DNA from: a virus
Taxonomy: Duplodnaviria > Heunggongvirae > Uroviricota > Caudoviricetes
Strand: one strand, 5' to 3'
Virus record (IMG/VR): IMGVR_UViG_3300017917_003521
Length of the DNA stretch: 64,000 nt
Part shown: positions 1 to 64,000 of the stretch, in pieces
Position numbering within the stretch: the first letter of the stretch is position 1
Layout: the number at the start of each line of letters is the position of its first letter
Position numbers and translations under genes: made by a program
The notes under the pieces: model-generated
Told to the model about the DNA's origin: nothing
What the model saw: the letters and a program-made list of their open reading frames with translations, nothing else
Databases searched by the model: none

Positions 1-279
1 CTAACAAATAATATAAAAATTGGAAATCATGCTATACTAAATAGAGGTAATCATATAGGTCACGATTGTAAAATTGGTGATTATTTTAGTATGATGCCTG
101 GTTCTATAGTTTCTGGTAATGTTAATATAGGAGATAGAGTTTATTTAGGAACGAATTCATCTATAAGAGAAAAAATAAACATATGTGATGATGTTATAAT
201 TGGATTAAATTCTGGTGTAACTAAAAACATAAATGAGACCGGTACATATTTCGGACAAAAAACGACAAAACATAAATGA
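1..279 (+). CDS. Hexapeptide-repeat sugar O-acyltransferase (NeuD/PglD-like), 5'-truncated by window edge
   Basis: Frame is open from base 1 (LTNNNIKIGNHAILNRGNHIGHDCKIGDYFSMMPG...); IG-x4 hexapeptide repeats. Confidence 0.8.
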   Translation, partial: LTNNIKIGNHAILNRGNHIGHDCKIGDYFSMMPGSIVSGNVNIGDRVYLGTNSSIREKINICDDVIIGLNSGVTKNINETGTYFGQKTTKHK

Positions 280-989
280 AAGTTGCTTTAATTCTATCTG
301 GTCAATTTAGAAATGCTAGAGAGTGCTATAGTTCAATTAAAAGTAATATTCTTGATGTGTATTCGCCAGATGTATTTATCAGTAGTTGGTTAAATCCAAA
401 AAGTATAACACCATCTGGATGGTTTGGTAATACTCCAAATGATGATTGTACAATAAATGATATAATAGAAATGTATAATCCAATCTCTATTGATATGGAA
501 ACATTCGATAATGATGTAAATAAACCTTTTAAGAATATATCTGATAAGCTTGACTCTATTTTACCTGAAAATACAGAAACTAAAACGATTAATGTAGTTT
601 CTATGCACTATAAAAGATATAGAGCTAATCAGTTAAAGAAAAACTATGAGAATCTTAATAGTTTTAAGTATGATATAGTAATTAATTCAAGATTTGATTT
701 AGAATTTTTGGAAAAATTAAATATAGAAGATAATAATAATGTAAACATACCAATTGGATTTGATTGGGCAAATGGTATTTCAGATCTTTTTGCATATGGT
801 AAATCTGACATAATGGATGAATATTTTAATCTTTTTAATATGTTTGAATTTTATAGATTAAATAAAAACATACACTATGCTCCAGAATATACTTTAAAGT
901 ATCATCTTGATCATCAAAAATTAAATGTTTCAAGGTTTTTACTTCACTATAAATTAAGAGGTATTAATATATGGGAAGTTCCCAATTAA
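276..989 (+). CDS. Putative glycosyltransferase-like protein (KVALILSGQFR / SRFDL family)
   Basis: N-terminal ALxLSGQxR and RFDL motifs seen in surface-glycan loci; ATGA overlap with upstream gene. Confidence 0.5.
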   Translation: MKVALILSGQFRNARECYSSIKSNILDVYSPDVFISSWLNPKSITPSGWFGNTPNDDCTINDIIEMYNPISIDMETFDNDVNKPFKNISDKLDSILPENTETKTINVVSMHYKRYRANQLKKNYENLNSFKYDIVINSRFDLEFLEKLNIEDNNNVNIPIGFDWANGISDLFAYGKSDIMDEYFNLFNMFEFYRLNKNIHYAPEYTLKYHLDHQKLNVSRFLLHYKLRGINIWEVPN

Positions 990-1004
990 AAAAAAATAAA
1001 AAGT

Positions 1005-2885
1005 GTGAATCAAATATCTGTACTAGTTGTCAATTTAAATAATCTGAATTATACTAAAGATTGTATCAACGACCTTTTATTACAAGATTGTGAATTTAAT
1101 TTAACAATTGTTGATCAAAATAGTTCTGAAGAAGGTACCAGAGAATATTTATCTACATTACCTTCAAATATAGAGTTTATTCAAAATGAAGAAAATAAAC
1201 CTCTAAATCATTTGTGGAACTGGTTTGTGGAAAAATCAAATACACCTTACATATGTTTACTAAACAATGATGTAAGAATTGCACCTAACTTTCTATCATC
1301 TACTATCAAAGTATTTGAAAAAGAATCAAACGTTGGTTTTGTTAATCATGTATCCAATAATAAAGATTATCAAGAATGGTCTTCAAATTTAAGATATAAA
1401 ATAATTGAAGAACCATATAGACAAGGCTGGGATCCGATATTTAGAAAAGATTGTTACAGTCAAATACCAAATGAATTATCTTTCTTTTATGGAGATGACT
1501 ATATTTACTCGAAACTATATTCCTCTGGAATGAAAGGCGCTTATGTTTTAAACTCACCAATGATTCACTTTGAAAGAAGTACAACCGTTGAAAAGGGTGG
1601 TCAGAGAGATGCTTCACCAGATGGTGACTTTTTTTATTATTTAGACATAGAATATAAAAATTTATCATTTGTGGAAGAACTGAGTAAGTGGAAGCCAGAG
1701 TTTAATAAAATTAATATGAATAATAAATATTCTAAAGAAAGTTATATAACAAGAGATGCTAATATTGAAAATTGGGAAAGTCATCTAAATACAGTTATAC
1801 TCAATCAGTATAGTGATATAATAAGAGGAAAAGTGGCTGATTTTGGATGTAATCACGGAGCTTGTACTATAATAGCAGCTAGAAATGAAAATATTGAAAA
1901 TATTATAGGAATAGATATAAATAGTGAATCTATTTTAGTGGCTGAAGAACTTTTATCAACTTGTAATGAACCAGTTGATGTTAAGAACAAAGTTAGATAT
2001 CAAGTTGGTGACTTAACAAACCTAAATAGGATAAGTGATAATTACTTTGATTCAGCAACATGTTTCCATACGTTAGAACATATTTATCCAGATGATTACA
2101 CTGACGTATTTTCTGAATGGAAAAGAGTTATATCTGACGGTGGTCATTTTATTGTATCTGTTCCATATTTAAATGCATATGATGATCCTTGTCATGTTAA
2201 TTATTTTGATGAAAATAACCTATCTGAGTTGTTTAATCAGCAAGGATTTGAAGTTATAGAATGTTATAGAGATAATAGAGAAGATTTCGACTGTCTTAAT
2301 ATTATTTCAAAAGTTAATAAAAGAGAGATAGATCTTTCTATATTAATTTGCTCGTTAACTGAAAGAAGAAACATATTCTTAAATAGACTTTTAGACAATT
2401 TAGAACCTCAAGCTATAAACAAAAATGTTGAAATTATAGTTTTATCCGACAATGCAAAAAGAAGTATAGGTCAAAAAAGAAACGATGCTATCAAAATGGC
2501 AAATGGTAAGTATATCTGTTTTATTGATGATGATGATTTGGTATCACATGATTATGTTGATTTAATCTTAAAAGAGATAAGAGATTGGTCACCTGATGTT
2601 ATTGTATTTGATGCCTTAATAACATTCGATGATCAAAGACCTAAGATAGTAAAGTATGGTAGAGAATTTGATTATTGTGAAAAAGAAGAAGCTTATTATA
2701 GACATCCAAATCATTTAATGGTTCATAAAAAATCTAATATAACAGAATGGTTTAAAGATATTAAAACAGGTGAAGATGACGAGTGGGCGTCTAGAATGTT
2801 AGATAGAATTGTAACACAATCTAGAATTAATAGAATATTATATTTCTATGAATATAGAACAACAACAAAAAAATATTACTCATAA
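1005..2885 (+). CDS. Tri-domain GT2 - SAM methyltransferase - GT2 fusion
   Basis: N-terminal GT2 (VVNLNN, LLNNDV), central class I MTase (ADFGCNHG, HTLEHI), C-terminal GT2 (SILICSL, FIDDDD). Confidence 0.75.
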   Translation: MNQISVLVVNLNNLNYTKDCINDLLLQDCEFNLTIVDQNSSEEGTREYLSTLPSNIEFIQNEENKPLNHLWNWFVEKSNTPYICLLNNDVRIAPNFLSSTIKVFEKESNVGFVNHVSNNKDYQEWSSNLRYKIIEEPYRQGWDPIFRKDCYSQIPNELSFFYGDDYIYSKLYSSGMKGAYVLNSPMIHFERSTTVEKGGQRDASPDGDFFYYLDIEYKNLSFVEELSKWKPEFNKINMNNKYSKESYITRDANIENWESHLNTVILNQYSDIIRGKVADFGCNHGACTIIAARNENIENIIGIDINSESILVAEELLSTCNEPVDVKNKVRYQVGDLTNLNRISDNYFDSATCFHTLEHIYPDDYTDVFSEWKRVISDGGHFIVSVPYLNAYDDPCHVNYFDENNLSELFNQQGFEVIECYRDNREDFDCLNIISKVNKREIDLSILICSLTERRNIFLNRLLDNLEPQAINKNVEIIVLSDNAKRSIGQKRNDAIKMANGKYICFIDDDDLVSHDYVDLILKEIRDWSPDVIVFDALITFDDQRPKIVKYGREFDYCEKEEAYYRHPNHLMVHKKSNITEWFKDIKTGEDDEWASRMLDRIVTQSRINRILYFYEYRTTTKKYYS

Positions 2886-3505
2886 TGCAAAGATTTGAAA
2901 TTATAAATTACTTGACATCTGTTAATGATTATAAGTCATTTTTAGAGATAGGAACACAAGCTAAAATAAATTTTAGTTCAGTTAATGTTTCTAGAAAAGT
3001 TTGTGTTGATCCTGATCCTAATGCAGGTGCTGATTTTCAAATAACATCAGATGAATACTTTGAAAATAATTTTGAAAAATTTGACATAGTATTTGTTGAT
3101 GGATTACATCATGCAGACGTTGCATATAGAGATATAGTAAACTCATTAAAAAGACTAAATCCTGGTGGTTGTGTTGTTGTACATGATGTAATTCCATTTT
3201 CATATGAAGCCCAGATTATACCTTTAGAAAAGGCATCTGATATGGGTACAATAGCTTGGAATGGTGATGTTTGGAAGGCTTGGATTAAGTTAAGAACCGA
3301 AAGAAACGATTTATCTATGAAATGTGTTAATACGGATCATGGTTGCGGAATTATACACTTTACTAATCCAGGTGAAGGTGATTTTATTAATAATTTTCAA
3401 AATGGATACTATAAATATGATTCTAATTCTATTCTGAATAATCTCAATCTTATAGAACCTGATGAATTTTTAAATAAATATATTGAAAGAGTTCCTAAAA
3501 TATGA
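2885..3505 (+). CDS. Class I SAM-dependent methyltransferase (Methyltransf_24-like)
   Basis: FLEIG, FDIVFVDGLH, LNPGGCVVVHD motifs. Confidence 0.75.
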   Translation: MQRFEIINYLTSVNDYKSFLEIGTQAKINFSSVNVSRKVCVDPDPNAGADFQITSDEYFENNFEKFDIVFVDGLHHADVAYRDIVNSLKRLNPGGCVVVHDVIPFSYEAQIIPLEKASDMGTIAWNGDVWKAWIKLRTERNDLSMKCVNTDHGCGIIHFTNPGEGDFINNFQNGYYKYDSNSILNNLNLIEPDEFLNKYIERVPKI

Positions 3506-5439
3506 AAAAAACATACATAACACACGTCACTAGAGACTATTTAGATGTAGCTATAAATTTAGCAAAGTCTATTGAGTTGTTTTCTAAAATACCTTTAGTT
3601 GTTTACTGCATCGGATTAGAAGATTCTGATAAGGAAAAGTTCAATATATTTAAAAATGTGGAGTTAAGAAATATAGAACTAGATATAAAATCAAATGATG
3701 ATGATTATGTTACTAATAGTTCTGGTAACTTCTACATAAATAGAAATAGTACTAGAATATATCAAATTTTATGTGCTAAGACAATAGCTATGGAAATGGC
3801 TTTAGAAGAAGGATTTGACGAGGTTTGCTATCTAGATTCTGATTGTTTAGCAACACCTTTTGTAGATGAACTTTTTGATTGGACTAATAATATATCTGAC
3901 TTTCCAATTGCAACTGAAGGTATACATGAGTATATGATTATAATTGAGAATGGAATTCAAAAAGGAAATCCATTCATTAATTGGCCCATAGCAGACAATA
4001 CATATAGCTTAGAATGGCCCTTAATGAATTTTATGCAAATGAAGCCAGAAGAAAGAGGTAGATACAGGACTACAGGTATAATGTTAATGAATCAAAATTG
4101 TTTACCTTTTATTAGAACTTGGAGAGAACTTTGCTTTTTATTACCAAAATTGGTTGATACTAGACATTATGCTCCGTACCATGAAGAGACTATATATAAT
4201 GTACTATCATGGAAGAAAGAAAATAAAGGTTTTCCTCTTTGTTATATAAATTTAGGAGAAGGATTAGAAACAGTTAAACATTTCTACTCAGATGAATCAG
4301 TAGAAGGTAATTTAAGGTGGTCGGATACAGATACATCTCAAAATTTTTATAAAATTCCTGACGATAAAAAATATGTAAAAGTTTTACACGGTGAAAAAAG
4401 AACATCAGAGGTTGAAAGTATTTTAGACTTCTTAAATAATAATAAAACAAAAAAAAATCCTAAAATTTTAATTCAAATTGACACTTTTGCAGATACACAA
4501 GATAAAATAGAAATAACAAAACTTTGTATTGAGTCTTTAAAGGATTTTGAATATCCTATTCTTTTAACATCACATATAGATGTGCCAGATGAAATTAAAG
4601 ATTTATGTGATTATAGTTATATTGATAATAATAATGTTCTACTACCACCAACAACTAATAAATCATTTCTTAGATTCTATTCAGATTTTTTATCATCAGA
4701 GATTATATTAAATAACTCAGATCCACATGCTCCGGCTTGTCTATCTAGTATCATAAATGGTGCTAGATTTGCAATAAATAATAATTTTGATTTCTTTATT
4801 AGATTTGAGTATGATGTTTTTATAAAAGAAGAATACAAAAACTATGTAAAAGACTTAATAAAATCATCATCAAAGATGGATGGATTGGTTTTTTATAATA
4901 ACAATTGGTTAGATGGTAAAATAATAATGATTAAACCAGAATTATACCTTAAAAAGTTTGATGTTGATATTAATAGTTCAGATGATTATTATAATTTACT
5001 ATCTAAAAATGGTGTACTTGATGATAATAGAAGACATTTACAAAATACACAATATAAAATATTAAATGATTCTGGATTACTAAATAATGTAAATAAAATA
5101 CCTACTAGAGATCTAGAAGATTTAATTGATAATAGATTATCTATAAAAGAGTCTGGTGTATTTAGACCGGTCTACATAGAAGGTGATGAATCTAGTTTTG
5201 CTAATATATGCCACGGTTGGATAGATGGTGATGTTAAGGTTGATATATATTTAGATAATGTTTTAATATACAATTATATTCAAAAGTATATTGCTAATTC
5301 TATAACATATAGAATATTTCAATTTGAAAATAAAAATTATAAAATAATATCAACAGATTTAAAAACAAATAAAGTTGAGATTTTTGAATTTTCAAACATT
5401 CAAGAATTAAAAAATTTAGGAAAATTAATATTAAATTAA
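3502..5439 (+). CDS. Multi-domain putative glycosyltransferase
   Basis: GT-A-like YLDSD (DxD), HEETIYN; second module ILLTSHIDV; position in glycan locus. Confidence 0.5.
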   Translation: MKKTYITHVTRDYLDVAINLAKSIELFSKIPLVVYCIGLEDSDKEKFNIFKNVELRNIELDIKSNDDDYVTNSSGNFYINRNSTRIYQILCAKTIAMEMALEEGFDEVCYLDSDCLATPFVDELFDWTNNISDFPIATEGIHEYMIIIENGIQKGNPFINWPIADNTYSLEWPLMNFMQMKPEERGRYRTTGIMLMNQNCLPFIRTWRELCFLLPKLVDTRHYAPYHEETIYNVLSWKKENKGFPLCYINLGEGLETVKHFYSDESVEGNLRWSDTDTSQNFYKIPDDKKYVKVLHGEKRTSEVESILDFLNNNKTKKNPKILIQIDTFADTQDKIEITKLCIESLKDFEYPILLTSHIDVPDEIKDLCDYSYIDNNNVLLPPTTNKSFLRFYSDFLSSEIILNNSDPHAPACLSSIINGARFAINNNFDFFIRFEYDVFIKEEYKNYVKDLIKSSSKMDGLVFYNNNWLDGKIIMIKPELYLKKFDVDINSSDDYYNLLSKNGVLDDNRRHLQNTQYKILNDSGLLNNVNKIPTRDLEDLIDNRLSIKESGVFRPVYIEGDESSFANICHGWIDGDVKVDIYLDNVLIYNYIQKYIANSITYRIFQFENKNYKIISTDLKTNKVEIFEFSNIQELKNLGKLILN

Positions 5440-6536
5440 TGAGTGACAATTTTTGTATAATAGTTTTTTCACATGCTGATAGTGAAGAAAAAGAAGAAAT
5501 TCTTTATAATTCCTTATCATCAATAAAGCGCCTTAACATATCAATAATTCTAGCATCACATATTCCTGTGAGCGAAAGAAATCAAAACCTATGTGATTAC
5601 TATGTTAAAGATAGTAACAACCTTATATTAAGTGAGTCGGATATTATAAATAATCCGGTTAAAACATCAAAAGATATTTATAACACAACTGATTATTTTG
5701 GTGGATTAAAATTTGAGACATCTGTTTTTAAAAAAACATATCAAGCTGGTGTTTTTAATCTTTATATAAGTGCTTTTAGATTTGCAAATAATATAGGTTT
5801 TAAAAATGCGATTTTATGGGAGTTTGATTATATACTTGGTGATAAATCAGTTTTTTTTATAAATGATTCTATTAACAGAATTTTATCCGAAGGAGTAGAA
5901 TGTTTATACTTTAATAGTATTATTAACATATTTAATAATGATATTATTCAAAAGTCTATAGATTGTTGTTATGCAATTCCTGCATTTTTTAATTTAGAGA
6001 AGTTTAACTCTATTTGTCCTATCAATTTTATAAAAAGTGGAAAAGAGTATAATGAAATAAGTCGACTGATGATAATGGAACAATGGATAAAATCATATAT
6101 TGTAGATAGATGTGAGAGAAAAATAGAATATCCATATGATCATTATAACAATTTATTACCGGATACTAAACTAGGACAAGTACACAGTCAAAGAGATAAC
6201 TACCTTCTATCTGGTTTGAGAAGTGGTTTATATTTTAATGACGATAGAACATCTTTATGTTTACTTTTTGCAAATATGTCACTAAATCTACTTAGTTCAA
6301 CTTTTCAGATATATCATGATGGTAATTTAATATTTGATATAAAAAGAGATTTATATCCAAAAAGTTGGTTTTATGACTTTTTAAATAGTGTAATTGTTGA
6401 CTTATGTAAGTCAAAAAATGGTTGTCTTATTAAAGAAACTGTTGAAGATTTAAATACTAAAAAAGTTGATATTTTTGAGTATGTAATAAATGAAGAAAAT
6501 ATAGATTTTGTTTGTAAATTAAAAAAATTCTCTTAA
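5439..6536 (+). CDS. Hypothetical protein, paralog of the C-terminal half of 3502..5439
   Basis: Shared IILASH / CDY / EFDY-EYD motifs. Confidence 0.45.
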   Translation: MSDNFCIIVFSHADSEEKEEILYNSLSSIKRLNISIILASHIPVSERNQNLCDYYVKDSNNLILSESDIINNPVKTSKDIYNTTDYFGGLKFETSVFKKTYQAGVFNLYISAFRFANNIGFKNAILWEFDYILGDKSVFFINDSINRILSEGVECLYFNSIINIFNNDIIQKSIDCCYAIPAFFNLEKFNSICPINFIKSGKEYNEISRLMIMEQWIKSYIVDRCERKIEYPYDHYNNLLPDTKLGQVHSQRDNYLLSGLRSGLYFNDDRTSLCLLFANMSLNLLSSTFQIYHDGNLIFDIKRDLYPKSWFYDFLNSVIVDLCKSKNGCLIKETVEDLNTKKVDIFEYVINEENIDFVCKLKKFS

Positions 6537-6563
6537 ATTTGTATAATAATTGAAAAAGGGACT

Positions 6564-6582
6564 AAACTTTTTTAATATATAC
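6564..6582 (+). promoter_or_regulatory. Putative phage promoter AAACTTTTT(T)AATATATAC upstream of tRNA-fMet
   Basis: Same motif recurs at about 7881, 15463 and 26085 ahead of tRNA arrays. Confidence 0.55.
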
Positions 6583-6599
6583 ACATACAATAAAAACAT

Positions 6600-6671
6600 T
6601 GCGGGGTAGAGCAGAGGTAGCTCGCAAGGCTCATAACCTTGAGGTCGCAGGTTCGATTCCTGCCCCCGCTA
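6600..6671 (+). tRNA. tRNA-fMet (CAT), initiator-like
   Basis: Cloverleaf with 1:72 mismatch, GCGGGG acceptor, CAAGG-CTCATAA-CCTTG. Confidence 0.85.
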
Positions 6672-6689
6672 CTAAAAAAATAAAAAAGA

Positions 6690-6721
6690 TTTGGTGAAAT
6701 GAAAAAGTCTCCATATCTTTG
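6690..6721 (+). promoter_or_regulatory. Bacteroidota-type primary sigma promoter (TTTG-N20-TATCTTTG)
   Basis: Matches the -33 TTTG / -7 TAnnTTTG consensus. Confidence 0.7.
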
Positions 6722-6757
6722 TAAAAGAAATAAGAAAACAATATAAAACGAATTAAA

Positions 6758-6835
6758 ATGAACACTGTTATGAACATAGCGTATTATTATGAGGGGGAGC
6801 GTAGCTCAAACGTCAGACTAATGTCTATGTCGTAA
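6758..6835 (+). CDS. Leader peptide 1 MNTVMNIAYYYEGERSSNVRLMSMS (putative Tyr/Glu attenuator)
   Basis: 25-aa ORF between promoter and terminator; TAT-TAT-TAT-GAG-GGG-GAG run. Confidence 0.75.
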   Translation: MNTVMNIAYYYEGERSSNVRLMSMS

Positions 6836-6857
6836 TGGTTTCATTATGATATTAACT

Positions 6858-6893
6858 AACCCAGTCTGACTTATCAGACTGGGTTTTTTGTTT
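6858..6893 (+). terminator. Intrinsic terminator/attenuator before Glu/Tyr tRNA array
   Basis: AACCCAGTCTGA-CTTA-TCAGACTGGGTT plus U-tract. Confidence 0.85.
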
Positions 6894-6911
6894 TAAAGTT
6901 CTTTGAAATTT

Positions 6912-6998
6912 GGGAGTATAACGTCAGCGGCATGTTAGAGCCGCCCCTAAACAAATAGACGTATAGAGGTAACTTGTGTGCAAATCCAGGTGCTCCCA
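6912..6998 (+). ncRNA. tRNA-like RNA with aberrant D and anticodon arms
   Basis: Acceptor GGGAGTA/TGCTCCC and degenerate T arm (GTGCAAATC); no canonical anticodon loop. Confidence 0.5.
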
Positions 6999-7004
6999 CA
7001 AAAT

Positions 7005-7076
7005 GGTCCTGTCGACTAATGGTTAGGTCAACACCCTTTCAAGGTGTAGATGCGGGTTCGATCCCCGTCAGGACTA
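7005..7076 (+). tRNA. tRNA-Glu (TTC)
   Basis: ACACC-CTTTCAA-GGTGT; canonical cloverleaf. Confidence 0.9.
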
Positions 7077-7084
7077 CAAAAAAT

Positions 7085-7164
7085 GCTACGGTATGCAAAC
7101 CGGAATAAGCGACCAGACTTTCAATCTGGACATCGAAAGATGTGTGCGGGTTCCGTCCGTAGTA
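7085..7164 (+). tRNA. Atypical tRNA, TTC (Glu) anticodon with long variable arm and truncated T arm
   Basis: CCAGA-CTTTCAA-TCTGG; V arm CATC-GAAA-GATG; T arm reduced to GCGG-GTT-CCGT. Confidence 0.6.
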
Positions 7165-7171
7165 CAAAAAT

Positions 7172-7254
7172 GGGAATGATGTGACACAGGTAGTCACGCT
7201 AGTCTGTAAAACTAGTGCCTTCGGGCGTTGCGAGTTCGAGTCTCGCCATTCCCA
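7172..7254 (+). tRNA. tRNA-Tyr (GTA)
   Basis: CTAGT-CTGTAAA-ACTAG; long V arm. Confidence 0.9.
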
Positions 7255-7261
7255 CAAACAA

Positions 7262-7345
7262 GGGAGAGCGCCAACGTTGGAGAGTTGGGCTGGTCTGTAA
7301 AATCAGTGGCTTACGCCTGAGTGGGTTCGATTCCCACCTCTCCCA
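7262..7345 (+). tRNA. tRNA-Tyr (GTA)
   Basis: CTGGT-CTGTAAA-ATCAG; long V arm. Confidence 0.9.
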
Positions 7346-7351
7346 CAAAAT

Positions 7352-7424
7352 GATGCCATCGACTAAGGGCTTAGGTCGCCATCCTCTCAAGGTGGAAATA
7401 CGGGTTCGAATCCCGTTGGCATTA
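7352..7424 (+). tRNA. tRNA-Glu (CTC)
   Basis: CCATC-CTCTCAA-GGTGG. Confidence 0.9.
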
Positions 7425-7486
7425 CAAAAAAACTTGAAAAAGTTTGGTAATTAAAATTAAATTACTATCTTTGTAGAGTTGAAAAT

Positions 7487-7558
7487 GGTCCGTTAGTGAA
7501 GCGGTTAACACGCTACCCTTTCACGGTAGAGGCACGGGTTCGAACCCCGTACGGACTA
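7487..7558 (+). tRNA. tRNA-Glu (TTC)
   Basis: CTACC-CTTTCAC-GGTAG. Confidence 0.9.
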
Positions 7559-7563
7559 CAAAT

Positions 7564-7678
7564 GACGCAAAAGGGTCAGGTGATGATATGATGGGTCTGC
7601 TCGAGATACTAGTTCAGCAGTTTAGTAAGACATCATATATGTAGCTTGGAGAGTTTGGTTCAATTCCGAACTGCGTCT
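7564..7678 (+). ncRNA. tRNA-like RNA with greatly extended central arm
   Basis: GACGCA/TGCGTC acceptor, GTTTGG-TTCAATT-CCGAAC T arm, long ATATGATG/CATCATAT helix in place of the anticodon arm. Confidence 0.55.
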
Positions 7679-7682
7679 CTAA

Positions 7683-7760
7683 AAAACAGATAACTCCGGT
7701 ATGGTCTCAATCATTACTCAGAACCGGACTTAGGAGAGTTACAAGTTGAGATTCTGTTTT
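7683..7760 (+). ncRNA. Unassigned structured RNA (possible pseudoknot)
   Basis: Nested AAAACAGA/TCTGTTTT, TAACTC/GAGTTA, CGGT/ACCG plus crossing TCTCAA/TTGAGA. Confidence 0.35.
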
Positions 7761-7766
7761 TTTTAT

Positions 7767-7849
7767 TGGTAGGTATGCAAGTGGTTAAAGCGATCGGTCT
7801 GTAAAACCGCCCTCTTCGGAGTTCGGGGGTTCAAATCCCTCCCTGCCAA
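7767..7849 (+). tRNA. tRNA-Tyr (GTA)
   Basis: TCGGT-CTGTAAA-ACCGC; long V arm. Confidence 0.85.
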
Positions 7850-7915
7850 CAAATAATAAAAAAAATTAAAAGGGAAGATAAAACTTTTTATATATACTTT
7901 AATATAATTAAAACG

Positions 7916-7996
7916 ATGAAAAATTTAACTAACATATCAACAGCAATAATCGAAGGCGGCGCGGGAGCGAATGTCACTGGCTGGTTTATGTTATAA
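7916..7996 (+). CDS. Leader peptide 2 MKNLTNISTAIIEGGAGANVTGWFML (putative Ile/Gly/Ala attenuator)
   Basis: 26-aa ORF after the promoter motif; ATA..GCA-ATA-ATC-GAA-GGC-GGC-GCG-GGA-GCG. Confidence 0.75.
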   Translation: MKNLTNISTAIIEGGAGANVTGWFML

Positions 7997-8020
7997 TCTT
8001 TCATCAAAAGAAGTAAACGG

Positions 8021-8053
8021 AACCCAGTCAGTGAAAATTGACTGGGTTTTTTT
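8021..8053 (+). terminator. Intrinsic terminator/attenuator before Ile/Gly/Ala tRNA array
   Basis: AACCCAGTCAGT-GAAA-ATTGACTGGGTT plus U-tract. Confidence 0.85.
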
Positions 8054-8057
8054 ATTT

Positions 8058-8138
8058 CGGCAGATACCGGTCCAATCTTATACATTGGATATCCGTAGTG
8101 GTAAGTTGAAAACGTGGGTTCGAATCCCACTCTGCCGA
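8058..8138 (+). tRNA. D-arm-less rearranged tRNA with TAT (Ile) anticodon loop
   Basis: CGGCAGA/TCTGCCG acceptor, CCAAT-CTTATAC-ATTGG right after a 7-nt connector, 25-nt variable region, canonical T arm. Confidence 0.6.
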
Positions 8139-8150
8139 CAAAAGATATAA

Positions 8151-8222
8151 GCGGGTATCGTATAAAGGCTATTACTCCAGCCTTCCAAGCTGGAGATGTC
8201 GGTTCGATTCCGACTACCCGCT
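8151..8222 (+). tRNA. tRNA-Gly (TCC)
   Basis: CCAGC-CTTCCAA-GCTGG, U73. Confidence 0.9.
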
Positions 8223-8266
8223 CAAATGAGAAAACATTAAAACCATCCCACCAGGATGTAAAACTC

Positions 8267-8340
8267 GGTCCTGTAGCTCAATTGGTCAGAGCAACTCGCT
8301 CATAACGAGAAGGTTGTCGGTTCAAGTCCGGCCAGGACCA
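8267..8340 (+). tRNA. tRNA CAT, probably Ile2 (lysidine/TilS substrate)
   Basis: ACTCG-CTCATAA-CGAGA; body resembles bacterial ileX-type tRNA; tilS nearby. Confidence 0.7.
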
Positions 8341-8345
8341 CAAAT

Positions 8346-8428
8346 GCGGGTGTCGTATAACGGTAGGTAATTCGACATTACACCTGGCTTCCAACCAGGA
8401 GACGAGGGTTCGACTCCCTTCACCCGCT
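8346..8428 (+). tRNA. tRNA-Gly (TCC) with enlarged D loop
   Basis: CCTGG-CTTCCAA-CCAGG; D loop TAACGGTAGGTAATTCGACAT. Confidence 0.85.
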
Positions 8429-8435
8429 CAACTAT

Positions 8436-8511
8436 GGGGATGCATGTACCAAGGCTTTGGCGAGTCTGCTTTGCAAGCAAACTGTGGTGGGTTCGATTCC
8501 CATCATCTCCA
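8436..8511 (+). tRNA. tRNA-Ala (TGC)
   Basis: TTTGCAA loop, G3-U70, A73. Confidence 0.8.
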
Positions 8512-8516
8512 CAAAA

Positions 8517-8689
8517 TGAGTATGACTATATTTAAATATTTAGTAGATGGTAAACTTTACTTCTTGTATAAAGGAGTTAAGGGTTATATTGCTATACCAT
8601 TTGAACATAGTGGTAGCACAATATCAAATCCCGACTTAAAAGAATTTGTACCAGTTGAATTTGGTAGTGGTTCTAATGGATTTGTATAA
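8517..8689 (+). CDS. Small hypothetical protein (MSMTIFKYL...)
   Basis: ATG just after tRNA-Ala; the track ORF start at 8444 lies inside the tRNA. Confidence 0.55.
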
Positions 8690-8822
8690 AAATAAAATTG
8701 AGTATGAAAAAGGTATTAACAGGCGAATTTGAATCAAGTAGAAAGAATTTAAGAAGAGATATAAATAAAAGTGTTTTGACTAAATTAATTAAAAGATTGA
8801 AAAGTAAGAGAAAATAAAATAA

Positions 8823-8897
8823 GCGAAAGTCGTATAGTGGCTATTATATCGCCTTGCCAAGGCGAGGACGGGAGTTCGATTCTCCTCTTTCGCTCCA
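8823..8897 (+). tRNA. tRNA-Gly (GCC), CCA encoded
   Basis: TCGCC-TTGCCAA-GGCGA; ends TCCA. Confidence 0.9.
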
Positions 8898-8938
8898 CCT
8901 GCCGGATGATCCACCGTTGTATCACGGTGCCGGCTCCA

Positions 8939-9012
8939 GGGGGATTAGCTCAGCTGGCTAGAGCGTCTGCCTTGCACGCAGAAGGTCAACGGTTCGACTC
9001 CGTTATCCTCCA
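8939..9012 (+). tRNA. tRNA-Ala (TGC)
   Basis: TCTGC-CTTGCAC-GCAGA, G3-U70. Confidence 0.92.
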
Positions 9013-9031
9013 CTAAAAAAATTAAATTGTT

Positions 9032-9525
9032 ATGAAAAATCAAAGAACTAACAGCTTGGACGCCTAACCAAGAATGAACGAATCGAATTAAGAAAAAAAG
9101 AAATAGGTTCAAAATTAGATAGAAAACTACAAAAGTATTCTAATAGTTTTAATGAAATATTTACTTTCTTTTTGAAATCTTATCGTTCGGGCATTCTTAC
9201 ATTCTGTGGTAGTTCAGTAGATATTGATTTTGATGTCTATGGTATAGAAGGAAAAATGACTTTTAGAAAATATGACAATGGTCAATATCAACAAGGTAAA
9301 CAAATTATAACAAGACATCCTAATATAGTAAAAGGAGTTATAACTGGTAAAAAAAGTTGGGGCTTGTGGGTTAATCAGTGGTCTGATGGTATAGTAGAAG
9401 GAACATTCTCAAAAAGAGAAATATTAGAACAATTTGAGAAATTAAATATTATAATACCAGAATCACTACTAAACGATTTTAATAATAGAATAATAAATAA
9501 AATGAAGAAAAAATATGGATGGTAA
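9032..9525 (+). CDS. Hypothetical protein, probably frameshifted near 9052-9067
   Basis: ATG at 9032 stops at 9067, but the -1 frame is open from 9052 to 9525. Confidence 0.45.
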
Positions 9526-9634
9526 TAAAACTTTCCATATATTTGTATAATAAATATCAACTATCATTTTTCTTTGACAAAAGGTGGTTAAAAAATTTCA
9601 AAGAAATTTGAATTAAAAAGAAAAATGTAATAGT

Positions 9635-10456
9635 ATGAAAACAAAAGACACCTTCGGGGATCGTATGAAAATGTACGAAAACCAAACCTGTGGAATTAGA
9701 TTAATTCCCAGAATTCCAGTAATTGCCCGTCTTGATGGTAAAGGATTCTCTAAATTTACTAAAGGTCTTAAAAGACCGTATGATGAAAGACTATCTAAAT
9801 TGATGATTGAAACTACTAAGTATTTAGTTAAAGAAACTAATGCAAACTGTGGCTATACTCAATCTGATGAAATCACTTTAATGTGGTACACTGATAAGAT
9901 CGATGCTTCAATTTATTTTGATGGTCGTTTATTTAAGATGCTTTCCGATCTTTCGGCTATGGCTTCTGTATTCTTTAATAGAAAACTTAGCGAATATCTT
10001 CCAGAAAAGGCTGATAAGATGCCTAGATTTGATGCTAGAGTTTACAACGTTCCAACTTTAGATGAGGCGATGAATTCATTCCTTTGGAGAGAACAAGATG
10101 CAACTAAGAACTCAATTACTATGGCGGCTTCTCATTATTACTCTCACAAAGAGTTACACGGAAAGAATGGAAATGAAAAACAAGAAATGCTTTTTCAAAA
10201 AGGTGTTAATTGGAATGATTACCCAACTTTCTTCAAGAGGGGTACTTATGTACAAAGAAAAAGAGTTTTAACTCCTTTCAGCGCTGAAGAGATTGAAAAA
10301 CTACCAATTAAACACAATGCTAGAAAAGATCCTAGTATGTTAATTGAAAGATGGGTTATTGATGTGGTTGAATTACCTAAACTATCAAGTATTGAAAATT
10401 CTGTTGAAGTTATTGTTTTTGGTGAAGAACCTAAATTAAAAAGTCCAGTTATTTAA
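9635..10456 (+). CDS. thg1: tRNA(His) guanylyltransferase / Thg1-like 3'-5' polymerase
   Basis: ARLDGKGFSKFTK, GYTQSDEI, FDARV, WREQDATKNSI motifs. Confidence 0.92.
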   Translation: MKTKDTFGDRMKMYENQTCGIRLIPRIPVIARLDGKGFSKFTKGLKRPYDERLSKLMIETTKYLVKETNANCGYTQSDEITLMWYTDKIDASIYFDGRLFKMLSDLSAMASVFFNRKLSEYLPEKADKMPRFDARVYNVPTLDEAMNSFLWREQDATKNSITMAASHYYSHKELHGKNGNEKQEMLFQKGVNWNDYPTFFKRGTYVQRKRVLTPFSAEEIEKLPIKHNARKDPSMLIERWVIDVVELPKLSSIENSVEVIVFGEEPKLKSPVI

Positions 10457-11084
10457 CTGGACTTTCTTCTTTATTAAATATTTTATCTAAGTACATATAG
10501 ATATATTTTCTATACCTATTAACTGTTTTTTCATCACAGTATTTTTTAATATCAAACCAAAGATGACCAGCTTGTCCACCAATACCTCTTTGTAGTCTCT
10601 CCATACCTTCTTCTTTACTTCTAACAACTCTAGATAATTCATTTGCTATAGTGAAAGAAAAAGCCATTACTTCTTCTTTATTAGAGAAATACTCTTTTCT
10701 ATTCAATGGACTTGGTAGTTTGTAATCAATTTGACCTTTTCTTAAACTTTGTTCAGCATGAACTCTTTCATGTCCAATTATGTCTAACATAATATCTTTA
10801 AAATTAGGAATAAATCTAGCAGCATTTTCATCTACTAAAACAAACATAGGCTTTTTTGTAGAAGGATTAAAAAGAGCAAAGAAAGGAACACCGTGTCTCG
10901 GAGGTGCTGTTTTTTTATTTTCTTCACTTAGTGAGTTATAAAACTCATCATAACCAACAACATCGAATCCATTTCTTTCTCCGAATTCTTTAGCGGATTG
11001 AAAAGAGTTAACTGGTGTGTTATCTTCTATTTTTGTAGGCATAATAACTGCCTCGAATAATTCAAATTTTACTAGATGTTTCAT
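10449..11084 (-). CDS. Hypothetical protein with possible HExxH-like site and MKHLVKFE N-terminus
   Basis: GHERVHAEQ ... EEVMAF; TAATATATA motif upstream. Confidence 0.5.
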   Translation of the reverse strand: MKHLVKFELFEAVIMPTKIEDNTPVNSFQSAKEFGERNGFDVVGYDEFYNSLSEENKKTAPPRHGVPFFALFNPSTKKPMFVLVDENAARFIPNFKDIMLDIIGHERVHAEQSLRKGQIDYKLPSPLNRKEYFSNKEEVMAFSFTIANELSRVVRSKEEGMERLQRGIGGQAGHLWFDIKKYCDEKTVNRYRKYIYMYLDKIFNKEESPVK

Positions 11085-11146
11085 AATGTATATATTAATT
11101 GGACTTTTTAATTATTTGTTATATAATTAAAAAAGTGAATTTAAAA

Positions 11147-11731
11147 ATGAAAGTATTAAATATAATAGGACATCCTAATAAAAAGAGCTTTAACTATGCT
11201 ATACATAATAGAGTAAAGGATTTTTGTAAGAAAAATAAAATAGAATATAAGTATATCGATTTATACTTAGATAGATTTGATCCTGTTTTACATGAAAAAG
11301 AATCACCTAATAATCAAAACTTGATAAAAGAATATCAAGAAAAAATAAAATGGGCAGATGCTATAATAATTACATCACCTGTTTGGTGGTTTAGATTAAC
11401 TACTGTTTTAGAAGGATTCTTTGATAAAGTCTTGTCACCTGGTTTTGCTTATAATTTCAAATCACTTACAAAGTTGTATGGTTATCCTCAACCTTTATTA
11501 AGTGATAAAAAAGTTATAACATTTTTAACACATGGTGCTCCTGGTTTGCCAGTAAAAACAATATATGTAAACTCAGTTAAACTTAGATTATTACTTGGTG
11601 TTTATTCATTTTGTTTTGGTTGGTTCAAACAAAAGATATATCAATTTTGGAGTGTGCCTTTTGTAACAGATGATAAAAGAAAATCTTACTTAGAAAAAGT
11701 AGATAAAATTTTAAAGAAAAGATTATTATAA
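11147..11731 (+). CDS. NAD(P)H-dependent oxidoreductase, flavodoxin-like fold (KefF/MdaB family)
   Basis: GHPNKKSFN, WADAIIITSPVWW, LEGFFDKV. Confidence 0.85.
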   Translation: MKVLNIIGHPNKKSFNYAIHNRVKDFCKKNKIEYKYIDLYLDRFDPVLHEKESPNNQNLIKEYQEKIKWADAIIITSPVWWFRLTTVLEGFFDKVLSPGFAYNFKSLTKLYGYPQPLLSDKKVITFLTHGAPGLPVKTIYVNSVKLRLLLGVYSFCFGWFKQKIYQFWSVPFVTDDKRKSYLEKVDKILKKRLL

Positions 11732-11737
11732 TTATAT

Positions 11738-12376
11738 TTGCTTAAAATAGTAAATATGATTAAAGTATTAGGTGAGATTCCAAAGTCAGAATTTGGCATT
11801 GCTTGTTCAGGTGGTGTTGATTCTATGGCTATTCTTGACTTCTTAGTTAAGGGTAAATATAATCCACATGTTCTTTACTTTAATCACAACACCGAACACG
11901 GTCACGAAGCTGAAAAGTTTATCACAGACTACTGCAATCAAAAAAGTCTTAAATTGACTATTGGTAGGACTGATTTAAAACCTGAGACTAATAAAGAAAA
12001 AATCTGGTCTGATTTAAGGTATAATTTTTTTTCAAAGTTTGATTTTCCTATTATTACTTGTCACCATTTAGACGATTGTGTAGAAACTTATTTGTTTTCT
12101 TGTTTAAGGGGATTTCAATCAGTTATTCCTTATTCAAAAGGAAATGTTATTAGACCATTTTTATTAAATGAGAAATCTGAATTTGAAAAGTGGTGTAAAC
12201 AAAAATCTGTACCTTTTATTCAAGACTATTCAAATGATTGTCTAGATTATTCAAGAAATAGAATTAGACATAAAATTGTACCAGAATCTTTACTTGTAAA
12301 TCCAGGACTTAAAACTGTGGTTAGAAAAATGATTAAAATTCAAATTTATAATCAAGTTCAAAATTATTCTTATTAA
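11738..12376 (+). CDS. tilS: tRNA(Ile)-lysidine synthetase, catalytic PP-loop domain only
   Basis: ACSGGVDS, FNH, LRY, HHLDDCVET, IRPFL, YSRNRIRH. Confidence 0.88.
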   Translation: MLKIVNMIKVLGEIPKSEFGIACSGGVDSMAILDFLVKGKYNPHVLYFNHNTEHGHEAEKFITDYCNQKSLKLTIGRTDLKPETNKEKIWSDLRYNFFSKFDFPIITCHHLDDCVETYLFSCLRGFQSVIPYSKGNVIRPFLLNEKSEFEKWCKQKSVPFIQDYSNDCLDYSRNRIRHKIVPESLLVNPGLKTVVRKMIKIQIYNQVQNYSY

Positions 12377-12722
12377 TATGAAATTCTAATCCTTTTATAA
12401 ATTCTGGTCTAACAATTAAAGTACCATCTTGTTGAAGTTTAAGATATTTATCAATGAATATTTCAGGTTCATAGATTTTCATAGATAAATCTCTTTTTAG
12501 ATTATTATAAGGTATTTGTCTATCGGGATGTAAATTATAAATTATTGATTTGTTAAAATTGGCTATATCTAAAACAACTTCTTTTTTTATAGAATCACTT
12601 TGAATTGTCTGAGCATCAGCACTATTTAAACCAAGTGAAAGCATAGCAGATAAAATAAGATTTCTTAAAATTCCTTTTTCTTCATTTAAAACAAAATCGT
12701 TATATTCTTTTATGTACTTCAT
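12333..12722 (-). CDS. Hypothetical protein with MKYIKEY..F N-terminus
   Basis: ORF with TAATATATA motif upstream. Confidence 0.55.
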   Translation of the reverse strand: MKYIKEYNDFVLNEEKGILRNLILSAMLSLGLNSADAQTIQSDSIKKEVVLDIANFNKSIIYNLHPDRQIPYNNLKRDLSMKIYEPEIFIDKYLKLQQDGTLIVRPEFIKGLEFHINKNNFELDYKFEF

Positions 12723-12755
12723 TAAACTATATATTAATTTTTTTATAAAACATTT

Positions 12756-13412
12756 ATGGATTTATTTCACTTTGATATAGAAACTTGTGGTCAGTATAAA
12801 GACTACGATTCTTTTTTAGACTCTGACGAGAGAGGCGCTAGACTTTTTCAATCTAAGTATGAAAAAATGAACTGGTCTGAAAAATATGTCGATATAAACG
12901 AAGCTTATATTGAAAATGCCGGTATAATCTCGACATATGGTAAAATATGTTGTATATCTTTTGGTTATGAATCAAATGGTGAAAAGCATATTAGATCTTT
13001 CTATGGTGATGATGAAAGAGACATAGTTGAATCATTTAACAACTTACTAAAGAAAATAGAATCAAAAAATTTTAGTCTATCAGGATTTAGAATTAATCAC
13101 TTTGATATTCCTTGGGTTCTACATAAACTCCATAAGTATGACATTGAACCAGCTAATATGATTTATCTATATGATAAAAAGCCTTGGGATATGAGAATTG
13201 TAGATATGTCTGATGATTGGAAACAAAAATTTGCTTGGTCATTCTCATTTGACGAAATGTGCTACGAGCTAGGAGTTAAATCACCTAAAGACATAATCAA
13301 TGGTTCTGATGTTCATAAATACTACTGGTCAGGTAGAATAGAAGATATTAAAACTTATTGTGAAAAAGACGTTAGTTCATCAATTGATGCCTCTAAAAAG
13401 TTGTATAAATAA
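12756..13412 (+). CDS. Stand-alone PolB-type 3'-5' exonuclease
   Basis: FDIET, GFRINHFDIPW, YCEKDV (DEDDy). Confidence 0.8.
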   Translation: MDLFHFDIETCGQYKDYDSFLDSDERGARLFQSKYEKMNWSEKYVDINEAYIENAGIISTYGKICCISFGYESNGEKHIRSFYGDDERDIVESFNNLLKKIESKNFSLSGFRINHFDIPWVLHKLHKYDIEPANMIYLYDKKPWDMRIVDMSDDWKQKFAWSFSFDEMCYELGVKSPKDIINGSDVHKYYWSGRIEDIKTYCEKDVSSSIDASKKLYK

Positions 13413-13451
13413 TATTTTTTATTTATCTTTGTGTTTTAAAATAAATCACTA

Positions 13452-13595
13452 TGGGTAAAGTAAAAGAAATTTGTATTGAAATTCAAGAGAAATTTGGAGA
13501 AGAGGTTGAAATCACAGAAGAAGTTTTCAAACAACACCTAATTGAAAAAGGAATTTATAAAGAAACAAAAAACTCAAAAGAGGAAGAAGAGTAAA
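13452..13595 (+). CDS. Small acidic protein MGKVKEICIEIQEKF...
   Basis: About 47-aa ORF between a TAnnTTTG promoter and terminator AAACCATCT-AATTT-AGATGGTTT; end coordinate approximate. Confidence 0.55.
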
Positions 13596-13673
13596 ACCAT
13601 CTAATTTAGATGGTTTTTTTTGTTTATGTAGCCTGTATATACAAATATATACTTGTAAAATATAGTATATAAA

Positions 13674-13859
13674 ATGGCAGCACCAAAAGACAAAATGTTC
13701 TCACTACGAATTCCAGAAAAGCTACTTAATGAGTATAGAGAGTTTTGTGAAGAAAACTCTATTAATATTTCTATGAGATTAAGAAAGTTTATAGAGAGAG
13801 ATTTAGAATCTTGGAGACTAAAAAAGATTCAACAGAGAAAAAATAATTCTCAATCTTAA
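13674..13859 (+). CDS. Ribbon-helix-helix DNA-binding protein
   Basis: MFSLRIPEKLLNEYREFC...ISMRLRKFIE. Confidence 0.7.
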   Translation: MAAPKDKMFSLRIPEKLLNEYREFCEENSINISMRLRKFIERDLESWRLKKIQQRKNNSQS

Positions 13860-13892
13860 TATATACCATTATAATAAAAATAACATTTTAAT

Positions 13893-15290
13893 ATGAAATA
13901 CCTAAAGAGATATGAGAGTTTTATTGATGATGCTTTCAAAAATGTAAATATGAATATAGATAAAGGTTTGTCTATTGTTGAAAAACAAGTTTTAAATGAC
14001 TTCTCTACTAACTTCTGGGAGTTATCATTAAACTCTTCTGTTTTTACAAATGAAGAAAAATTATTTATTAAAGAAAATTTACTAACAACTAAAGTTGATT
14101 TAGTTAATGAAGGTTGGTTAGGCGATACTTTAGGTGCTGTTTGGGATAAAGCTAAAGAAGTTGGTGGTAAAGTTTGGGATAAAGTAAAGTCTAAAATTAC
14201 TATCATTAAAGATAATATTAAAAATTTAGTATCTGGTATTGGTGATTTCTTAAAAAGTATGTTTAAGTCTTTAGGTAATTCAATTATTACTAAGTCAAAT
14301 ACATTAAAAGATAAAGTAAAAACTGAGTTCCCAACTAAAGTTAAAGCTATAATGGATAAAAATAAACCTGATCCTAAAGAATTGAAAACTGAAATTGATC
14401 AATTAAAAGTAACATATACTCACTTAAAAGATTCTATTACTGCTGGTTTATTAGCATCATCAATTAGTAGCTCAGATGATGTTGTTATAAAAGATGCTGA
14501 AGGTCAAATTGGAGAATTAGAAGCAGAATTAAAAGCCGAATCTCAAAATCATGACATTCTTAAAGCTTTCTACATTACTGAAGCTGAAGAAGCTGAAGTA
14601 GAATACAAAGTAGGTGATAAAGTAATCTATAAATCTAAAGAGGGTAAAGAAATCGAAAAAGAGATTATCAAAATAGAAGGTGATAACTTCTTCTTCAAAG
14701 ATAAAGAAGGCAATGAGTTTTCAAAAACTAAATCTGATATAGTAGGAAAAGCTAAAGGAACTGGTGCTAAAATATGGGCTGGTTTCTCTAAATGGTTCTT
14801 AGATATGGAACAAGCAACACCACCTGAGAAAGGTAAAGCTGTTTGGTGGATTAAATTAATTCTTAAAATAGTAGGATTAATCTTATCACCAGTTGTTAAA
14901 GGTTTAGAGGTTGCTGCTAAGTTAATAGCTTCTAATGTTCTTAAAGGCGCTTCTGCTGCTTCTAAGTGGTTAAAAGGACCTGGTGTTTTTGAATTCTTAA
15001 TTTTAGGTGGAATTGTGGCTGGTTTGCCAGCTTTAGTTACAGAAGTAAGTTTACTCTCACATGTAGTACCTGAGCCTTACTCAAAAATATTTGAAGTTGT
15101 TGCTGAATTTTTAACAGAGATAACAGGCATTGAAGGTTTACTTCTTATACTTGGTTCTTTCTGTACAGCAATGACTTTATATCAATTAATTATTGAGTTC
15201 ACACATTTATTTGGTGGTCACGGACACGGTGAAGAAGGACATTCTCCTAAACCAGGTGAAGAAGGTGCAACACCAGCACCAGCGGCTTAA
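13893..15290 (+). CDS. Large hypothetical protein (MKYLKRYESF), SH3/KOW-like insert, hydrophobic C-terminal helices
   Basis: YKVGDKVIYK...KIEGDNFFFKD; hydrophobic C-terminus. Confidence 0.6.
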   Translation: MKYLKRYESFIDDAFKNVNMNIDKGLSIVEKQVLNDFSTNFWELSLNSSVFTNEEKLFIKENLLTTKVDLVNEGWLGDTLGAVWDKAKEVGGKVWDKVKSKITIIKDNIKNLVSGIGDFLKSMFKSLGNSIITKSNTLKDKVKTEFPTKVKAIMDKNKPDPKELKTEIDQLKVTYTHLKDSITAGLLASSISSSDDVVIKDAEGQIGELEAELKAESQNHDILKAFYITEAEEAEVEYKVGDKVIYKSKEGKEIEKEIIKIEGDNFFFKDKEGNEFSKTKSDIVGKAKGTGAKIWAGFSKWFLDMEQATPPEKGKAVWWIKLILKIVGLILSPVVKGLEVAAKLIASNVLKGASAASKWLKGPGVFEFLILGGIVAGLPALVTEVSLLSHVVPEPYSKIFEVVAEFLTEITGIEGLLLILGSFCTAMTLYQLIIEFTHLFGGHGHGEEGHSPKPGEEGATPAPAA

Positions 15291-15306
15291 AATATTTTAG
15301 AAAGTA

Positions 15307-15338
15307 TTTGGTGAATTAAAAAACACACCGTATATTTG
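15307..15338 (+). promoter_or_regulatory. Bacteroidota-type promoter (TTTG-N20-TATATTTG)
   Basis: Consensus match. Confidence 0.65.
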
Positions 15339-15484
15339 TAAAACAATTGAGAGAGGCAACGATTTAGATACAAATTTCAATTTTTTTTACAAATTTTAGA
15401 AAAAAATTAGGCAAACTTAAAACTTTTATCTATATTTGTATAAAATAAGTCAAAAGGAACAAAAACTTTTTAATATATACAACA

Positions 15485-15595
15485 ATGAAAACAATGAATT
15501 TAAATATGAATCTTAATCTAACAGTGGTGAATACGTTATGTATTAGACCAGTGGAGGGTTTTGCCATATCTAAAAATTTGTTTTCAGTCAACTAA
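15485..15595 (+). CDS. Leader peptide 3 MKTMNLNMNLNLTVVNTLCIRPVEGFAISKNLFSVN (putative multi-amino-acid attenuator)
   Basis: 36-aa ORF between promoter cassette and terminator. Confidence 0.75.
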   Translation: MKTMNLNMNLNLTVVNTLCIRPVEGFAISKNLFSVN

Positions 15596-15623
15596 TGTAA
15601 GACAAATAAACTAAAGATAAGTG

Positions 15624-15655
15624 AAACCCTCAGACAAAAATCTGAGGGTTTTTTT
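15624..15655 (+). terminator. Intrinsic terminator/attenuator before the large tRNA array
   Basis: AAACCCTCAGA-CAAAAA-TCTGAGGGTTT plus U-tract. Confidence 0.85.
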
Positions 15656-15723
15656 ATGCCTGTCCTCCTGAACATTTGGTGTTGGTTCGGGAGGACATGA
15701 AAAAGGAAAACACCATACCACAT

Positions 15724-15795
15724 TCCTCGGTAGCTCAGTGGTAGAGCAAACGGCTGTTAACCGTTAGGTCGCTGGTTCGAGCCCAGCCCGGGGAG
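15724..15795 (+). tRNA. tRNA-Asn (GTT)
   Basis: AACGG-CTGTTAA-CCGTT, G73. Confidence 0.92.
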
Positions 15796-15803
15796 CAAAA
15801 CAT

Positions 15804-15888
15804 TGGTAGGTACCCGAGCGGTATTCAGGGACTAGTCTGATACACTAGGTGAGAAATCACGACATGGGTTCAAATCCCATCCTACCAA
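15804..15888 (+). tRNA. tRNA GAT (Ile) with long variable arm
   Basis: CTAGT-CTGATAC-ACTAG; V arm GTGA-GAAA-TCAC; Tyr-like body. Confidence 0.75.
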
Positions 15889-15894
15889 CAACAT

Positions 15895-15966
15895 TCACTG
15901 GTAGCTCAGAGGCAGAGCAGGCGCCTGTTAAGCGTCAGGTCGGGATATCGTAATTCCCCCAGTGAG
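15895..15966 (+). tRNA. tRNA-Asn (GTT), T loop ATCGTAA
   Basis: GGCGC-CTGTTAA-GCGTC. Confidence 0.75.
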
Positions 15967-15972
15967 CAAAAC

Positions 15973-16051
15973 GCCTCAGTAGCCGAGGTCGCCTTCTAAG
16001 CGACTAATCGTAACGGAACTGAAAATGTAGGTTCGAATCCTACCTGGGGTA
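15973..16051 (+). tRNA. D-arm-less rearranged tRNA with TCT (Arg) anticodon
   Basis: GCCTCAG/CTGGGGT acceptor, 8-nt connector, GTCGC-CTTCTAA-GCGAC, 22-nt variable region, canonical T arm. Confidence 0.65.
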
Positions 16052-16057
16052 CAAAAT

Positions 16058-16130
16058 GGTCTCCTCGTCCAACTGGATAGGACATCGGTCTTCTAAACCG
16101 AGAATATGGGTTCGAATCCCGTGGAGACTA
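16058..16130 (+). tRNA. tRNA-Arg (TCT)
   Basis: TCGGT-CTTCTAA-ACCGA. Confidence 0.9.
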
Positions 16131-16138
16131 CAAAAAAT

Positions 16139-16221
16139 GCCGAAGTGGTGGAATGGTAGACACGCTAGCCTTAGGAGCTAGTACCCGAAAGGGTGTGTGG
16201 GTTCGAGTCCCACCTTCGGTA
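16139..16221 (+). tRNA. tRNA-Leu (TAG)
   Basis: CTAGC-CTTAGGA-GCTAG; long V arm. Confidence 0.92.
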
Positions 16222-16227
16222 CAAAAT

Positions 16228-16315
16228 TGGCAGGTAGCCTAGTGGTTCAGGCACCAGACTGTTAATCTGAGAGAAGAAATTCTCAACGTGGGTTCGAATC
16301 CCACCCTGTCAGCCA
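16228..16315 (+). tRNA. tRNA GTT (Asn) with long variable arm, CCA encoded
   Basis: CCAGA-CTGTTAA-TCTGA; V arm GAGAA-GAAA-TTCTC; G73. Confidence 0.75.
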
Positions 16316-16318
16316 AAT

Positions 16319-16391
16319 AGTCCTGTAGCTCAATCGGGGGAGCGCCACTGTTACATAGTGGAGGGAGTCGGATCGTAACCGACCGGGACTA
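16319..16391 (+). tRNA. tRNA-Val (TAC), T loop ATCGTAA
   Basis: CCACT-GTTACAT-AGTGG. Confidence 0.78.
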
Positions 16392-16397
16392 CTAAAA

Positions 16398-16495
16398 TGC
16401 TTTATGCACAATCTTACGATCTCTCAGTTAAAAGCTGTCGTAGGTTTAAGTGATAAAACAATATGTTTATCAGTTGTGAAAAACATAAAGCACCA
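16398..16495 (+). ncRNA. Three-way-junction RNA ending in CCA
   Basis: TGCTTTATG/CATAAAGCA plus CACAA/TTGTG closing two hairpins; 3' end GCA-CCA. Confidence 0.55.
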
Positions 16496-16496
16496 T

Positions 16497-16570
16497 TGGA
16501 ACATAGCTCAATTGGTTAGAGCATTCGCCTGATACGCGAAAGGTTATGAGTTCGAGTCTCATTGTTCCAA
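16497..16570 (+). tRNA. tRNA-Ile (GAT)
   Basis: TTCGC-CTGATAC-GCGAA. Confidence 0.92.
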
Positions 16571-16578
16571 CAACAAAT

Positions 16579-16661
16579 GGTACTGTGGCCGAGTGGTGTC
16601 GAAAGACGAGAGGCACAGATCTGCAAAATCTGTCACACTGGTTCGAATCCAGTCAGTACCT
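16579..16661 (+). tRNA. tRNA-Cys (GCA) with hairpin inserted in the D loop
   Basis: CAGAT-CTGCAAA-ATCTG; GTC-GAAA-GAC in D loop; U73. Confidence 0.85.
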
Positions 16662-16667
16662 CAACAT

Positions 16668-16739
16668 TGTTCTGTAGCTTAATGGGAAAGCGCTACCTTG
16701 ACATGGTAGAGAGAGTCGGATCGTTACCGACCAGAACAA
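16668..16739 (+). tRNA. tRNA-Val (GAC), T loop ATCGTTA
   Basis: CTACC-TTGACAT-GGTAG. Confidence 0.8.
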
Positions 16740-16745
16740 CTACAA

Positions 16746-16821
16746 GCCTCTATAGCTTTAACGGTAGAGCACCGCACTTGTAATGCGGGGGTTGGCGGTT
16801 CGAATCCGTCTGGAGGCTCCA
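16746..16821 (+). tRNA. tRNA-Thr (TGT), CCA encoded
   Basis: CCGCA-CTTGTAA-TGCGG. Confidence 0.92.
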
Positions 16822-16843
16822 AATAATGGATGGTGATTAAGAG

Positions 16844-16917
16844 TGTTACTTCGTGAAATTGGTATACACATTTGTCCTAAAAACAAACTTTTGAGGGTTC
16901 AAGTCCCTCAGTAAAAT
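16844..16917 (+). tRNA. Leu-like tRNA (TAA, C33) lacking the V arm, embedded in a long outer helix
   Basis: Leu-type D arm GTG-AAATTGGTATA-CAC; TTTGT-CCTAAAA-ACAAA; weak acceptor. Confidence 0.5.
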
Positions 16918-16944
16918 CACTCTTTAGACTTTCCTCCATTATAT

Positions 16945-17028
16945 GCCGATGTGGCTCAGTGGCGACAGCACTGGTTTTGTAAACCAGAGACGAATAGTCC
17001 AACGGGGGTTCGAGTCCCTCCATCGGCT
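16945..17028 (+). tRNA. tRNA TGT (Thr) with long variable arm
   Basis: CTGGT-TTTGTAA-ACCAG; V arm GAC-GAATA-GTC; U73. Confidence 0.75.
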
Positions 17029-17043
17029 CAAAATAAATCACCT

Positions 17044-17129
17044 GCCTGGGTGGTGGAATTGGTAGACACGCTGGACTTAAAATTCAGTGGGCAGTAATGC
17101 CCGTGCGGGTTCGAGTCCCGCCCCAGGTA
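17044..17129 (+). tRNA. tRNA-Leu (TAA)
   Basis: CTGGA-CTTAAAA-TTCAG; long V arm. Confidence 0.92.
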
Positions 17130-17160
17130 CTGAAGTGAAACAAAAGTTCACTACTAAATT

Positions 17161-17231
17161 ATTGGGATAGTTTAACGGTAAATCGTGGGCCTGATATGCC
17201 CTTGTTCTTGGTTCGACTCCAGGTCTCAATA
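17161..17231 (+). tRNA. tRNA-Ile (GAT)
   Basis: GGGC-CTGATAT-GCCC. Confidence 0.75.
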
Positions 17232-17237
17232 CTAAAC

Positions 17238-17309
17238 TTCGATATTGCCTAATGGTAGGGCGCAGGGGGACATGTTCCTGAGGACTTGGTTCGATTCCGG
17301 GTATCGATA
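17238..17309 (+). tRNA. tRNA-like, anticodon undetermined (8-nt loop GGACATGT)
   Basis: Acceptor and T arm intact; CAGGG/TCCTG stem with non-canonical loop. Confidence 0.45.
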
Positions 17310-17317
17310 CAAAAAAA

Positions 17318-17390
17318 GCAGTCATCGTATAATAGGTGATTACACGTCCTTGGTACGGACGAGACTCCGGTTCGAATCCGGATGATTGCT
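17318..17390 (+). tRNA. tRNA-Thr (GGT)
   Basis: CGTCC-TTGGTAC-GGACG, U73. Confidence 0.88.
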
Positions 17391-17401
17391 CAACAACATC
17401 T

Positions 17402-17482
17402 GCCCAGATGGTGGAATGGTAGACACGCTCGTTTAAGAGGCGAGTACCGAAAGGTGTGAGAGTTCGAGTCTCTCTCTGGGTA
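17402..17482 (+). tRNA. tRNA-Leu (AAG)
   Basis: Leu body; CTCGT-TTAAGAG-GCGAG places AAG at 34-36. Confidence 0.75.
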
Positions 17483-17492
17483 CAAAATATAT

Positions 17493-17562
17493 GCCGTGGC
17501 TTAGTGGAAAAGAGCCTACTCTCATAAGGTGGGTTAAGTGAGTTCGAACCTCATACACGGTA
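17493..17562 (+). tRNA. tRNA-Met-like (CAT), shortened acceptor/D junction
   Basis: CTACT-CTCATAA-GGTGG; 6-bp acceptor, nt 7-9 appear deleted. Confidence 0.5.
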
Positions 17563-17567
17563 CAAAT

Positions 17568-17648
17568 GTCAGAATGGTGGAATGGTATACACACTGGTCT
17601 CAAAAGCCAGCGCCTAACGGTATGAGAGTTCAATTCTCTCTTCTGATA
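17568..17648 (+). tRNA. tRNA-Leu (CAA)
   Basis: CTGGT-CTCAAAA-GCCAG; long V arm. Confidence 0.9.
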
Positions 17649-17670
17649 CTCGATAAAAAAACCAATAGAA

Positions 17671-17883
17671 ATGGAAAAGAATGAAATTAAAAAAGCATTG
17701 TACAAACAAAACCCAAAAGCCGAGTTTAAGTTTATCAGAAAAGGTGTAGCTTATTACTTAGCAATTATCGAATTTGAAAGTGAACCAGTTGAAATTAGAT
17801 TTGAGGTTCCTGTTTCAGATATGGGTGATGCTGACTTTGAATACATGATGGATTCAAAGTATTTAATTAGATGGATATCTTAA
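17671..17883 (+). CDS. Conserved small phage hypothetical protein
   Basis: 70-aa ORF (KKALYKQNPKA...FEVPVSDMGDADF) after the last tRNA. Confidence 0.7.
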   Translation: MEKNEIKKALYKQNPKAEFKFIRKGVAYYLAIIEFESEPVEIRFEVPVSDMGDADFEYMMDSKYLIRWIS

Positions 17884-18452
17884 TTAGGAGTATAATCATC
17901 ATATTGGTCCAAGAACTTAAAATCTTCTTTTTTAAGTTTCATTCCTGAGAACTTATTCAGGAAATTTACAAATGATTCTAGAGAGTCATCTACTAAACCA
18001 AATACGGTATTACTTGGATCAAATTTAGAGTGGTAGGATGTATATTCTACCACTTTTATTTTATCTGGTGATTCAATTGTAAATTCACAAGCCATAAATT
18101 CACCATATGTTATATCAATATCTAATATTATTTTATTATCAACTTTAGCAAAGTGTATATCAAATTCTAAAGTATCAGGTTCACCCCAAATCTCTCCTTG
18201 CTCTTCACTATCTAAAGGTGTTGACGCATATGTTATCTGAACCATGTCAGAGTGTAGCATTATATTATCTCTTTTGAATTTAAATAGTTTGCCACCATTA
18301 TTTATTGTTAAGTACTCAGGCAATTCATTTTCCCACTTCTTATCATATATAGTTCTATTATGGTTGGTTTTAACTTTGATATTTGGCTTAATAGTACCAT
18401 CAGAAGCAATTCTAGCTTCTATATCTTCGTTAAATCTTTTTAAGTATTTCAT
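17880..18452 (-). CDS. Hypothetical protein (MKYLKRFNE)
   Basis: ORF with AATATATA motif upstream. Confidence 0.65.
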   Translation of the reverse strand: MKYLKRFNEDIEARIASDGTIKPNIKVKTNHNRTIYDKKWENELPEYLTINNGGKLFKFKRDNIMLHSDMVQITYASTPLDSEEQGEIWGEPDTLEFDIHFAKVDNKIILDIDITYGEFMACEFTIESPDKIKVVEYTSYHSKFDPSNTVFGLVDDSLESFVNFLNKFSGMKLKKEDFKFLDQYDDYTPN

Positions 18453-18512
18453 AATGTATATATTTGTTTTTTCAAATCTTTTTAGTTAGATTTGTAATCT
18501 AAAAAAAATTAT

Positions 18513-18650
18513 ATGCTAGGAGTCTGTACTAGATTAGAAGAAAAAACAGGAATTGATAAGTTTTGGTTTAGATTATTGTTTGTTATCTGGTTCTTTAATA
18601 CTGGATTTGCATTGCTTTGGTATTTTATTATATCATTGATAATCGACTAA
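18513..18650 (+). CDS. PspC-domain small membrane protein (not in ORF track)
   Basis: MLGVCTRLEEKTGIDKFWFRLLFVIW... resembles the PspC GGVC-x-GL-x4-GID-x4-RL motif. Confidence 0.7.
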   Translation: MLGVCTRLEEKTGIDKFWFRLLFVIWFFNTGFALLWYFIISLIID

Positions 18651-18693
18651 AATAAAATTTTGAAATTAATCACATTTTTATTAAATTTGTAAA

Positions 18694-20157
18694 ATGAAAA
18701 ATATAGTAACAAGAATTGCACCTTCTCCAACTGGACCGTTTGCACATATTGGTAATGTGAGAACTCTATTGTATAACTACTTTCTTGCTAAAAAGAATGG
18801 TGGTAAATTCTATGTTCGTTTGGAAGATACCGATCGTGATAGATATAATGCCTCGTTTTTAACATACTTTAAAGATATGTGTGATTGGCTTGGTATAGTA
18901 CCTGATGGTTCTTATTGGAACCCTGATCCATCTATTGGCTCATTCACTCAATCAACAAGAGATTATTCAGATAAGGTTAAATTCCTTTTAGATAAAGGTT
19001 TGGCTTACTATGCCTTTGATACTAAGGATGATTTAGACGCACTAAAGGCTAAAGGTCTAAAGTATGACTCAACAACTCGCATGTCTATGAATAACTCATT
19101 GACTAATCCATCCACTGATATTATGTTACAAAGTGGTGTTCCTTATGTAATTAGATTTGCTGTTCCAGCTGACTTAGATGTAACTTTCACTGATGCTATT
19201 TTAGGTGATATCACAATCAACACAAATACTTTAGATGATAAAGTTTTAATTAAGTCAAATGGAATTGGCTCATATCATCTTTGTAATGTTTGTGACGATC
19301 ATGATATGGGTGTTACTCACGTTCTTAGAGGTAACGAGTGGGTAAACTCTACTCCTTTCCACGTTATTCTTTATAAGGCTTTTGGTTGGGATGTTCCTAC
19401 ATTTGCTCACTTACCTTTAATTATGAATCCAGATGGTAAAGGTAAGTTGTCTAAGAGAACTGCTATGAAGTATGGTATTCCTATCGCACCACTTGGTTAC
19501 ACAGATGATAATGGTGTTTATACACCAGGTTGGAAAGACTTAGGATATGATCCTAAAGCATTTATGAACTATCTTGCTTTAATTGGTTGGAATCCAGGAG
19601 CTGAAGTAGAAATTATGTCTATGGATGATATGATTAATTTATTCTCTTTAGATAGAGTTCACAAGTCTGGTGCTCGTTTCGATATGGATAAAGCTAAGTG
19701 GATGAACTCTCAATATCTTAAATTAACAGATAACAAAGACTTGATGCCTTATGTTGATGTAGTTGACGATAGATATTCTGATGATAAATTAGACATGATT
19801 GTCTCTTTGGCTAAAGATAGATCTGACTTTAAAACTGACTTGAATAAAATTGTTAAATTATTCTTTGATGTCCCTTCTATCGATGATAGAAGTAAATTAG
19901 ATGATAACTATACAAAAGTTATGTCAGACTTTATCAACAAAATTGATACAATTAACTTTGATGATACAAACTCAATCAAAGACACTATCTCATCAATCTG
20001 TAATGATTTAGGTGTTAAGATGGGTAAAGTAATGCCTGGTTTAAGAATGGCTTTGGTATCCGGGATTGCTGGACCAGACTTAATGACAACAATGTCAATT
20101 CTAGGTAAAGACCAAACAAAATTGAGAATTAATAACTCAATTACGGTAATGGCTTAA
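18694..20157 (+). CDS. gltX: Glutamyl-tRNA synthetase
   Basis: RIAPSPTG, HIGN, RLEDTD, VLRGNEW, KLSKR, anticodon-binding tail. Confidence 0.95.
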   Translation: MKNIVTRIAPSPTGPFAHIGNVRTLLYNYFLAKKNGGKFYVRLEDTDRDRYNASFLTYFKDMCDWLGIVPDGSYWNPDPSIGSFTQSTRDYSDKVKFLLDKGLAYYAFDTKDDLDALKAKGLKYDSTTRMSMNNSLTNPSTDIMLQSGVPYVIRFAVPADLDVTFTDAILGDITINTNTLDDKVLIKSNGIGSYHLCNVCDDHDMGVTHVLRGNEWVNSTPFHVILYKAFGWDVPTFAHLPLIMNPDGKGKLSKRTAMKYGIPIAPLGYTDDNGVYTPGWKDLGYDPKAFMNYLALIGWNPGAEVEIMSMDDMINLFSLDRVHKSGARFDMDKAKWMNSQYLKLTDNKDLMPYVDVVDDRYSDDKLDMIVSLAKDRSDFKTDLNKIVKLFFDVPSIDDRSKLDDNYTKVMSDFINKIDTINFDDTNSIKDTISSICNDLGVKMGKVMPGLRMALVSGIAGPDLMTTMSILGKDQTKLRINNSITVMA

Positions 20158-20164
20158 AAGAAAA

Positions 20165-20192
20165 AACCTCTGAGAAATCAGAGGTTTTTTCT
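20165..20192. terminator. Bidirectional intrinsic terminator
   Basis: AAAAAACCTCTGA-GAAA-TCAGAGGTTTTTT between convergent genes. Confidence 0.8.
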
Positions 20193-22471
20193 TATTCAAA
20201 TAACGGGAATCTTGGTAGATAAAGTCTTGTTGTGGCATTATCAGCAAAGACAAGATATTTAGAATCATCTCTAATAATATATTGATTAAGTATTTTATTA
20301 TGTTGATCTTCTGGTATAACTTCAGTAAACATTCTAATGTTAGTAACAGACATATCAGATGCTAATATCTCACATGTGTTATTCTCAATTTGATAATTAA
20401 CTGGAGTTATCACTTGAGAACCACTATAAACTTTTCTAAGTATAGTATTTGTTAAATTTGCAGCATCGTCTTCATCTTCAACATTTCTCTTATAGATATA
20501 GTAATCCATCTTTCTTTGTCTTTGTTCTATATTAATAACTAAACAATACCAAGTATCTTCAAATAAAGCTATATTTTGATCAGATGGATATCCTAATAAA
20601 TCATAATTATAAACATCTGAATTAAGAGTAATACTTAAAGCGTCATTACTTAAATTAGCCTTCCACCCTAACATATTTACATTATCATAATAGTTTATAA
20701 AGTTATAAACTTCATCTGTTATATAATTATTAATTCTAAACCAAATTTGATATCCTATATTATCAGAAACACTTAATACCGGATCTAAATTTTGATATTT
20801 AACTGCTACTTCTTGATAATTAATAGAAGATAAATCATAATTTGATTTAGATATAATTGTTGATGAGTTTTCAATTAATTCTTTATCAATAGATGCTTTA
20901 TATTCTAATCTAATTGGATCTCTAGTTAAAGGTGTTAATTGTTGTTTATTAGCAATTGCTGCCTTATCTTGATTATTTTCAACTCCAAATAACTCATCAA
21001 TTGTTGAGTTCTTAGTGAGTTGCTGTAACTTATCTTTAATTTCTTGAGTTCCAGCTTTGACATTTGCTTTCTGAGTGTATTTTTTCAGAACTAATTTATA
21101 GTAAACAGCTGAATTATTAAAGTTTCTAAATTGCTGAGCATGGTCAACTTGAAACATTCTATTAATATCACAGAAATATAAGAAGTCTTCCTTAGAAGGT
21201 CTTCTTTGTGGTCCAAATATTTCCTTAAACTGTTTCTTAGTAATATGAACTGTCATAGATTCAAATAGACTTAAATCAAATTGATTCATTACTATTTGAG
21301 AATCTGGAAAATTATTACCATCAACACCAACCTTTATATTACCCTCACAAACAACATTATATAATTGATATTCATGCATTGTATGGTCTTGACCTCTCTT
21401 ATCAGGATCTGTACAAAAGTATATAACTCTATGTCCAAATACTTGTTCAGCATCAGCACTTAATTTATTTAATAAATCCATTGCTGTATTTTGCTTATAT
21501 GGATTAAATAAATTTGCTTTGTCTTGAGATGACATTTGAGGTAGAGTTGAACCTGAACCTGTTGTATCACAAGCACCACCAGAATTTGATATACCGCCAT
21601 TATTTCCTGTACCCGAACCGTTTGTATTGTCCGCTGGTACATAATTACCACTAGCATCAATATATCCTGTTAAATTAGATTGACAACATTCTCTAATACC
21701 ATATAGATTTGTTTTGAAGTAATCTTTGCTAACATTTTGAAAATCGCCAATCAAGTTAATATCTTGAATAGATTTATTTACATTTGAATTATTTGTTATT
21801 GAATATTCAATTTGAAAGAATCTAATTGGATTTATTCTAACAGTTGTAATATTTTCTTTAGTAAAAGGTTCCCATTCCGACCAAGATCTGCTATTGTCTT
21901 GTGATATTCTATATTTTATATCTAAGCCGGTTAAATTTGAAGATGATATTATTTCAATATCAGATACACCAAAAACTTTATAGATAAAAGGTGCTGACCA
22001 AATTACATTTTCTCCAGGTTTTATATTTATAGTACTAAAACCATCACCCGCTGTTTCAACTAAATTTCTTTCTAATTTACCATCAATTGAGTATTCTAAA
22101 ATTCTTATTGTTCCTACAGAAGATTGTCCAGCTCTAACCCACTTAATATCTAAGTAAAGAGGATCTTTTGAATCAACAACTGGAAAATTATCAATTACTC
22201 TTTTTAAATCTAACCATTGTGTCCAATTTTGACCATCTCTTGATATTCTATAATAGTTTCTTAAAAATCTAGTATCTGTTAAACCTAAAGTATCATATTT
22301 AAAGTTGGTAATTTCTTTAACATTTTGTAAATTTACAAAACTTATAATATATTCTGAACCGATTGAATTAAAATAAGGAGTAGCATCTGATGATCCAACT
22401 GCCGCATTAATATCGAATTTATCAGATATACTGATACTACCATTTTCTAAACTTGAAACTATTTGTTGCAT
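20192..22471 (-). CDS. Virion structural protein, probable neck/head-closure (T4 gp14-like) core
   Basis: EQVFGHRVIYF..D.TMHEY..., ITKKQF..., PSKEDFLYF...RMFQV pattern; late-type motif upstream. Confidence 0.55.
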   Translation of the reverse strand: MQQIVSSLENGSISISDKFDINAAVGSSDATPYFNSIGSEYIISFVNLQNVKEITNFKYDTLGLTDTRFLRNYYRISRDGQNWTQWLDLKRVIDNFPVVDSKDPLYLDIKWVRAGQSSVGTIRILEYSIDGKLERNLVETAGDGFSTINIKPGENVIWSAPFIYKVFGVSDIEIISSSNLTGLDIKYRISQDNSRSWSEWEPFTKENITTVRINPIRFFQIEYSITNNSNVNKSIQDINLIGDFQNVSKDYFKTNLYGIRECCQSNLTGYIDASGNYVPADNTNGSGTGNNGGISNSGGACDTTGSGSTLPQMSSQDKANLFNPYKQNTAMDLLNKLSADAEQVFGHRVIYFCTDPDKRGQDHTMHEYQLYNVVCEGNIKVGVDGNNFPDSQIVMNQFDLSLFESMTVHITKKQFKEIFGPQRRPSKEDFLYFCDINRMFQVDHAQQFRNFNNSAVYYKLVLKKYTQKANVKAGTQEIKDKLQQLTKNSTIDELFGVENNQDKAAIANKQQLTPLTRDPIRLEYKASIDKELIENSSTIISKSNYDLSSINYQEVAVKYQNLDPVLSVSDNIGYQIWFRINNYITDEVYNFINYYDNVNMLGWKANLSNDALSITLNSDVYNYDLLGYPSDQNIALFEDTWYCLVINIEQRQRKMDYYIYKRNVEDEDDAANLTNTILRKVYSGSQVITPVNYQIENNTCEILASDMSVTNIRMFTEVIPEDQHNKILNQYIIRDDSKYLVFADNATTRLYLPRFPLFE

Positions 22472-22587
22472 GACTTATATATTAAAAAAGTAATCACACA
22501 ATATTATTTAAAATAATTCTTAATAAAATTTGGCAATTGTTAATAAGTATTGTATATTTGTAATAATAAGTCTAAATATAAATAAAG

Positions 22588-23787
22588 ATGAATATAAAAG
22601 AGAAGTTTCTTGAATTAACAAGCAGAACATATCCTCACGGAACTGAAGAGGATGTTTTTCCTTTGTTAAACTCAGAACTACAAAAAGATGAATTTGGAAA
22701 TCTATTCATTAAAATAGGTGAAAGTGACGCTATGTTTACCTCTCACTTAGATACAGCAACCTCAGCTCTTACTGAAGTTAAACATGTATTTGATGGAAAT
22801 CTAATTAAGACAGACGGTAAATCAATTCTTGGCGCAGACGATAAAGCAGGTGTTACCATTATGCTTTATATGATTGAAAACAAAATACCAGGACTTTACT
22901 ACTTTTTCTTAGGTGAAGAGGTTGGTTGTATTGGTTCTAGAAAGGTAGCAAATAAATTAAAAACAGAAAAGATTGAAGGTATCAACAAAGTAATTTCATT
23001 TGACCGTAGAGGTACTGATTCAGTTATTACTTTTCAATCTGGTCAAAGATGTTGCTCAGAAAAGTTTGGTGAAGAACTTTCAAAACAACTAAACTTAGCA
23101 GAAGATACATTTTCATACAAAAACGACCCAACTGGTATTTTAACAGACTCTGTTCAATTTATTAGTATTTATCCAGAGTGTACCAATATCTCTGTTGGTT
23201 ATCGTTCAGAACACACATTTTCTGAAGTTCAAAATATTGAACACTTAGAAAAGTTAGCAGAGGCTTGTTTGAAAGTTGATTGGAATTCATTACCTGTTGA
23301 TAGAGATCCTTCTAAAACTGAGTACAAATCTTACGGAAGATACGGGTACGATTGGGATGATTATGACTATGGTTATAGTGGGTATGGAAGAAACTTATCT
23401 GCTTGGTCTAAACCATCAGAACCAAAGACTGAAAAAGTTTGGTTCCATGATAAAAAATACAACTATGTTTCTAACGTAGAAATTGATAGTTTAACTAAAA
23501 AAGTTGTATCTGTTGATCTTTGTAAAGAACGTGTTAACTATGAAGAGGTTATAATTAGTGATTTGTTAAATTCTCTTGAACTTGACTATACTGGATTTCA
23601 ATGGGATGGTTTCAAATTAAAAGTTTATTACAAACAAGAACATTCAACTGAATGTAACAGAAATGACTTGATTGAATATCTTCCAGAACTAGACTACTCT
23701 AAAGGTGACGACTTAGATGAAAGTAATTTTTTTGACAGTGATAACCTAAATGATGTAAGTGGATACTGTAGTGATTTATACGACTAA
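22588..23787 (+). CDS. M20/M28-type zinc peptidase-like protein
   Basis: SHLDT, GADDKAG, GEEVG, SFDRRG and a late His. Confidence 0.75.
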   Translation: MNIKEKFLELTSRTYPHGTEEDVFPLLNSELQKDEFGNLFIKIGESDAMFTSHLDTATSALTEVKHVFDGNLIKTDGKSILGADDKAGVTIMLYMIENKIPGLYYFFLGEEVGCIGSRKVANKLKTEKIEGINKVISFDRRGTDSVITFQSGQRCCSEKFGEELSKQLNLAEDTFSYKNDPTGILTDSVQFISIYPECTNISVGYRSEHTFSEVQNIEHLEKLAEACLKVDWNSLPVDRDPSKTEYKSYGRYGYDWDDYDYGYSGYGRNLSAWSKPSEPKTEKVWFHDKKYNYVSNVEIDSLTKKVVSVDLCKERVNYEEVIISDLLNSLELDYTGFQWDGFKLKVYYKQEHSTECNRNDLIEYLPELDYSKGDDLDESNFFDSDNLNDVSGYCSDLYD

Positions 23788-23963
23788 TAAAAAAAGAGCC
23801 TTAATGGCTCTTTTTTTATATTTTTTTATTATATTTGTAATATGATTTACTTTAAGAAAAGAAGACTGATGAAAAAGATTTTTTCAGAATTCAATAAAGC
23901 GGTTTCTGAAAAAAATTACATCAAGAGTGAAATCTTAGGTAAAAGATATTTAAAATTATCAAA

Positions 23964-24416
23964 ATGAAAACATTAGCAATATACGCCGGTTCTTTTAATC
24001 CTTTTCACATCGGACATCTTAACATTGTTGAGAAAGCAGAAAAGGTATTTGGTAAAGGCAATGTTTTAATTGCTATTGGTGTTAACCCTGAAAAATCAAA
24101 GTCAGAAAACTTACTTTTAAGAGCATCTGAGATAAATTCTAAAACAGGTAGACCTGTTGAGGTTTATACAACTTTCTTACATGAGTTAGTTGAGAAAAAA
24201 GAATCAGAAGGTTATAAAGTCGTTTTAGTTCGTGGTCTTAGAAATGGTGACGACTTAGCTTACGAAGATAACCAATTGAAATTCATCAATGATTTCAAAA
24301 AAGATATTGATGTTGTTTTCTTCCGTTGTGATGAACAATTTGCACATATCAGTTCATCTGCTATTAGAAACTTACAATCTTTCAGATCAGGTTCTGGTGA
24401 TAAATACTGCATATAA
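23964..24416 (+). CDS. coaD: Phosphopantetheine adenylyltransferase
   Basis: AIYAGSFNPFHIGH, VRGLRN..D, HISSSAIR. Confidence 0.85.
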   Translation: MKTLAIYAGSFNPFHIGHLNIVEKAEKVFGKGNVLIAIGVNPEKSKSENLLLRASEINSKTGRPVEVYTTFLHELVEKKESEGYKVVLVRGLRNGDDLAYEDNQLKFINDFKKDIDVVFFRCDEQFAHISSSAIRNLQSFRSGSGDKYCI

Positions 24417-24515
24417 TGGATATAAATAAAATGAAAATATCCGAACTTGTTAAACAATTAGAAGTTGTTGCAAAAGCATATGGTTTAAAATTAAACCGTT
24501 TAAAGGATTTTAATT

Positions 24516-24842
24516 TTGCAAAGACTGTTCTTGTTAATTTATATACAAAAGAATTATCTTGTGAGTTCTATGAGTTTGAGAACGACTGATGGTTGGTTAG
24601 TACCAGATGAATATGTAGATGTTATTTTAGAATATCTTAAAAATAATGGTGCATTAAATCCAAACATAACAAGTGTTATGGAAGCGACTAAACATGATCC
24701 TCAACTAAAAACACATGAAAATGTATTTCTTATCGAATATACATCAGCCAATACAACAGATTTACAAAATATTAATATAAGTATTAAATATATTAAATCT
24801 GTTATCAGAGATAGAAAAATAAACAAAATAATAAATGAATAG
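24516..24842 (+). CDS. Hypothetical protein (likely start MSLRTTDG), C-terminal IRDRKINKII
   Basis: ORF track; start uncertain. Confidence 0.5.
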   Translation: MQRLFLLIYIQKNYLVSSMSLRTTDGWLVPDEYVDVILEYLKNNGALNPNITSVMEATKHDPQLKTHENVFLIEYTSANTTDLQNINISIKYIKSVIRDRKINKIINE

Positions 24843-25263
24843 AGAAGTTGAAATATTAAAAATAGGAACTATTCTACCATCTACAATATCAAGAGATAAA
24901 AAAGAAGGTAAAAGTACCATTATGATTGTTTTCAATGGAGGTCCTGTTTTTGACTATTATATCGATATTCTAAAAGAAAAATGTGGAGATGAATACAAGT
25001 ATCTAAAAACAGATAAGGCAATTGTTGGTTCAATAAATAATGCTCCTAGATTTGCTAAATCAGATAAAATATCGAATACTCTAAAAGGAATTCAGAATGG
25101 TGATCCAGTTGTAGGTCAATCTTATGGTATAGGTAATTGGTACACATCAACTGTTATTAGAATAATAGATGAAAATATTTTAATTACAAGAAACTCTGTT
25201 TATGCTATTCATGATGTTTCTAAATTAAGAGAAAAAAGATTAAATGATTTAGGTATAAACTAA
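24835..25263 (+). CDS. Hypothetical protein, C-terminal LREKRLNDLGI
   Basis: ORF track. Confidence 0.6.
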   Translation: MNREVEILKIGTILPSTISRDKKEGKSTIMIVFNGGPVFDYYIDILKEKCGDEYKYLKTDKAIVGSINNAPRFAKSDKISNTLKGIQNGDPVVGQSYGIGNWYTSTVIRIIDENILITRNSVYAIHDVSKLREKRLNDLGIN

Positions 25264-25325
25264 AATTCAATTAATTATATAATAAGTGGTAATATTACCA
25301 AAATTAAAAATAAACAAGAATAAAA

Positions 25326-25517
25326 ATGAAAACAGGAACGGTAAAGTTCTACAATGAGGCTAAAGGATTTGGTTTCATCACAGACGAAAACGGAACAGAC
25401 GTGTTTGTACACGCAACAGGATTAAACGATGAAATTAGAGAAAATGACTCAGTTAGCTTTGAAGTAACAGAAGGTAAAAAAGGATTAAATGCTGTTAACG
25501 TAACAGTTAACGCTTAA
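25326..25517 (+). CDS. Cold-shock domain protein
   Basis: GTVKFYNEAKGFGFI, DVFVHATGL; followed by terminator AAAACCCTTAGA-TTTA-TCTGAGGGTTTT. Confidence 0.95.
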   Translation: MKTGTVKFYNEAKGFGFITDENGTDVFVHATGLNDEIRENDSVSFEVTEGKKGLNAVNVTVNA

Positions 25518-25593
25518 TTATATTTAACTAGTGAAATTAAAACCCTTAGATTTATCTGAGGGTTTTTTGTTTATAGAAATTAATATATAACAT

Positions 25594-25971
25594 ATGAAAT
25601 ATTTAAAATCAATAAATGAAGAATTTGACAGAGTTGTTGGATTCAGATACTCAGATCCAAAAGAAGCATATAAGATTACGGCTTTATGTATGGGTGAAGA
25701 TATAACTAATGATAAAGTAGAGAAGGCTTTAGGTAAAGTTAGTAATCTAAAATTCAAACCTGAAACTATTAATGTTAAAAATAGTGAAGAGGAAACATTA
25801 ATTGAAACACCTAATGGTGTTGTTAGTATTGATGCTTTTGTTAACTTTGATATAGTAGTATATACAGATAGAGAGATAAGATCTATCATTGAAGAGTTAG
25901 GTGAAATACTATCTTCAGCATTTGATATAGAAATATTAAACTTTAGAGTTAAAAAAGATTTTGGTATTTAA
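25594..25971 (+). CDS. Hypothetical protein (MKYLKSINE)
   Basis: TTAATATATA motif 5 nt upstream of ATG. Confidence 0.65.
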   Translation: MKYLKSINEEFDRVVGFRYSDPKEAYKITALCMGEDITNDKVEKALGKVSNLKFKPETINVKNSEEETLIETPNGVVSIDAFVNFDIVVYTDREIRSIIEELGEILSSAFDIEILNFRVKKDFGI

Positions 25972-26028
25972 AATAATATTATTATCTTTGTACTCACAGA
26001 AGAAAAATAAATAAAAAATAAAAAAATA

Positions 26029-26102
26029 TTTGACAAATTAAAACTTTGTTGTATATTTGTATAAAATAAGAACAAAAGGAACAAAAACTTTTTAATATAT
26101 AC
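26029..26102 (+). promoter_or_regulatory. Promoter cassette (host-type TTTG-N19-TATATTTG plus phage motif), duplicate of 15430-15480
   Basis: 30-nt identity CAAAAGGAACAAAAACTTTTTAATATATAC at 15451-15480 and 26073-26102. Confidence 0.7.
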
Positions 26103-26106
26103 TGAA

Positions 26107-26205
26107 ATGAAAAACTTAAACTTAAATATTGTTAACCCGCAACCACAAGTTGTAATCGATCAGGATCCTGGTTCGAAAGGGGCTAACTATGTGGTTTTAA
26201 GTTAA
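26107..26205 (+). CDS. Leader peptide 4 MKNLNLNIVNPQPQVVIDQDPGSKGANYVVLS (putative Pro/Asp attenuator)
   Basis: 32-aa ORF between promoter cassette and terminator. Confidence 0.75.
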   Translation: MKNLNLNIVNPQPQVVIDQDPGSKGANYVVLS

Positions 26206-26226
26206 ACAAGATATTAACTATGAAAC

Positions 26227-26261
26227 AAACCCAGTTAGTCGAAAGATTAACTGGGTTTTTT
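26227..26261 (+). terminator. Intrinsic terminator/attenuator before Pro/Asp tRNA array
   Basis: AAACCCAGTTAGTC-GAAA-GATTAACTGGGTTT plus U-tract. Confidence 0.85.
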
Positions 26262-26273
26262 GTTTTAACATAA

Positions 26274-26347
26274 CGGGAAGTGACTAAGGTTTTAAGCACG
26301 GGTGTTCTGGAGACATCAGTTAGTCGGTTCGATTCCGACCTTCCCGA
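26274..26347 (+). tRNA. Atypical tRNA-Pro (TGG; C33, A37)
   Basis: C1-G72, A73; GGTGT-TCTGGAG-ACATC. Confidence 0.6.
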
Positions 26348-26354
26348 CAAAAAT

Positions 26355-26426
26355 GGTCTAGTGGTGAAGTGGCTATCATATCTGCCTGTCACGCAGAAGT
26401 AGAGGGATCGAAACCCTTCTAGACCG
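26355..26426 (+). tRNA. tRNA-Asp (GTC), T loop ATCGAAA
   Basis: TCTGC-CTGTCAC-GCAGA, G73. Confidence 0.85.
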
Positions 26427-26488
26427 CACGAAGTATAATTGGATAGAAACGTACTCTTTAGGGAATAGAGTAAAATAATTCTCAAAAT

Positions 26489-26561
26489 GGTCTCGTGGTT
26501 GAATGGTTACAATACCACCCTGTCACGGTGCGAGGTGCGGGTTCGAGTCCCGTCGAGACCG
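26489..26561 (+). tRNA. tRNA-Asp (GTC)
   Basis: CCACC-CTGTCAC-GGTGC, G73. Confidence 0.88.
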
Positions 26562-26566
26562 CAAAA

Positions 26567-26656
26567 GGATTTATAGCTTAACTAGACGAAAATCGTCGCT
26601 GGTAGAGTAGCCCCGGTGCGTGGGGGAAGGTCTTGGTTCGAGTCCAGGTAGGTCCG
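26567..26656 (+). tRNA. tRNA-like RNA with D-loop hairpin insertion and non-canonical anticodon loop (GGTGCGT)
   Basis: GGATTTA/TAGGTCC acceptor, canonical T arm, G73. Confidence 0.5.
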
Positions 26657-26661
26657 CAAAA

Positions 26662-26735
26662 GGTTCGTTAGTAGAGTTGGTTACAATATCGCACTGTCAC
26701 TGCGAAGGTCACGGGTTCGAATCCCGTACGAACCG
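26662..26735 (+). tRNA. tRNA-Asp (GTC)
   Basis: TCGCA-CTGTCAC-TGCGA, G73. Confidence 0.92.
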
Positions 26736-26740
26736 CAAAA

Positions 26741-26812
26741 GGTCTTGTCGTCCAATGGTAGGATAGCCCGTTGTCTGCGGGATGGTTGCGGGTTCGAATC
26801 CCGTCAGGACCG
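26741..26812 (+). tRNA. tRNA-Asp (GTC), pyrimidine at 37
   Basis: CCCG-TTGTCTG-CGGG, G73. Confidence 0.75.
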
Positions 26813-26821
26813 CTAAAATTA

Positions 26822-26898
26822 CGAGATGTTGGGGAGCCCGGTCACCCCGCCTGCTTTGGGAGCAGGAGAACTCGCAGGTTCGAATCCTGCCATCTCGA
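26822..26898 (+). tRNA. tRNA-Pro (TGG)
   Basis: CCTGC-TTTGGGA-GCAGG, C1-G72. Confidence 0.9.
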
Positions 26899-26952
26899 CT
26901 ACTCAAAGATAGGGAGTCCGACATTTTTAATATATAAAATAAAAAATGTCGG

Positions 26953-27534
26953 ATGAACTTGAAAGAGGAAATTAAAAATTGTTATAGTGTATCAGATTTT
27001 TGTAGATTATTAAATTTATCACAAGGTGGTGGTGGATTTTCTAAAGCGAAAAAAATAATACAAGATAACAATCTGGATATATCACATTTTGATAAGGGTT
27101 ACTTGAAAAGACAAAAGAATCCTAAAATTGAAAAGGTTTGTCCAGTTTGTGATAAGAAATTTGAAACGGTTACTTGGAGCAATAGAAAAGAAAAAGTTAC
27201 TTGTTCTAAGTCGTGTGCTAACTCTTACTTTAGAAGTGGTGTTGATAACCCAAACTGGAAAGAAGAATCATACAGAACTACTTGTTTTTATTATCACAAA
27301 AAAGAATGTATAATATGTGGTGAGGAAAAAATTGTAGAGGTTCATCATATGGATGAAAATCATATGAATAATAAACCCGAAAATTTAGTACCTTTGTGTC
27401 CTACTCATCATCAATATTGGCACTCAAGATATAAAGAGGAAATAGAAGATAAAATATATAACTACATAAAAGAATTTAAAATGAGAACAACAACACAATA
27501 CCAGCAACAACAACAAATTAATCCAACGGATTGA
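26953..27534 (+). mobile_element. Free-standing HNH homing endonuclease; last 17 codons are the Gln leader peptide
   Basis: CPVC...CSKSC, CIICG..VEVHHMDENHMNNKPENLVPLCPTHH. Confidence 0.85.
27481..27534 (+). CDS. Leader peptide 5 MRTTTQYQQQQQINPTD (putative Gln attenuator)
   Basis: In-frame ATG after an A-rich stretch; CAA-TAC-CAG-CAA-CAA-CAA-CAA. Confidence 0.8.
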   Translation: MRTTTQYQQQQQINPTD

Positions 27535-27559
27535 TAACGGTATTGTATTGTCAAAATTC

Positions 27560-27596
27560 AAACCCGAATCAATTCAAATTGGTTCGGGTTTTTTTT
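27560..27596 (+). terminator. Intrinsic terminator/attenuator before tRNA-Gln x3 and glnS
   Basis: AAACCCGAATCAAT-TCAA-ATTGGTTCGGGTTT plus U-tract. Confidence 0.85.
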
Positions 27597-27598
27597 AT

Positions 27599-27669
27599 TG
27601 TCTTATAGTGTAACGGCAGCACAAGAGATTTTGACTCTCTTAGTCTAGGTTCGAATCCTAGTGAGACAA
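27599..27669 (+). tRNA. tRNA-Gln (TTG)
   Basis: AGAGA-TTTTGAC-TCTCT, U1-A72. Confidence 0.92.
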
Positions 27670-27675
27670 CAACAT

Positions 27676-27747
27676 TGCTCTATAGTATATGGGTTATCAT
27701 ATCTGTCTTTGAAACAGATGAACTTGGTTCGAGTCCAAGTGGAGCAA
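27676..27747 (+). tRNA. tRNA-Gln (TTG)
   Basis: TCTGT-CTTTGAA-ACAGA, U1-A72. Confidence 0.88.
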
Positions 27748-27754
27748 CAAACAA

Positions 27755-27825
27755 TGCCTCGTAGTGTAATGGCAACACAGAAGATTTTGACTCTTCTATT
27801 CTAGGTTCGAGTCCTAGCGAGGCAA
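27755..27825 (+). tRNA. tRNA-Gln (TTG)
   Basis: GAAGA-TTTTGAC-TCTTC, U1-A72. Confidence 0.92.
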
Positions 27826-27854
27826 CTAAAAATAACATAAAAGATATAAATACT

Positions 27855-29459
27855 ATGAATTTCATTGAAGAAAAAATATTAGATAAAGGTAATCTTGATA
27901 AATTAACTTTAAGATTCCCACCAGAGCCAAATGGTTATTTACATATTGGTCACGCTAAATCCATTATCTTAAATTTTGGATTGGCTGAAAAATATAATAG
28001 ACCTTGTAACTTGAGATTTGATGATACAAATCCAACTACTGAAGATACACATTTTGTTGAATCTATAATAAAAGATATAGAATGGTTAGGCTACAAGCCT
28101 GCTAATATTTTCTATACATCTGATTACTTTGAATTTATTTACAAATGTGCTGTTACTTTAATTAAGAAAGGTCTAGCTTATGTTGATGATTCAACATCTG
28201 AAGAAATTGCTAACTTAAAAGGAACACCCACAGTTGCTGGTAAAGATTCACCATACAAGTCAAGAACTATTGAAGAAAACTTAGATCTATTTAATAGAAT
28301 GAGATTAGGTGAATTTGTTGAAGGTTCTAAAATTCTTAGAGCTAACATTGATATGGCTTCTCCTAATATGATTTTAAGAGATCCTGTTATTTATAGAATA
28401 ATATCTAAGTCACATCATAGAACTGGTGATACTTGGAAGATTTATCCAATGTATGATTTTGCTCATCCTTTAAGTGATTATAACGAAGGTATTACTGATT
28501 CTTTATGTACTTTAGAATTTGAAGTTCATAGACCTTTATATATGTGGGTCTTAGAAAATTGTGATTTAGAAAATCCTTTACCAGAAGAAACTGAGTTTGC
28601 TCGTTTGAACATTGACTATACAGTTATGTCAAAGAGAAAGTTAAAGAGATTAGTTGAAGAATCTTATGTTGATGGTTGGGATGATCCAAGAATGCCTACT
28701 ATCTCTGGATTAAGAAGAAGAGGTTATACACCAAGTGCTATTAAAGATTTTTGTGATAGAATTTCTGTTACTAGAAAAGATGGTGTTGTTTCTTATTCTT
28801 TACTTGAAGAATGTCTAAGAACCGAATTGAATAAGACTGCTCCAAGATTAATGGGTGTCATGGATCCTGTTAAGTTAGTTGTTACTAATTTTGAAGGTGA
28901 AGGATATTGTGAAATTGACAATAATCCAGAAGATGAAAATGCTGGTAAAAGAAAAGTTTCTTATTGTAATGAATTTTGGATTGAAAAAGAAGATTTCAGA
29001 GAAGAAGCCAATAACAAATATCACAGATTAAAGTTAGGTGGTGAAGTTAGATTAAAAGGATTGTTTATAGTTAAAGCCAATGAAATAATTAAAGATGAAA
29101 ACGGTGAAATTATAGAAATCAGATGTACTTATGACCACGATGCTTGGATTGGTGTTACTGAAAAGAGGGTTAAAGGTACTATTCACTGGGTTTCTGTTAA
29201 CCACGGAGTTAAGATGAAAGTAAACGATTATGATAGATTATTTATCAATAGTTCACCAGACAAAGGAGATGAAGATTTTACAACTCATGTCAATCCTAAC
29301 TCATTAGTTATTAATGATAATGCTATCTTTGAGGAAAATGTAAAAGATTGTAAAGTAGGTGTGCCTGTTCAAATGATGAGAAAAGGTTACTATGTTTTAG
29401 ATAAAGATGGTAAGTCTTGGAACAGAACTGTAAGTTTGAAAGAAGGATGGGTAGGTTAA
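27855..29459 (+). CDS. glnS: Glutaminyl-tRNA synthetase
   Basis: RFPPEPNGYLHIGHAKS, RFDDTNP, IYPMYDFAH, CTLEF, MSKRKL, KGTIHWVS. Confidence 0.96.
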   Translation: MNFIEEKILDKGNLDKLTLRFPPEPNGYLHIGHAKSIILNFGLAEKYNRPCNLRFDDTNPTTEDTHFVESIIKDIEWLGYKPANIFYTSDYFEFIYKCAVTLIKKGLAYVDDSTSEEIANLKGTPTVAGKDSPYKSRTIEENLDLFNRMRLGEFVEGSKILRANIDMASPNMILRDPVIYRIISKSHHRTGDTWKIYPMYDFAHPLSDYNEGITDSLCTLEFEVHRPLYMWVLENCDLENPLPEETEFARLNIDYTVMSKRKLKRLVEESYVDGWDDPRMPTISGLRRRGYTPSAIKDFCDRISVTRKDGVVSYSLLEECLRTELNKTAPRLMGVMDPVKLVVTNFEGEGYCEIDNNPEDENAGKRKVSYCNEFWIEKEDFREEANNKYHRLKLGGEVRLKGLFIVKANEIIKDENGEIIEIRCTYDHDAWIGVTEKRVKGTIHWVSVNHGVKMKVNDYDRLFINSSPDKGDEDFTTHVNPNSLVINDNAIFEENVKDCKVGVPVQMMRKGYYVLDKDGKSWNRTVSLKEGWVG

Positions 29460-29851
29460 ATAGCCTCCCATCTTCCATCTGATAGAAATCTATAAGAACC
29501 TATAAATTCAAATTTATTCCATTGATCTGGTGATATTAAAGAAATTAACTCTTCGCCAGATTCTTTTTTATATAAATGATAAGTTTCACCGGATATTGGT
29601 TCAAAATTATGACTTGCATTATAGAGTCTTTCATTCATTTTAATTTCAGACATTAACTTTTCATACTCTTTAGTCATTTCTTCAAATTTTGAAGAATAGT
29701 ATTTTTTTATTTTAGAAGTTTTTTCCTTCTTAAAAAGACTAATGTTATCGGGTTCAAATTTTGGCGCGCCTACTTCCGTTGGATAGGCTTTAATCATCCT
29801 ATTTTCAACAAAACTGTCAGGCATTTTCTTTTTCTCCATACACTTATACAT
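29456..29851 (-). CDS. DUF2452-like protein
   Basis: YPTEVGAPKFEP ... FEPISGETYHLY ... LISLISP.QW. Confidence 0.7.
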   Translation of the reverse strand: MYKCMEKKKMPDSFVENRMIKAYPTEVGAPKFEPDNISLFKKEKTSKIKKYYSSKFEEMTKEYEKLMSEIKMNERLYNASHNFEPISGETYHLYKKESGEELISLISPDQWNKFEFIGSYRFLSDGRWEAI

Positions 29852-29953
29852 ATAAGTAATAATATTGTTTATAAAATGATATCATGATGTTTCATGAATT
29901 AAATTTTATTATATTGAATTTTTTTTACTATATTTGTATAATATATAATTGAC

Positions 29954-30409
29954 ATGCTCTGCGTATATAAATTTAACTTTACTAAGTCTCCATTTGACTT
30001 AAATGATGACTATGACAGACTATCTGACATAGACAAGGAGAAGATTGCAGATATGGAAGCAGAATCATTTATAGATTATGAAGAAGATAATAACTATTCA
30101 TTTTTTATTATTGCTGAACCAACAGAAATTAAAAAATACACAAATGTTTTAGATGAGAATCTAATTAGTTATCGAATGAAAGATGTATCAAGTGAAATAC
30201 TAAATGGTACTTTTAAAGTAGAGGACTATATATCAGATAAAAGTATTATTTCTTTTAATTCATTAAAATATTCATTTTTTATTGATGATTTAAATGAATG
30301 GATATACAACAATTTAGATATTGATACTATATTAGATAGGATATCTTCAGTTGGAATGAAATCTCTAACAAATATTGAAAAAGAATTTCTTAAAAATTAT
30401 AATTTATGA
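29954..30409 (+). CDS. Hypothetical protein
   Basis: C-terminal LDIDTILDRIS..GM.SLT..EKEFL. Confidence 0.6.
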   Translation: MLCVYKFNFTKSPFDLNDDYDRLSDIDKEKIADMEAESFIDYEEDNNYSFFIIAEPTEIKKYTNVLDENLISYRMKDVSSEILNGTFKVEDYISDKSIISFNSLKYSFFIDDLNEWIYNNLDIDTILDRISSVGMKSLTNIEKEFLKNYNL

Positions 30410-30585
30410 AAAAAATAAAAGAACTAAGAGCTAGATTTACAAGAAGTTGGGCTCAACCAATGGCTGACTTTTTAATTGAAAGATTGGAAAAGTCAGTAGA
30501 AGAACAAGAATTTGAAACTTGGTTCACAATGGCATTGCATTTGGACCTTTATTGTACAAACAAAGGAATCTATTTAAATTAAACA

Positions 30586-30999
30586 ATGAATTTATTTTTA
30601 GACGACATCAGAATTCCTGGAATGTCACACAACGAAACTAGAGGATTAGGAATAGATTATTTACCTACTGATAAGTGGGTAATAGCTCGTGACTATTTTA
30701 AATTTATCGAAATTGTTAATAAACATTTTGATGAAATAAAATTAGTTTCATTTGATCATGATTTGGCTTGTGTTAAAGATGGAAAAGAATATACTGGAAA
30801 AGATGCGGTTGATTATTTAATTAACTACTGTTTGGATAATGATAAAAATTTTCCAGATTGGTATGCTCACACTGACAACACATCTGGTCGTCAAAATATT
30901 ATTGGTGCTATTACTTCTTACTTAAAAAGAGTAGAAGGTAAAGACCTATCTGATTTTAGATACTATCATAACGGAATTGTTAAAAACAAATTTGTATGA
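30586..30999 (+). CDS. Cyclic-phosphate-processing receiver-like domain protein
   Basis: LFLDDIR, ARDY..F, VSFDHDL, TGKDAV..L. Confidence 0.7.
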   Translation: MNLFLDDIRIPGMSHNETRGLGIDYLPTDKWVIARDYFKFIEIVNKHFDEIKLVSFDHDLACVKDGKEYTGKDAVDYLINYCLDNDKNFPDWYAHTDNTSGRQNIIGAITSYLKRVEGKDLSDFRYYHNGIVKNKFV

Positions 31000-31298
31000 C
31001 ATTTATTGAAAGACACTTAATTCAAAAAATCAACGATCAAATTAAACAAAAGCAATCTGTGCTAAAGCACGAACATTTTTATTGGTTTGATGAACCAATA
31101 AAACATAATAAAAAAGTCATAGATCGTATCAATAGATGGAATCCATATTATAAAGATGAGATTTTACCTTCTAGTTGGTATTCTTTTAGTGGAAGTGTTT
31201 TAAGAGAAATATTTTTTAAATTAAAAAATAATGACTTTTACATCTATAAGAAGTTAGATGATGGTAAAAGTTACAAAACAAGAATAAAAAAGAAGTGA
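30996..31298 (+). CDS. Hypothetical protein
   Basis: ORF track; translational coupling. Confidence 0.55.
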   Translation: MTFIERHLIQKINDQIKQKQSVLKHEHFYWFDEPIKHNKKVIDRINRWNPYYKDEILPSSWYSFSGSVLREIFFKLKNNDFYIYKKLDDGKSYKTRIKKK

Positions 31299-32011
31299 AA
31301 ATAAGAGGATTCAATTTTAAGTATTGCACTGAGTATGATTACGACTCACATCGTGACTGTTATAGTCATGGTTGTGATGATGAAGGTATTTGTCGTTGTA
31401 GTACAATTGAAAATGCTCATATCATTTCTGTTGATGTTACTAAGATGGTAACAGATATCAGAGAAGAATATTTTGATAATTCACAAGCATCTATAAGAAA
31501 CTCTAAAATAAACTCTGTTCTAGGTAATATCACAAATGATATTGACACATATACTATTGATAGAATTTTAAGAATCAATGGTGCGTATGAACCTTCTAAT
31601 TGGGAGATTCAAATTTGCGGTGGATATTATGGTCAAGAAATTGATGATATTATTCTTGAAGATTTTGTTGCTTCTAAAATTGAAAAACAATTAGAAGAAG
31701 CATTTGAGATAAATGATCTTACAAAAAGAATTGAGTATCTTCTAAAACTAGAATACGGTTACATTTTACCAGAATTAAAAGACTGTAAATATGAAGTAGA
31801 TACTGTTCTAAGAGATAAAATAATATTTGGTAGCAAAAACCAACATAAAAAAGTAGCTACTGAAAAATTATCACATTACTCGGATAAGAACTACGATTCT
31901 TATCGTGGTATTGTTATACCTAAAGATGATGAATATCGCTTAATTGATGGTTACCATAGATGTTTTGCTTCTGAAAATATGAGAGTTGAGGTTATAAAAG
32001 CTATTAAATAG
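31295..32011 (+). CDS. Hypothetical protein with C-terminal ParB/Srx-like motif
   Basis: YRLIDGYHR. Confidence 0.5.
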   Translation: MKIRGFNFKYCTEYDYDSHRDCYSHGCDDEGICRCSTIENAHIISVDVTKMVTDIREEYFDNSQASIRNSKINSVLGNITNDIDTYTIDRILRINGAYEPSNWEIQICGGYYGQEIDDIILEDFVASKIEKQLEEAFEINDLTKRIEYLLKLEYGYILPELKDCKYEVDTVLRDKIIFGSKNQHKKVATEKLSHYSDKNYDSYRGIVIPKDDEYRLIDGYHRCFASENMRVEVIKAIK

Positions 32012-32192
32012 CCAGGATATATCCTCCCCTGTTTATAAATTCAGACCAACCACCTGACCAGTTTTCTACTTCATTATTATCTAACCATTGAATTTGAGAA
32101 AAATATTCGTCTAATAAAATTCCATTTCTACCATTTAACTCAACATTATCACCTTTAATAGGTGTATAGCCTGTATCATTAATTTGTCTCAT
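32004..32192 (-). CDS. Small hypothetical protein
   Basis: ORF track. Confidence 0.45.
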   Translation of the reverse strand: MRQINDTGYTPIKGDNVELNGRNGILLDEYFSQIQWLDNNEVENWSGGWSEFINRGGYILAI

Positions 32193-32201
32193 TTTAATAT
32201 T

Positions 32202-33293
32202 TTATTTTATATAAACAGCGTATGTTTTAATATCAGTTCTTTGTGAGGTTGAGGATGTAGAAACGTTTGCCATACCATAAATATTGTTACTGCTAATATT
32301 TGTCCAAGAACCTGAACCCTGAGCATTTCCACTTCTTCCTTGTGGATCTGGATAAGCAGTTGAAGGACCACAAACTGTCCACCAAACTTGACCGGACTGA
32401 TAAATCCAATCACCTGGTGCATTAACATTGAGTGATCCAGTCATTAGGGTATGACCTTTAATTCCTGACCAACTACCACCCATTGGTGTGTTGTTTGCAA
32501 GAACAGCACTTTGTGTTGATGAGAATGTTCTACTTATTATTAAGTTTCCTGGATTATTATAAACTACTTTGTTTGCTATTTCCATTCCAGATAATAATGG
32601 TATAACCGATGCTGTAGTCGAAGCCATCTTCATAACTTGAGTACACTGATAAACTCCATTATTGTACCAAATATCTTGAACATCAACATTAAATTTACTT
32701 GAGAATGATCCTGATGTGTAGCTCCAAACATTAGGATAAGGAACGCCCGAAGTAACTGTATTTGTTGGGTTGTAAGATATCAGCATCCAACCACCACCTT
32801 CATCCACCATGTTACAATATACTTGTTTAGGAGAAGCCATTGTTGATGTTTTAATATAATACCAACCTGATGTGGTTTGACCGGAGTTATAAATAGCTTG
32901 AGCACTTACAGCAGGATTTGCTAAAGTACCTAGTGTTGATGATGAACCATCATAGGACGTATAATAACCATTTGTATTTAACCACTCAGCAGCAACAGAT
33001 GCTGTTAAAAAAGATTGACCTGTTACATTTTGAACTAAAAATAAAAACTCATCATCTGATTTTATAGGTGTTCTTCTGAATCCAACGGCAGGCGATGATA
33101 TAAGAACGCCCTTTGTTTTTCTATTTGAAGATGAATCAGTATAACCAATAACATAACCTACACTTTCATCTGGTCCATTCCACCAAGTAACATTTCCACC
33201 ACCTTTTGAGTTATTTGAAACTGCTAAATTTCCAGATTGACTAGCTCCTGGTATACTAGCTCCTGAATTATATGCAAATAATCTTCCTGACAT
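32202..33293 (-). CDS. Virion-associated protein with fibrinogen-related (FReD-like) domain
   Basis: SGWYYI...QVYCNMVDEGGGWMLI; late-type motif upstream. Confidence 0.7.
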   Translation of the reverse strand: MSGRLFAYNSGASIPGASQSGNLAVSNNSKGGGNVTWWNGPDESVGYVIGYTDSSSNRKTKGVLISSPAVGFRRTPIKSDDEFLFLVQNVTGQSFLTASVAAEWLNTNGYYTSYDGSSSTLGTLANPAVSAQAIYNSGQTTSGWYYIKTSTMASPKQVYCNMVDEGGGWMLISYNPTNTVTSGVPYPNVWSYTSGSFSSKFNVDVQDIWYNNGVYQCTQVMKMASTTASVIPLLSGMEIANKVVYNNPGNLIISRTFSSTQSAVLANNTPMGGSWSGIKGHTLMTGSLNVNAPGDWIYQSGQVWWTVCGPSTAYPDPQGRSGNAQGSGSWTNISSNNIYGMANVSTSSTSQRTDIKTYAVYIK

Positions 33294-33310
33294 AAACTAT
33301 ATATTAGTTT

Positions 33311-33775
33311 TTGATTATAACAACTATGATAGATTTTTTCCAAAATGGAAGTCAGTTAGGAATTACCATATCCGGTATTAGTGGTGGTTTATTATTATTT
33401 TACATTATTATAGAAATATGTCTATTAATAGTAACAGGAACATTATTATGGAGAAAGATTTTAATAGGATTTAGAGTTTGGAGAAATATAAATAGAGTTA
33501 TACCAAGTTGGTGGAAAGTTAATAAAATTTCTCTTATAACAATTTCTAAGAAAAAAAATAATCTTTTAGATTGGAATTATGAATGTTATGTATCTGTCTC
33601 ATCAAAGTGTGTTGATGGTCTTTGGACTAACGATTTTGTTAAAACAAATAGTTGGGGTAAGATTATAAAATCTAATATATTAGATAATATAAATTCTTTA
33701 GATATTAAGAATGAGTATATTATAAAACAATATAATAGAGATTCTATTTTAGAAGAATTAGGAATTAATAATTAA
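33311..33775 (+). CDS. Membrane protein, C-terminal NRDSILEELGI
   Basis: N-terminal hydrophobic helix. Confidence 0.55.
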   Translation: MIITTMIDFFQNGSQLGITISGISGGLLLFYIIIEICLLIVTGTLLWRKILIGFRVWRNINRVIPSWWKVNKISLITISKKKNNLLDWNYECYVSVSSKCVDGLWTNDFVKTNSWGKIIKSNILDNINSLDIKNEYIIKQYNRDSILEELGINN

Positions 33776-43317: not shown

Positions 43318-43902
43318 ATGACTTTGTATATTTTTATTTCACATCAAAAGAATTTAAATAATTGCTATGATCGAATAGCTAAAATGATGAAGACCGACTT
43401 TGTGGTAATTCAAGGCGGTGCTATAAAAGATTATTATGATGAGGAAAAAAATATTCTTAATCTTAATTGTAATGATTCATATGTTGGACTTCCAGAAAAA
43501 GTAATGAAAACATTTCACTTCTTAATAAGTGATGATAGATTCAAAGACTATACACATTTTTGTAAGCTAGATGATGATATGAATTTATTAAAAAGATTTG
43601 AAAATCTAGAAGGCGACTACATTGGTAATGTACATTATATTGATGGTAATAGACAATGGCATATTGGTAGATGTGGTAACTTTTGGGATAGAATTCCTTA
43701 TTTAGGTGAGTTTAAGCCTTGGTGTATGGGTGGTTTTGGTTATATAGTATCAAGAAATGCTTTGCAAAAAGCCTTACCAAATTTTAATTACTTAGACCAT
43801 ATCTATGAGGATGTTTATATTGGTTTACTAATGTATAATTCAAAAGTATCACCTAAGATGATTAATATGACTGAATACTTTGTAAGTCCAGATCATAGAT
43901 AA
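43318..43902 (+). CDS. Galactosyltransferase-like (GT31 / Galactosyl_T)
   Basis: THFCKLDDD, WCMGGFGYIVSR, YEDVYIG. Confidence 0.7.
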   Translation: MTLYIFISHQKNLNNCYDRIAKMMKTDFVVIQGGAIKDYYDEEKNILNLNCNDSYVGLPEKVMKTFHFLISDDRFKDYTHFCKLDDDMNLLKRFENLEGDYIGNVHYIDGNRQWHIGRCGNFWDRIPYLGEFKPWCMGGFGYIVSRNALQKALPNFNYLDHIYEDVYIGLLMYNSKVSPKMINMTEYFVSPDHR

Positions 43903-43916
43903 AAATATTAAATTTA

Positions 43917-44768
43917 ATGTTTAATTTAGAAGAATTAACTATCATAATTCCTGTTAAAGTCGAATCTAATGACAGATATAATAATCTTAAAGTTGTATTG
44001 GGTTATATTAATAATCATTTTAAAACAAATGTAAAGATTATTGAGGAATCTCCTGATAAACCAAAAGTTGATTTTCTTAGTGATTTTATTAATCTAAATA
44101 TTGATTATAAATTTTATTGTGTTGAGGGCAATAAACCCTATCACAGAACTAAATACTTAAATGAGATGTTATTTTCTACAACTACAAAAGTTGTATCAAA
44201 TTATGATTCAGATGTATTTTTCCCAGTTGAAACATATATTAATGTTGTAAATTCTATTATAAATAACGAATATGATTTTGTTTATCCATATATATTTGGT
44301 GATGGTCAAAAACAATTATACTATAGTAAATGGTATGAAGATCCACTAGGTAAATGGTTATACTATCCAATGTATAAATTCACAGAAGATTGGAATCCTT
44401 CTATTTTTGAAAGTGATGATATTGATGATAAAAAAAGAGTTGTAATACAAAATTCAGAATGTGGTCACTCTATTTTTGCTAACACTGAAAAATACAAAGA
44501 GGCTTTCGGTGAAAATGAAAATTTTATATCATACGGACCTGAGGACCAAGAAAGATTATACAGATTTAAAAAACTTGGTTATAGATTAAACTGGTATAAT
44601 GATTTTGTTTATCATATAGAACACGAAAGAACTCCTGATTCTAATAGAGAAAATCCAATGTTTAATTCAAACAATGAACTATTTGAATATATTAAAAGTC
44701 TAAATGAAAAAGAATTGTTTGAGTACTATAAAAACATTAATTATTTAAAAAAGTATAAATTAAAATGA
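43917..44768 (+). CDS. Glycosyltransferase with GT7-C-like motif
   Basis: NYDSD; GENENFISYGPEDQER. Confidence 0.7.
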   Translation: MFNLEELTIIIPVKVESNDRYNNLKVVLGYINNHFKTNVKIIEESPDKPKVDFLSDFINLNIDYKFYCVEGNKPYHRTKYLNEMLFSTTTKVVSNYDSDVFFPVETYINVVNSIINNEYDFVYPYIFGDGQKQLYYSKWYEDPLGKWLYYPMYKFTEDWNPSIFESDDIDDKKRVVIQNSECGHSIFANTEKYKEAFGENENFISYGPEDQERLYRFKKLGYRLNWYNDFVYHIEHERTPDSNRENPMFNSNNELFEYIKSLNEKELFEYYKNINYLKKYKLK

Positions 44769-45448
44769 AAAAAATAGGTTTATTAATTATTGCAACAAAT
44801 AAGTATGTTGATTTTTTACATACATTAATTTCCAGTGCAGATAATTATTTTCTACCCAATCAAGATGTTACTTATTTTATATTCACGAATCAAGATTTAG
44901 ATATTGAATCTAAAAGAAATATTGTTAGAATAGAAACTGAACATAAGTCTTGGCCCTGGATGACACTTGGTAGATATAAAATATTCACTCAAAACTCTGA
45001 TATACTTTCAAATATGGACTATCTATATTACTGTGATGCTGATATGAGATTTGAGGGATTGGTATCTGATGAAGTTTTAGGTGATTTAGTTGCAACTCAA
45101 CATCATGGTTATTGTGGAAAAAGAGGTACACCAGAAATGAGACCATTCTCTACCGCATTTGTTAGACCCGATGAAGATATGCAATATTTTGCTGGGGGAT
45201 TTAATGGAGGTAAGTCATATAATTATTTAGAGATGGCTAAAGTATTATCTAATAATATAGATATAGATTTTTCAAATAATATTATTGCTGTATGGCATGA
45301 TGAAAGTCACATCAATAGATATTTTATAGATAATAAACCTACTAAAATTTTGAGTCCAAGTTATTGCTTCTATGAACATATAGAAGATCCAAGGTTTGAA
45401 AGAAAATTACTGGCTTTACAAAAAAATCACAGTGAAATAAGAAATTAA
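44765..45448 (+). CDS. Family 6 glycosyltransferase (ABO-like alpha-1,3-Gal/GalNAc transferase)
   Basis: IATNKY, WPWMTLGRY, YCDADM, YFAGGFNGG, WHDESHINRY. Confidence 0.9.
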   Translation: MKKIGLLIIATNKYVDFLHTLISSADNYFLPNQDVTYFIFTNQDLDIESKRNIVRIETEHKSWPWMTLGRYKIFTQNSDILSNMDYLYYCDADMRFEGLVSDEVLGDLVATQHHGYCGKRGTPEMRPFSTAFVRPDEDMQYFAGGFNGGKSYNYLEMAKVLSNNIDIDFSNNIIAVWHDESHINRYFIDNKPTKILSPSYCFYEHIEDPRFERKLLALQKNHSEIRN

Positions 45449-45481
45449 TATTTCTTTAAATAAAAATAAATTAATTAATAA

Positions 45482-46144
45482 ATGAAGATTGGCGTAGTTT
45501 TTTTCCATTCAGATATACAAAAGATTTATAAGGATAGATGGATTAAAAAGTCTGTTGAATCTATATTAAATCAGACTTATAAAGATTTTTCAATATATGA
45601 GATAAATTATTCAAGTGAGAATGAAAATTTTTCTGTAGTTGGCGATGAAGTTAATAAAAAGTTCTGGTCAAAAAAAATGTCAAATTACGCTGAAGCTATG
45701 AATTTTATAATTACAGAAGCTTTTCTAGATGGTTGTGATTACGTTTTTAATACAAATCTAGATGATTATTATGATAAATATAGATTTGAGTCTCAGTTAA
45801 ATTTGATGAAAGTACATGACTTTGATATACTCAGTTCTGATTTTTGTTATATAGTTGAGAATATTAACAATGAGGATGAAATTTCTCTTTATATGAATAT
45901 TACAAAATTTGGAGATATTAAATTTAATTTGTTTAACTCAAATAATGTAATTGCTCATCCATGTGTTTGTTATAGTAAAAGATTCTGGAATGACCCTCAA
46001 AATAGATATGATACATCAAAGGTTCCTGAAGAAGACTATGACTTGTGGAAAAGGTCAATATTAAGAGGTTATAAATTTGGCATTGATAAAAACTTACTTC
46101 TTTATTATAGAAGACATAATAATCAAGTAAGTGAAAAAAAATAA
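45482..46144 (+). CDS. GT2-like glycosyltransferase
   Basis: SILNQTYKDF, NLDD, EEDYDLW.R, LLYYRRH..QVS. Confidence 0.75.
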   Translation: MKIGVVFFHSDIQKIYKDRWIKKSVESILNQTYKDFSIYEINYSSENENFSVVGDEVNKKFWSKKMSNYAEAMNFIITEAFLDGCDYVFNTNLDDYYDKYRFESQLNLMKVHDFDILSSDFCYIVENINNEDEISLYMNITKFGDIKFNLFNSNNVIAHPCVCYSKRFWNDPQNRYDTSKVPEEDYDLWKRSILRGYKFGIDKNLLLYYRRHNNQVSEKK

Positions 46145-46153
46145 AAAAAGAAA

Positions 46154-46774
46154 ATGAGTTTAAGTTATTTTGATTATGATTCACTACAAAAATGGTTTGG
46201 TGATAATGGTGATAAAACACATAGATTAAACTACGAATTGAATGAAGATTCTGTAGTTTTTGATTTAGGTGGATTTGAAGGTGGTTGGTCTGCTGATATC
46301 GTAGAAAAGTTTAATTGTAATGTTTACATATTTGAACCTGTACAGGTTTATTATGAAAAAATAGTAGATAGATTTAAATCTAATAGTAAAGTTAGAGCTT
46401 TTAACATTGGTTTATGTAATAAAAATGAACTTGTAGATATATTTTATAATGGTGATTCATCATCAATGATTTTCAAAACATCAACCGTTGAAAAAATTCA
46501 AATTAAAAATATTTGTGATTTTTTAGATGATATTAAAATAAATAAAATAGATCTTATAAAAATTAATATAGAAGGTGCCGAGTTTGACCTTTTAGATGAA
46601 ATTATAAATCGAGGTTATCAAGATAAGTTTGATAATATACAAGTGCAATTTCATAAAATGTTTGATGATTGTTATGAGAGAAGAGATGCTATAAGAAAAA
46701 AACTATCCGAAACACACCATTTAACATATGATTATACATTTGTTTGGGAAAATTGGAAAAAAAATAATTTATGA
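46154..46774 (+). CDS. FkbM-family methyltransferase
   Basis: VVFDLGG, IFEP, IDLIKINIEGAE. Confidence 0.85.
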   Translation: MSLSYFDYDSLQKWFGDNGDKTHRLNYELNEDSVVFDLGGFEGGWSADIVEKFNCNVYIFEPVQVYYEKIVDRFKSNSKVRAFNIGLCNKNELVDIFYNGDSSSMIFKTSTVEKIQIKNICDFLDDIKINKIDLIKINIEGAEFDLLDEIINRGYQDKFDNIQVQFHKMFDDCYERRDAIRKKLSETHHLTYDYTFVWENWKKNNL

Positions 46775-46775
46775 T

Positions 46776-47372
46776 ATGAAGTATTATTCACAAGCTGGAC
46801 AAGATGAGTGGGTTGTTAACTTTTTTAAAAGTAAAAAAAATGGATATTTTTTAGATATTGGTGCTCATAATGGCATAGAGATAAATAACACTTATTATTT
46901 AGAAAAAAATTTAGACTGGTCAGGAATTTGTATAGAAGCAAATCCTTTAATTTTTGAAGAACTTAAAATAAATAGAAATTGTGATACTATAAATTGTGCA
47001 GTATCGGATTGTGTTGAAGAGTTAAATTTTATCATGGATGGATTAAGTGGTAGAATATCAAATAGTCAAGGAATTAAAATGATATCAAATACAATAGATA
47101 ACATAATTAGAGAAAATAATGTTCCTAAAATAATTGATTATATAAGCTTAGATGTTGAGGGTTATGAGACTAAGGTTTTAAGTAAATTTCCATTTGATGA
47201 TTATGAATTTGTATTAATGACAGTTGAACATAATTTATATCTAGGTGATAGTTCTAACAAGGAAAATATTAAGAGTATACTATTAAATAACGGTTACGCT
47301 TTATATCAAGAAAATGTCAGTCATCAAAACTTTGAATTTGAAGATTGGTATATCAATAAAAAATATCTTTAA
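46776..47372 (+). CDS. FkbM-family methyltransferase (likely start MKYYSQ)
   Basis: YSQAGQD, FLDIGAHNG, SLDVEGYE; start coordinate approximate. Confidence 0.8.
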   Translation: MKYYSQAGQDEWVVNFFKSKKNGYFLDIGAHNGIEINNTYYLEKNLDWSGICIEANPLIFEELKINRNCDTINCAVSDCVEELNFIMDGLSGRISNSQGIKMISNTIDNIIRENNVPKIIDYISLDVEGYETKVLSKFPFDDYEFVLMTVEHNLYLGDSSNKENIKSILLNNGYALYQENVSHQNFEFEDWYINKKYL

Positions 47373-47374
47373 TA

Positions 47375-48148
47375 ATGATAGTTACTAAAATACAAGGAGG
47401 ACTAGCTAATCAGATATTTCAATGGGCTTATGCTAAATCACTTGAGATTGATTATAAGGTTCCTATGATGTTAGATATATCTTATTATTATAAAGATAAT
47501 GGTACAGATACAAAAAGAAGTTTTTGTTTAGATAAATTTCCTAATTTAAAATTTAATCTATTCGCTGGTAATGAAAGTTTTATAAATGTTTCAGATGATT
47601 CTTTTTTTAGAGAATTAAAAATTGATACTAACTATAATTATTATTTGAGTGGTTTTTGGCAAAGTGATGAGTATTTTAAAAATAATAGAATTGAAATTCT
47701 GAAAGAATTATTACCAACCGAATCAACAAAAAAAGAATTATTTAATTTATATCCATCTTTGAACTCAAATACAACTTCTATACATATAAGAAGAACTGAT
47801 TATTTAAATTCAAACGGTTATCATCCTGTTCAGACTATTGAATACTATGAAAAGGCAATTGAATTAGTTGGTAGTTATGACAATTTATTAATTTTTTCTG
47901 ATGATATTAGTTGGTGTAAGAATAATTTAGATTTTAGAAATATGATATTTATAGAAGGCAATGATGATATAATTGATTTATGGTTGATGTCTTTATGTAA
48001 AAATAATATAATCGCAAATAGCTCTTTTAGTTGGTGGGGTGCTTATTTGAATTTGAATAAAAATAAAAAAGTTATTGCACCATCACAATGGTATGGTCAT
48101 TTTACTGGTAAAAAAAATACTTTACCAGAAGATTGGATAATAATATAA
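47375..48148 (+). CDS. Alpha-1,2-fucosyltransferase (GT11)
   Basis: GGLANQIFQ, IHIRRTDY, FSDDISWC, IIANSSFSWWGAYL. Confidence 0.9.
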   Translation: MIVTKIQGGLANQIFQWAYAKSLEIDYKVPMMLDISYYYKDNGTDTKRSFCLDKFPNLKFNLFAGNESFINVSDDSFFRELKIDTNYNYYLSGFWQSDEYFKNNRIEILKELLPTESTKKELFNLYPSLNSNTTSIHIRRTDYLNSNGYHPVQTIEYYEKAIELVGSYDNLLIFSDDISWCKNNLDFRNMIFIEGNDDIIDLWLMSLCKNNIIANSSFSWWGAYLNLNKNKKVIAPSQWYGHFTGKKNTLPEDWIII

Positions 48149-48158
48149 TAATAAAATT

Positions 48159-48974
48159 ATGATAGTAGTTAAGTTACAAGGTGGAATGGGTAATCAAATG
48201 TTTCAATACGCGGTTGCTAAAAGTTTATCAATTAAATATAATATTCCTTTTTTTATGGATAGAAATTACATTGATAAATTTGATTGGAGAAATTATGATT
48301 TAGATCTTTTTAATGTAGATGAGAATTTTATAATTAATCCTATTGAAGCAATTCCTGTAAATGATGGTGTTGGCTTATCATTTAACAATGAGATATATAA
48401 TATTTTTGATAATATTCCACTAGAACAAAATATTTACTTAGAAGGTTATTTTCAAAATATAGGCTACACTGATCCTATTTATAATATTCTAAAGAAAGAT
48501 TTTAAATTAAAAAATGATATAAATGATAATAGAAGTTTAGATTTATTAAATGAAATAAAATCTACTAATTCTGTTATGTTAAATGTTCGCAGAACAGACT
48601 TTGTTAATAGTAGTTTTCACGGAACAATGGATGTTGATTATTACAATAATGCTATTTCAATAATAAATGAAAAAGTCGAAAATCCTAAATACTTTATATT
48701 TTCAGATGATATTGAATGGTGTAAAGAAAATTTAAGTAATATAGATAATTCTTTTATTGTAGATCATTCTTATAAGGGTGATAGATTTGGTGAGTATTTA
48801 GAACTGATGAAAAATTGTAAACATTTTATAATTCCAAATAGTTCATTTGCATGGTGGTCTGCTTACTTATGTGAGAATGAAAATAAAATAGTTATCGCAC
48901 CTGAAAGATGGCTTTTAAATCAAAATTTAGATGTTGATGTAGTTAGTGAAAAATTAAATTGGATTAAAATATGA
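48159..48974 (+). CDS. Alpha-1,2-fucosyltransferase (GT11)
   Basis: GGMGNQMFQY, NVRRTDF, FSDDIEWC, IIPNSSFAWWSAYL. Confidence 0.9.
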   Translation: MIVVKLQGGMGNQMFQYAVAKSLSIKYNIPFFMDRNYIDKFDWRNYDLDLFNVDENFIINPIEAIPVNDGVGLSFNNEIYNIFDNIPLEQNIYLEGYFQNIGYTDPIYNILKKDFKLKNDINDNRSLDLLNEIKSTNSVMLNVRRTDFVNSSFHGTMDVDYYNNAISIINEKVENPKYFIFSDDIEWCKENLSNIDNSFIVDHSYKGDRFGEYLELMKNCKHFIIPNSSFAWWSAYLCENENKIVIAPERWLLNQNLDVDVVSEKLNWIKI

Positions 48975-50056
48975 AAATAGCAATTGTAACAGGGTCAGCT
49001 GGTCTAATAGGATCACAAGCCTGTGACTTCTTTAGTGAGAGAGGATATAAAATTATTGGTATAGATAACGATATGAGAGCTTATTTCTTTGGTGAGGGTT
49101 CTTCTACTAAAGATTCATTAGAGTCTCTTAAATCAAAAATAAATGACTATGAACACTATAATATAGATATCAGAGACTATCAAAAATTAAATGAAGTATT
49201 TAGTAAATACAAATCTGATATTGATATTGTTATTCACACAGCGGCTCAACCATCTCATGATTGGGCGGCTAATGAACCTTTAACAGATTTTAGTATTAAT
49301 GCCACAGGAACAATGAATATGTTAGAAGTAACAAGATTAAATTGTCCTAAAGCAACATTTATTTTTACCTCTACAAATAAAGTATATGGTGATACACCAA
49401 ACTATTTAGATTTAATTGAGACAGATACTAGATGGGAATTAAATAAAGAAACATTCAAATATAATCATTGTTTAGGAAGTGATGCTAGTATAAATGAAAA
49501 TATGTCAATTGACAATACTAAACACTCTGTATTTGGTGCTTCTAAAGTTGCAGCTGATATTATGTGCCAAGAGTATGGTAAATATTTTGGAATGAACGTT
49601 GGTATATTTAGAGGTGGTTGTTTAACAGGTCCTAATCACGCTGGTGCTGAATTGCACGGTTTTCTTTCTTATTTAGTTAAGTGTATTGTAAATGATAAAC
49701 CATATACAATCTTTGGTTATAAGGGTAAACAAGTAAGAGATAACATACACTCTTGGGATTTAGTTAATATGTTTTGGCACTTTCATCAAAATCCAAAACA
49801 AGGCGAAGTTTATAATGCTGGTGGCGGTAGAGATAACTCTACTTCTATATTAGAAGCTATTGAAACAATTAATAGAATTGCTGGTACTAATTGGAATAAC
49901 TATACTATATCAGAACAAAATAGAATAGGTGATCATATTTGGTATATTTCTGATTTAAGAAAATTTAGAACTCACTACCCTGAATGGAATATAACTATTA
50001 GTTTAGAAGAAACCATTAAACAGATGGTAGATTTTGAAAAAAATAAAGTAAAGTAA
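48971..50056 (+). CDS. rfbE: NAD-dependent sugar epimerase (CDP-paratose 2-epimerase-like)
   Basis: TGSAGLIG, HTAAQPSHD, STNKVYGD, FRGGCLTGP, GKQVRDNIH. Confidence 0.75.
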   Translation: MKIAIVTGSAGLIGSQACDFFSERGYKIIGIDNDMRAYFFGEGSSTKDSLESLKSKINDYEHYNIDIRDYQKLNEVFSKYKSDIDIVIHTAAQPSHDWAANEPLTDFSINATGTMNMLEVTRLNCPKATFIFTSTNKVYGDTPNYLDLIETDTRWELNKETFKYNHCLGSDASINENMSIDNTKHSVFGASKVAADIMCQEYGKYFGMNVGIFRGGCLTGPNHAGAELHGFLSYLVKCIVNDKPYTIFGYKGKQVRDNIHSWDLVNMFWHFHQNPKQGEVYNAGGGRDNSTSILEAIETINRIAGTNWNNYTISEQNRIGDHIWYISDLRKFRTHYPEWNITISLEETIKQMVDFEKNKVK

Positions 50057-50905
50057 ATGAACGTAATTTCAATTTTAATAAGTGGTAGAGATTTTAAACA
50101 ACCATATTCATTAAATGATAAATCGCCAAATAATAGCACAGGTTTATGTAATCAACTTTTTCACTTTATAAATAGTGTTAGTATGTATAGTTTAGAAAAT
50201 GATGTTTACTTTGATTTTTTCAGTAAAGACTATAGATCTGGTGATCTGCTAAAACTTTCAGATATTTTAGATATTCAAAAAATGAAAAGTCTTTATAATT
50301 GGAGAATAAATGATTTAATTGAATTTGAAGGTGTTAATTATACCATATTTAGAATTGGTGGTGTGTTTATGACATATAATTCTGATGTTAATAAATTTAT
50401 TGATATAACTAAAAAAATTATTTTTAATGACAAATATGAATTACTTTCTAAAAAAGTTATTGATAGTATGTCTCTAAATGAAGAAGAAGTAAACCTTGTT
50501 CATTTAAGAATTGATCATGACGCTGAAGATCATATTTCAAGGCATGTCTCGAAGTCTGCTTTTGAGAGTTATATAAATTCATACAAACGTGAAATATTAA
50601 AAAATTGTTCAACTGATAAAAAATTGGTATTGCTATTAGAAGATATTAATCATCCCTTAGTTAAAGAACTATCTAGTATCTATAATGTTGTTTACTTTTC
50701 AAAAGATTTGATTTTAGAAACATACAATTCAATGTATGATGATAAAGTATTAGATGGTAGAGAAATGTATGCTTTAATTGATTTATTAATTGGTAAAAAC
50801 TTGAAGGTGGATACCTATATATGTGCCGAAGGAGGAGTATTTACTAGTTCATTTAGTATTTTATTAAAACATCTAAATCAGTATAAAAAAATAATAACTA
50901 TATGA
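50057..50905 (+). CDS. Putative GT-B fucosyltransferase-like protein
   Basis: GLCNQLF, VHLRID.D, ALIDLL. Confidence 0.5.
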   Translation: MNVISILISGRDFKQPYSLNDKSPNNSTGLCNQLFHFINSVSMYSLENDVYFDFFSKDYRSGDLLKLSDILDIQKMKSLYNWRINDLIEFEGVNYTIFRIGGVFMTYNSDVNKFIDITKKIIFNDKYELLSKKVIDSMSLNEEEVNLVHLRIDHDAEDHISRHVSKSAFESYINSYKREILKNCSTDKKLVLLLEDINHPLVKELSSIYNVVYFSKDLILETYNSMYDDKVLDGREMYALIDLLIGKNLKVDTYICAEGGVFTSSFSILLKHLNQYKKIITI

Positions 50906-52353
50906 TTAAAGATAAAGACATTGTATTTGTAACAACCACTTTACATACTAAATGGTTAAATTATCAAAAGAGAATAATTAAGAATTTATTTCCAGATAGT
51001 CAACACATTATAGTTGATGGTAGAGGAAATTGGCCCAATTCCTGGTTCTATTGGATAGACGAAGTTAAGAAATGTGAACAAAAATATTTTGTTCATATAG
51101 ATGAAGATTTTTTCATAACATCAAAAGATGAGTTTATGAAAGTTTTTGATAAAATAGAATCAGAAGGATTAGACTTAGTAGGTTGTTCAGATGGTTATCA
51201 TCATTTTAGAGGAGCTAATCCAGTTGCTATTAATACATTTCTAATGTATGGTAAAGTAGAACATGTTAAAATGATAGAAACTGATCTAAAAAATCTTAAA
51301 TATGATATGGTCTCATTTGATGGTTTATATCATTGGAGAAATAGTGCTGATATAAAGATGAAAGAATCATATAAAGATGAATTTAATTATGAGCATAAAA
51401 TTTTAGGTAGTGGTAATTTTAACTGTGAGCAAGAACCTTATTACTCTTTTCTTTGGTCTATGAAAGACTTAGGTTGTAAATTTGGATATTTATATCCAAA
51501 TTTTGACACAAAGTATAAGTCAACTAATCCTAGATTGAGTGAGAACTCTGAGGATATTGGAATACATATGTGGTATACAAGACAATGGAATCAAGAATTT
51601 GATGTGTGGGGAATGCCTAACAAAGCTAGATATGAAGAAGTTGAAAAGATGTTATTAAATAACAAAAAGATAAATATTTATATTAATGTGGCTATAACAG
51701 GCAGTGTTAATTATGTATTAGCAGATCTTATAAATTCTATAATAAAAAGTGGTTTATATTCTGCTTGTAATCAAATATTTTTAATATTGAATGGTGATAT
51801 TAGAAATATAAGTTTAAATCTAAATCTACCTAAAATTAAATTAGTATTTGAAAGTCAAGATATATCCAAGTGTGAGTTTCCAACCTTAAATAAAATATGG
51901 CTAGATTGTCAAGATAATGATATAACTGTTTTGTATTTACATACAAAAGGTGTTACAAAGCCAGGTAATCAAATGATTAAAGATTGGACAGACTATCTAA
52001 TTCATTTCAATATCTTAAATTGGCAAGATAGATTTTTTGAGTTGAATAATAACGACTGCACTGGTGTTAATTTAGGTGGTAACTCTGAAGATATTAACGA
52101 AAGACCTGAAACATGGGGATATGGAAAAGCTCCTTTACATTATAGTGGTAACTTTTGGTGGTCTACATCATCTCATATTAAAAAATTACCTGAACCATAT
52201 AAGTGGTTACCAGATAATAATTATTTAAAATGGAGAGTTATGGCTGAAATGTGGTTGTGTCAAGTATCTGATGCTAACTACAATTGTGTTTGGAAGTCAA
52301 ATGTTAATCATTATGTTGAAAATTATCCACCTGAATTGTATAAAAATGTTTAA
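50902..52353 (+). CDS. Two-domain putative glycosyltransferase
   Basis: HIDEDF; LYLHTKGV..., HYSGNFWW, AEMW. Confidence 0.55.
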   Translation: MIKDKDIVFVTTTLHTKWLNYQKRIIKNLFPDSQHIIVDGRGNWPNSWFYWIDEVKKCEQKYFVHIDEDFFITSKDEFMKVFDKIESEGLDLVGCSDGYHHFRGANPVAINTFLMYGKVEHVKMIETDLKNLKYDMVSFDGLYHWRNSADIKMKESYKDEFNYEHKILGSGNFNCEQEPYYSFLWSMKDLGCKFGYLYPNFDTKYKSTNPRLSENSEDIGIHMWYTRQWNQEFDVWGMPNKARYEEVEKMLLNNKKINIYINVAITGSVNYVLADLINSIIKSGLYSACNQIFLILNGDIRNISLNLNLPKIKLVFESQDISKCEFPTLNKIWLDCQDNDITVLYLHTKGVTKPGNQMIKDWTDYLIHFNILNWQDRFFELNNNDCTGVNLGGNSEDINERPETWGYGKAPLHYSGNFWWSTSSHIKKLPEPYKWLPDNNYLKWRVMAEMWLCQVSDANYNCVWKSNVNHYVENYPPELYKNV

Positions 52354-52949
52354 AATCTTTGAATAATACTTGGTAAAGCACCAAGTTCAAGAACTTTACT
52401 TTTATCAAGTAAGAACTCAATATCATAGAAATTAAAGTGGAAACCCATAGTAAACTCTTTTGAGTTTACTTTTTGTTGTGAGTAGTTAAATGTATTTTCA
52501 GATAATGATTTTAATATTATCTCATAAAATCTAATAACATAAATTGCATCTCTGTGTATATCAACACAAGTGATTGTAAATGGATTTACCCAAGCATTAT
52601 CAACATCTAAATAGTGTTTATTTAAGATGTCAAACATTAACCAATAATTTAAGTCAGAGTCAACCGATCTAAAAGTCACTGTTAAGTCGTGTGTTGTAGT
52701 TATATCTTGTACGTTTTTAGATGGCTTGAACTGTCTTTCTTTACCTCTCATATTTATTTGTTTAGGCATATCAAATCCAAGACCTGGGAAATTAACAGAT
52801 TTAATAGTTGAGTTTAAATAGTCAATTACATTCTCATACTGCACCCAATTTTTTTCTAAAATTGGAGTATAAGTATTTATTATTTCTGGTTTAAGGAAAT
52901 CACTTGGTAAATTAAATATAAACTGACTCCCTTGACTACTTAATCTCAT
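52350..52949 (-). CDS. Tail tube-like / tail completion protein (T4 gp19/gp3/gp54 fold)
   Basis: IKSVNFPG, LTVTF..., YWLMFD pattern. Confidence 0.5.
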   Translation of the reverse strand: MRLSSQGSQFIFNLPSDFLKPEIINTYTPILEKNWVQYENVIDYLNSTIKSVNFPGLGFDMPKQINMRGKERQFKPSKNVQDITTTHDLTVTFRSVDSDLNYWLMFDILNKHYLDVDNAWVNPFTITCVDIHRDAIYVIRFYEIILKSLSENTFNYSQQKVNSKEFTMGFHFNFYDIEFLLDKSKVLELGALPSIIQRF

Positions 52950-52956
52950 CTAATTT

Positions 52957-55056
52957 TTAATTAATTTTTTCGAATTTAACATCTAGGTTTTTGTAATCAA
53001 CCCAGTAGAATCCGTCTTTAATAGACAATGAATCTTCAAACTCAGTATTTAACAATTCTTGAGCTATAACACCTCTAAATTTATTTATGTCATTTAGATA
53101 ATTCCATTCATAGATATTTATACCTAGATTGCTTTTTCCTACTTTAACTATATTTTCTTTTAATCTTATATCAGAGAAACCACCACTACCGACATTTGAA
53201 ACACCTGGTTTAGAAACTGGTGCAGACTCTTTTGTGATAGGTCTTCTTGTTACAACAGCTGTTTCTTGTGGAAGACTAGGATCTTTTATTATCGTAGGTG
53301 TTGCATTCTGAGCTGCTTCTTGATTCATACCAGCAACATTTGCTAGATTGTCATATATCTTATATAAACCAGAATAAACAACAGATCTTATTGATTGTAT
53401 TTCACTTGTTATATAGAAAACATTAACACCTGATTCGTATAATCTTTTAATATCAGGAAACTTATTTTGTGTTACTCTAAAAGCCAATTGACCTATAGAT
53501 AAATCTACACTGCCTGAATCTGTATAAAGTGGAAATTCAAATATTTTATCATCATTCTTGAAAACAAGTTTTACATCACCATAACCTGTCATATTTAAAA
53601 AATCGGGCTTATTGACATCACCATTAGCTACAGTAAATGTTAATATGTTATCAAATGGATAAAGAAGTATAGTCATCTTACCAATACCATAAAATGTTGT
53701 ATTATTAAAATTAGCATTATCTGATTTTCCAATAATGTTTAATTTATCAACAAGAACTGGAAAAGGAACTTTAACTGTCTCTATTTGAACTACTGGTGTA
53801 TTATTTAAGTTGTTGTTATTACCTGTTCCTAATACTCTACCACTTCTAGCTCTATTTGATTTAACAATAGGAATTCTACCCATTGAGTTAGAAACACCAA
53901 CTAATGAAGGATCTATATTTGATTTTATATTATAGATTTTAGGTTTATTAGCATTGTTTAGATTAATCTTAGTTAGATTAAGAGCATATTTAGAAACTTC
54001 ATCTTGTAACATACCATAAGAAGCTCTTCTTATTATATAAGAGTCATCAACTGCATCTATTAATCTCATTTCAACATCAACAATAGCAGTTGTTGTAGAA
54101 TATTTAATAATTGGTCTGTATTCTATTGTCTCATTAAAATTATCATTTTGAGTTACAGTAGTTGTCTTACCTCTGATATTTTGCTCATACATTGTTATAT
54201 TATATTGAACATAATATCTGTGTCCTATATTAAAAGATTCATCCATAAATTGATTAAATCCAGCTATAGTTCCATTATAAGTTCCGTATATTTCAAAGAA
54301 GTCACCATTAGGTGAATGTTGAACAACTAGTCCTAGTTTTTCAAATTCAGGTGTTTGAGGTACAGTAGTTGTAATCTTTGATGAAAGTATGTAACTAGTT
54401 ACACCATTTACTGTTTGTATGTTATCTATAAAGTGAAAATCTATAAAAACAGGAGATGTTATATTTAAACCTGAACCATTTGTAAGATTAGCATTTATAC
54501 TATTCTCTCTTGGTAGATTACCATTTTTCTGGTTTGCTATATCACTTACAGCGGGTACTTGTATAGTTATGTTCTTACCCCAAAGTTTTTCTTGAAAAAG
54601 AAGAGGTGGACTTGTGAAACCTAAAAGATATTGTTGACTAACATCAGTCATATCAAAATAAAAATTAGCCAAGTCAAAAACTCTTTGATTTGATACATCA
54701 AATGCGTAAACTCTTAAATAAAAACCAAGGTGCTCACCAAAAGTCCAGTTTATTGGTATATGAACTTTTAAGGTATCATGTCTTGTTGGATTACCAGAAG
54801 CATATTCTTTTACTTGTAGAAACGAGTAAAAAGAAGGATTTACTTTTGCATATTTTTGAGTTACTGTATCAACTTTGAATAGTTGATTACCAAGTGTATT
54901 TCCTGTAACTGATGAAGAGCCTGCTATATATGCTTGTCTTCTATCTCTTGAATCAACTAATATATCATACTGCTCACTAATTAAGTTACCGTCATCATAT
55001 ATGTATTCAAGTAATACATCCTTATTTAGTTTTACATACTTGGAAATTTTCGCCAT
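52957..55056 (-). CDS. Virion structural protein with C-terminal Peptidase-S74-like chaperone domain
   Basis: FSDIRLKENI...IYEWNY...FRGVIAQEL...VDY. Confidence 0.7.
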   Translation of the reverse strand: MAKISKYVKLNKDVLLEYIYDDGNLISEQYDILVDSRDRRQAYIAGSSSVTGNTLGNQLFKVDTVTQKYAKVNPSFYSFLQVKEYASGNPTRHDTLKVHIPINWTFGEHLGFYLRVYAFDVSNQRVFDLANFYFDMTDVSQQYLLGFTSPPLLFQEKLWGKNITIQVPAVSDIANQKNGNLPRENSINANLTNGSGLNITSPVFIDFHFIDNIQTVNGVTSYILSSKITTTVPQTPEFEKLGLVVQHSPNGDFFEIYGTYNGTIAGFNQFMDESFNIGHRYYVQYNITMYEQNIRGKTTTVTQNDNFNETIEYRPIIKYSTTTAIVDVEMRLIDAVDDSYIIRRASYGMLQDEVSKYALNLTKINLNNANKPKIYNIKSNIDPSLVGVSNSMGRIPIVKSNRARSGRVLGTGNNNNLNNTPVVQIETVKVPFPVLVDKLNIIGKSDNANFNNTTFYGIGKMTILLYPFDNILTFTVANGDVNKPDFLNMTGYGDVKLVFKNDDKIFEFPLYTDSGSVDLSIGQLAFRVTQNKFPDIKRLYESGVNVFYITSEIQSIRSVVYSGLYKIYDNLANVAGMNQEAAQNATPTIIKDPSLPQETAVVTRRPITKESAPVSKPGVSNVGSGGFSDIRLKENIVKVGKSNLGINIYEWNYLNDINKFRGVIAQELLNTEFEDSLSIKDGFYWVDYKNLDVKFEKIN

Positions 55057-55106
55057 TTAGATAGATTATCTTTTGATTTATATATTAAAAAAGAAAACCT
55101 TTCTTA

Positions 55107-55514
55107 TTAAGAAAGGCCCTCTTTTATTAATCTATCTCTAACGGAGTTTACTATTTGGTCTTCGGTTAGATTTGAATGAGACTCTACTATTTGTCTGTAA
55201 AGCTCTTGTTCTTCTTTTGCCAATTTTTCCATATCAAGGTTTATAGGCTCTATTAACTTTTCTAATCTTTTACCTTCTTCTTCTACTTCATCAATTATTT
55301 TTAATAATTTTTGAAATATTTCTTTTTCACTTAAACTTGTCTTTGAATTAGTAGAGTCAATATCTTCTTTAAACTTTTCTAATTTTTTGACAGTCTCATC
55401 TAGTCTATCTGAAACTTGTAATGCTCTAGATTTATATAAATCTAAACTATTAATTAATTTAAAGTATGTTCTTCTTATTGTAATAGCTTTTTGTAAAAAT
55501 CTTTCATCTATCAT
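55107..55514 (-). CDS. Coiled-coil hypothetical protein
   Basis: ORF track. Confidence 0.6.
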   Translation of the reverse strand: MIDERFLQKAITIRRTYFKLINSLDLYKSRALQVSDRLDETVKKLEKFKEDIDSTNSKTSLSEKEIFQKLLKIIDEVEEEGKRLEKLIEPINLDMEKLAKEEQELYRQIVESHSNLTEDQIVNSVRDRLIKEGLS

Positions 55515-56437
55515 TTTTCAGTAGATTCTTTTTTAACTCTAGGTTTTCTAGTAGTAGTTTTTTTAGGAAGGTCTTTTGATAAAACAGGTTCTTTCTCTAA
55601 AGTAAGAGGTTCATGTTTTTCAACTTTCTCATTATGTAGCTGGGTAACAGAATCTGTTATTTGTGGATTAACAGGTTGATTAACTTCAACACCATAAACA
55701 ACTTCTTTAATCTTTTGTCTAATCATGTCCTCAATCATTTGAGGATTTCTTAAAAGATTATCAGTAAACTCTGCCGCCAAAAAATCAATGATACTTGTAT
55801 TATAAGAATCTTCCATCATTTCAATAAAATCCGGTCTAGGAATTTTATTTTTAATTTCAAGAGATATTGAAAAATCTTTAGATCTTTTAACATTCTTAAA
55901 CATTGTGATGATTGGATCTTCAACAACTTGATGTTGAACTATTGGTCTTTGTTCTTGAACTTGAGTTGTCTCACGATTAACTTGTATTGTCTGAACAGGT
56001 TCTTCTGATTCAGGATTTAACAATTTATTAAATGCTTGATTTTGTCTCTCAATATCATCTTGTGGATTGACAACGCCATACTTTCTAGCTAATTCAGCTC
56101 TTTCATCTTCTTCAGAAACTTGAATAATAGCACTCTCATTAATTTGAGGTCTAAATTGACTATTACCATCAACATTGACCATTATCTCAGCACCTGGCTC
56201 GTCTTTTATTTGATCTACAGGAATATTTTTAATCTTTTCAGCTAAAACATTGTAAGCACCTTGAGTGTTAAAAAAATTTGAAACATCAATTTGTTCAGTA
56301 TACAAATCAGGGTTTAAAAGGTTTGAAACTTTCTCTTTACCTTTATTTTCAAGAATAGCAATATCTTCAAATGCGTCGATAACTCTTATCATCTCACCTG
56401 TTCTGTTATTCTTATATGTTTTATTGCTAATACTCAT
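55511..56437 (-). CDS. Hypothetical protein
   Basis: ORF track. Confidence 0.6.
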   Translation of the reverse strand: MSISNKTYKNNRTGEMIRVIDAFEDIAILENKGKEKVSNLLNPDLYTEQIDVSNFFNTQGAYNVLAEKIKNIPVDQIKDEPGAEIMVNVDGNSQFRPQINESAIIQVSEEDERAELARKYGVVNPQDDIERQNQAFNKLLNPESEEPVQTIQVNRETTQVQEQRPIVQHQVVEDPIITMFKNVKRSKDFSISLEIKNKIPRPDFIEMMEDSYNTSIIDFLAAEFTDNLLRNPQMIEDMIRQKIKEVVYGVEVNQPVNPQITDSVTQLHNEKVEKHEPLTLEKEPVLSKDLPKKTTTRKPRVKKESTEK

Positions 56438-56508
56438 ATTTTTAATTTTTCTTTTTAAATTAAGAATAAGGGACTATCATTTGATAATCCCTTTATCCTT
56501 AATAATTT

Positions 56509-57477
56509 TTAAAGGTCATTGAAAAAATCATCTTCGTCTTCAGTAGCAGAAGCAGTTGTTGCTGGGCTACCAGAGAAGTTATCTTCAAAGTCAAAGTCAT
56601 CAGAAGATGGTTTTGATTCTGGTTTATTTGAGAACGAAGAAGAAGCTTTACCAGTTAAGAAGTTTGAAATCTCAGTGATTTTAGCTTGTTGCTCTTCACT
56701 TAAACGCTTAGCAGCAAATTCTTCTAAGTCGTGTTCACGATCCATTAAGAAGTCTTTAATCTTACCTTGTACAGAAGCATCAATTTGACCATCTGAATTC
56801 AAAGGAGCGTTTTTGAAAGCGCCTTTTTCTTTGAAGTAAATAGGAAGTGATGTAGCTTCTGGTTTGAACATACTCATTTTGTAATCAGGGTAAGTTTCAT
56901 CACCAGTTTGGATTTCTTTTACTACAAGTACGAAATCTTTACCAGCTTTCAAGTCGAATACGTTACAAGATACACCAGAGATTTCTCCATTCTTTTCAGC
57001 TTGAATCTTATCTTTGATAGTCTTACCGTATTGGAAAATCATAATCTTACCAACTAATTCAGGTTGTTGTTCGTCTTCAATAACCAATACATAAGAATAG
57101 TATTTCTTAGAGTATTTTAATTGTTTTGATTTTTCAATTAAGATTGCATTTTTTGAATTCTGCATTGTGTAGTATAAGTCAGTCAAAGGACACTTCTCAT
57201 TGAAGTTCTTTGGACTATCAAACCAACCAGAAAGTTCTTTTGGATTTTTGATATCAACATAGTGAGTAATTTTTTCAATTGCTGACTGTCCAACTTTACC
57301 ATCTTTGGTTAAGTTCGGAAGGAATCTTACTACTGATCTCCATCCTTTCTTTTTGTCTTTACATTTTGCAAGATCTACACGGTAAATACCGTCATTACTT
57401 GTGCTTGATTTTTGGTCGTTAAGGAAGTCCATCTTGCTGTCTAAACCGCCATTAAATAAATCATCTAATTCTGCCAT
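56509..57477 (-). CDS. Single-stranded DNA-binding protein (T4 gp32-like)
   Basis: VRFLPN, CPL..LY, KYYSYVLVIED, IFQYGKTI, VFDL..GKDF, acidic C-terminal tail. Confidence 0.85.
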   Translation of the reverse strand: MAELDDLFNGGLDSKMDFLNDQKSSTSNDGIYRVDLAKCKDKKKGWRSVVRFLPNLTKDGKVGQSAIEKITHYVDIKNPKELSGWFDSPKNFNEKCPLTDLYYTMQNSKNAILIEKSKQLKYSKKYYSYVLVIEDEQQPELVGKIMIFQYGKTIKDKIQAEKNGEISGVSCNVFDLKAGKDFVLVVKEIQTGDETYPDYKMSMFKPEATSLPIYFKEKGAFKNAPLNSDGQIDASVQGKIKDFLMDREHDLEEFAAKRLSEEQQAKITEISNFLTGKASSSFSNKPESKPSSDDFDFEDNFSGSPATTASATEDEDDFFNDL

Positions 57478-57637
57478 AATTGCTTTTTATTTTTTATTAT
57501 ATCAAATACTTTGTGTATCTGATTATTAATTATATTGTGGGATTAAAAAAAGTTTTAAGAATATTTGTTTGTTTAGATTGAATTAATTATATTCTTTGAA
57601 ATTTGAAAAAATTCCACACTTTTATAGAAAAAAATTA

Positions 57638-58531
57638 TTAGAAGTTCAATAAAATCTTTATTGAATAGTCATAAATGTCATTATTAGTAAATAATCTATC
57701 ACCTCTTGAGTGATCAAAAATAACTTCTTCATAGTCAAGAGATGGTAAAATAGACTCTAAAGTTTCATCAATATGTGATTCTAATTCAATAAGATCCATT
57801 TTACCTGTTCTGATAGAATCAGAATGACCACCAATTTCTATATCAACACAAGGTCTATACATATCAAGTATTTTATCAATTGAGTATTTCTCTTTTTTTG
57901 ATATATCACTTTGAGTTATAAGAATTGATTTGCCAGACTCACCTTCGAACCTAGCACCTGATTTAATACCAAACTCTTCATAATCTTTGATATTGAAATT
58001 CTGACATTGCCATTTTGGTTCAGTTACATAATAACTCTCATCACTTTGTCTCAAAAAATAACTGGGATAACTACCAATTCTGAAAGTAGGAAAAACTATC
58101 TCTTTTATAATATGAATTATTATTCTTAATCTATCTCTATCATCCATTTTAACAACTGAAATCAAACCGTTATATCTATTTTTGTTTGGATTATCGTATC
58201 TATCCACATCACCATAAGCAATACAACGAATAACATATTTATCTTTACCTGAAGGTATTTGATCATAAACATCATACATTCTTAAATGTATTTCTTCAGT
58301 ATCTACCTTTCTAATAGCGTCAAACATTCTATCAACCAATGACTCAATCTTTTCAAACCAACCTTCACCAATAAAATGGTCAGACCATTTCTTAATAGAA
58401 GATGGTGTTACTGATTGGCTTTTAGACCAATTAGGACTATTCCATTCCCAAGATTTTAGGTCTTCTATCCAATCATGAATACCATATTTTTGAGATGACT
58501 CAAATGTTTTATACTTACTTATGTATTTCAT
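57638..58531 (-). CDS. Hypothetical protein (MKYISKYKTFES)
   Basis: ORF track. Confidence 0.6.
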   Translation of the reverse strand: MKYISKYKTFESSQKYGIHDWIEDLKSWEWNSPNWSKSQSVTPSSIKKWSDHFIGEGWFEKIESLVDRMFDAIRKVDTEEIHLRMYDVYDQIPSGKDKYVIRCIAYGDVDRYDNPNKNRYNGLISVVKMDDRDRLRIIIHIIKEIVFPTFRIGSYPSYFLRQSDESYYVTEPKWQCQNFNIKDYEEFGIKSGARFEGESGKSILITQSDISKKEKYSIDKILDMYRPCVDIEIGGHSDSIRTGKMDLIELESHIDETLESILPSLDYEEVIFDHSRGDRLFTNNDIYDYSIKILLNF

Positions 58532-59859
58532 TACTTACTTGCTTTGATGACTTTAATTCTTTCTAGTTGATACTTCATAATATCAACCTCTTGATTCTGT
58601 TTTAAGAAGTCAACTATCTTTTGATACATTTGAATTGTAATTCTACAATCTGTTAAGGCATCATGATAGTTTGTCATATTTATTCCAAGAGCTGGCCCTA
58701 CTTTAGACATAGATGAAGATATCAAGCCACCATCTCTTTCTGACTTACCAATAAAGTTTACCATATCTTGATACTTAGAATCTGTCTCAGCTAATGCTTG
58801 TAAAAGAGGTAAGTAATATAATTGAATTAACATCTTAGTATCAAATACTTCATTATTAATTTTGTGACCATATCTACCAGATAACATAGCCATATCAAAG
58901 CCAGCATTTTGTGCTATGTATAAACAAGGTTCATAATTACTAATCCAATCAAAGAATTGGTCTAATATTTCTTGTTCATTTTTATATTTGAATTTACCAG
59001 AACCATAATGATTGAATCCTAATACCCATTTAGTTTTATCACTAGGGTCTTTAAATTTAGATTTAGTTTCATCTGTTAATTTAATTTTCTCATCAAACAA
59101 TCCTAATTCTTTGAATGTGTTTGAGTTAAAGTTATAATCAGTTGCTAAACAAGAAACTTGTGTTAATTGTTGTTTCTTAGGACCACCTAATCCAGTCGTT
59201 TCAGTATCTATCCACAACCAAGGCATATTTGATTTAGATTCTAACCATTCTAATATTTGTGGAATTGTTTTATACCACATCTTATTTTCGTTTAGTGATT
59301 CAATAATGCCTTTATTATAATCAAATTCAGTTTTTGAACCATCAGCCATTGAATAAGTTATCTTGTTAACATTTTTAACCTCATACTTATAATCTGGCTT
59401 AACATATTTTTTACCCGTTCCTTTTTTAACATAAGCTATTGTAATATGTGGTTTGTAATCAGGAAATTGGTCTGAGTTAGGAAATTTAGATAACTCATCA
59501 TGTAAATGTTGTAAAGCACCATCTGGTATTACATTAAATTTAACAACATCAAATTTATCGTTTTTTTCAAATATACCAACACCATCTACTTTAATATTAA
59601 TATCATCAGAATAGTTTTCAAATACAGATTTAACCATTTCAGGTGTTACATCATCATGTAAACCATATAATATAGTAACGTGCGGATTTTCTTGAATTCC
59701 CTTAGGATCGTCATTTTCATCACCGTAAAATATATCTTCAGGATCAATAGATGATGTTATCTCATTCCAGTTACTAACAGGAATCTCAACCATTACACAG
59801 CCATATTTATGACCGTTAATTGATTCTTTTAAAAATTGTATGTAGTTTTTAATTATCAT
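58531..59859 (-). CDS. 2H phosphoesterase (Acb1/LigT-like) fused to DEDDh 3'-5' exonuclease
   Basis: PHVTILYG and KPHITIAY; WIDTETTG, AQNAGFD, YHDALTD. Confidence 0.85.
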   Translation of the reverse strand: MIIKNYIQFLKESINGHKYGCVMVEIPVSNWNEITSSIDPEDIFYGDENDDPKGIQENPHVTILYGLHDDVTPEMVKSVFENYSDDINIKVDGVGIFEKNDKFDVVKFNVIPDGALQHLHDELSKFPNSDQFPDYKPHITIAYVKKGTGKKYVKPDYKYEVKNVNKITYSMADGSKTEFDYNKGIIESLNENKMWYKTIPQILEWLESKSNMPWLWIDTETTGLGGPKKQQLTQVSCLATDYNFNSNTFKELGLFDEKIKLTDETKSKFKDPSDKTKWVLGFNHYGSGKFKYKNEQEILDQFFDWISNYEPCLYIAQNAGFDMAMLSGRYGHKINNEVFDTKMLIQLYYLPLLQALAETDSKYQDMVNFIGKSERDGGLISSSMSKVGPALGINMTNYHDALTDCRITIQMYQKIVDFLKQNQEVDIMKYQLERIKVIKASK

Positions 59860-60752
59860 ATTCTACCTTGTATTATTATCCTTTTTTCACCACCTAAGTT
59901 ATTATATGAGAATTTGAAATCAAGTCCTGTTTCTTCTTGTAATCTTTTTAAGGCAATCATAAAATCTTGAAATTCTTCATTTTCTTCTCCACTTTTATCT
60001 TCCCAAGAAATTTCACCGTTAGAATCCATTGAACCTGTAAACTCAAATCTTTTTTTGTTTGTGTGAATATATTCATCTTCTCTTTCCTTCATTATATACT
60101 TGAAGTGAGGCATTGGATGATATGATAAACGATCAACCGAATAACCTTCAGACCAATACCAATCATTATCTTCAAACTCTTGAAAACAATCTTTTACTGA
60201 GTCAAGAACTTGTTGATAGATTTGTTGTTCCATATCAACACTTTCAAATGTCTTAATTTTATATTTGGGGTTCTTAGCCCATATTTCCCAGTTACCATCT
60301 TCAGAAGCATTAAAATAAACTTCTTCTGCTGATACTATTTCTTTTTTATCTTCATCTTCAATCTCATGAAAATAAGCAACATCAAAAGGATTGTAAGTTA
60401 TCTTAACCATTTCACTAGTATCACTATTAGTTGGAACAACAACACCAGAAACACCGGCAATTAATATTCTTTTATCACTTTGTTTAATTGTTTCAGCACC
60501 TGATTCGGATGTTTGAAAGAAAATAGGTTCTGATAAACGAACTTCATTTGTGTATTTACCAGCTAAACCAGCTTTTCTACCAGATGGACTTGTATCATAA
60601 ATACCTATCATTCCATTCCAACCATTATTACGATGAGTTCTATTTGTGTGAAACCAAAGTTTCTGACCAACTAAGTCGTTAGCGTCAATATATCCCTCAA
60701 GATCTTTTCTTGAGTTATAATAAACTTCTTCATATTTTTTAAGATACTTCAT
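59856..60752 (-). CDS. Hypothetical protein (MKYLKKYEE), internal repeat of the motif (KIKTFES)
   Basis: ORF track. Confidence 0.6.
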   Translation of the reverse strand: MKYLKKYEEVYYNSRKDLEGYIDANDLVGQKLWFHTNRTHRNNGWNGMIGIYDTSPSGRKAGLAGKYTNEVRLSEPIFFQTSESGAETIKQSDKRILIAGVSGVVVPTNSDTSEMVKITYNPFDVAYFHEIEDEDKKEIVSAEEVYFNASEDGNWEIWAKNPKYKIKTFESVDMEQQIYQQVLDSVKDCFQEFEDNDWYWSEGYSVDRLSYHPMPHFKYIMKEREDEYIHTNKKRFEFTGSMDSNGEISWEDKSGEENEEFQDFMIALKRLQEETGLDFKFSYNNLGGEKRIIIQGRI

Positions 60753-60812
60753 AAAGTATATATTTTATTTTACTATCATAAAATAAAAAAGAGACCAATT
60801 GGTCTCTTTTTT

Positions 60813-61100
60813 TTATTCTTCTCTATGAATTAATTTAATTTCATCTTCCCAACCTTCTGGTAGTTCTTCCTCTTCTTCTACATCAAAGTCAAAGTCCATT
60901 CCAACTAGATAACTCATTACTGAACTTATCATAATATCATCAGCGCCTCTTTCTTTCATATAAGCTTCAAAGTCTTCTACTGTGAAGTAACCTTTTTCAG
61001 ATTTTAATTTTTGCATTTCCGGTAATATACTTATAGCTATATCTTCATGTATATCAGAATCTATTTTACCATATGCTTCAAATGTTTTTAAGTATTTCAT
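60813..61100 (-). CDS. Acidic hypothetical protein (MKYLKTFEAY)
   Basis: ORF track. Confidence 0.6.
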   Translation of the reverse strand: MKYLKTFEAYGKIDSDIHEDIAISILPEMQKLKSEKGYFTVEDFEAYMKERGADDIMISSVMSYLVGMDFDFDVEEEEELPEGWEDEIKLIHREE

Positions 61101-61115
61101 AAATGTTAATTATTT

Positions 61116-61601
61116 TTATAGACCAAAGAAACTGTGGTCATCAGAATCAGAGTTTTCTCTCATATGTTTTATTTCAGCATCTGTTAGATTGTGAATAGCC
61201 CACTTAGCACCGTTTATAAAAGCGGCATTTTTAGTCATAGTCCCAAAAGCTTTAAGACTATAAGCAGCATCTTGAATTTTAGATTCAATATCTTCTATAT
61301 TTAAAGTAGGTGTTTCTTCAGTCTCCATAGCTTCTTCGTCTCTTAAAGTTTCATCTAAGATAATTTGCAAGAAGTTATTAGGGTCAGATATACGACCACT
61401 ATTAATTACTTGTTGAAGTTCTTCTGATGTAAAAGTCATCTCATTACATAAGTCGCCTAATTCAGAAAGAATATCACTGTTAGAAGGTTGGTCACCTTCT
61501 TCTAATTCACTTTCATCGTAGTTGATAATAGTATTAGCAAGCTTTATAAACTCTTCAATTCTATCAAGTGATGTCTCGTTAAATTTCTTTAAGTATTTCA
61601 T
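61116..61601 (-). CDS. Acidic hypothetical protein (MKYLKKFNE)
   Basis: ORF track. Confidence 0.6.
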   Translation of the reverse strand: MKYLKKFNETSLDRIEEFIKLANTIINYDESELEEGDQPSNSDILSELGDLCNEMTFTSEELQQVINSGRISDPNNFLQIILDETLRDEEAMETEETPTLNIEDIESKIQDAAYSLKAFGTMTKNAAFINGAKWAIHNLTDAEIKHMRENSDSDDHSFFGL

Positions 61602-61603
61602 AG

Positions 61604-62128
61604 TTATTTCTTCTTTTTACCTTCACCAGAAAATGGACTTAATAAATGTTTTAAGTTCCAAGATGGTATGAATTTTTTATTATGCTTTTCAAAATCTTCA
61701 TATGACTCAATACCTGAGTCAACAGGGTTTTGTATGTATTGTATATTAGCGCCTTGTTTGTTCATATCAGAAACTCGGTCTCCTATATCAACACCTTTAG
61801 TCATCTTTCTAAGTTTATTCCATTGATCAACAGTTTGTTGTCTTGGTAATGATTCATTTGTAGGATTCCCTAAAACAACCTCAATAGTTCCATCTTCATT
61901 GAATTGAGCGAACCAAGGACTATTAGCAATTTCAATAGTTTGACCAACTAATTCTTCATTGATATCTTCTGGTCCGAACGGCTTAACTGTTTTAACACCA
62001 GATTCGTCTATAACAAAATGAAACTCATCACCCTTATTTTTATCAATAAGACCTTTGATTCTACCAGCTACAGTTATGAATTCTGTAGTGCCGCCAAATG
62101 GTTTTAATCTTGCTCTAATAATTTTCAT
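61604..62128 (-). CDS. Hypothetical protein (likely start MKIIRARL)
   Basis: TTAATATATA motif 5 nt upstream of this ATG. Confidence 0.6.
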   Translation of the reverse strand: MKIIRARLKPFGGTTEFITVAGRIKGLIDKNKGDEFHFVIDESGVKTVKPFGPEDINEELVGQTIEIANSPWFAQFNEDGTIEVVLGNPTNESLPRQQTVDQWNKLRKMTKGVDIGDRVSDMNKQGANIQYIQNPVDSGIESYEDFEKHNKKFIPSWNLKHLLSPFSGEGKKKK

Positions 62129-62154
62129 AAGGTATATATTAAATAAAAAAACCA

Positions 62155-62604
62155 CTAATTAATAGTGGTTTTATAATTTTGTATGAAATCGCTGCATATT
62201 CCTTTACACTCACTTATATCATCATCATATATTTCAGGCATAACAGATATGCTATTTTTCACTGGTTGTTTTCCCGGATATACCCAAATATACTTTTTAG
62301 ATGTTATCGTTAAAGTATCTTCTTGGTGCCAAAAAAAATTAATATCATATCCACAATCACTGAAATATGATATAGCTTCTACATTTTTACAGTGAACCCA
62401 TAACTTTGATAATCTATCTCTAAACCATCTAAAGTCCACACCATAATTTGGCTTATCATGTCCAAGATATAAAAAACCATCTACAAACCAAACATCAACC
62501 TCTACATCATAACCATCTTTAATGGCTTTATCAATATAAGTTGGTTCATTCTCCCAAGATTCAAGACGACCATTTATGTTTCCTCTATGTGATATTAATA
62601 TCAT
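62155..62604 (-). CDS. Glycerophosphodiester-phosphodiesterase-like protein
   Basis: LISHRGN, GYDVEVDVW, LYLGHD, WVHCKN. Confidence 0.75.
   Translation of the reverse strand: MILISHRGNINGRLESWENEPTYIDKAIKDGYDVEVDVWFVDGFLYLGHDKPNYGVDFRWFRDRLSKLWVHCKNVEAISYFSDCGYDINFFWHQEDTLTITSKKYIWVYPGKQPVKNSISVMPEIYDDDISECKGICSDFIQNYKTTIN

Positions 62605-64000: not shown

Follow-up and report, generated by a model that had tools for sequence, protein, structure and literature searches.

Candidate ribosome-mediated attenuators preceding the tRNA arrays of a megaphage

Five tRNA arrays in the 64,000-nucleotide stretch of phage DNA analysed here (the window) are each preceded by a short open reading frame (ORF) and a strong intrinsic terminator, and the codons of the short ORF match the anticodons of the tRNAs encoded directly behind it. 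Judged from the sequence, each array is likely to be governed by a ribosome-mediated transcription attenuator, which would constitute negative feedback on phage tRNA synthesis. Seven genomes display the anatomy of these units, the codon match with its specificity for frame and position, the complementarity of an antiterminator segment to its own terminator, and the conservation and co-variation of the leaders; leader translation, ribosome stalling and conditional read-through are the steps that we infer. A preliminary description of this DNA had proposed an attenuator of the trp/his/ilv ribosome-stalling type, and every sequence-level prediction of that proposal that can be computed is borne out.

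Five leader-terminator-array units in the window

The window has a GC content of about 29% and belongs to a megaphage whose relatives include the "Mahaphage" genomes of 634 kb and 642 kb, with a host of the Bacteroidota type. The layout of ORF, terminator and tRNA array, which the preliminary description had reported five times over, is present in all five places. The leader ORFs comprise 17–36 codons, and the terminators, with stems of 12–14 bp followed by T runs, lie 8–120 nt ahead of the first tRNA. With an automatic rule, five units are recovered from the window and seven from each Mahaphage genome, along with further ones in IMG/VR relatives. Wherever a terminator stands ahead of a tRNA array in the seven genomes, a leader ORF accompanies it and is retained in frame across them, where chance would provide about 8 of 59; an ORF of the observed length arises in 3–34% of shuffled upstream regions. 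All features described below are on the plus strand.

Unit 1 begins with a promoter-like motif (6690..6723; motif scan) of the form TTTGG, 19 nt, TAnnTTTG, which we take to be the Bacteroidota promoter consensus. Its leader of 25 codons (6758..6835) carries the sensing run YYYEGE and is followed by a terminator with a 12-bp stem and a T run (6858..6892) and by array 1 (7005..7850), with genes for tRNA-Glu (TTC, CTC) and tRNA-Tyr (GTA). The antiterminator segment (6812..6820) forms 7 bp with the 5′ arm of the terminator (−9.2 kcal/mol), a pairing that is weak taken alone. On the 5′ side of this unit, and outside any attenuator, stands a tRNA-Met (CAT; 6600..6672) that is initiator-like in its mismatched 1:72 pair, and the same placement is found in five related genomes. 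As an initiator-like tRNA is not sensable by an elongating ribosome, we count its position in favour of the mechanism. In unit 2, the leader of 26 codons (7916..7996; sensing run I..AII.GGAGA, with codons ATA, GGC, GCG and GGA) contains its antiterminator segment at 7975..7988 (−14.8 kcal/mol), and the terminator (8019..8057) has a 14-bp stem and a T run. Array 2 (8058..9013) encodes, in order, an Ile(TAT)-like tRNA, Gly(TCC), a CAT tRNA of Ile2 or Met type, a Gly(TCC)-like tRNA, Ala(TGC), two small ORFs, Gly(GCC) and Ala(TGC).

Units 3 and 4 share a box, AAACTTTTTAATATATA, at 15463-15481 and 26085-26103, between a promoter-like motif (15407..15440, with a second copy at 15307; 26029..26062, with another copy at 25960) and the leader. 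Leader 3, with 36 codons (15485..15595), is followed by its terminator (15623..15659) and by an array of about 21 tRNAs (15724..17649) for Asn, Ile, Arg (TCT), Leu with four anticodons, Val (two), Cys, Thr (two) and Met, which reads 19 of codons 2–21; the antiterminator segment (15553..15563; −13.9 kcal/mol) co-varies in relatives. Leader 4, with 32 codons (26107..26205) and the sensing run PQPQ...DQDP, contains its segment at 26180..26198 (−11.6 kcal/mol), and the terminator (26227..26264) precedes two Pro(TGG) and four Asp(GTC) tRNAs (26274..26899). Unit 5 is joined on its 5′ side to an inserted HNH endonuclease gene (26900..27480), whose ORF (26953-27534) runs in frame into the leader, so that leader 5 (27481..27534; Q.QQQQQ) forms the last 17 codons of that ORF. 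The insertion is absent from close relatives, in which the Gln leader is free-standing. The antiterminator segment of this unit (27529..27541; 6 + 3 bp) overlaps the stop codon, and the terminator (27560..27598) is followed by three Gln(TTG) tRNAs (27599..27826). A glutaminyl-tRNA synthetase (GlnRS) gene (27855..29459; Pfam tRNA-synt_1c, E 3e-99) starts 28 nt past the last tRNA-Gln and probably shares the transcript of unit 5.

The promoter that had been claimed for every unit is supported in part. The Bacteroidota-type motif is enriched in the window, with 23 overlapping matches vs. 3.5 expected, and precedes units 1, 3 and 4 only; units 2 and 5 have none. A scan for sigma-70 promoters gave 41 matches vs. 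42 expected, that is, no excess over chance. A search for leaders ahead of the GluRS gene and at the other terminators of the window revealed none. An Rfam search returned tRNA matches only, with no leader family (Trp, His, Leu, Thr or Phe) at E ≤ 1 and no T-box; the one exception, a trpB motif match at 6767-6895, stayed below threshold (32.6 bits vs. a gathering score of 59, E 0.42).

Leader codons follow the anticodons of the array

The match between leader codons and array anticodons, also claimed in the preliminary description, is the strongest of all possible assignments: no other permutation of leaders and arrays scores as high as the actual one, either in the window (1/120) or in six related genomes (1/120 to 1/5040). 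In the pooled non-redundant set the pairing reaches z = 12.8, and 0 of 200,000 permutations attain the observed value, with the pooled p-values inflated by the non-independence of homologous units. The automatic ORF rule took the wrong frame at two loci (L046, L049), where visual inspection gave the true leaders; the match statistics are conservative because these wrong-frame picks were retained.

The match is specific for frame, position and synonymous codon. Matched codons make up 58% of the ORF frame vs. 12% and 8% of the other two frames by one count, and 54% vs. 10% and 9% by another, and they are concentrated between −9 and −3 codons from the antiterminator segment, with 88% matched at −5 and about 10% from −2 onward. 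Synonymous codons track the anticodons of the array (87 of 108 informative codons vs. 52.7 expected, z = 7.3), and the choice between CGN and AGR codons for Arg agrees with the array in 12/12 cases. Up to about 13 anticodons are represented in a single leader. The leaders thereby show one of the features that define ribosome-mediated attenuators, a block of regulatory codons that correspond to the gene product under control. Over the whole leader the match is modest for units 1 and 4 (binomial p of 0.15 and 0.33), the signal being confined to a short codon run, and unit 4 leaders include codons for Gln, Val and Ile, for which the array behind them has no decoding tRNA.

When leader-array pairs are compared across related genomes with permuted pairs as the null, the check that the preliminary description had suggested, leader content follows array content. 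All five amino acids of a merged Tyr/Glu/Gly/Ile/Ala array are found in its single leader, an array with Lys tRNAs alone is preceded by KKKKK, and a split array for Leu and Met follows an L/M leader. In distant IMG/VR loci, with GlnRS identity of ≤55% (L028, L031-L034, L038), tRNAs are present and no units were detected; therefore the architecture is either clade-limited or diverged beyond the detection rule. By the criteria used, the tRNA region of the cultured phage crAss001 (1683-5807) contains no terminator-plus-leader units, and a tblastn search with GlnRS as the query turned up no cultured relative having this layout.

Antiterminator pairing and computed folding

In each unit an intrinsic terminator lies between leader and genes, and an antiterminator mutually exclusive with it is located just 3′ of the regulatory codons, at a distance where a ribosome stalled on them would not cover it. 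The earlier claim of an antiterminator in every leader holds insofar as a segment is found in all five; against shuffled sequences the duplexes of units 1–5 score z = −0.78, −2.96, −3.72, −2.12 and −1.91, and those of units 1 and 5 are not significant singly. Across 40 units, the pairing of a leader with its own terminator arm has a mean z of −1.83, with p ≤ 0.05 in 17/40. The own terminator outperforms other terminators in every genome (p from 0.0004 to 0.025; 1/120 in the window), and in the family of unit 3 the antiterminator segment co-varies with three different terminator stems.

When a 28-nt mask representing the ribosome covers the sensing codons, the 5′ arm of the terminator is sequestered in the computed folds with a probability of 0.69–0.88, and the arm is released once the mask has moved 1–3 codons past the last sensing codon. 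In unit 5, pairing of the arm rises from 0.18 on ribosome-free RNA to 0.74 once a ribosome occupies the Gln codons. In the equilibrium folds of ribosome-free leaders, the antiterminator is already preferred in four of the five, and therefore termination behind an unstalled ribosome would depend on kinetics; folding of the full transcript at equilibrium always favours the terminator, and equilibrium folds cannot decide a kinetic switch. An anti-antiterminator, in which segment 1 pairs with segment 2, is seen in full-length minimum-energy folds and prevails in the ensemble for the Gln leader alone. The stop codon of unit 3 is 30 nt beyond the segment, so that a ribosome paused there leaves the segment unmasked.

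Proposed mechanism, alternatives and significance

In the mechanism that we propose, transcription would start from a promoter, either host-type or phage, and the leader of 17–36 codons would then be entered by a ribosome. If aminoacyl-tRNAs for the sensing codons, which are those decoded by the tRNAs encoded directly downstream, are scarce, the ribosome would stall 3–9 codons before the antiterminator segment; the segment, remaining free, would pair with the emerging 5′ arm, the terminator hairpin would not form, and RNA polymerase would enter the tRNA genes, with read-through in the Gln unit extending into GlnRS. If decoding is fast, the ribosome would cover the segment, allowing the terminator to form and tRNA synthesis to end. 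The net effect would be to top up just those tRNA species whose codons are slowly read, irrespective of the cause, which may be a host pool ill-suited to AT-rich phage codons, loss of host tRNAs, or cleavage by nucleases.

The last of these causes leads to a narrower reading, in which the units are a dedicated counter-defence sensor, silent during an ordinary infection and activated solely by the destruction of particular host tRNAs through anticodon nucleases (such as PrrC, VapC-type or PARIS-type), whereupon the phage would provide substitutes. Phage tRNAs can substitute for cleaved host tRNAs in other systems, many of the phage tRNAs are structurally odd and might evade nucleases, and a match that is specific for anticodons, beyond the level of amino acids, fits the sensing of tRNA species. 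We nevertheless regard such dedication as unlikely, as no link joins the units to any defence system within the window, the units span nearly all amino acids, beyond the few whose tRNAs nucleases usually attack (Lys, Glu, Gln, Thr, Asn), and general feedback on decoding capacity, the more economical reading, accounts for the same facts with fewer assumptions than replacement after anticodon-nuclease attack. To a stalling ribosome missing and uncharged tRNA look alike, and the leaders might instead sense amino-acid supply through charging, tying the output of tRNAs and synthetase to host nutrition rather than to tRNA abundance; the GlnRS gene behind the Gln unit recalls the pheST leader in this respect. 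Slightly lower still is the probability that we assign to this reading, since extra tRNA is no help if the amino acid is absent, synonymous choice follows the anticodons of the array itself, which an amino-acid sensor does not need, and four of the five units would govern nothing but tRNA genes.

It is very improbable that there is no conditional control at all, with the hairpins acting as ordinary terminators or insulators and the short ORFs being chance occurrences or unrelated small genes. The frequency of such ORFs in shuffled upstream regions and the chance-level count of sigma-70 type matches agree with such an account, but it leaves unexplained a codon-anticodon match that is the unique best in seven genomes and specific for both frame and position, an antiterminator specific to its own terminator, and leaders that change together with array content.

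The feedback attenuator that we favour has relatives in known systems. Enterobacterial leaders, including the multivalent ones of ilvGMEDA (Ile/Leu/Val) and thr (Thr/Ile) as well as trpL, hisL, leuL and pheL, likewise combine a short translated leader, in which the regulatory codons are clustered, with a Rho-independent terminator and an antiterminator that excludes it, and the multivalent ones sense several amino acids per leader. They control biosynthetic enzymes, whereas the units described here precede tRNA genes, the decoders themselves, and are phage-encoded, in an SD-poor Bacteroidota-type context and without sequence relationship. The phage units stand apart from the classical amino-acid operon leaders: they match no Rfam leader family and have no biosynthetic target, and unit 5 alone precedes a protein gene, that of GlnRS. 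In pheST of Escherichia coli, the pheM leader, rich in cognate codons, controls a gene of the translation apparatus, as the Gln unit precedes GlnRS; here, however, tRNA genes come first as the main cargo, and four of the five units lack a synthetase. T-box riboswitches also use alternative terminator and antiterminator structures to match the expression of translation genes to the state of one particular tRNA, but they bind uncharged tRNA directly, without ribosome or ORF, while the proposed reader of the phage units is a translating ribosome. T4, T5 and further large phages likewise encode tRNA arrays of their own, which are thought to offset codon-usage mismatch or host tRNA loss, and no leader-peptide attenuators are described for them in the literature searched. 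Neither a full-text search nor the paper publishing the related genomes yielded a description of ribosome-mediated attenuation of tRNA genes.

If the proposed mechanism is true, ribosome-mediated attenuation extends from metabolism to tRNA genes and thus to the translation machinery itself. How and when phages express large tRNA repertoires becomes a testable question, as each leader predicts which codons, tRNAs or synthetases would switch its array on. A leader also lists the anticodons expected behind it, which may help annotation to spot odd tRNA genes such as those for Cys and Ile-TAT in the window, both missed by ARAGORN, and the compact, modular units could be engineered as sensors of decoding speed for single codons. 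On balance, we incline to the broader view that giant phages run a distributed, codon-resolved decoding sensor, in which a "bar-code" leader on each tRNA operon would poll, one isoacceptor at a time, the tRNAs of that operon and so place the phage's own tRNA pool under closed-loop control; if so, this sensor may double as an automatic answer to host defences that target tRNAs.

Leader units and their genomic setting

The preliminary description claimed five units in the window, each composed of a short leader ORF, an intrinsic terminator and a tRNA array, and all five are present: unit 1 (Tyr/Glu, 6758-7850), unit 2 (Ile/Gly/Ala, 7916-9013), unit 3 (a mixed array of about 21 tRNAs, 15485-17649), unit 4 (Pro/Asp, 26107-26899) and unit 5 (Gln, 27481-27826). 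All were also recovered by an automatic rule, which demanded a perfectly paired hairpin stem of 7 bp or more and a T run, no more than 450 nt upstream of a tRNA, together with an ORF of at least 12 codons starting with ATG and ending no more than 120 nt before the hairpin. A separate terminator scan found four of the five unit terminators on the plus strand; the unit 3 terminator (15623-15652) appeared in that scan in its minus-strand form only, and its plus-strand hairpin runs into seven T. No tRNA gene lies behind any of the remaining window terminators, which are preceded by long genes or, at most, by short unrelated ORFs.

The window has a G+C content of about 29% and 37 tRNA genes as counted by ARAGORN, with at least six more tRNA-like genes recognized by Rfam or under relaxed ARAGORN settings. 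Its closest public records, LR745206.1 (634,780 bp) and LR756502.1 (642,428 bp), are both uncultured phages, here called the megaphages. Published genomes of 634 kb and 642 kb have been assigned to the “Mahaphage” clade with Bacteroidetes as predicted hosts (PMC7162821), and neither “leader” nor “attenuat” occurs in that source. Translation genes surround the tRNA blocks of the window: genes for a Thg1-like tRNA-His guanylyltransferase (9635-10456) and GluRS (18694-20157; promoter-like motif upstream, no leader) lie between arrays, and GlnRS starts 28 nt past the third tRNA-Gln.

Promoters of the Bacteroidota type consist of TTTG or TTGG, a spacer of 17-21 nt, and TAnnTTTG. This motif gave 23 overlapping plus-strand matches in the window vs 3.5 expected, and it occurs upstream of units 1, 3 and 4, of an initiator-like tRNA-Met and of GluRS. 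A conserved box, AAACTTTTTAATATATA, is found at 7884, 15466 and 26088, 10-15 nt before the ATG of leaders 2, 3 and 4, with further copies at about 6560 and about 26920, before a leaderless tRNA-Met and an HNH ORF; the box is a candidate phage-specific promoter. The HNH endonuclease gene, supported by weak Pfam matches and preceded by its own box, is an insert of about 580 nt (26900-27480) between tRNA-Pro and the Gln leader. Because the insert contains no in-frame stop, a 193-codon ORF ends with the Gln leader in the window. Among relatives the Gln leader is free-standing, with 16-19 codons; the insert is absent from two loci (L014 and L019), and ORFs of about 308 codons terminate in the Gln leader in two others (L021 and L026).

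Correspondence between leader codons and array anticodons

Codon sets were derived from the anticodons by plain wobble rules, and long ORFs (13,235 codons) supplied the background usage. The claim that leader codons match their own arrays was borne out against permuted pairs, the true pairing being the single best in the window (1/120). It also ranks 1/5,040 in each of the two megaphages and is the single best in four IMG/VR genomes (1/720, 1/120, 1/5040 and 1/5040). Pooled, 46 leaders with less than 60% peptide identity score 12.8 SD above the permutation mean, homologous units not being independent. The match is specific to the reading frame: codons read by the own array (matched codons) make up 54% of the sensing part in the ORF frame vs 10% and 9% out of frame across all leaders, and 58% vs 12% and 8% in the window leaders alone. 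It extends below the amino-acid level, since synonymous leader codons follow the anticodons of the array: for amino acids that an array covers partially, 87 of 108 leader codons are those the array reads, vs 52.7 expected (z = 7.3). Arg codons follow the same pattern, with CGN in leaders of arrays carrying an ACG-type tRNA and AGA where the tRNA is TCT (12/12 concordant).

Co-variation of leader content with array content, which the preliminary description put forward as a check, was positive, and re-partitioned arrays carry matching leaders. Both megaphages possess two units beyond those of the window, one in which a His/Lys/Phe/Trp leader precedes His, Phe, Trp and Lys tRNAs, and one in which a Ser/Arg leader precedes Arg(ACG) and Ser tRNAs. 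The Tyr/Glu array of a 508 kb relative is fused with the Ile/Gly/Ala array, and a single leader mixing I, Y, G, A and E stands before both. A 519 kb relative has a KKKKK leader at a Lys-only array, a Phe/Ser/Asn/His/Thr array with a leader of the same residues, and an L, R, E, I leader at a Leu/Arg/Glu/Ile/Met array; two other relatives carry an L/N/M leader at a split-off Leu/Met array. The leader/terminator architecture was not found in crAss001, nor in more distant GlnRS-bearing contigs.

Some leaders carry codons belonging to a neighboring array. Unit 4 leaders always contain Gln codons (26107-26205 in the window, and in relatives), the tRNA-Gln genes lying in the next unit downstream; in one relative, tRNA-Gln is present within the unit-4-type array itself. 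Unit 1 leaders (6758-6835, and in relatives) contain Gly or Ala codons, the amino acids of the next downstream array. Read-through coupling or the ancestral content of the arrays may account for these codons. Separately, leader codons 1-7 are nearly always M-(K/N/T)-(T/N)-x-x-N-I-like and A-rich, which may stem from common ancestry of the cassettes or from a requirement that the start region, lacking an SD, be unstructured.

Initiator-like and unusual tRNAs

At 6600-6672, shortly before a leader and outside the attenuators, lies an initiator-like tRNA-Met(CAT) whose 1:72 pair is mismatched. Its placement is the same in relatives (L004 at 2371, L040 at 1113, L045 at 1522 and L049, on the reverse strand, at 986), and this constant position outside the attenuators fits the inability of an elongating ribosome to sense initiator tRNA. 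Three tRNA-like genes of odd architecture (8058-8138, 15973-16051 and 16579-16661) have canonical anticodon loops, TAT, TCT and GCA, and their presence is predicted by their leaders; the Cys (GCA) gene is conserved in both megaphages.

Further structured stretches within arrays, not called as normal tRNAs, were noted at 7562-7680, 7685-7765, 16395-16495, 17238-17310 and 26567-26657. Among them are a tRNA-like RNA of 119 nt carrying a large insert, a T-run hairpin ahead of tRNA-Tyr 7767, an RNA of 100 nt whose ends are paired, and tRNA-like genes in which the anticodon loop is odd. Elsewhere, the locus at 39152-39605 comprises a promoter-like motif, a structured stretch, a Tyr(GTA)-like tRNA (39266-39351) with C at position 33, two copies of TTTTCGTAGTGGTTAAC and then a strong terminator (39576-39605); a leader ORF is absent from it.

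Antiterminator pairing and proposed mode of control

For each unit, the antiterminator segment was defined as the leader stretch with the best RNAduplex pairing to the terminator 5′ arm. Duplex energy between leader and own arm averages 1.83 SD below shuffles, with p ≤ 0.05 in 17 of 40 units; window units 1-5 give z = −0.78, −2.96, −3.72, −2.12 and −1.91, and the antiterminators of units 1 and 5 are short. In within-genome tests, the own terminator fits the leader better than the terminators of other units in every genome (p = 1/120, 13/5040, 64/5040, 8/720, 3/120, 2/5040 and 7/5040 in seven genomes). The unit 3 family uses three distinct terminator stem sequences, and the leader segment tracks each. 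Full-length folds consist of a leader hairpin and the terminator; once the 3′ arm is left out, about 15 of 19 folds pair the segment with the terminator 5′ arm.

Matched codons are unevenly placed along the leader. Far upstream they make up about 13%; between 9 and 5 codons ahead of the antiterminator segment their share is 53-88%, and from 2 codons ahead of it onward it is down to 7-20%; from codon 7 up to the segment they amount to 44%, vs 12.5% past it. We modeled stalling with the terminator 5′ arm emerged, the 3′ arm not yet emerged, and the ribosome as a 28-nt mask. Whichever sensing codon occupies the A site, the 5′ arm is paired in the five window leaders (P 0.69-0.88); it is freed 1-3 codons past the last sensing codon, where P falls to about 0.15-0.4 (unit 4, about 0.55). 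Such a modeled switch near the end of the sensing codons is what a stalling sensor requires. The modeled ribosome-free equilibrium is already on the antiterminator side in four window leaders, so that termination in the unstalled state would depend on kinetics.

Codon match, geometry, antiterminator specificity and co-variation together support the attenuator interpretation initially proposed, and at the level of sequence the units are best explained as trp/ilv-type ribosome-stalling attenuators. The computable features defining this mechanistic class were found; for segment 1:2 pairing the picture is mixed, as full-length minimum-energy folds contain it whereas in the ensemble it prevails in the Gln leader alone. 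No Rfam leader family includes these elements, and their tRNA-gene cargo distinguishes them from all attenuators whose description was found in the literature. By attenuation of this kind, each unit would keep the supply of its own tRNAs under negative feedback, and one possible use of the attenuators is as an answer to anticodon nucleases.

Follow-up and report, generated by a model that had tools for sequence, protein, structure and literature searches.

The stretch of viral DNA analysed here (64,000 nucleotides, referred to as the window), which comes from a giant phage, likely contains, on its plus strand, a ribosome-mediated leader-peptide attenuator (attenuator 1) that gates the first block of a phage Tyr/Glu tRNA array. 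A short leader rich in Tyr and Glu codons is combined with a switchable transcription stop, so that tRNA output is probably tied to slow decoding, i.e., the tRNAs would probably be made only when Tyr/Glu codons are read slowly. The element has the sequence anatomy of such a switch, two alternative RNA folds that are conserved among relatives, and sensing codons that match the tRNA array behind them. It comprises a leader ORF with a usable start, a codon cluster, a terminator, a mutually exclusive antiterminator, and a pairing between regions 1 and 2, as in known leader-peptide attenuators. From this anatomy we infer that the leader is translated, that transcription and translation are coupled, and that a regulatory response follows.

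Promoter and leader ORF

A Bacteroidota-type promoter lies at 6690-6721, with a -33 box TTTG (6690-6693) and a -7 box TAtcTTTG (6714-6721) that are spaced by 20 nt. A motif scan of the window detected 14 such promoter motifs against 3.1 +/- 1.7 in shuffled sequences, and 12 of the 14 are located on the plus strand. The leader promoter is kept in four relatives (L017, L024, L023, and L015), in which it is found 73-83 nt 5' of the AACATAG block that begins at leader codon 6. The leader ORF itself, which can be read directly in the sequence, has 25 codons (6758-6835, plus strand; ATG at 6758, stop codon at 6833-6835) and starts about 30 nt 3' of the predicted transcription start. The 20 nt upstream of its ATG are 65% A and contain no Shine-Dalgarno sequence; comparison of start regions revealed that the phage genes in the window likewise lack Shine-Dalgarno sequences and have A-rich starts.

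The run of sensing codons that an earlier note on this DNA had described, TAT TAT TAT GAG GGG GAG, is indeed present within this ORF at 6782-6799, and part of it lies in region 1 of the RNA. Five of these six codons specify Tyr or Glu, for which a scan statistic on a peptide of the same length and composition gave P ~0.002. This statistic was adopted in place of a composition test on the whole leader, which is not significantly enriched in Tyr and Glu (5/24, binomial tail 0.16); what stands out is the clustering alone. In the window's set of 436 small ORFs, a comparable Tyr/Glu run was found at one other site only, a poly-Glu stretch. A point against the assignment is that the run includes GGG, the rarest Gly codon (1%), and that the block has no Gly tRNA. 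A BLAST search of the leader against the phage collection returned LR745206.1 and LR756502.1 only, and a search for related loci that started from the neighbouring 365-aa ORF (5439-6536) yielded zero relatives.

Alternative folds of the leader RNA

The leader is followed by an intrinsic terminator (regions 3 and 4; 6858-6889, plus strand) with a stem of 10-12 bp, a CUUA loop, a U6 tract, and a folding energy of -19.2 kcal/mol; its parts are the 5' arm (6860-6869), the loop CTTA, the 3' arm (6874-6883), and T6 (6884-6889). Region 2 (6812-6831) consists of the antiterminator strand GUCAGACU (6812-6819) plus CUAUGU (6826-6831). The heptamer TCAGACT (6813-6819) had been claimed to be identical to the terminator 3' arm and able to pair with the 5' arm, and both statements were confirmed: the heptamer is identical and, together with G6812, forms GTCAGACT (6812-6819), an 8-bp perfect complement of 6863-6870 in the terminator 5' arm. 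An equally long match was obtained in 7/2000 shuffles, and the duplex 6812-6819/6863-6870 has a predicted energy of -13.1 kcal/mol. The same exact-complement test is weak for attenuator 2 and for some other cassettes, so its strength is specific to attenuators 1 and 3. The location of the heptamer shortly past the sensing codons holds as well, with a gap from the last sensing codon (end at 6799) of 13 nt, or 12 nt to G6812, in place of the roughly 14 nt proposed before.

Region 1 (6773-6793), which holds part of the sensing codons, is the partner of region 2 when the leader is untranslated. In that state, AACAUAG (6773-6779) pairs with CUAUGU (6826-6831), and in the minimum-energy fold of the untranslated leader the Tyr codons and UGA(G) are paired with UAAUG and UCA of region 2. 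The ON fold contains an inner hairpin (6827-6852), which includes the stop codon and juxtaposes regions 2 and 3; in the OFF fold, the 5' strand of this hairpin pairs instead with the beginning of the ORF. The leader RNA as a whole folds far more stably than its shuffled versions (z = -6.85). The claim that a stalled ribosome would leave TCAGACT free agrees with constrained folding, in which GTCAGACT is free when the ribosome sits on the Tyr/Glu codons. When the nucleotides under the ribosome were barred from pairing and the RNA was truncated ahead of the 3' arm, the full antiterminator helix appeared in the minimum-energy fold of 6/7 homologues; in L014, where the last sensing codon is 6 nt from GUCAGAC, the helix is partial in the stalled-ribosome fold.

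Conservation in related phages

The comparison set consisted of 10 distinct homologues from huge Bacteroidota-type phages. Five of these were retrieved with a pattern that fixed the antiterminator bases, two (L013 and L014) by BLAST on the tRNAs, and three (L019, L022, and L024) with a pattern that left the helices free. The ORF, the Tyr/Glu-rich core, the terminator, and the antiterminator are kept throughout, and an ATG and a stop codon delimit an open frame at the same place in 10/10 homologues. The core itself differs per lineage, e.g., YYYEGE, SYESYYEEG, GYEAYEY, EYYYEE, and CYYEGG, and is retained in seven lineages with otherwise different sequence; Tyr and Glu tRNAs are present downstream in every lineage for which downstream sequence was at hand. 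The Gly codon of the run changes synonymously between relatives (GGG, GGT, GGA, and GGC), while the adjacent GUCAGAC is invariant, third codon positions included.

Both folds are conserved. In the OFF fold, 83.6% of the alignment cells are paired, versus 32-46% with slid partners, and in the ON fold 89%, versus 27-40%, with covariation higher than in any of 500 shuffles. Pairing of the antiterminator helix is complete (100%) in 10/10 homologues, with a closing pair that is GC in four, GU in five, and AU in one; the other six of its seven pairs never vary, so that covariation in this helix rests on one pair. The terminator helix is 95.7% paired in the 10 homologues, with compensatory changes in two pairs, and in helix 4 of the ON fold (the inner hairpin) three pairs are altered on both sides, e.g., CG in four and UA in four homologues. 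Predicted energies in all ten range from -12.5 to -20.1 kcal/mol for the terminators and from -9.8 to -13.1 kcal/mol for the antiterminator duplexes.

Organization of the tRNA array

The first element that read-through would produce is a conserved tRNA-like unit (6912-6998) with an acceptor stem and a T arm, in which the loop where the anticodon would be is variable in both length and sequence; neither ARAGORN nor Rfam called a tRNA here. It is followed on the same strand by tRNA-Glu(TTC) (7005-7077; ARAGORN, Rfam 64.3 bits), a tRNA-Glu(TTC) copy with a long variable arm and a 6-nt deletion in the T arm (7084-7166), two tRNA-Tyr(GTA) genes (7172-7255 and 7262-7346; both ARAGORN), and tRNA-Glu(CTC) (7352-7425; ARAGORN, Rfam 54.8 bits). 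The deleted copy, called by neither ARAGORN nor Rfam in the window, was recognized by its fold and by alignment to intact orthologues in L009, L017, L014, and L023, which are called as genes in these relatives.

A host-type promoter had been suspected near 7440-7475, and a Bacteroidota-type motif (TTTG-N19-TAtcTTTG) with no leader behind it was found at 7443-7473, plus strand, and at the equivalent site in L017. A further tRNA-Glu(TTC) (7487-7559, plus strand; ARAGORN, Rfam 68 bits) lies behind this internal promoter and hence outside the control of the attenuator. A third tRNA-Tyr(GTA) (7767-7850, plus strand; ARAGORN) is located behind both the internal promoter and a conserved hairpin plus U9 run (7686-7764, plus strand). 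The homologues of the elements at 7564-7680 and 7686-7764 are too few to base a structural conclusion on. All genes listed in the earlier note, i.e., three Tyr(GTA), three Glu(TTC), and one Glu(CTC), were thus located, with the amendment that one Glu(TTC) is the copy with the T-arm deletion. The exact match it drew between the GAG codons and Glu(CTC) applies here and is not general, since leaders of the L019 type have GAA as their only Glu codon and their array has Glu(CTC).

Proposed switch

In the proposed mechanism, host RNA polymerase would initiate at the 6690-6721 promoter and a ribosome would load on the 25-codon leader, transcription and translation being assumed to be coupled in the host. 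With ample charged tRNA-Tyr and tRNA-Glu, the ribosome would reach the stop codon at 6833-6835 and cover region 2 (6812-6831), upon which the terminator at 6858-6889 would form and the transcript would end at about 160 nt, with termination predicted at 6889. If no ribosome loads, region 1 would pair with region 2, which would likewise give the OFF state. When decoding of Tyr or Glu codons is slow, the ribosome would be stalled at 6782-6799 and cover region 1, and the freed GUCAGACU (6812-6819) would pair with AGUCUGAC (6863-6870) ahead of the synthesis of the terminator 3' arm. The predicted read-through would yield the tRNA-like unit, Glu(TTC), the long-arm Glu copy, two Tyr(GTA), and Glu(CTC), and the fresh tRNAs would relieve the stall, a negative feedback on decoding capacity. 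The second Glu(TTC) and the third Tyr(GTA), served by their own unregulated promoter, would provide a basal level.

It may also be, tentatively, that the attenuators serve the phage as a damage sensor for the tRNA pool and as a demand-driven, economical counter-defence, although we consider this wider role doubtful. Each tRNA block, here the Tyr/Glu one, would then stay silent until host defences or host shut-off have cleaved, modified, or otherwise depleted the corresponding host tRNAs. Phage tRNAs have been described to overcome the PARIS tRNA nuclease AriB by compensating for tRNA loss, and the element described here would share with these tRNAs the role of a supply line when the host tRNA pool is insufficient or attacked; what was considered here of the PARIS work deals with the tRNAs themselves and does not report that their transcription is controlled by demand (PMC12409363).

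Leader-array match and alternative explanations

The same cassette precedes the other tRNA arrays, each leader being matched to its own array, and the true pairing of leaders with arrays is the best of 120 permutations, both in the window and again in L014. In L019, L021, and L023, the Tyr/Glu array continues into Ile(TAT) and Gly tRNAs without a second attenuator, and the leader has ATA x2, GCG x2, GGG x2, and GGC, all of which except ATA are rare here. Leader 1 of L014 carries Ile/Gly/Ala codons despite a separate second attenuator, so the covariation of the leader with the merged array rests on one lineage. The twofold match of paralogous leaders to their arrays speaks against an unlikely alternative, in which a genuine attenuator responds to the overall state of translation or the stage of infection (through ribosome availability, host shut-off, or coupling, for example) rather than to the decoding of Tyr and Glu codons, and gains little specificity from these codons. 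Such a role would suit a leader with only five sensing codons and weak overall Tyr/Glu enrichment, in which the rare GGG codon sits inside the run; moreover, the untranslated leader adopts the OFF fold, so that any loss of translation would alter the output. Against it, the GGG codon is not conserved, and the Tyr/Glu core persists in the seven otherwise divergent lineages.

A promoter, a short ORF, and a terminator would also fit a separate small gene whose product is a 25-residue peptide or a small RNA and which ends at a constitutive terminator, with the tRNAs arising from leaky read-through or from an unrecognized promoter; a conserved motif with ATATATAC at its end, present at other places in the window, may represent a phage-specific promoter type. 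This explanation without a switch is very improbable: it leaves unexplained the fact that 6812-6819 has stayed complementary to the terminator arm, the drift of the peptide with retained Tyr/Glu content, and the matches between cassettes and arrays, and the motif scan detected no full two-box promoter between the terminator and the first tRNA, where reading of the sequence revealed no TAnnTTTG either. Least credible of all is direct sensing in the manner of a T-box, with the codon run pairing to the anticodons of uncharged tRNA and the antiterminator being stabilized without translation, for despite codons that match the downstream anticodons and a terminator/antiterminator logic common to T-boxes, the T-box model of Rfam, which should detect stem I with its specifier loop and the conserved antiterminator bulge, gave zero matches at E values up to 1 and no other curated Rfam family matches the leader, the codons lie in the conserved open frame, the Gly codon drifts synonymously, and the Tyr codons take part in base pairs when the RNA is free and hence are not displayed in a loop.

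Comparison with known attenuation systems

The best match of Rfam models over 6690-6900 was the trpB motif, a generic hairpin-plus-terminator model, at 32.6 bits versus a cut-off of 59, and none of the Rfam leader families (Trp, His, Leu, and Thr leaders, among others) was reported for the leader. Membership of the trpB motif, PyrR, or small-RNA families was rejected, as the Rfam scores were sub-threshold and generic.

Enterobacterial leader-peptide attenuators, e.g., trpL, hisL, pheL, leuL, thrL, and ilvL, control amino-acid operons. The phage element would share with them a translated short leader in which the regulatory codons are clustered, an RNA of four regions that can pair as 1:2, 2:3, and 3:4, an intrinsic terminator whose stability exceeds that of the antiterminator, and termination by default, either with translation to the stop codon or without translation. 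It differs in that it would control tRNA genes instead of biosynthetic enzymes, so that its output would restore the sensed quantity directly, and in that the combination of Tyr and Glu is without metabolic rationale and can be understood only via the array. It is furthermore phage-borne, with a start that lacks a Shine-Dalgarno sequence and a Bacteroidota-type promoter, and no sequence or Rfam relationship to the enterobacterial attenuators was found. The pheST operon of E. coli is preceded by the pheM leader attenuator, and similar attenuators precede other aminoacyl-tRNA synthetase genes. These have in common with the phage element the leader-peptide attenuation of a translation-supply gene in response to the availability of charged tRNA; in the phage, the product would be the tRNA itself, and one leader would serve two amino acids and several isoacceptors. 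T-box riboswitches, to which uncharged tRNA binds directly and for which no ribosome is required, also read the state of a specific tRNA and place a terminator/antiterminator switch before translation-supply genes, whereas the phage element has a conserved ORF and no T-box features.

It has long been asked why phages have tRNA genes and what use they make of them, and phage tRNAs are usually regarded as constitutively expressed cargo. In our reading, a classical ribosome-mediated attenuator appears to have been re-used here as negative feedback on tRNA supply; a full-text literature search, with most subscription journals outside its scope, found no publication on leader-peptide attenuation of tRNA genes. 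If this reading is correct, the phage would gauge decoding speed by codon and top up only the scarce tRNAs, which would be the simplest possible feedback loop on translation capacity and would add the tRNAs themselves to the amino-acid and synthetase genes as targets of classical attenuation. Such a control would provide a direct handle on phage responses to tRNA-targeting defences, an aid to the annotation of tRNA arrays, since the leader predicts array content, and a source of natural, portable sensors for the supply of a chosen tRNA.

Occurrence of the cassette design

The cassette design is modular and seems to occur in other, unrelated phage groups as well, among them that of Caulobacter phage phiCbK, which can be cultured. 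It is probably not universal, since the tRNAs of Cronobacter phage GAP32 are dispersed among protein genes. In L013, which belongs to the same phage clade, a leader with a run of Ile codons and a terminator precede an IleRS-like gene.

Probable attenuator 1 and its tRNA array

The Tyr/Glu leader lies behind a promoter at 6690-6721 and consists of a 25-codon ORF (6758-6835) that contains, as an earlier note had claimed, the codons TAT TAT TAT GAG GGG GAG (6782-6799); five Tyr/Glu codons within such a six-codon run have a P of ~0.002. An intrinsic terminator with a U6 tract follows (6858-6889), and downstream of it are, in order, Glu(TTC), two Tyr(GTA), Glu(CTC), then Glu(TTC) and Tyr(GTA). Of the three Glu(TTC) genes previously proposed, the third (7084-7166) holds only in part, as it is present as a long-variable-arm tRNA-Glu orthologue but lacks 6 nt of the T arm. 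This class-II-like tRNA-Glu(UUC) is also conserved in the related phage sequences L009 (5985-6071), L014 (20096-20181), and L023 (reverse strand, 4518-4601), with compensatory changes between lineages in the anticodon and variable stems. The suspected internal promoter matches the consensus exactly at 7443-7473 and is kept in a further relative, L017.

Alternative RNA folds

Leader 1 RNA is far more structured than its shuffles (z = -6.85). In the free RNA, regions 1 and 2 pair with each other, the former (6773-6793) comprising AACAUAG, the Tyr codons, and UGAG and the latter (6812-6831) reading GUCAGACU...CUAUGU; the terminator forms as a separate hairpin. The segment TCAGACT (6813-6819), which the earlier note had paired with the terminator 5' arm, forms together with G6812 an 8-nt perfect complement, equalled in only 7 of 2000 shuffles. 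A stalled ribosome was modelled by masking its footprint over the last sensing codon, with the transcript ended ahead of the terminator 3' arm. The best constrained fold then pairs 6812-6819 with 6863-6870, so that the antiterminator is predicted to be free under a stalled ribosome, as had been proposed; the inner hairpin enclosed by this helix contains the leader stop codon. The full antiterminator helix also appears in the constrained folds of L009, L017, L013, L015, and L018, and only partially in that of L014, whose last Glu codon is separated from GUCAGAC by 6 nt. Attenuator 1 follows the same four-region logic as the trp attenuator, in which the terminator likewise outweighs the antiterminator in stability (-19.2 versus -13.1 kcal/mol in the window).

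Conservation of both folds

Ten distinct homologous sequences were compared, of which L013 and L014 were retrieved by BLAST on tRNAs, L019, L022, and L024 by a pattern leaving the regulatory helices free, and the others by a pattern fixing these helices. The open frame, terminator, and antiterminator duplex are kept in all ten. For the OFF fold, 83.6% of cells are paired versus 32-46% with slid partners, with compensatory changes at two terminator pairs; for the ON fold, the figures are 89% versus 27-40%, the covariation exceeds that of all 500 shuffles, and the antiterminator is paired in 10/10. Four homologues close the antiterminator with G-C and five with G-U; the single A-U closing pair is that of L022, in which GTC is changed to ATC and the partner C to T. 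No variation is seen in GUCAGAC, third codon positions included, which points to a constraint at the RNA level, whereas the drift of the Gly codon adjoining the sensing run (GGG, GGT, GGA, GGC) points to a translated frame. Conservation of the leader peptide is confined to its Tyr/Glu core, e.g., YYYEGE, SYESYYEEG, GYEAYEY, EYYYEE, and CYYEGG. Tyr/Glu make up 3-6 of 11-16 residues in six counted cores, versus a 12% background, and the cores of L019 and L022, read outside this count, are likewise Tyr/Glu-rich.

Sister cassettes and leader-array matching

Other tRNA arrays are preceded by the same type of cassette. In the window, the leader core IIEGGAGA precedes tRNAs for Gly, Met, and Ala; MNLNMNLNLTVVNTLCIR those for Asn, Ile, Arg, Leu, Val, Thr, and Met; PQPQ..DQDP those for Pro and Asp; and QYQQQQQ those for Gln. 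In L014, KHKHFSKLNKWF precedes Phe, His, and Lys tRNAs, and SSRSRSS Arg and Ser tRNAs. In both the window and L014, the true leader-array pairing ranks first among all 120 permutations.

In L019, L021, and L023, the Tyr/Glu array is followed without a break by Ile(TAT) and Gly tRNAs; a short gap separates these from more Gly and Glu(CTC) genes, and a second attenuator is absent. Leader 1 of these three is EAIGYEGGAYSIS, with ATA (twice), GCG (twice), GGG (twice), and GGC; GCG, GGG, and GGC are rare in this genome, and ATA is not among the rare codons. In L015-type phages, which retain a second attenuator of its own, the Tyr/Glu-rich leader 1 core has only single Ala and Gly codons. These sequences are suggestive of covariation between leader 1 codons and the merged array, which is not clean because L014 is intermediate, having Ile/Gly/Ala codons in leader 1 plus a second attenuator.

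Proposed mechanism and relation to known systems

Every sequence-level feature of leader-peptide attenuators was found in attenuator 1, which belongs to none of the curated Rfam families and in which no T-box features were found. On these sequence comparisons, we conclude that it would act as a classical ribosome-mediated attenuator with tRNA as its output. When Tyr or Glu codons are read slowly, transcription of the genes for Tyr and Glu tRNAs would be switched on, and the newly made tRNAs would then close the switch again; a ribosome at the leader stop codon would cover region 2 and melt the inner hairpin, allowing the terminator to form. Such a device cannot distinguish amino-acid shortage from tRNA shortage, and because its product is tRNA, the useful signal would be tRNA shortage, which may arise, for instance, from host-pool decay, heavy codon demand by the phage, or defences that target tRNAs (PMC12409363). 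The two tRNA genes downstream of the internal promoter escape attenuator 1, which suggests a basal and an inducible level.

Functionally, attenuated synthetase genes (e.g., pheST) are the nearest precedent. An in-clade counterpart is found at L013:36168-36290, where a leader ORF containing four consecutive Ile codons and an intrinsic terminator lie directly upstream of an ORF with class-I synthetase motifs, IleRS-like in appearance. No description of tRNA genes controlled by leader-peptide attenuation emerged from full-text literature searches, and the huge-phage and jumbo-phage papers examined mention neither attenuators nor leader peptides. In Caulobacter phage phiCbK (L027; JX100813.1, 47000-53000), annotated rho-independent terminators lie directly upstream of three tRNA blocks, and the amino acids of each block occur, or are overrepresented, in the short ORFs ahead of it; the clearest case is an ORF whose core, RQFVRQIQVVRNI, precedes tRNAs for Phe, Val, Ile, Ile, Val, Gln, and Gln.

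Genome context

The window is AT-rich (29.8% G+C) and carries at least 37 tRNA genes spread over several arrays. Its nearest database relatives are the uncultured phage genomes LR745206.1 (634,780 bp) and LR756502.1 (642,428 bp); several related contigs also come from IMG/VR and metagenomes. Bacteroidetes are the predicted hosts of Mahaphage-clade phages (PMC7162821). A Bacteroidetes-type host fits both the excess of the motif TTTG-N17-21-TAnnTTTG (14 occurrences versus 3.1 expected, 12 on the + strand) and the starts of real genes, which are A-rich and without a Shine-Dalgarno sequence. Genes for a Thg1-like tRNA-His guanylyltransferase (9635-10456), GluRS (18694-20157, with its own host-type promoter at 18659-18689 and no leader), and GlnRS (27855-29459, downstream of the Gln tRNAs) are also present. 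The motif AAACTTTTT(A)ATATATAC, conserved at 6565-6582, 7880-7897, 15463-15480, and 26085-26102, may serve as a promoter specific to the phage or as a 5' leader element; in three of the four copies it ends ~41 nt past a host-type -7 box, and the copy at 7880 stands alone ahead of leader 2.

Other RNA elements

Directly 3' of the terminator lies a conserved tRNA-like unit (6912-6998), the first RNA that read-through would produce, in which an acceptor stem and a T arm accompany an ACGUC/GACGU helix around a hairpin. The hairpin loop varies in length and sequence among relatives (AUGUUAGA, GUGUAA, AUGUGA, ACGAAA), so the unit is probably not a decoder. Just upstream of the tRNA-Tyr at 7767, an element with a U9 run (7686-7764; 94% identity in L017) contains the interleaved helices UCCGGU/ACCGGA and GUCUCAA/UUGAGAU and is possibly a second conditional terminator. 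A 117-nt unit at 7564-7680, seen in the window only, combines a long insert with acceptor-like (GACGCA/UGCGUC) and T-arm-like helices. In L014 (8593-8700), a 14-codon leader (core LHTYKNVIDW) with a terminator precedes small ORFs and an ORF that resembles an RNA ligase and has a KxDGSN motif; speculatively, the leader's codons for His, Tyr, Lys, Asn, and Asp are reminiscent of the tRNA targets of known anticodon nucleases.

Follow-up and report, generated by a model that had tools for sequence, protein, structure and literature searches.

Long-arm and short-arm tRNA genes at the locus

The window, the whole stretch of 64,000 nucleotides that we analysed, is a huge-phage genome that carries at least 37 tRNAs together with its own GluRS and GlnRS. 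In textbooks, a long variable arm belongs to the leucine, serine and tyrosine tRNAs. Three plus-strand genes, found by ARAGORN and Rfam, carry such an arm with other anticodons: tRNA-Ile(GAU) at 15804-15889 (86 nt; U1-A72, A73, Tyr-like D arm), tRNA-Asn(GUU) at 16228-16315 (88 nt; U1-A72, G73, CCA encoded at 16313-16315) and tRNA-Thr(UGU) at 16945-17029 (85 nt; G1-C72, C2-G71, U73). ARAGORN draws each of the three as a 7/5 cloverleaf whose variable arm forms a stem-loop. The arm has a 4 bp stem, a GAAA loop and 3 unpaired nt before the T stem in the Ile gene, a 5 bp stem and a GAAA loop in the Asn gene, and a 3 bp stem, a GAATA loop and 4 unpaired nt before the T stem in the Thr gene. In its setting against the T stem, the hairpin is Tyr-like. 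The Rfam RF00005 scores are 51.4, 57.8 and 60.5 bits, respectively, against a gathering score of 29, and unconstrained folding yields the five-arm shape for the Ile and Asn genes and a near version of it for the Thr gene. These are real tRNA genes.

Each long-arm gene has a short-arm twin in the window, as called by ARAGORN. The Asn(GUU) twins lie at 15724..15796 (plus strand; U1-A72, G73) and 15895-15967, and the Ile(GAU) twins at 16497..16571 (plus strand; A73, with an anticodon loop identical to that of the long-arm gene) and 17161-17232. The Thr(UGU) twin occupies 16746..16821 (plus strand; G1-C72, C2-G71, U73), and Glu(UUC) twins are found at 7005..7077 (plus strand; A73) and 7487-7559. 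The initial annotation had assigned G73 to the long-arm Asn gene and U73 to the long-arm Thr gene, and both are confirmed as the same as in the local short-arm genes; likewise, A73 of the Ile gene agrees with the local short-arm Ile genes. The arrays are rich in duplicates and odd variants, and Rfam lists several low-scoring tRNA-like sequences in them. Directly 3' of the second array lies a plus-strand gene for a phage-encoded glutamyl-tRNA synthetase (18694..20157; Pfam tRNA-synt_1c and Anticodon_2), which scores 397.6 bits against the NCBIfam model gltX_bact (cut-off 289.95).

A fourth long-arm gene, with a Glu anticodon, had been proposed at 7085. The sequence at 7085..7164 (plus strand) retains the acceptor, the D arm, an anticodon arm with a TTC anticodon loop and a 5 bp variable hairpin capped by GAAA, and lacks 6 bases of the T loop and stem. 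ARAGORN does not call it as a tRNA, and Rfam, searched at E<=1 over 22.5 kb and at E<=10 over 281 nt, has no tRNA hit at this site. Alignment with its orthologues (L019:13627, L023:994 and L030:662) displays the 6-base gap, with the remainder identical to two of the three, and the predicted fold is without a T arm (fold of 7086-7166, which omits the first base). In two relatives the orthologue is intact at 87 nt and called as a tRNA, and an intact orthologue scores 47.1 bits in Rfam. Thus, the long variable arm holds fully for three of the four genes and only in part for 7085, which appears to be a Glu(UUC) gene copy that lost 6 T-loop bases and is probably dead in this genome. The possibility that all were pseudogenes, raised earlier, appears to apply to this copy and hardly to the other three.

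Conservation and upkeep of the variable arm

The long-arm genes are syntenic in related phages (LR745206.1, LR756502.1 and IMG/VR relatives). Orthologues of the Ile gene occur at L005:3953, L017:214, L020:782 and in L171; in the family alignment 100% of cells are paired, and both sides have changed in 6 of 23 pairs, including three of the four pairs of the variable stem. The Asn gene has five orthologues in the clade, all with G73, and an alignment of 68 sequences of its family contains compensatory changes in 18 of 20 predicted pairs. The Thr gene is identical in L017, L018 and L020. Among 25 aligned Thr sequences, compensatory changes affect 16 of 20 pairs; pairs 1-72 and 2-71 are invariant (25/25), whereas pairs 3-7 vary. 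In the Asn and Thr family alignments the acceptor-end identity marks are the most conserved positions outside the loops.

We compared the variable regions of 36 genes of the clade with shuffled sequences. Their mean folding energy is -2.62 kcal/mol (shuffles, -0.35 +/- 0.13), and 89% of them form a stem of at least 3 bp, as against 55% of shuffles. A GNRA cap is frequent; the loop is GAAA or GCAA in 18 of the 36 arms. Likewise, the variable regions of 62 IMG/VR genes fold far better than their shuffles. Together, the folding relative to shuffles and the compensatory changes indicate that the extra arm is kept by selection. Two Thr orthologues (L002:12729 and L023:9271) are 81-nt forms that keep the length of the region without its stem, having an unstructured variable loop of 12 nt; their loss of the stem indicates that the hairpin is not strictly required.

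Identity marks, charging and origin

The discriminator base of the long-arm genes of the clade follows the anticodon: G in 6/6 Asn genes, U in 5/5 Thr, A in 4/4 Ile and A in 11/11 Lys. The commonest base is the same in the short-arm genes (Asn G, 7/10; Thr U, 15/15; Ile A, 13/13), and the class-II genes have A throughout (Tyr, 11/11; Leu, 24/24). In other viral contigs from IMG/VR, G73 is present in 59 of 64 long-arm Asn genes, and the long-arm Thr genes have U73 in 18 of 22 cases and G1-C72 in all 22. The anticodon and G73 form a transplantable Asn identity set, and A73 versus G73 acts as a Lys/Asn switch (PMC9976931). The G73 of the Asn gene is ambiguous when taken alone, because Ser identity, too, includes G73 with a long arm (PMC9976931). 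A73 of the Ile gene is used by Leu and Tyr as well.

A related genome rated 95% complete (G001) has long-arm genes for Asn, Thr, Lys and Glu and 0 matches to PF00152, PF00587 and PF00133, the families of AsnRS/LysRS, ThrRS and IleRS, so that the long-arm genes there would need charging by host enzymes. Since the marks follow the anticodon and this relative has no such matches, we regard cognate charging by host enzymes as quite probable and mischarging as improbable. The initial annotation had left both readings side by side; the discriminator and the first acceptor pairs, which go with the anticodon and not with the class-II body, favour correct charging over mis-incorporation, least firmly for the Ile gene with its A73. 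Class IIb synthetases dock on the side of the tRNA that bears the variable loop, and for E. coli GluRS the lack of nucleotide 47 serves as a recognition signal. With a long arm, AsnRS, LysRS or GluRS might therefore be hindered.

The local class-II body nearest to the long-arm Ile and Asn genes is tRNA-Tyr(GUA) at 7767..7850 (plus strand), with identities of 0.70 and 0.73, respectively; the 99th percentile for pairs of different isotype is 0.667. The proposed resemblance of the bodies to local Tyr tRNAs thus stands for the Ile gene. It holds poorly for 7085: the intact orthologue has an identity of 0.61 to Tyr, against 0.69 to long-arm Leu and 0.67 to short-arm Glu. Overall, the Ile and Asn bodies lie nearest the local Tyr lineage (0.70-0.76) and the Thr and Glu bodies nearest long-arm Leu (0.69-0.72). 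One variable-arm cassette is common to isotypes whose stems are only 0.54 identical, and long-arm Lys(CUU) and Asn(GUU) have the D arm, anticodon stem and variable arm in common and differ in A73 versus G73. The genes probably arose from class-II genes of the arrays (of Tyr type for Ile and Asn) altered in anticodon and discriminator, and the cassette appears to have been exchanged among neighbouring genes.

The arm is unevenly distributed among isotypes. In the clade, it is present in 11 of 14 Lys genes, 6 of 16 Asn, 5 of 14 Thr(UGU) and 4 of 13 Ile(GAU), and in none of the Asp (17 genes), Val (15) or Gly (12) genes; the long-arm set further comprises Glu, Gln and Met. AAA is the most used codon and GAT the second, and the arm is not simply a matter of codon demand, because Asp has no long arms although GAT ranks so high.

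Spread among phages and possible roles of the arm

Long-arm genes are common in phages. The cultured Aeromonas phages 44RR2.8t and Aeh1 carry the design, annotated in GenBank simply as tRNA-Asn, and our literature search yielded no publication that deals with it. The Asn gene thus had catalogued relatives already, though they were apparently never discussed in print as a class.

In our best explanation, to which we give a probability of roughly 0.55, the Ile, Asn and Thr genes are functional tRNAs of hybrid build, charged with their cognate amino acids and with an arm under selection. An ordinary 7/5 cloverleaf would be joined to a short stable variable hairpin and to an anticodon and an acceptor end marked for Ile, Asn or Thr. 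Most likely, the genes would be transcribed as part of the densely packed array, and host IleRS, AsnRS and ThrRS, or phage copies where present, would attach the amino acid named by the anticodon. The products would decode AUY, AAY and ACA beside their short-arm twins. The arm would change recognition of the molecule by proteins that bind tRNA, the synthetases apart, and chiefly by defence nucleases that cleave tRNA, and the phage could so go on decoding codons whose host tRNAs are destroyed. Escape from such defences is our leading guess for the purpose of the arm, and a speculative one. AriB of the PARIS system cuts tRNA-Lys UUU, Thr UGU and Asn GUU, and T5 versions rescue infection, an escape attributed to substitutions at positions 39-41 (10.1101/2025.02.04.636281). 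That preprint has 0 mentions of variable arms, and at 75-78 nt the Thr, Asn and Lys genes of T5 have the length of short-arm tRNAs. A UAAUC stretch linked there to AriB cleavage is kept in the long-arm Asn gene of the window and absent from its short-arm twins. The long-arm isotypes Ile, Glu, Gln and Met are not reported targets of AriB.

The genes could also be cognate decoders in which the arm is a useless relic of Tyr- or Leu-type genes recruited by anticodon shift. Such neutral remoulding fits the nearest bodies, the arrays full of duplicates and odd variants, the twin for every long-arm gene in the window and the two Thr orthologues that are retained without the stem. However, the compensatory changes in the variable stem of the Ile family, the hairpin stability in both the clade and IMG/VR sets, the strongly uneven isotype distribution and the recurrence across numerous unrelated viral contigs (64 of 80 pattern loci examined) make it unlikely. 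Furthermore, the long-arm gene is the sole tRNA-Asn seen in 44RR2.8t and Aeh1, in the stretches examined and in the genome paper's table. The same Aeromonas phages speak against a role outside translation, in which the molecules would not decode on the ribosome but act as tRNA-shaped nuclease decoys, or serve a phage enzyme as aminoacyl donors or partners. The UAAUC stretch in the long-arm Asn gene alone would suit a decoy, the cassette common to divergent isotypes looks as if it were read by one partner, and Mom of phage Mu modifies DNA using Gly-tRNA (PMC13219725). Yet a decoy needs no conserved acceptor-end identity marks, and no candidate partner gene adjoins the three genes within the window; we hold this role to be rather improbable.

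A class-II body might instead be served by TyrRS, LeuRS or SerRS, which would place Tyr, Leu or Ser at Asn, Ile and Thr codons. The anticodon is not read by LeuRS or SerRS, and A73 together with the core is almost all that Leu identity requires (PMC9976931). Leucine is the sole amino acid attached to nematode nev-tRNAs that bear Gly or Ile anticodons (PMC3333845), and bacterial allo-tRNAs behave likewise with Ser. The A73 of the Ile gene, and G73 with a long arm in the Asn gene, would be compatible with this. Nevertheless, N73 tracks the anticodon and not the body, and U73 of the Thr gene contrasts with the A73 needed by Leu and Tyr and the G73 needed by Ser. The Tyr-critical A73 and U35 are never combined, since the Asn gene has G73, the Thr gene U73 and G35, and the Ile gene A35. 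The Asn gene has U1-A72, as against G1-C72 in bacterial tRNA-Ser (PMC9976931), and the 3-4 unpaired nt after the variable stem resemble local Tyr genes (3), not local Ser (1) or Leu (2). With Lys mostly long-armed and AAA the most used codon, every protein would be garbled, and we consider mischarging of this kind hardly likely. Least probable by far are functionless pseudogenes or assembly artefacts: the partly missing T arm of 7085 and the low-scoring sequences in the arrays would suit that reading, but the three intact genes score high in Rfam, their families are conserved, with compensatory changes, even among distant relatives, and the same design turns up in independent assemblies and in cultured phages.

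The functional hybrid tRNAs that we favour have several known counterparts. They are like bacterial class-II tRNA-Tyr in the 7/5 cloverleaf, the short variable stem followed by about 3 unpaired nt and, in the Ile gene, the D arm, and unlike it in the anticodon (GAU, GUU and UGU versus GUA) and in the change of A73 to G73 in Asn and U73 in Thr. The nev-tRNAs (Hamashima et al. 2012, PMC3333845) are likewise class-II molecules, conserved within a lineage, with Gly and Ile anticodons that normally go with short arms; in contrast, they are nematode tRNA-Leu derivatives of Leu identity, weakly expressed and tending to rare codons, whereas the phage genes bear the marks of their own anticodons and serve heavily used codons. 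Bacterial allo-tRNAs (Mukai et al. 2017, PMC5389517; PMC7609411) also combine a long variable arm with non-Ser, non-Leu anticodons, but they are 8/4 or 9/3 molecules of Ser/Ala identity that insert Ser or Ala whatever the anticodon, as opposed to 7/5 with cognate marks. The T5 tRNAs that counter PARIS AriB (Burman et al. 2024, PMC11464382; Belukhina et al., 10.1101/2025.02.04.636281) are similarly Lys UUU, Thr UGU and Asn GUU copies beside the host supply; they differ in short-arm length and in escaping through positions 39-41, with no variable-arm role reported. In this clade, long arms are most frequent in Lys, Thr and Asn. Type I tRNA-Leu of Streptomyces coelicolor (PMC6614811) likewise uncouples the class of the variable region from identity, one synthetase charging both forms, although there the arm was lost in Leu and here it was gained in Asn, Ile and Thr. 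The phage clade itself contains short-arm Leu genes, which match the Streptomyces case.

Long variable arms outside the class-II isotypes

The window has a G+C content of ~28% and encodes phage protein families together with 37 tRNA genes called by ARAGORN, which lie in three arrays on the same strand; Rfam added several further tRNA-like matches. Phage-encoded GluRS (18694-20157) and GlnRS (27855-29459, immediately 3' of three tRNA-Gln genes), a protein with a TilS N-terminal domain (11738-12376) and a Thg1-like guanylyltransferase (9635-10456) form a translation module around these arrays. The nearest named records are the uncultured phage genomes LR745206.1 and LR756502.1, of 634,780 and 642,428 bases.

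The initial annotation had described long stem-loop variable (V) arms on tRNAs with Ile, Asn and Thr anticodons, and both ARAGORN and Rfam bear this out. tRNA-Ile(gat) (15804-15889, 86 nt), tRNA-Asn(gtt) (16228-16315, 88 nt) and tRNA-Thr(tgt) (16945-17029, 85 nt) were all called by ARAGORN and score 51.4, 57.8 and 60.5 bits with the Rfam tRNA model RF00005, whose gathering cut-off is 29 bits. They have the build of elongator tRNAs, a 7/5 cloverleaf with a T loop and an anticodon loop of 7 nt, on which ARAGORN draws a stem-loop V arm. With V regions 15, 17 and 16 nt long, in which 4, 5 and 3 bp form the stem, they have the class-II shape (a V region of >10 nt with a stem-loop), and their anticodons GAU, GUU and UGU, like UUC in the lineage of the sequence at 7085, break the bacterial rule that reserves this shape for Leu, Ser, Tyr and Sec. 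Unconstrained folding yields five arms for the Ile and Asn genes and a near version for the Thr gene. Only 3-8 bases separate the long-arm genes from adjacent tRNAs in the ARAGORN calls, indicating that they belong to polycistronic arrays. The three genes are real and conserved, and most likely encode cognate decoders whose extra arm is under selection.

A long-arm Glu tRNA had also been proposed at 7085, and here the claim holds in part. An anticodon loop is present, as is a V hairpin of 5 bp with a GAAA cap, but the tRNA is not intact: an alignment reveals a 6-base gap in the T loop/stem, ARAGORN makes no call and Rfam gives no tRNA match at E<=10. The rest of the sequence is identical to two of three relatives' orthologues, and the intact orthologue is 87 nt long, is called by ARAGORN and scores 47.1 bits. 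The missing bases and the lack of a program call indicate that the window sequence is a damaged copy, or else an assembly error.

Loci around GluRS homologues, together with the tRNA arrays taken from four large relatives, yielded 257 distinct ARAGORN tRNAs. Long-arm Ile, Asn and Thr genes occupy corresponding array positions in the relatives, which add long-arm Lys UUU/CUU (11 genes), Glu UUC (3), Gln UUG (3) and Met CAU (3, one initiator-like), as well as a poor Arg UCU. Across the window and its relatives (the clade), long arms are found in 11/14 Lys, 6/16 Asn, 5/14 Thr UGU, 4/13 Ile GAU, 3/13 Glu UUC, 3/14 Gln UUG and 3/15 Met genes, and in none of the clade's Asp (17), Val (15), Gly (12), Phe (7), Pro (7), Thr GGU (6) and His (5) genes. 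Codon use does not explain this pattern, since the Asp codon GAT is the second most used in window ORFs (63.5 per thousand, between AAA at 68.1 and AAT at 60.7), yet Asp has no long-arm gene.

Selection, body origin and amino-acid identity

Such an arm could be a neutral relic, could belong to a tRNA charged with the wrong amino acid, could make the molecule a decoy or an enzyme partner, or could sit on a pseudogene. The last reading matches the state of 7085; the Ile, Asn and Thr families display a different picture. In five Ile orthologues every cell of 23 pairs holds a standard pair, and 6 pairs have changed on both sides, including 3 of the 4 variable-stem pairs. Likewise, compensatory changes occur in 18/20 predicted pairs of long-arm Asn (68 sequences) and in 16/20 of long-arm Thr (25 sequences). 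The V regions of 36 clade genes fold at a mean of -2.62 kcal/mol, versus -0.35 +/- 0.13 kcal/mol for shuffles, with similar gaps in the IMG/VR sets, and their loops are mostly GAAA, GCAA or GTAA. A neutral relic would sit more easily with two Thr orthologues in which a 12-nt unstructured loop replaces the V stem. RNAalifold, run on MAFFT alignments of the Asn and Thr families, draws no V stem because arm length varies; hairpin potential was measured separately. Judged by these sequence patterns, the long-arm genes are under selection as tRNAs.

Body identities, computed without the variable region and anticodon, also bear on ancestry. Pairs of different isotype have a mean identity of 0.50; 0.667 marks the 99th percentile and 0.727 the 99.9th. 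Orthologues aside, the long-arm Ile gene is nearest to long Asn (0.72), the tRNA-Tyr at 7767 (0.70) and short-arm Ile (0.63); long-arm Asn to Tyr (0.76 and 0.73), long Ile (0.75), long Lys (0.71) and short-arm Asn (0.71); long-arm Thr to long Leu (0.72) and short-arm Thr (0.69); and the intact long-arm Glu orthologue to long Leu (0.69), short-arm Glu (0.67) and Tyr (0.61). The long-arm genes thus look like hybrids, in which class-II bodies carry cognate acceptor and anticodon-stem features. The V arm of the window Thr gene has 15 of its 16 nt in common with Asn genes from two related phages (L023:8502 and L020:2012), with stems only 0.54-0.59 identical, and in a single array of the relative G003 an Asn and a Thr gene have 13 V-arm bases in common. 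This suggests, at the sequence level, that a V cassette is exchanged between genes or that one particular hairpin is selected.

Mischarging has precedents in the closest described cases, the nev-tRNAs (PMC3333845) and allo-tRNAs (review PMC7609411), which, as far as the accessible portions of these sources describe them, combine a body of Leu or Ser identity with a foreign anticodon and are mischarged. The phage genes are set apart from both by their 7/5 arrangement and cognate marks. All three have 7-bp acceptor and 5-bp T stems rather than the 12-bp acceptor branch (8/4 or 9/3) of allo-tRNAs. The G73 of Asn and U73 of Thr depart from the Leu identity of nev-tRNAs (A73 and a Leu-type core), and the Ile gene combines A73 with a Tyr-type D arm.

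According to the accessible part of PMC9976931, Asn identity lies in anticodon GUU plus G73, a set transplantable into a tRNA-Lys; Lys identity in the anticodon plus A73; Tyr identity in A73 and U35, which are critical, with bacterial G1-C72; bacterial Ser identity in a long arm in the Ser orientation, G1-C72/G2-C71 and G73; and Thr identity in acceptor-stem pairs plus a Thr anticodon. Leu requires A73 and core contacts, with a dispensable arm, and for Ile the anticodon GAU and A73 are strong, stem and D-loop determinants being minor. By these rules the window Asn gene has the full Asn set and neither the A73 of Tyr nor the G1-C72 of Ser, U73 excludes Leu, Tyr and Ser for the Thr gene, and A35 excludes Tyr for the Ile gene, with A73 leaving Leu open.

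The Asn gene has GUU, G73 and U1-A72, as do both of its short-arm twins, the ordinary genes with the same anticodon. In E. coli the Thr acceptor-stem identity pairs are G1-C72 and C2-G71. The window Thr gene carries both with UGU and U73, and its short-arm twin at 16746 is alike. The Ile gene has GAU, A73 (common to Tyr and Leu too) and the anticodon loop of its twin at 16497. The Tyr set is lacking in all three (A35 and U1-A72 in Ile, G73 and U1-A72 in Asn, G35 and U73 in Thr), and so is the Ser set, G73 occurring only in Asn, which has U1-A72. After the V stem, long-arm genes have 3-4 unpaired nt (Asn 3), compared with 3 in local Tyr, 2 in local Leu and 1 in 5/7 local Ser genes.

The discriminator base (N73) tracks the anticodon, matching all same-genome short-arm Thr and Ile genes and 7/10 Asn genes. 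G73 is present in 6/6 clade long-arm Asn genes and, among the IMG/VR matches listed, in 59/64 from other viral contigs; long-arm Thr genes of such contigs have U73 in 18/22 and G1-C72 in 22/22 cases, again among the matches listed. Across the 25 long-arm Thr genes aligned, pairs 1-72 and 2-71 show no change at all, with pairs 3-7 varying, and in the relatives a long-arm Lys(CUU) and a long-arm Asn(GUU) have nearly the same sequence, Lys with A73 and Asn with G73. From these marks we infer that the amino acid of the long-arm tRNAs follows the anticodon.

We looked in relatives for dependence on phage synthetases, using three aaRS Pfam families (AsnRS/LysRS, ThrRS and IleRS). LR745206.1 encodes AsnRS directly 3' of an array with long-arm Asn, and also IleRS; despite this IleRS it has no long-arm Ile. 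G001, a relative rated 95% complete, has long-arm Asn, Thr, Lys and Glu genes and no match to the three families. A general dependence on phage synthetases was therefore rejected, and host enzymes must suffice, if the tRNAs are charged at all. If cognate charging is true, a large extra arm is accepted by AsnRS, LysRS, ThrRS, IleRS and others, which would inform the question of how tRNA identity and shape are recognised and would offer natural scaffolds for tagged or orthogonal tRNAs.

Spread of the long arm and its possible purpose

An Asn scan pattern, with a GUU anticodon loop 20-30 bases before the T loop, occurs in at least about 120 IMG/VR stretches. Among the matches listed, 64/80 loci hold a tRNA-Asn(gtt) of >=79 nt by ARAGORN (62 distinct), and in prokaryote genomes only 10/80 of the listed loci do. 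The Thr and Ile patterns are unspecific, many Ile matches lying inside a coding sequence, and held the sought tRNA in 22/80 and 10/80 of the loci listed.

Long-arm tRNA-Asn is also found in the cultured T4-like Aeromonas phages 44RR2.8t (AY375531.1, 69900-69985) and Aeh1 (AY266303.2, 111227-111311), where it is annotated as plain tRNA-Asn; ARAGORN confirmed arm and G73. In these two phages no tRNA-Asn other than the long-arm one was seen. In its accessible text, their genome paper gives 'Asn GUU' with no remark on the shape (PMC1524935). In addition, 44RR2.8t has an 85-nt tRNA-Phe(GAA) with a 5-bp GAAA-capped V arm, annotated as plain tRNA-Phe (1715-1799 in our extracted locus; AY375531.1, about 70066-70149). 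The 13.4 kb examined of Klebsiella phage vB_KpnS-VAC51 hold no long-arm gene other than Leu, Ser or Tyr. We found no description of long-arm Asn, Ile, Thr or Lys phage tRNAs in a literature search that mostly covered journals without a subscription, and the word 'phage' is absent from a review of non-canonical tRNAs. Annotation pipelines label such genes as ordinary tRNAs or miss the odder ones.

The leading idea for the arm's purpose is that it may allow escape from tRNA-targeting defences. AriB, the tRNA-cutting nuclease of the PARIS defence, is reported to cut E. coli tRNA-Lys UUU, Thr UGU and Asn GUU; infection is rescued by the versions of these tRNAs that T5 itself encodes (preprint 10.1101/2025.02.04.636281, accessible part). 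These isotypes are the most often long-armed here. The accessible part of that preprint attributes T5 escape to substitutions at positions 39-41 and leaves variable arms unmentioned. The annotated Thr, Asn and Lys genes of T5 are 75-78 nt, a short-arm length, so the experimental PARIS model lends no direct support. Against defence escape also stand the UAAUC stretch kept in the window's long-arm Asn and the long-arm Ile, Glu, Gln and Met genes, which the same partial source does not report as AriB targets. Variable loops are cut by other defence nucleases, Septu (PMC13096335) and VapC52 (PMC13273310), as reported in the accessible portions of these papers.

More broadly, we tentatively propose, with a probability of roughly three in ten, that the arm is a general counter-defence design providing nuclease-proof private tRNA copies that synthetases and ribosomes still accept. 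A small hairpin, often GNRA-capped, would be grafted into the variable region (in tRNA-Cys, into the D loop) of copies of those tRNAs that bacterial immune nucleases cut; the nucleases could then neither bind nor cleave them, and the cassette would pass between tRNA genes within arrays. If the arm does block tRNA-cutting defences, it would offer an escape by structure, different from the point substitutions of T5, and would help to explain the near-complete tRNA sets of large phages. The cultured Aeromonas phages are a ready test system.

Other unusual tRNAs and neighbouring genes

A tRNA-Cys(GCA) at 16579-16661 (+), missed by ARAGORN and scoring 57.4 bits in Rfam, has a small GAAA-capped hairpin inserted in its D loop. 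The insert is kept in four related loci (L002, L017, L020 and L023), where the stem is unchanged and the loops vary among GAAA, GTAA and TTTAA, making the tRNA-Cys D loop a second place of mini-hairpin insertion in the tRNAs of these phages. A tRNA-Arg(UCU)-like sequence at 15973-16051 (+), absent from the initial annotation, has a D arm of reduced size and 22 nt in its variable region (Rfam 36.7 bits), and is directly followed by an ordinary Arg(UCU) twin at 16058.

The opposite also occurs, in the window and in relatives (L001:13178, 13445 and 14029; L002:12814 and 12897; L005:4839, 4926 and 5166): tRNAs with a Leu anticodon whose variable loop is short. One family in relatives is 74-76 nt long with A73 and anticodons UAG, UAA and CAA; the window's Leu(UAA) at 16844-16918 (+) is 75 nt, AT-rich, with U73 and, at position 33, a C. 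From Streptomyces a type I tRNA-Leu has been described (PMC6614811, accessible part). Further tRNA-like sequences at 8345-8425, 8436-8514, 8058-8138, 26274-26347 and 7565-7682 are missed by ARAGORN and have low or partial Rfam matches; among them are an Ala(UGC)-like one and a Gly(UCC)-like one whose D loop is enlarged, and they may represent decayed copies or additional non-canonical tRNAs.

In three relatives an ORF for a 210-aa HisRS N-terminal fragment lies 0.3-5 kb from the long-arm Lys arrays (G003:220433-221065 in L160, W02:378826-379458 in L162, W01:345425-346060 in L163), and G003 encodes a LeuRS-like protein of 432 aa right after its main array (258694-259992, L167), the LeuRS model having 843 positions. 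The window itself encodes a cyclic-phosphate processing receiver domain (30586-30999), an AAA_33 kinase-like protein (36331-36816) and a 2H phosphoesterase / 2'-5' RNA ligase-like domain fused to an exonuclease, with a weak Acb1 match too (58531-59859). Such RNA-repair-like domains would fit a phage exposed to RNA-cutting defences.

Follow-up and report, generated by a model that had tools for sequence, protein, structure and literature searches.

The cluster of seven tRNA genes that ends at position 9013 of the window (the whole 64-kb stretch of phage DNA analysed here) is very probably gated by a transcription attenuator of the ribosome-mediated, leader-peptide kind, which would exert feedback on tRNA supply. 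The window is AT-rich, with about 29% G+C. Its tRNA genes, at least 37 in number, lie without exception on the plus strand and form five clusters; a Thg1-like gene and genes for GluRS and GlnRS are also present. The unit in question, unit D, also lies on the plus strand and runs in the order promoter-like motif, 26-codon ORF, 22-nt spacer, strong terminator and seven tRNA genes; the window contains five units of this build. The genes controlled in unit D are the seven tRNA genes and two small ORFs, not genes for amino-acid biosynthesis, transport or tRNA synthetases. Judged by sequence and fold models, every structural element of an attenuator appears to be present and correctly placed, which supports the reading offered by a first-pass annotation of this DNA.

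The leader ORF MKNLTNISTAIIEGGAGANVTGWFML (7916..7996) consists of 26 codons followed by TAA, with the ATG at 7916 and the stop codon at 7994-7996. A promoter-like motif, AAAACTTTTTATATATAC (7880..7897), lies 18 nt 5' of the ATG. The motif family CTTTTTAATATATAC has 9 matches within the window where 1.47 are expected, and the core columns of the motif are invariant across five homologues of the unit. An ORF of the leader's size and end distance occurs at 6.2% of random positions; in the set of 38 units described below, every unit has a leader-type ORF that ends 17-35 nt 5' of the terminator. The reading frame of leader D stays open in all 8 homologues, despite a 1-nt frame-shifting indel among them, and the leader is presumably translated in vivo.

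Codons 10-18 of the leader (7943..7969) form the candidate sensing run, GCA ATA ATC GAA GGC GGC GCG GGA GCG, which encodes A-I-I-E-G-G-A-G-A. Ala, Ile and Gly account for 8/9 of these residues, compared to 17.4% of residues in the long ORFs of the window. The codons quoted in the first-pass annotation, and the two complementary 9-mers described below, proved to be correct in both letters and position. Its proposal that the leader codons match the downstream tRNAs held for 7/9 run codons, which the cluster's own tRNAs are able to read, but failed for ATC, whose reader, Ile-GAU, sits in another cluster. The GAA (Glu) codon is likewise unserved by the cluster; the nearest relative reads AIIGGGAGA, with GGA at this position, so the GAA of the window is a recent GGA-to-GAA change. 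Val codons, also unserved by the cluster, appear in the runs of relatives. It had further been argued that GGC and GCG stand out in this genome and are selected. Their rarity is borne out: over 36 long ORFs, GGC accounts for 6% of the codons used for Gly, and GCG for 3% of those used for Ala. Rare codons fill 7/25 positions (28%) of leader D compared to 4.2% in genes (P = 6e-5), and 20% over all five leaders of the window, again compared to 4.2% in genes (P = 5e-11). The need for G+C in RNA stems, rather than codon sensing, could account for part of this enrichment.

The tRNA inventory listed in the annotation was recovered in full: UAU, two Gly-UCC, an Ile2-like CAU, two Ala-UGC and Gly-GCC. 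The first gene (8058..8138) is an atypical tRNA with the anticodon UAU, an AUA reader, which matches the full Rfam tRNA model at 39.6 bits; its D arm is almost deleted, it carries a 22-nt insert in the variable region, and its loop in the alignment is CUUAUAC. Relatives carry a canonical tRNA-Ile(UAU) at this position. It is followed by a canonical tRNA-Gly(UCC) at 8151..8223 and by a CAU-anticodon tRNA at 8267..8341, which ARAGORN labels Met and which is probably tRNA-Ile2. When the CAU tRNA was compared with E. coli, 16 genomes were matched, at no more than 77% identity over the full length, and all of the matched genes are annotated as tRNA-Ile, which fits an AUA reader after lysidine modification. 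Next comes an atypical tRNA-Gly(UCC) (8346..8429), with a partial Rfam match at 8366-8420, an anticodon loop CUUCCAA and additional bases that separate the acceptor stem from the D arm, which ARAGORN at relaxed threshold calls differently, and then an atypical tRNA-Ala(UGC) with a G3:U70 pair (8436..8512), called by ARAGORN at relaxed threshold. Two small ORFs, at 8516-8689 (57 aa) and 8704-8817 (37 aa), together span 8516..8817; a PHROG search of these two and of the ORF at 9172-9525 gave no match, and the corresponding cluster of relative G001 lacks a gap at this place. The cluster closes with canonical genes for tRNA-Gly(GCC) (8823..8897) and tRNA-Ala(UGC) (8939..9013). The three structurally atypical tRNAs of the seven may be non-working.

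The position of the first tRNA gene bears on how the cluster would be expressed. It begins 1 nt past the T-run of the terminator in the window and 11-15 nt past the terminator stem in relatives; there is no space for a promoter between the two, and the cluster would therefore be made only via read-through. As there is no terminator to separate cluster C from leader D, read-through from unit C should be gated by leader D as well, with the attenuators acting in series. Elsewhere in the window, an initiator-like tRNA (6600-6672, with a C1-U72 mismatch) directly follows a promoter motif and has no leader, as one would expect for a tRNA that elongating ribosomes have no means of sensing.

The predicted RNA switch follows the leader ORF and partly overlaps it. 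The intrinsic terminator, comprising regions 3 and 4 (8019..8057), has a 14-bp stem at 8019-8050 and a T-run extending to 8057. The hairpin alone has a predicted energy of -20.0 kcal/mol, and the fold of the whole leader reaches -43.2 kcal/mol (z -5.85). Region 2, the candidate antiterminator strand CACTGGCTGGT (7975..7985), pairs with the terminator 5' arm at 8022-8033. The annotation had proposed that the segment at 7976-7984 can pair with this arm, and our calculations agree: ACTGGCTGG (7976-7984) and CCAGTCAGT (8024-8032) form 9 pairs, one of them G-U, while RNAduplex extends the 2:3 helix to 12 pairs at -14.8 kcal/mol (z -2.5 relative to shuffled leaders). The core of the helix joins TGGCTG(G) to (C)CAGTCA of the terminator 5' arm.

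Across the eight homologous leaders, 88.9% of cells in the antiterminator helix are paired, compared to 16-37% when the partner is slid along the sequence. Two compensatory pairs (G-C to C-G and U-A to A-U) and one further G-U to A-U change were found, and the pairing score was reached by 16/500 shuffles. Covariation in these alignments thus gives the antiterminator positive but modest support. In three relatives the antiterminator is weak (-9.2 to -9.6 kcal/mol). Within a genome, each leader pairs better with its own terminator arm than with the arms belonging to other classes (4, 33 and 15 of 5040 permutations). When leaders and arms were exchanged within a class, the result was weak for classes D (26/120), C, F and G, so that the comparison is informative only between classes and for A, B and E. 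Region 1 (7930..7944), predicted from the minimum free energy fold of the full leader, comprises TAACATA (7930-7936) and CAGC (7941-7944), which pair respectively with TATGTTA (7987-7993) and GCTG (7980-7983). These 1:2 helices have 89-90% of cells paired with zero covariation, the sequences being invariant in five homologues, and pair counts for the full structure in five sequences likewise gave almost no variation and no covariation. According to the fold model, region 1 would sequester the antiterminator strand in the absence of a stalled ribosome. In a model of truncated RNA, the free leader of the window still favours the 2:3 pairing.

In equilibrium folding with a masked ribosome footprint, the terminator is favoured at every ribosome position. 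The switch must therefore be kinetic, like classical attenuators; equilibrium folding likewise favours the terminator in the classical trp attenuator. We replaced the equilibrium model with a co-transcriptional one, which considers the RNA existing before the 3' arm of the terminator has been made. In this model the terminator 5' arm is about 80% sequestered with the A site of the ribosome at codons 1-16, and the value drops to 10-30% once the A site has moved on to codon 17 or beyond, as far as the stop codon. Such a step, located where the run ends or slightly after, is seen in most of the 38 units. Thus, in the model, a ribosome stalled in the run permits antitermination and a ribosome that finishes the leader does not.

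Another way to view the leader is in relation to the other leaders of the same genomes. The closest public relatives of the window are huge uncultured phages, namely LR745206.1 (635 kb), LR756502.1 (642 kb) and IMG/VR contigs of 476, 385 and 190 kb. We processed the tRNA regions of five related huge phages and of the window with one script, which yielded 38 units in seven classes. Class A couples the leader run HKHFSK..KWF to tRNAs for Phe, His, Trp and Lys; class B, SKSSSSRSS to Ser and Arg(ACG); class C, YYYEGE to Glu and Tyr; class D, which includes the unit at 7916-9013, AIIxGGAGA to Ile(UAU)/CAU, Gly and Ala; class E, NLNMNLNLTVVNTLCIR to Asn, Ile(GAU), Leu, Val, Thr, Met and Arg(UCU); class F, NPQPQ..DQDP to Asp and Pro; and class G, QYQQQQQ to Gln. 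At the amino-acid level, the true pairing of leaders with clusters was the unique best permutation in every genome (1/120 for the window, 1/5040 for three of the genomes, 1/720 for another two). The genomes are related and not independent samples; the test rests on the seven paralogous classes within a single genome. The true pairing was again the best permutation when codons were matched to anticodons by wobble rules. Amino acids whose tRNAs are divided between clusters are divided in the leaders as well: CGC is found in class B leaders with Arg(ACG) and AGA in class E with Arg(UCU), while ATA dominates class D leaders, with their UAU and CAU tRNAs, and ATT dominates class E.

Searching viral contigs with a pattern for the class D leader returned 55 loci, with 4 real homologues (3 distinct sequences) beyond the two already known, and of the distant loci reached with the Thg1-like neighbour as query, most had no tRNAs nearby. 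The resulting eight distinct class D leaders come from the window, relatives G001, G003, W01 and W02, and three more IMG/VR contigs. All keep MKNLxNIS, a stretch of Ile, Ala, Gly and Val, and an invariant GGC GCG GGR, and Ile(UAU), Gly and Ala tRNAs follow each of them. Loss of the Gly/Ala run from homologues that retain the tRNAs had been named as an outcome that would speak against the attenuator; instead, the seven homologous leaders keep the Ile/Gly/Ala core. In relative G002, Tyr/Glu and Gly/Ala tRNAs occupy one merged cluster and are preceded by a single merged leader (..IGAYEAGYAYEG.. / ..VIGAYEAGYAYEG..), indicating that the leader tracks its cluster.

Beyond GGCGCGGG, in the 3' third of the leader, a 1-nt indel separates the reading frame of the window and G001 from that of the other six leaders, giving the peptide tails ..ANVTGWFML and ..SDCHWLSYVL according to frame. 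Despite the indel, TGGCTG and TATG still line up at the nucleotide level, and the end of the ORF shifts by no more than a few bases. The retention of nucleotides across two frames argues against a functional peptide and for selection on an RNA element and on the reach of translation; by this comparison of sequences, selection on the 3' third would act on RNA rather than on the peptide.

In the mechanism that we propose, transcription would begin 5' of 7916 and the leader would be translated at once, with the outcome set by the speed of decoding over the run at 7943-7969. When aminoacyl-tRNAs for AUA (Ile), GGC/GGA (Gly) and GCA/GCG (Ala) are plentiful, the ribosome would reach the stop codon at 7994 and cover 7975-7985, allowing the hairpin at 8019-8050 to form and the polymerase to halt at the T-run. 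When one cognate tRNA is short, the ribosome would stall in the run, masking region 1 and freeing 7975-7985 to pair with the emerging 5' arm of the terminator; no terminator would then form, and the seven tRNA genes would be transcribed. Such a circuit would constitute direct negative feedback on tRNA supply.

Both the direction of this response (stalling leading to read-through) and the kinetic choice are deduced from the arrangement of the elements and from modelling, and three other explanations have to be weighed. It is improbable, in our judgement, that translation of the leader matters but that its output is something other than read-through under tRNA limitation, such as a positive check or control of tRNA-precursor processing or stability. 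The codon match ties leader decoding to the cluster without giving the direction of the response, and the equilibrium folds do not discriminate direction either. However, the run sits 5' of the antiterminator strand, such that a stall frees the strand and passage covers it. With this geometry a stall gives read-through, as it does in trp and his, and the presence of both a strong terminator and an antiterminator specific to it suggests that transcription is what is controlled.

That the ORF is untranslated, with a terminator that is leaky or simply ends an upstream transcript, and that its codon content reflects coincidence or shared ancestry, we regard as very unlikely. Short ORFs are fairly common in AT-rich DNA, as the 6.2% of random positions that qualify shows, and the five to eight class D sequences are mutually related. 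Against this, in three genomes no other of the 5040 permutations matches seven leaders to seven clusters as well as the true one, the merged cluster of G002 has a merged leader, the ORF is open after the frame shift, a leader ORF ends 17-35 nt ahead of the terminator in 38/38 units, and the unrelated phage phiCbK shows the same leader-terminator-tRNA design. An account in which the ORF is the gene of a functional micro-protein, with the terminator just marking its end, would draw on the conservation of the N-terminal MKNLxNIS, yet the predicted fold pairs the conserved AACATA with TATGTT, which offers an explanation for this conservation at the RNA level. Given also that close relatives read the C-terminal third in two frames with the nucleotides kept, and that promoter space is absent between terminator and tRNAs, we give this account hardly any credence. 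The micro-protein, plain-terminator and T-box readings of leader D were each rejected.

The proposed attenuator resembles several known systems. Attenuators that respond to more than one amino acid include the leaders of ilvGMEDA (Ile/Leu/Val) and thr (Thr/Ile), and trpL, hisL, leuL and pheL are further examples of leader-peptide attenuation. Unit D shares with the ilvGMEDA/thr type a short leader ORF, a regulatory run of codons for several amino acids, mutually exclusive antiterminator and terminator hairpins, a stop codon placed where a finishing ribosome would cover the antiterminator, and a decision that in unit D, too, would be taken co-transcriptionally. There, however, biosynthetic enzymes are controlled, whereas in the phage unit the controlled genes are tRNAs that read the run, so that the loop would close on tRNA supply. 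The phage units also differ from the enterobacterial leaders in being phage-borne, in forming a set of seven that divides the amino acids between its members, and in bearing no likeness to the Rfam leaders: an Rfam scan of the window returned only tRNA matches at gathering score, and 7840-8150 scanned up to E = 5 gave no leader family (His_leader, Leu_leader, Thr_leader, Trp_leader or others). The pheST operon of E. coli, with its pheM leader, is similar in that leader-peptide attenuation acts on a component of the translation apparatus, but there the component is a synthetase and one amino acid is sensed, compared to tRNAs and three amino acids in the phage unit. A T-box binds uncharged tRNA directly, requires no ribosome, and controls synthetase and amino-acid genes. 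It is likewise a transcription attenuation device that reads the state of a specific tRNA through the anticodon, but it does so by ribosome-free binding, whereas the phage unit would use translation of its leader; the T-box covariance model gave no match in the window or in 7840-8150, and neither did any other cis-regulatory family of Rfam. The kind of attenuation is a known one, and what would be new is its control of tRNA genes that read the run of their own leader.

Phage tRNA arrays are generally regarded as a supplement to the host's tRNAs or as a counter-defence against host systems that deplete tRNAs. To our knowledge, next to nothing has been described of how phages regulate their tRNA genes. 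Accounts of phage tRNA arrays cover which tRNAs are carried, not how they are switched on. Such arrays include large tRNA sets that stand beside synthetases and tRNA repair genes, a feature which the window shares with its GluRS, GlnRS and Thg1-like genes. The tRNA and synthetase repertoires of huge phages have been described (PMC7162821), in a text with no occurrence of 'attenuat', 'leader' or 'terminator'. A full-text literature search found no published account of leader-peptide attenuation for tRNA genes.

If the proposal is correct, textbook leader-peptide attenuation would act on tRNAs themselves, providing direct feedback on decoding capacity for each codon family, and the grouping of tRNA genes by amino acid in the related huge phages would be explained. 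Leader content would also predict unusual tRNA identities, such as that of the CAU tRNA as an AUA reader. Considered together, the seven attenuators would form a network of sensors in which a block of tRNAs is expressed only if ribosomes are slow to decode the codons which that block serves, as might happen once host tRNAs have been cleaved by anticodon nucleases or have run down during infection. We give an even chance to the broader view that the seven form a codon-resolved sensor network for tRNA supply, that such networks have arisen more than once in tRNA-rich phages, and that they represent a general and undescribed layer of phage control over host translation. The attenuator, if confirmed, would also allow a connection of phage tRNA arrays with tRNA-depleting host defence systems to be tested, and compact parts that report the supply of a chosen tRNA could be of practical use.

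The same leader logic is found in Caulobacter phage phiCbK (JX100813), an unrelated, G+C-rich and cultured phage. A leader MSKTYRQFVRQIQVV... (full frame MSKTYRQFVRQIQVVRNIRAGRSRMADEGFRD), at about 51.3-51.5 kb, is followed there by an annotated rho-independent terminator and then by tRNAs for Phe, Val, Ile, Ile, Val, Gln and Gln. As the design is present both in huge Bacteroidota-type phages and in phiCbK, it may have arisen more than once, and phiCbK and Caulobacter make a cultured pair suited to direct testing. In the same phage, gp083, which precedes a Pro/Lys/Leu/Ser block, matches its block only in part and is also rich in Ala and Thr, and we left it uncounted. Serratia phage BF has no such units, its tRNAs being scattered among protein genes, which shows that a phage rich in tRNAs need not have the design. 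As for the host of the phage in the window, the motif TAnnTTTGTA, which we take to be the Bacteroidota -7 promoter element, has 24 matches in the window where 9.9 are expected, and on these promoter motifs the host would appear to be Bacteroidota-like.

The proposed leader-peptide attenuators, in which a leader ORF and a terminator precede a tRNA cluster, are accompanied in the window by a promoter-like motif, CTTTTTAATATATAC, which has 9 matches window-wide where 1.5 are expected (for example at 6568-6582, 15466-15480 and 26088-26102). As the motif lies only 4-18 nt ahead of the leader ATGs, certain leaders may belong to nearly leaderless mRNAs. A second promoter-like motif, TAnnTTTGTA, has 24 window-wide matches against 9.9 expected. 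Directly 3' of a promoter motif lies an initiator-like tRNA (6600-6672) with anticodon CAU and a C1-U72 mismatch, and this gene has neither a leader nor a terminator. The initiator tRNA is the single tRNA type that a leader run cannot sense.

Several tRNAs in the window's Ile/Gly/Ala cluster depart from the usual form. The tRNA with anticodon UAU (8058-8138) has a nearly deleted D arm and a 22-nt insert in its variable region, within which we find the D-loop-like TAGTGGTAA; at its position, the related phages G003, W01 and W02 carry a canonical tRNA-Ile(UAU). Further along, the atypical Gly(UCC) tRNA (8346-8429) contains about 13 additional bases from the acceptor stem to the D arm, and the atypical Ala(UGC) tRNA (8436-8512) has an odd D region with G3:U70 present. 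Similar irregular tRNA-like stretches occupy gaps in the Glu/Tyr cluster at 6890-7000, 7085-7165 and 7560-7760. Two small ORFs, of 57 aa (8516-8689) and 37 aa (8704-8817), also lie between the Ile/Gly/Ala tRNA genes; a PHROG search matched neither, and the cluster of the closest relative, G001, has no corresponding gap. Protein genes are found downstream of three clusters: a Thg1-like gene of the tRNA-His guanylyltransferase family (9635-10456; Pfam 4.5e-29, PHROG 8e-83) just after the Ile/Gly/Ala cluster, GluRS (18694-20157) after the Asn/Ile/Leu/Val/Thr/Met/Arg cluster, and GlnRS (27855-29459) after the Gln cluster.

In the Gln unit the poly-Gln leader is fused in frame to an HNH-type endonuclease ORF (26953-27534), with the leader reading ..MRTTTQYQQQQQINPTD*, and in G001, G003, W01 and W02 this leader is free-standing.

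In LR745206.1, a related huge uncultured phage of 635 kb, an additional leader-like ORF, MKTMTINNRNRLTDII, with a terminator, lies 3' of tRNA-Arg(CCU) (4376-4479 of locus L036). No tRNA was found within the approximately 1 kb covered downstream of it. The ORF could be an orphan, or its target could be something other than tRNA genes. ARAGORN predicts amber-reading tRNAs (anticodon CUA) in the relatives G002 (L027, ~1413) and G003 (L033, ~1633), which may point to TAG recoding. Finally, in the unrelated cultured Caulobacter phage phiCbK, Phe, Val, Ile and Gln codons abound in a 32-codon frame (L047 4845-5003; ~51.3-51.5 kb of JX100813), for which that record has no gene annotation. Behind this frame come a terminator, which is annotated, and next the tRNAs Phe, Val, Ile, Ile, Val, Gln and Gln.

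Follow-up and report, generated by a model that had tools for sequence, protein, structure and literature searches.

Two genes in a tailed phage probably encode working tRNAs with a rewired core: E1, which we read as an elongator tRNA-Ile(UAU), and E2, which we read as a tRNA-Arg(UCU). Both are members of a conserved phage family, and both lie in a 64,000-nt stretch of Caudoviricetes DNA (IMG/VR record IMGVR_UViG_3300017917_003521), the whole of which was analysed and is referred to here as the window.

Layout and detection of E1 and E2

Both genes are situated inside tRNA arrays, and on inspection the acceptor stem, T arm and anticodon arm of each are perfect, and neither has a D hairpin (Table 1). 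A previous, sequence-only reading of the window had described E1 as having perfect acceptor and T arms, a 7-nt connector, an anticodon loop CTTATAC and a 25-nt region ending in TGAAAAC, all of which can be read directly from the letters. It had also claimed that E1 is devoid of a D hairpin, on which the sequence and its alignment to the Rfam tRNA model (RF00005) agree, and that a motif resembling a D-loop follows the anticodon arm on its 3' side, where we find TAGTGGTAA. The same architecture was proposed at 15973, and E2 does follow the plan of E1 there, with an 8-nt connector and a 22-nt stretch separating the anticodon arm from the T arm.

Neither gene is among the 37 tRNAs that ARAGORN called in the window, and the program gave almost no correct calls among viral members of the family. 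RF00005 matched both end to end (model positions 1-71), with 39.6 bits for E1 and 36.7 bits for E2 relative to a gathering score of 29, and both belong to the Rfam tRNA family by virtue of a full-length match above that threshold. In these alignments the D-arm is deleted and approximately 20 nt are inserted in the variable region. The arms expected of a tRNA are otherwise in place in both, namely a 7-bp acceptor stem, a 5-bp T stem with the T-loop consensus, and an anticodon arm of 5 bp and 7 nt with U33 and R37. The D-arm of the canonical cloverleaf (positions 10-13 with 22-25) is missing, the gap from acceptor to anticodon stem being only 7-8 nt. The tertiary signature U8, A14, R15:Y48 and G18-G19 is nevertheless present, at positions that are shifted in the primary sequence.

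The earlier reading had suggested a covariance model as a check. We built one (R1) from 62 distinct family sequences, and homologs with conserved pairing were found. R1 scored E1 at 79 bits and E2 at 81 bits, compared with 33 bits for the best canonical tRNA in the window, a gap far beyond chance. The best other match to R1 reached 33 bits, and the window therefore contains exactly two members. Both have the features by which the family is recognised: helices D1 and D2 around the anticodon arm, a bulge of the form UA-R-YY-GG, and a UGAAAAY linker.

Table 1. Positions of the parts of E1 and E2 and of features upstream of E1 (numbering of the window).
Feature	Position	Strand	Remark
E1 acceptor stem, 5' strand CGGCAGA	8058-8064	+	Perfect match to TCTGCCG at 8131-8137
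E1 connector TACCGGT, 7 nt	8065-8071	+	Read from sequence
E1 U8, A9, C10	8065-8067	+	C10 (8067) is the 5' side of short helix D1
E1 helix D2, 5' strand CGG	8068-8070	+	Partner is CCG at 8093-8095
E1 T8071	8071	+	Position-26 analogue; D2 strand continues through it into the anticodon stem
E1 anticodon arm CCAAT / CTTATAC / ATTGG	8072-8088	+	5-bp stem, 7-nt loop, U33, A37 (8082)
E1 anticodon TAT (UAU)	8079-8081	+	Read from sequence
E1 stretch between anticodon arm and T arm, 25 nt	8089-8113	+	ATAT CCG TAGTGGTAA GT TGAAAAC
E1 spacer ATAT	8089-8092	+	Read from sequence
E1 helix D2, 3' strand CCG	8093-8095	+	Sequence and family covariation
E1 D-loop-like bulge TAGTGGTAA	8096-8104	+	Directly 3' of the D2 3' strand
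E1 bulge analogues		+	A14 = 8097, G15 = 8098, G18 G19 = 8100-8101, U20 = 8102
E1 helix D1, 3' side	8105-8106	+	G8105 pairs with C8067; T8106 may pair with A8066
E1 linker TGAAAAC	8107-8113	+	C8113 is the Y48 analogue
E1 T arm GTGGG / TTCGAAT / CCCAC	8114-8130	+	Read from sequence
E1 acceptor stem, 3' strand TCTGCCG	8131-8137	+	Read from sequence
E1 discriminator A73	8138	+	CAA follows; CCA not encoded
E2, anticodon UCU (15995-15997)	15973-16051	+	Same plan as E1; second family member in the window
E2 helix D1	G15982-C16019	+	C15983/A16018 mismatched
E2 helix D2	15984-15986 with 16008-16010	+	CGA pairs with TCG
E2 bulge TAACGGA	16011-16017	+	A20 analogue is 16017
E2 linker	16020-16026	+	A16013 pairs with T16026 (R15:Y48)
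26-codon ORF with two ATA codons	7916-7996	+	Upstream of E1
Terminator-like hairpin and T-run	8019-8056	+	Ends one base before E1

Other elements of the window also stood out. A tRNA-Gly(UCC)-like gene at 8346-8428 has a 13-nt insertion in the D-loop, matches the Rfam tRNA model at 49.9 bits and received no ARAGORN call; a further Rfam tRNA match at 16579-16661 (57.4 bits) is likewise absent from the ARAGORN list. At 8436-8514, a tRNA-Ala(UGC)-like element combines a good acceptor stem and T arm with an odd D region containing a small hairpin, and its sole match was tmRNA-like (28.5 bits). Three of the ARAGORN tRNAs, at 15804-15889 (GAT, Ile), 16228-16315 (GTT, Asn) and 16945-17029 (TGT, Thr), have long variable arms and measure 85-88 nt, as class-II tRNAs do, although these anticodons are normally found on short-armed tRNAs.

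Covariation and fold of the core

The 62 sequences were aligned with MAFFT, and members had been chosen without use of D-helix pairing. Paired cells made up 98.6% of the acceptor stem, 97% of the anticodon arm and 99% of the T arm, with many double changes, and in the anticodon stem both partners of every pair vary. All 62 members have T8 and A9. The TA of the bulge is likewise invariant, and GG follows 1-4 nt downstream in every parsed member. The invariance of TGAAAA within this set is uninformative because that motif was part of the search pattern; other linkers occur among the members found with R1.

Helix D2 joins the three connector nucleotides ahead of the anticodon arm to the three that precede the invariant TA, and corresponds to the pairing of connector CGG with CCG that the earlier reading had proposed for E1. 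Its three positions (columns 12-14 with 38-40) are paired in 62/62, 60/62 and 41/62 members, by GC, AU, CG and UA types. In 2000 shuffles the observed count was never attained at any position, and slid controls collapsed. The proposed pairing is thus borne out by covariation across the family.

Helix D1 is formed by the one or two connector nucleotides before D2 and those just before TGAAAA. Among members with an 8-nt connector (columns 10-11 with 50-51), its pairs are present in 30/32 (GC 21, AU 9) and 27/32 (CG 19, UA 7) sequences, counts that were reached by 0/5000 and 43/5000 shuffles, the latter for pair 11-50. For the 7-nt class, to which E1 belongs, the second base ahead of TGAAAA is paired with position 10 (columns 10/50) in 13 of 20 informative members, which no shuffle reached (0/5000). 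D1 is the statistically weaker helix, and one of its pairs is mismatched in E2.

The tertiary contact R15:Y48 (columns 43 with 58) also covaries, being A-T in 35 members, G-C in 23 and other in 4; within either connector class, 0/5000 shuffles reached the observed count. When every pair of columns was ranked by mutual information, in an unbiased scan, the helices described here alone took the top places, and the best pair outside them was the classical Levitt pair R15:Y48, here formed by the R of TA-R and the last base of the linker. Because the contacts of D2, D1 and R15:Y48 covary, the data support a D-stem that is split around the anticodon arm and a D-loop that has become a bulge. The label "D-arm-less" used in the earlier reading holds only in part: there is no D hairpin, but the connector and two segments that follow the anticodon arm together re-form a D-stem, and it covaries.

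Thermodynamic folding gives a plainer picture. The RNAalifold consensus contains the three standard arms only, with D1 and D2 unpredicted, and the case for both helices thus comes from covariation and not from energy. By nearest-neighbour energies D2 is slightly favoured (-1.4 to -1.8 kcal/mol) and D1 is penalised (about +4), for which reason D1 would need tertiary support.

A functional tRNA with a different core fold was considered as well, in which UACCG of the connector pairs with UGGUA of the GG motif, so that the GG would not be free to contact the T loop. This pairing is part of the minimum-energy structure that RNAfold predicts for E1 (-26.5 kcal/mol), yet its variable positions are paired at shuffle level in the family (43/62 versus a mean of 42.3, and 22/62 versus 23.7), whereas for the competing D2 pairing every one of the three positions outdoes all 2000 shuffles. 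We rejected the UACCG/UGGUA core for its lack of covariation, and regard such a fold as very improbable.

Two further structural candidates were set aside. A class-II tRNA with a long variable arm does not match the 22-25 nt region, which forms no hairpin of its own and has none in the RNAalifold consensus. An intron or other removable insert is incompatible with the sequence on inspection, since deletion of the anticodon-like hairpin leaves no anticodon arm.

In the split D-stem that we favour, positions 10-14 would follow U8 and A9 as one continuous strand, leading straight into the anticodon stem across a single unpaired base. This strand would pair with a partner 3' of the anticodon arm, itself divided in two: three nucleotides pairing with 12-14 (D2), a bulge of 8-9 nt carrying the D-loop signature U-A14-R15-YY-G18-G19-N20, and one or two nucleotides pairing with 10-11 (D1). 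The conserved UGAAAAY linker would then stand in for the variable loop, with a T arm of the standard form behind it. The net result would be a transfer of the D-loop, and of the 5' half of the D-stem, to the 3' side of the anticodon arm. Stacked together, D1, D2, the position-26 analogue and the anticodon stem would give about 11-12 layers, as many as a canonical tRNA has when its stack is counted from the anticodon stem to the layers formed by 8-14 and 15-48. As the layer count equals that of the canonical stack, the distances of the L shape are plausibly kept. We therefore expect a three-dimensional arrangement in which U8:A14 and R15:Y48 would still form, the bulged GG would still dock on the T loop, and the geometry from anticodon to CCA would be maintained.

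Distribution of the family and genomic context

Viral contigs were scanned with a pattern comprising only the shared linker and T arm, which returned at least 120 loci, and a script parsed the matches for an acceptor stem and anticodon arm, leaving the D region unused. The build of E1 and E2 occurred in 73 of the 121 viral-contig matches listed, representing at least 62 distinct sequences. Searching the flanks of the viral loci with R1 added approximately 36 further members, with other T loops and linkers. Across the viral scan and flanks, at least about 100 distinct sequences share this architecture, and some viral contigs carry three or four copies. Mean column identity in the alignment of 62 sequences is 65%, and the alignment therefore does not derive from one recent clone.

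Nearly all members bear Arg or Ile anticodons. Most are tRNA-Arg (UCU, CCU, ACG, UCG and CCG), with tRNA-Ile (UAU and GAU) as the second large group, and CAU, CUU and UGU occur as single cases.

With the same linker and T-arm pattern, the family build was present in only 7 of the 121 matches listed from prokaryote genomes. Four of these seven loci were scanned, and all adjoin other tRNA genes. In three of them, on contigs from metagenome-assembled genomes (MAGs; L161, L170 and L232), the family member is embedded in a dense array of 7-18 mixed tRNA genes within 8 kb, and in the fourth (L219) only two tRNA genes neighbour it. The three array-bearing contigs resemble prophages, or phage DNA that was binned into MAGs. 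The rewired tRNA family is thus found almost only in phages.

Members were also detected in cultured phages, all of them unannotated: Vibrio phage D260, where the member occupies a gap of the phage tRNA array, Microbacterium phage Pumpernickel, and Felix O1. The Felix O1 member (NC_005282, 25951-26029) is divergent; its anticodon is UCU and its D2 helix CTC/GAG, and it has GGA and encodes CCA. An HNH endonuclease CDS (26003-26395) begins, as annotated, within this member, and for that reason the start codon of the CDS may be mis-called.

HNH endonuclease genes in such arrays, both in the window and in Felix O1, lend some support to the notion that E1 and E2 are decayed tRNA pseudogenes, or ones scrambled by recombination, for example through homing-endonuclease activity, as does the failure of ARAGORN to call them. 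We give this notion almost no credence. All stems of E1 are perfect, the approximately 100 distinct sequences carry compensatory changes in every helix, and members span viral contigs, huge phages, and phages of Vibrio, Microbacterium and Salmonella; decay is contradicted by the covariation of the helices. The earlier reading had itself proposed a family rather than decay, and with at least 62 distinct sequences, some 36 more and covarying helices, we concur.

The surroundings of E1 are shared with related phages. [quoted passage not shown] The short ORF and hairpin may represent leader-peptide control of the tRNA array. Downstream of E2, a canonical tRNA-Arg(UCU) called by ARAGORN (16058-16131) adjoins the gene, and E2 is consequently at least partly redundant.

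Between the tRNA arrays, genes at 9635-10456, 18694-20157, 27855-29459 and 26953-27534 encode a Thg1-like tRNA-His guanylyltransferase, two class-I synthetases of the Glu/Gln type (GluRS/GlnRS-like) and a protein with a weak HNH nuclease match. The Thg1-like enzyme and the synthetases fit a huge phage that invests in translation. In a megablast comparison of the array region with GenBank phages, only short matches were obtained, to unannotated uncultured phages of 630-735 kb.

Identity elements, codon demand and known tRNA architectures

Position 20, directly after GG, is occupied by A in each of the 40 Arg members and by U or G in 20/21 Ile members, and the discriminator is A73 in all 21 members with an Ile anticodon. 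CCA is encoded in 22/40 Arg members. In bacteria, the Arg determinants are A20, C35 and U/G36, and those for Ile include A73, A35, U36, A37 and U20 (PMC9976931, Table 1). By these rules, E2 possesses the listed Arg elements, having the anticodon UCU and A16017 directly after GG. E1 has the listed Ile elements UAU, A37 (8082), A73 (8138) and T8102 after GG, along with C4-G69. It is without the Ile determinants U12-A23 and C29-G41, its D2 pairs being C-G, G-C and G-C and its 29-41 pair A-U, and position 34 is U, not G or lysidine. With U34 unmodified, a UAU anticodon is at risk of reading AUG. Across the family, the bases at positions 20 and 73 fit the identity rules of bacterial ArgRS and IleRS.

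The window has a GC content of 29.8%, AUA accounts for 41% of its Ile codons and AGA for 86% of its Arg codons, and the UAU anticodon of E1 is the only one found in it. Once transcribed and processed, E1 and E2 would be charged by ordinary bacterial enzymes, ArgRS acting via A20, C35 and U36 and IleRS via A73, A35, U36 and U20. On the ribosome they would serve AUA and AGA, the dominant codons of this 30%-GC phage.

Phage tRNA arrays have been tied to defence evasion. Together with the non-canonical shape and the duplication of the E2 anticodon by the neighbouring canonical tRNA-Arg(UCU), this speaks for a tRNA mimic that is unused in decoding and serves as a decoy for host anticodon nucleases or other tRNA-targeting defence proteins, or as a processing signal in the array transcript. 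A mimic, however, would have no need of synthetase identity bases that vary in step with the anticodon, and position 20 is A in all 40 Arg members and position 73 is A in all 21 Ile members; neither a decoy nor a processing signal would readily account for such a link. Nor would a mimic need the CCA encoded in 22/40 Arg members or a covarying 7-bp acceptor stem. In addition, E1 provides the sole UAU anticodon of a window in which 41% of Ile codons are AUA. We consider the mimic unlikely.

E1 and E2 share with canonical bacterial and phage class-I tRNAs (RF00005) the 7-bp acceptor stem, the 5-bp T stem with its TTCGAAT loop, the 5-bp/7-nt anticodon arm, U8, A14, R15:Y48 and G18-G19, as well as A20 for Arg, A73 and U20 for Ile, and location in arrays. 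Unlike canonical tRNAs, the phage family has no D hairpin; the 10-14 strand continues into the anticodon stem, and its partner strand and the D-loop motif come after the anticodon arm, which is set 20-25 nt apart from the T arm. There are three arms rather than four.

The closest natural precedent is the D-armless mitochondrial tRNA-Ser(AGY). D-armless mitochondrial tRNAs, comprising animal tRNA-Ser(AGY) and nematode forms, are described in PMC7609411 and in PMC9427863 (the latter as cited in PMC11551756). According to PMC7609411, many mammalian mitochondrial tRNAs lack conserved motifs, both G18/G19 and those of the T loop; the forms that have no D-arm are flexible, and they function together with factors that co-evolved with them. 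The phage family resembles animal tRNA-Ser(AGY) and the nematode D-armless tRNAs in the missing D hairpin, the short connector and the lengthened anticodon arm. It differs from them in keeping G18-G19, a full T loop, R15:Y48 and bacterial identity bases, and it must work with a bacterial cytosolic system that is not adapted to it. The family is thus set apart from organellar tRNAs that have lost the elbow motifs: GG and TTCGAAT are retained, and the genes reside in phages.

According to PMC11551756 (2024), all known bacterial tRNAs are cloverleaves, and natural arm-less tRNAs are restricted to mitochondria. The synthetic D-arm-less 'mini HisT' of E. coli, from which bases 11-25 were deleted, was unstable and needed a pnp mutation, and was accepted by the bacterial aminoacyl-tRNA synthetase, EF-Tu and ribosome (PMC11551756). 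Like 'mini HisT', the phage family has no D hairpin; unlike that artificial molecule, it is natural and conserved, and its D-loop elements are relocated rather than deleted.

Allo-tRNAs of the (8/4) and (9/3) types have an altered acceptor/T split, long variable arms and a normal D hairpin; they are natural, come from metagenomes and phages, and frequently carry UAU and Arg anticodons (PMC5389517). Both groups are natural, non-standard architectures in phages, but the family described here has the standard 7/5 split and a rewired D region. Segment order also departs from the standard in permuted algal tRNA genes, where processing restores a normal cloverleaf. In the Cyanidioschyzon merolae genes, as described in PMC3728597, the 3' half of the coding sequence precedes the 5' half. 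The rearrangement in the phage family is, by contrast, internal, and would persist in the mature RNA. In the full-text literature searched, whose coverage is partial, we found no description of a non-cloverleaf architecture with a split D-stem; an older description is possible.

Why phages would keep such a shape may be addressed directly in cultured phage-host pairs. An attractive if rather doubtful idea is that escape from host tRNA-directed defences or surveillance is the reason: the rewired core might keep synthetase identity and evade those host tRNA-directed nucleases, surveillance or modification dependencies that recognise the standard core, acting as structural counter-defence and not merely as a codon supplement. 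Resistance to anticodon nucleases, which the earlier reading had put forward for testing, is speculation.

If our reading is true, the family would be a widespread natural exception to the cloverleaf rule, using an unadapted bacterial translation apparatus. The tRNA core would tolerate changed strand connectivity provided that the tertiary signature and arm length are kept, and the rewired tRNA would offer a ready-made scaffold for orthogonal or engineered tRNAs. Given that members have gone unannotated in Felix O1, D260 and Pumpernickel, phage tRNA repertoires are systematically under-counted, and the missed genes would be readers of AGA, CGN and AUA, those most important for AT-rich phages.
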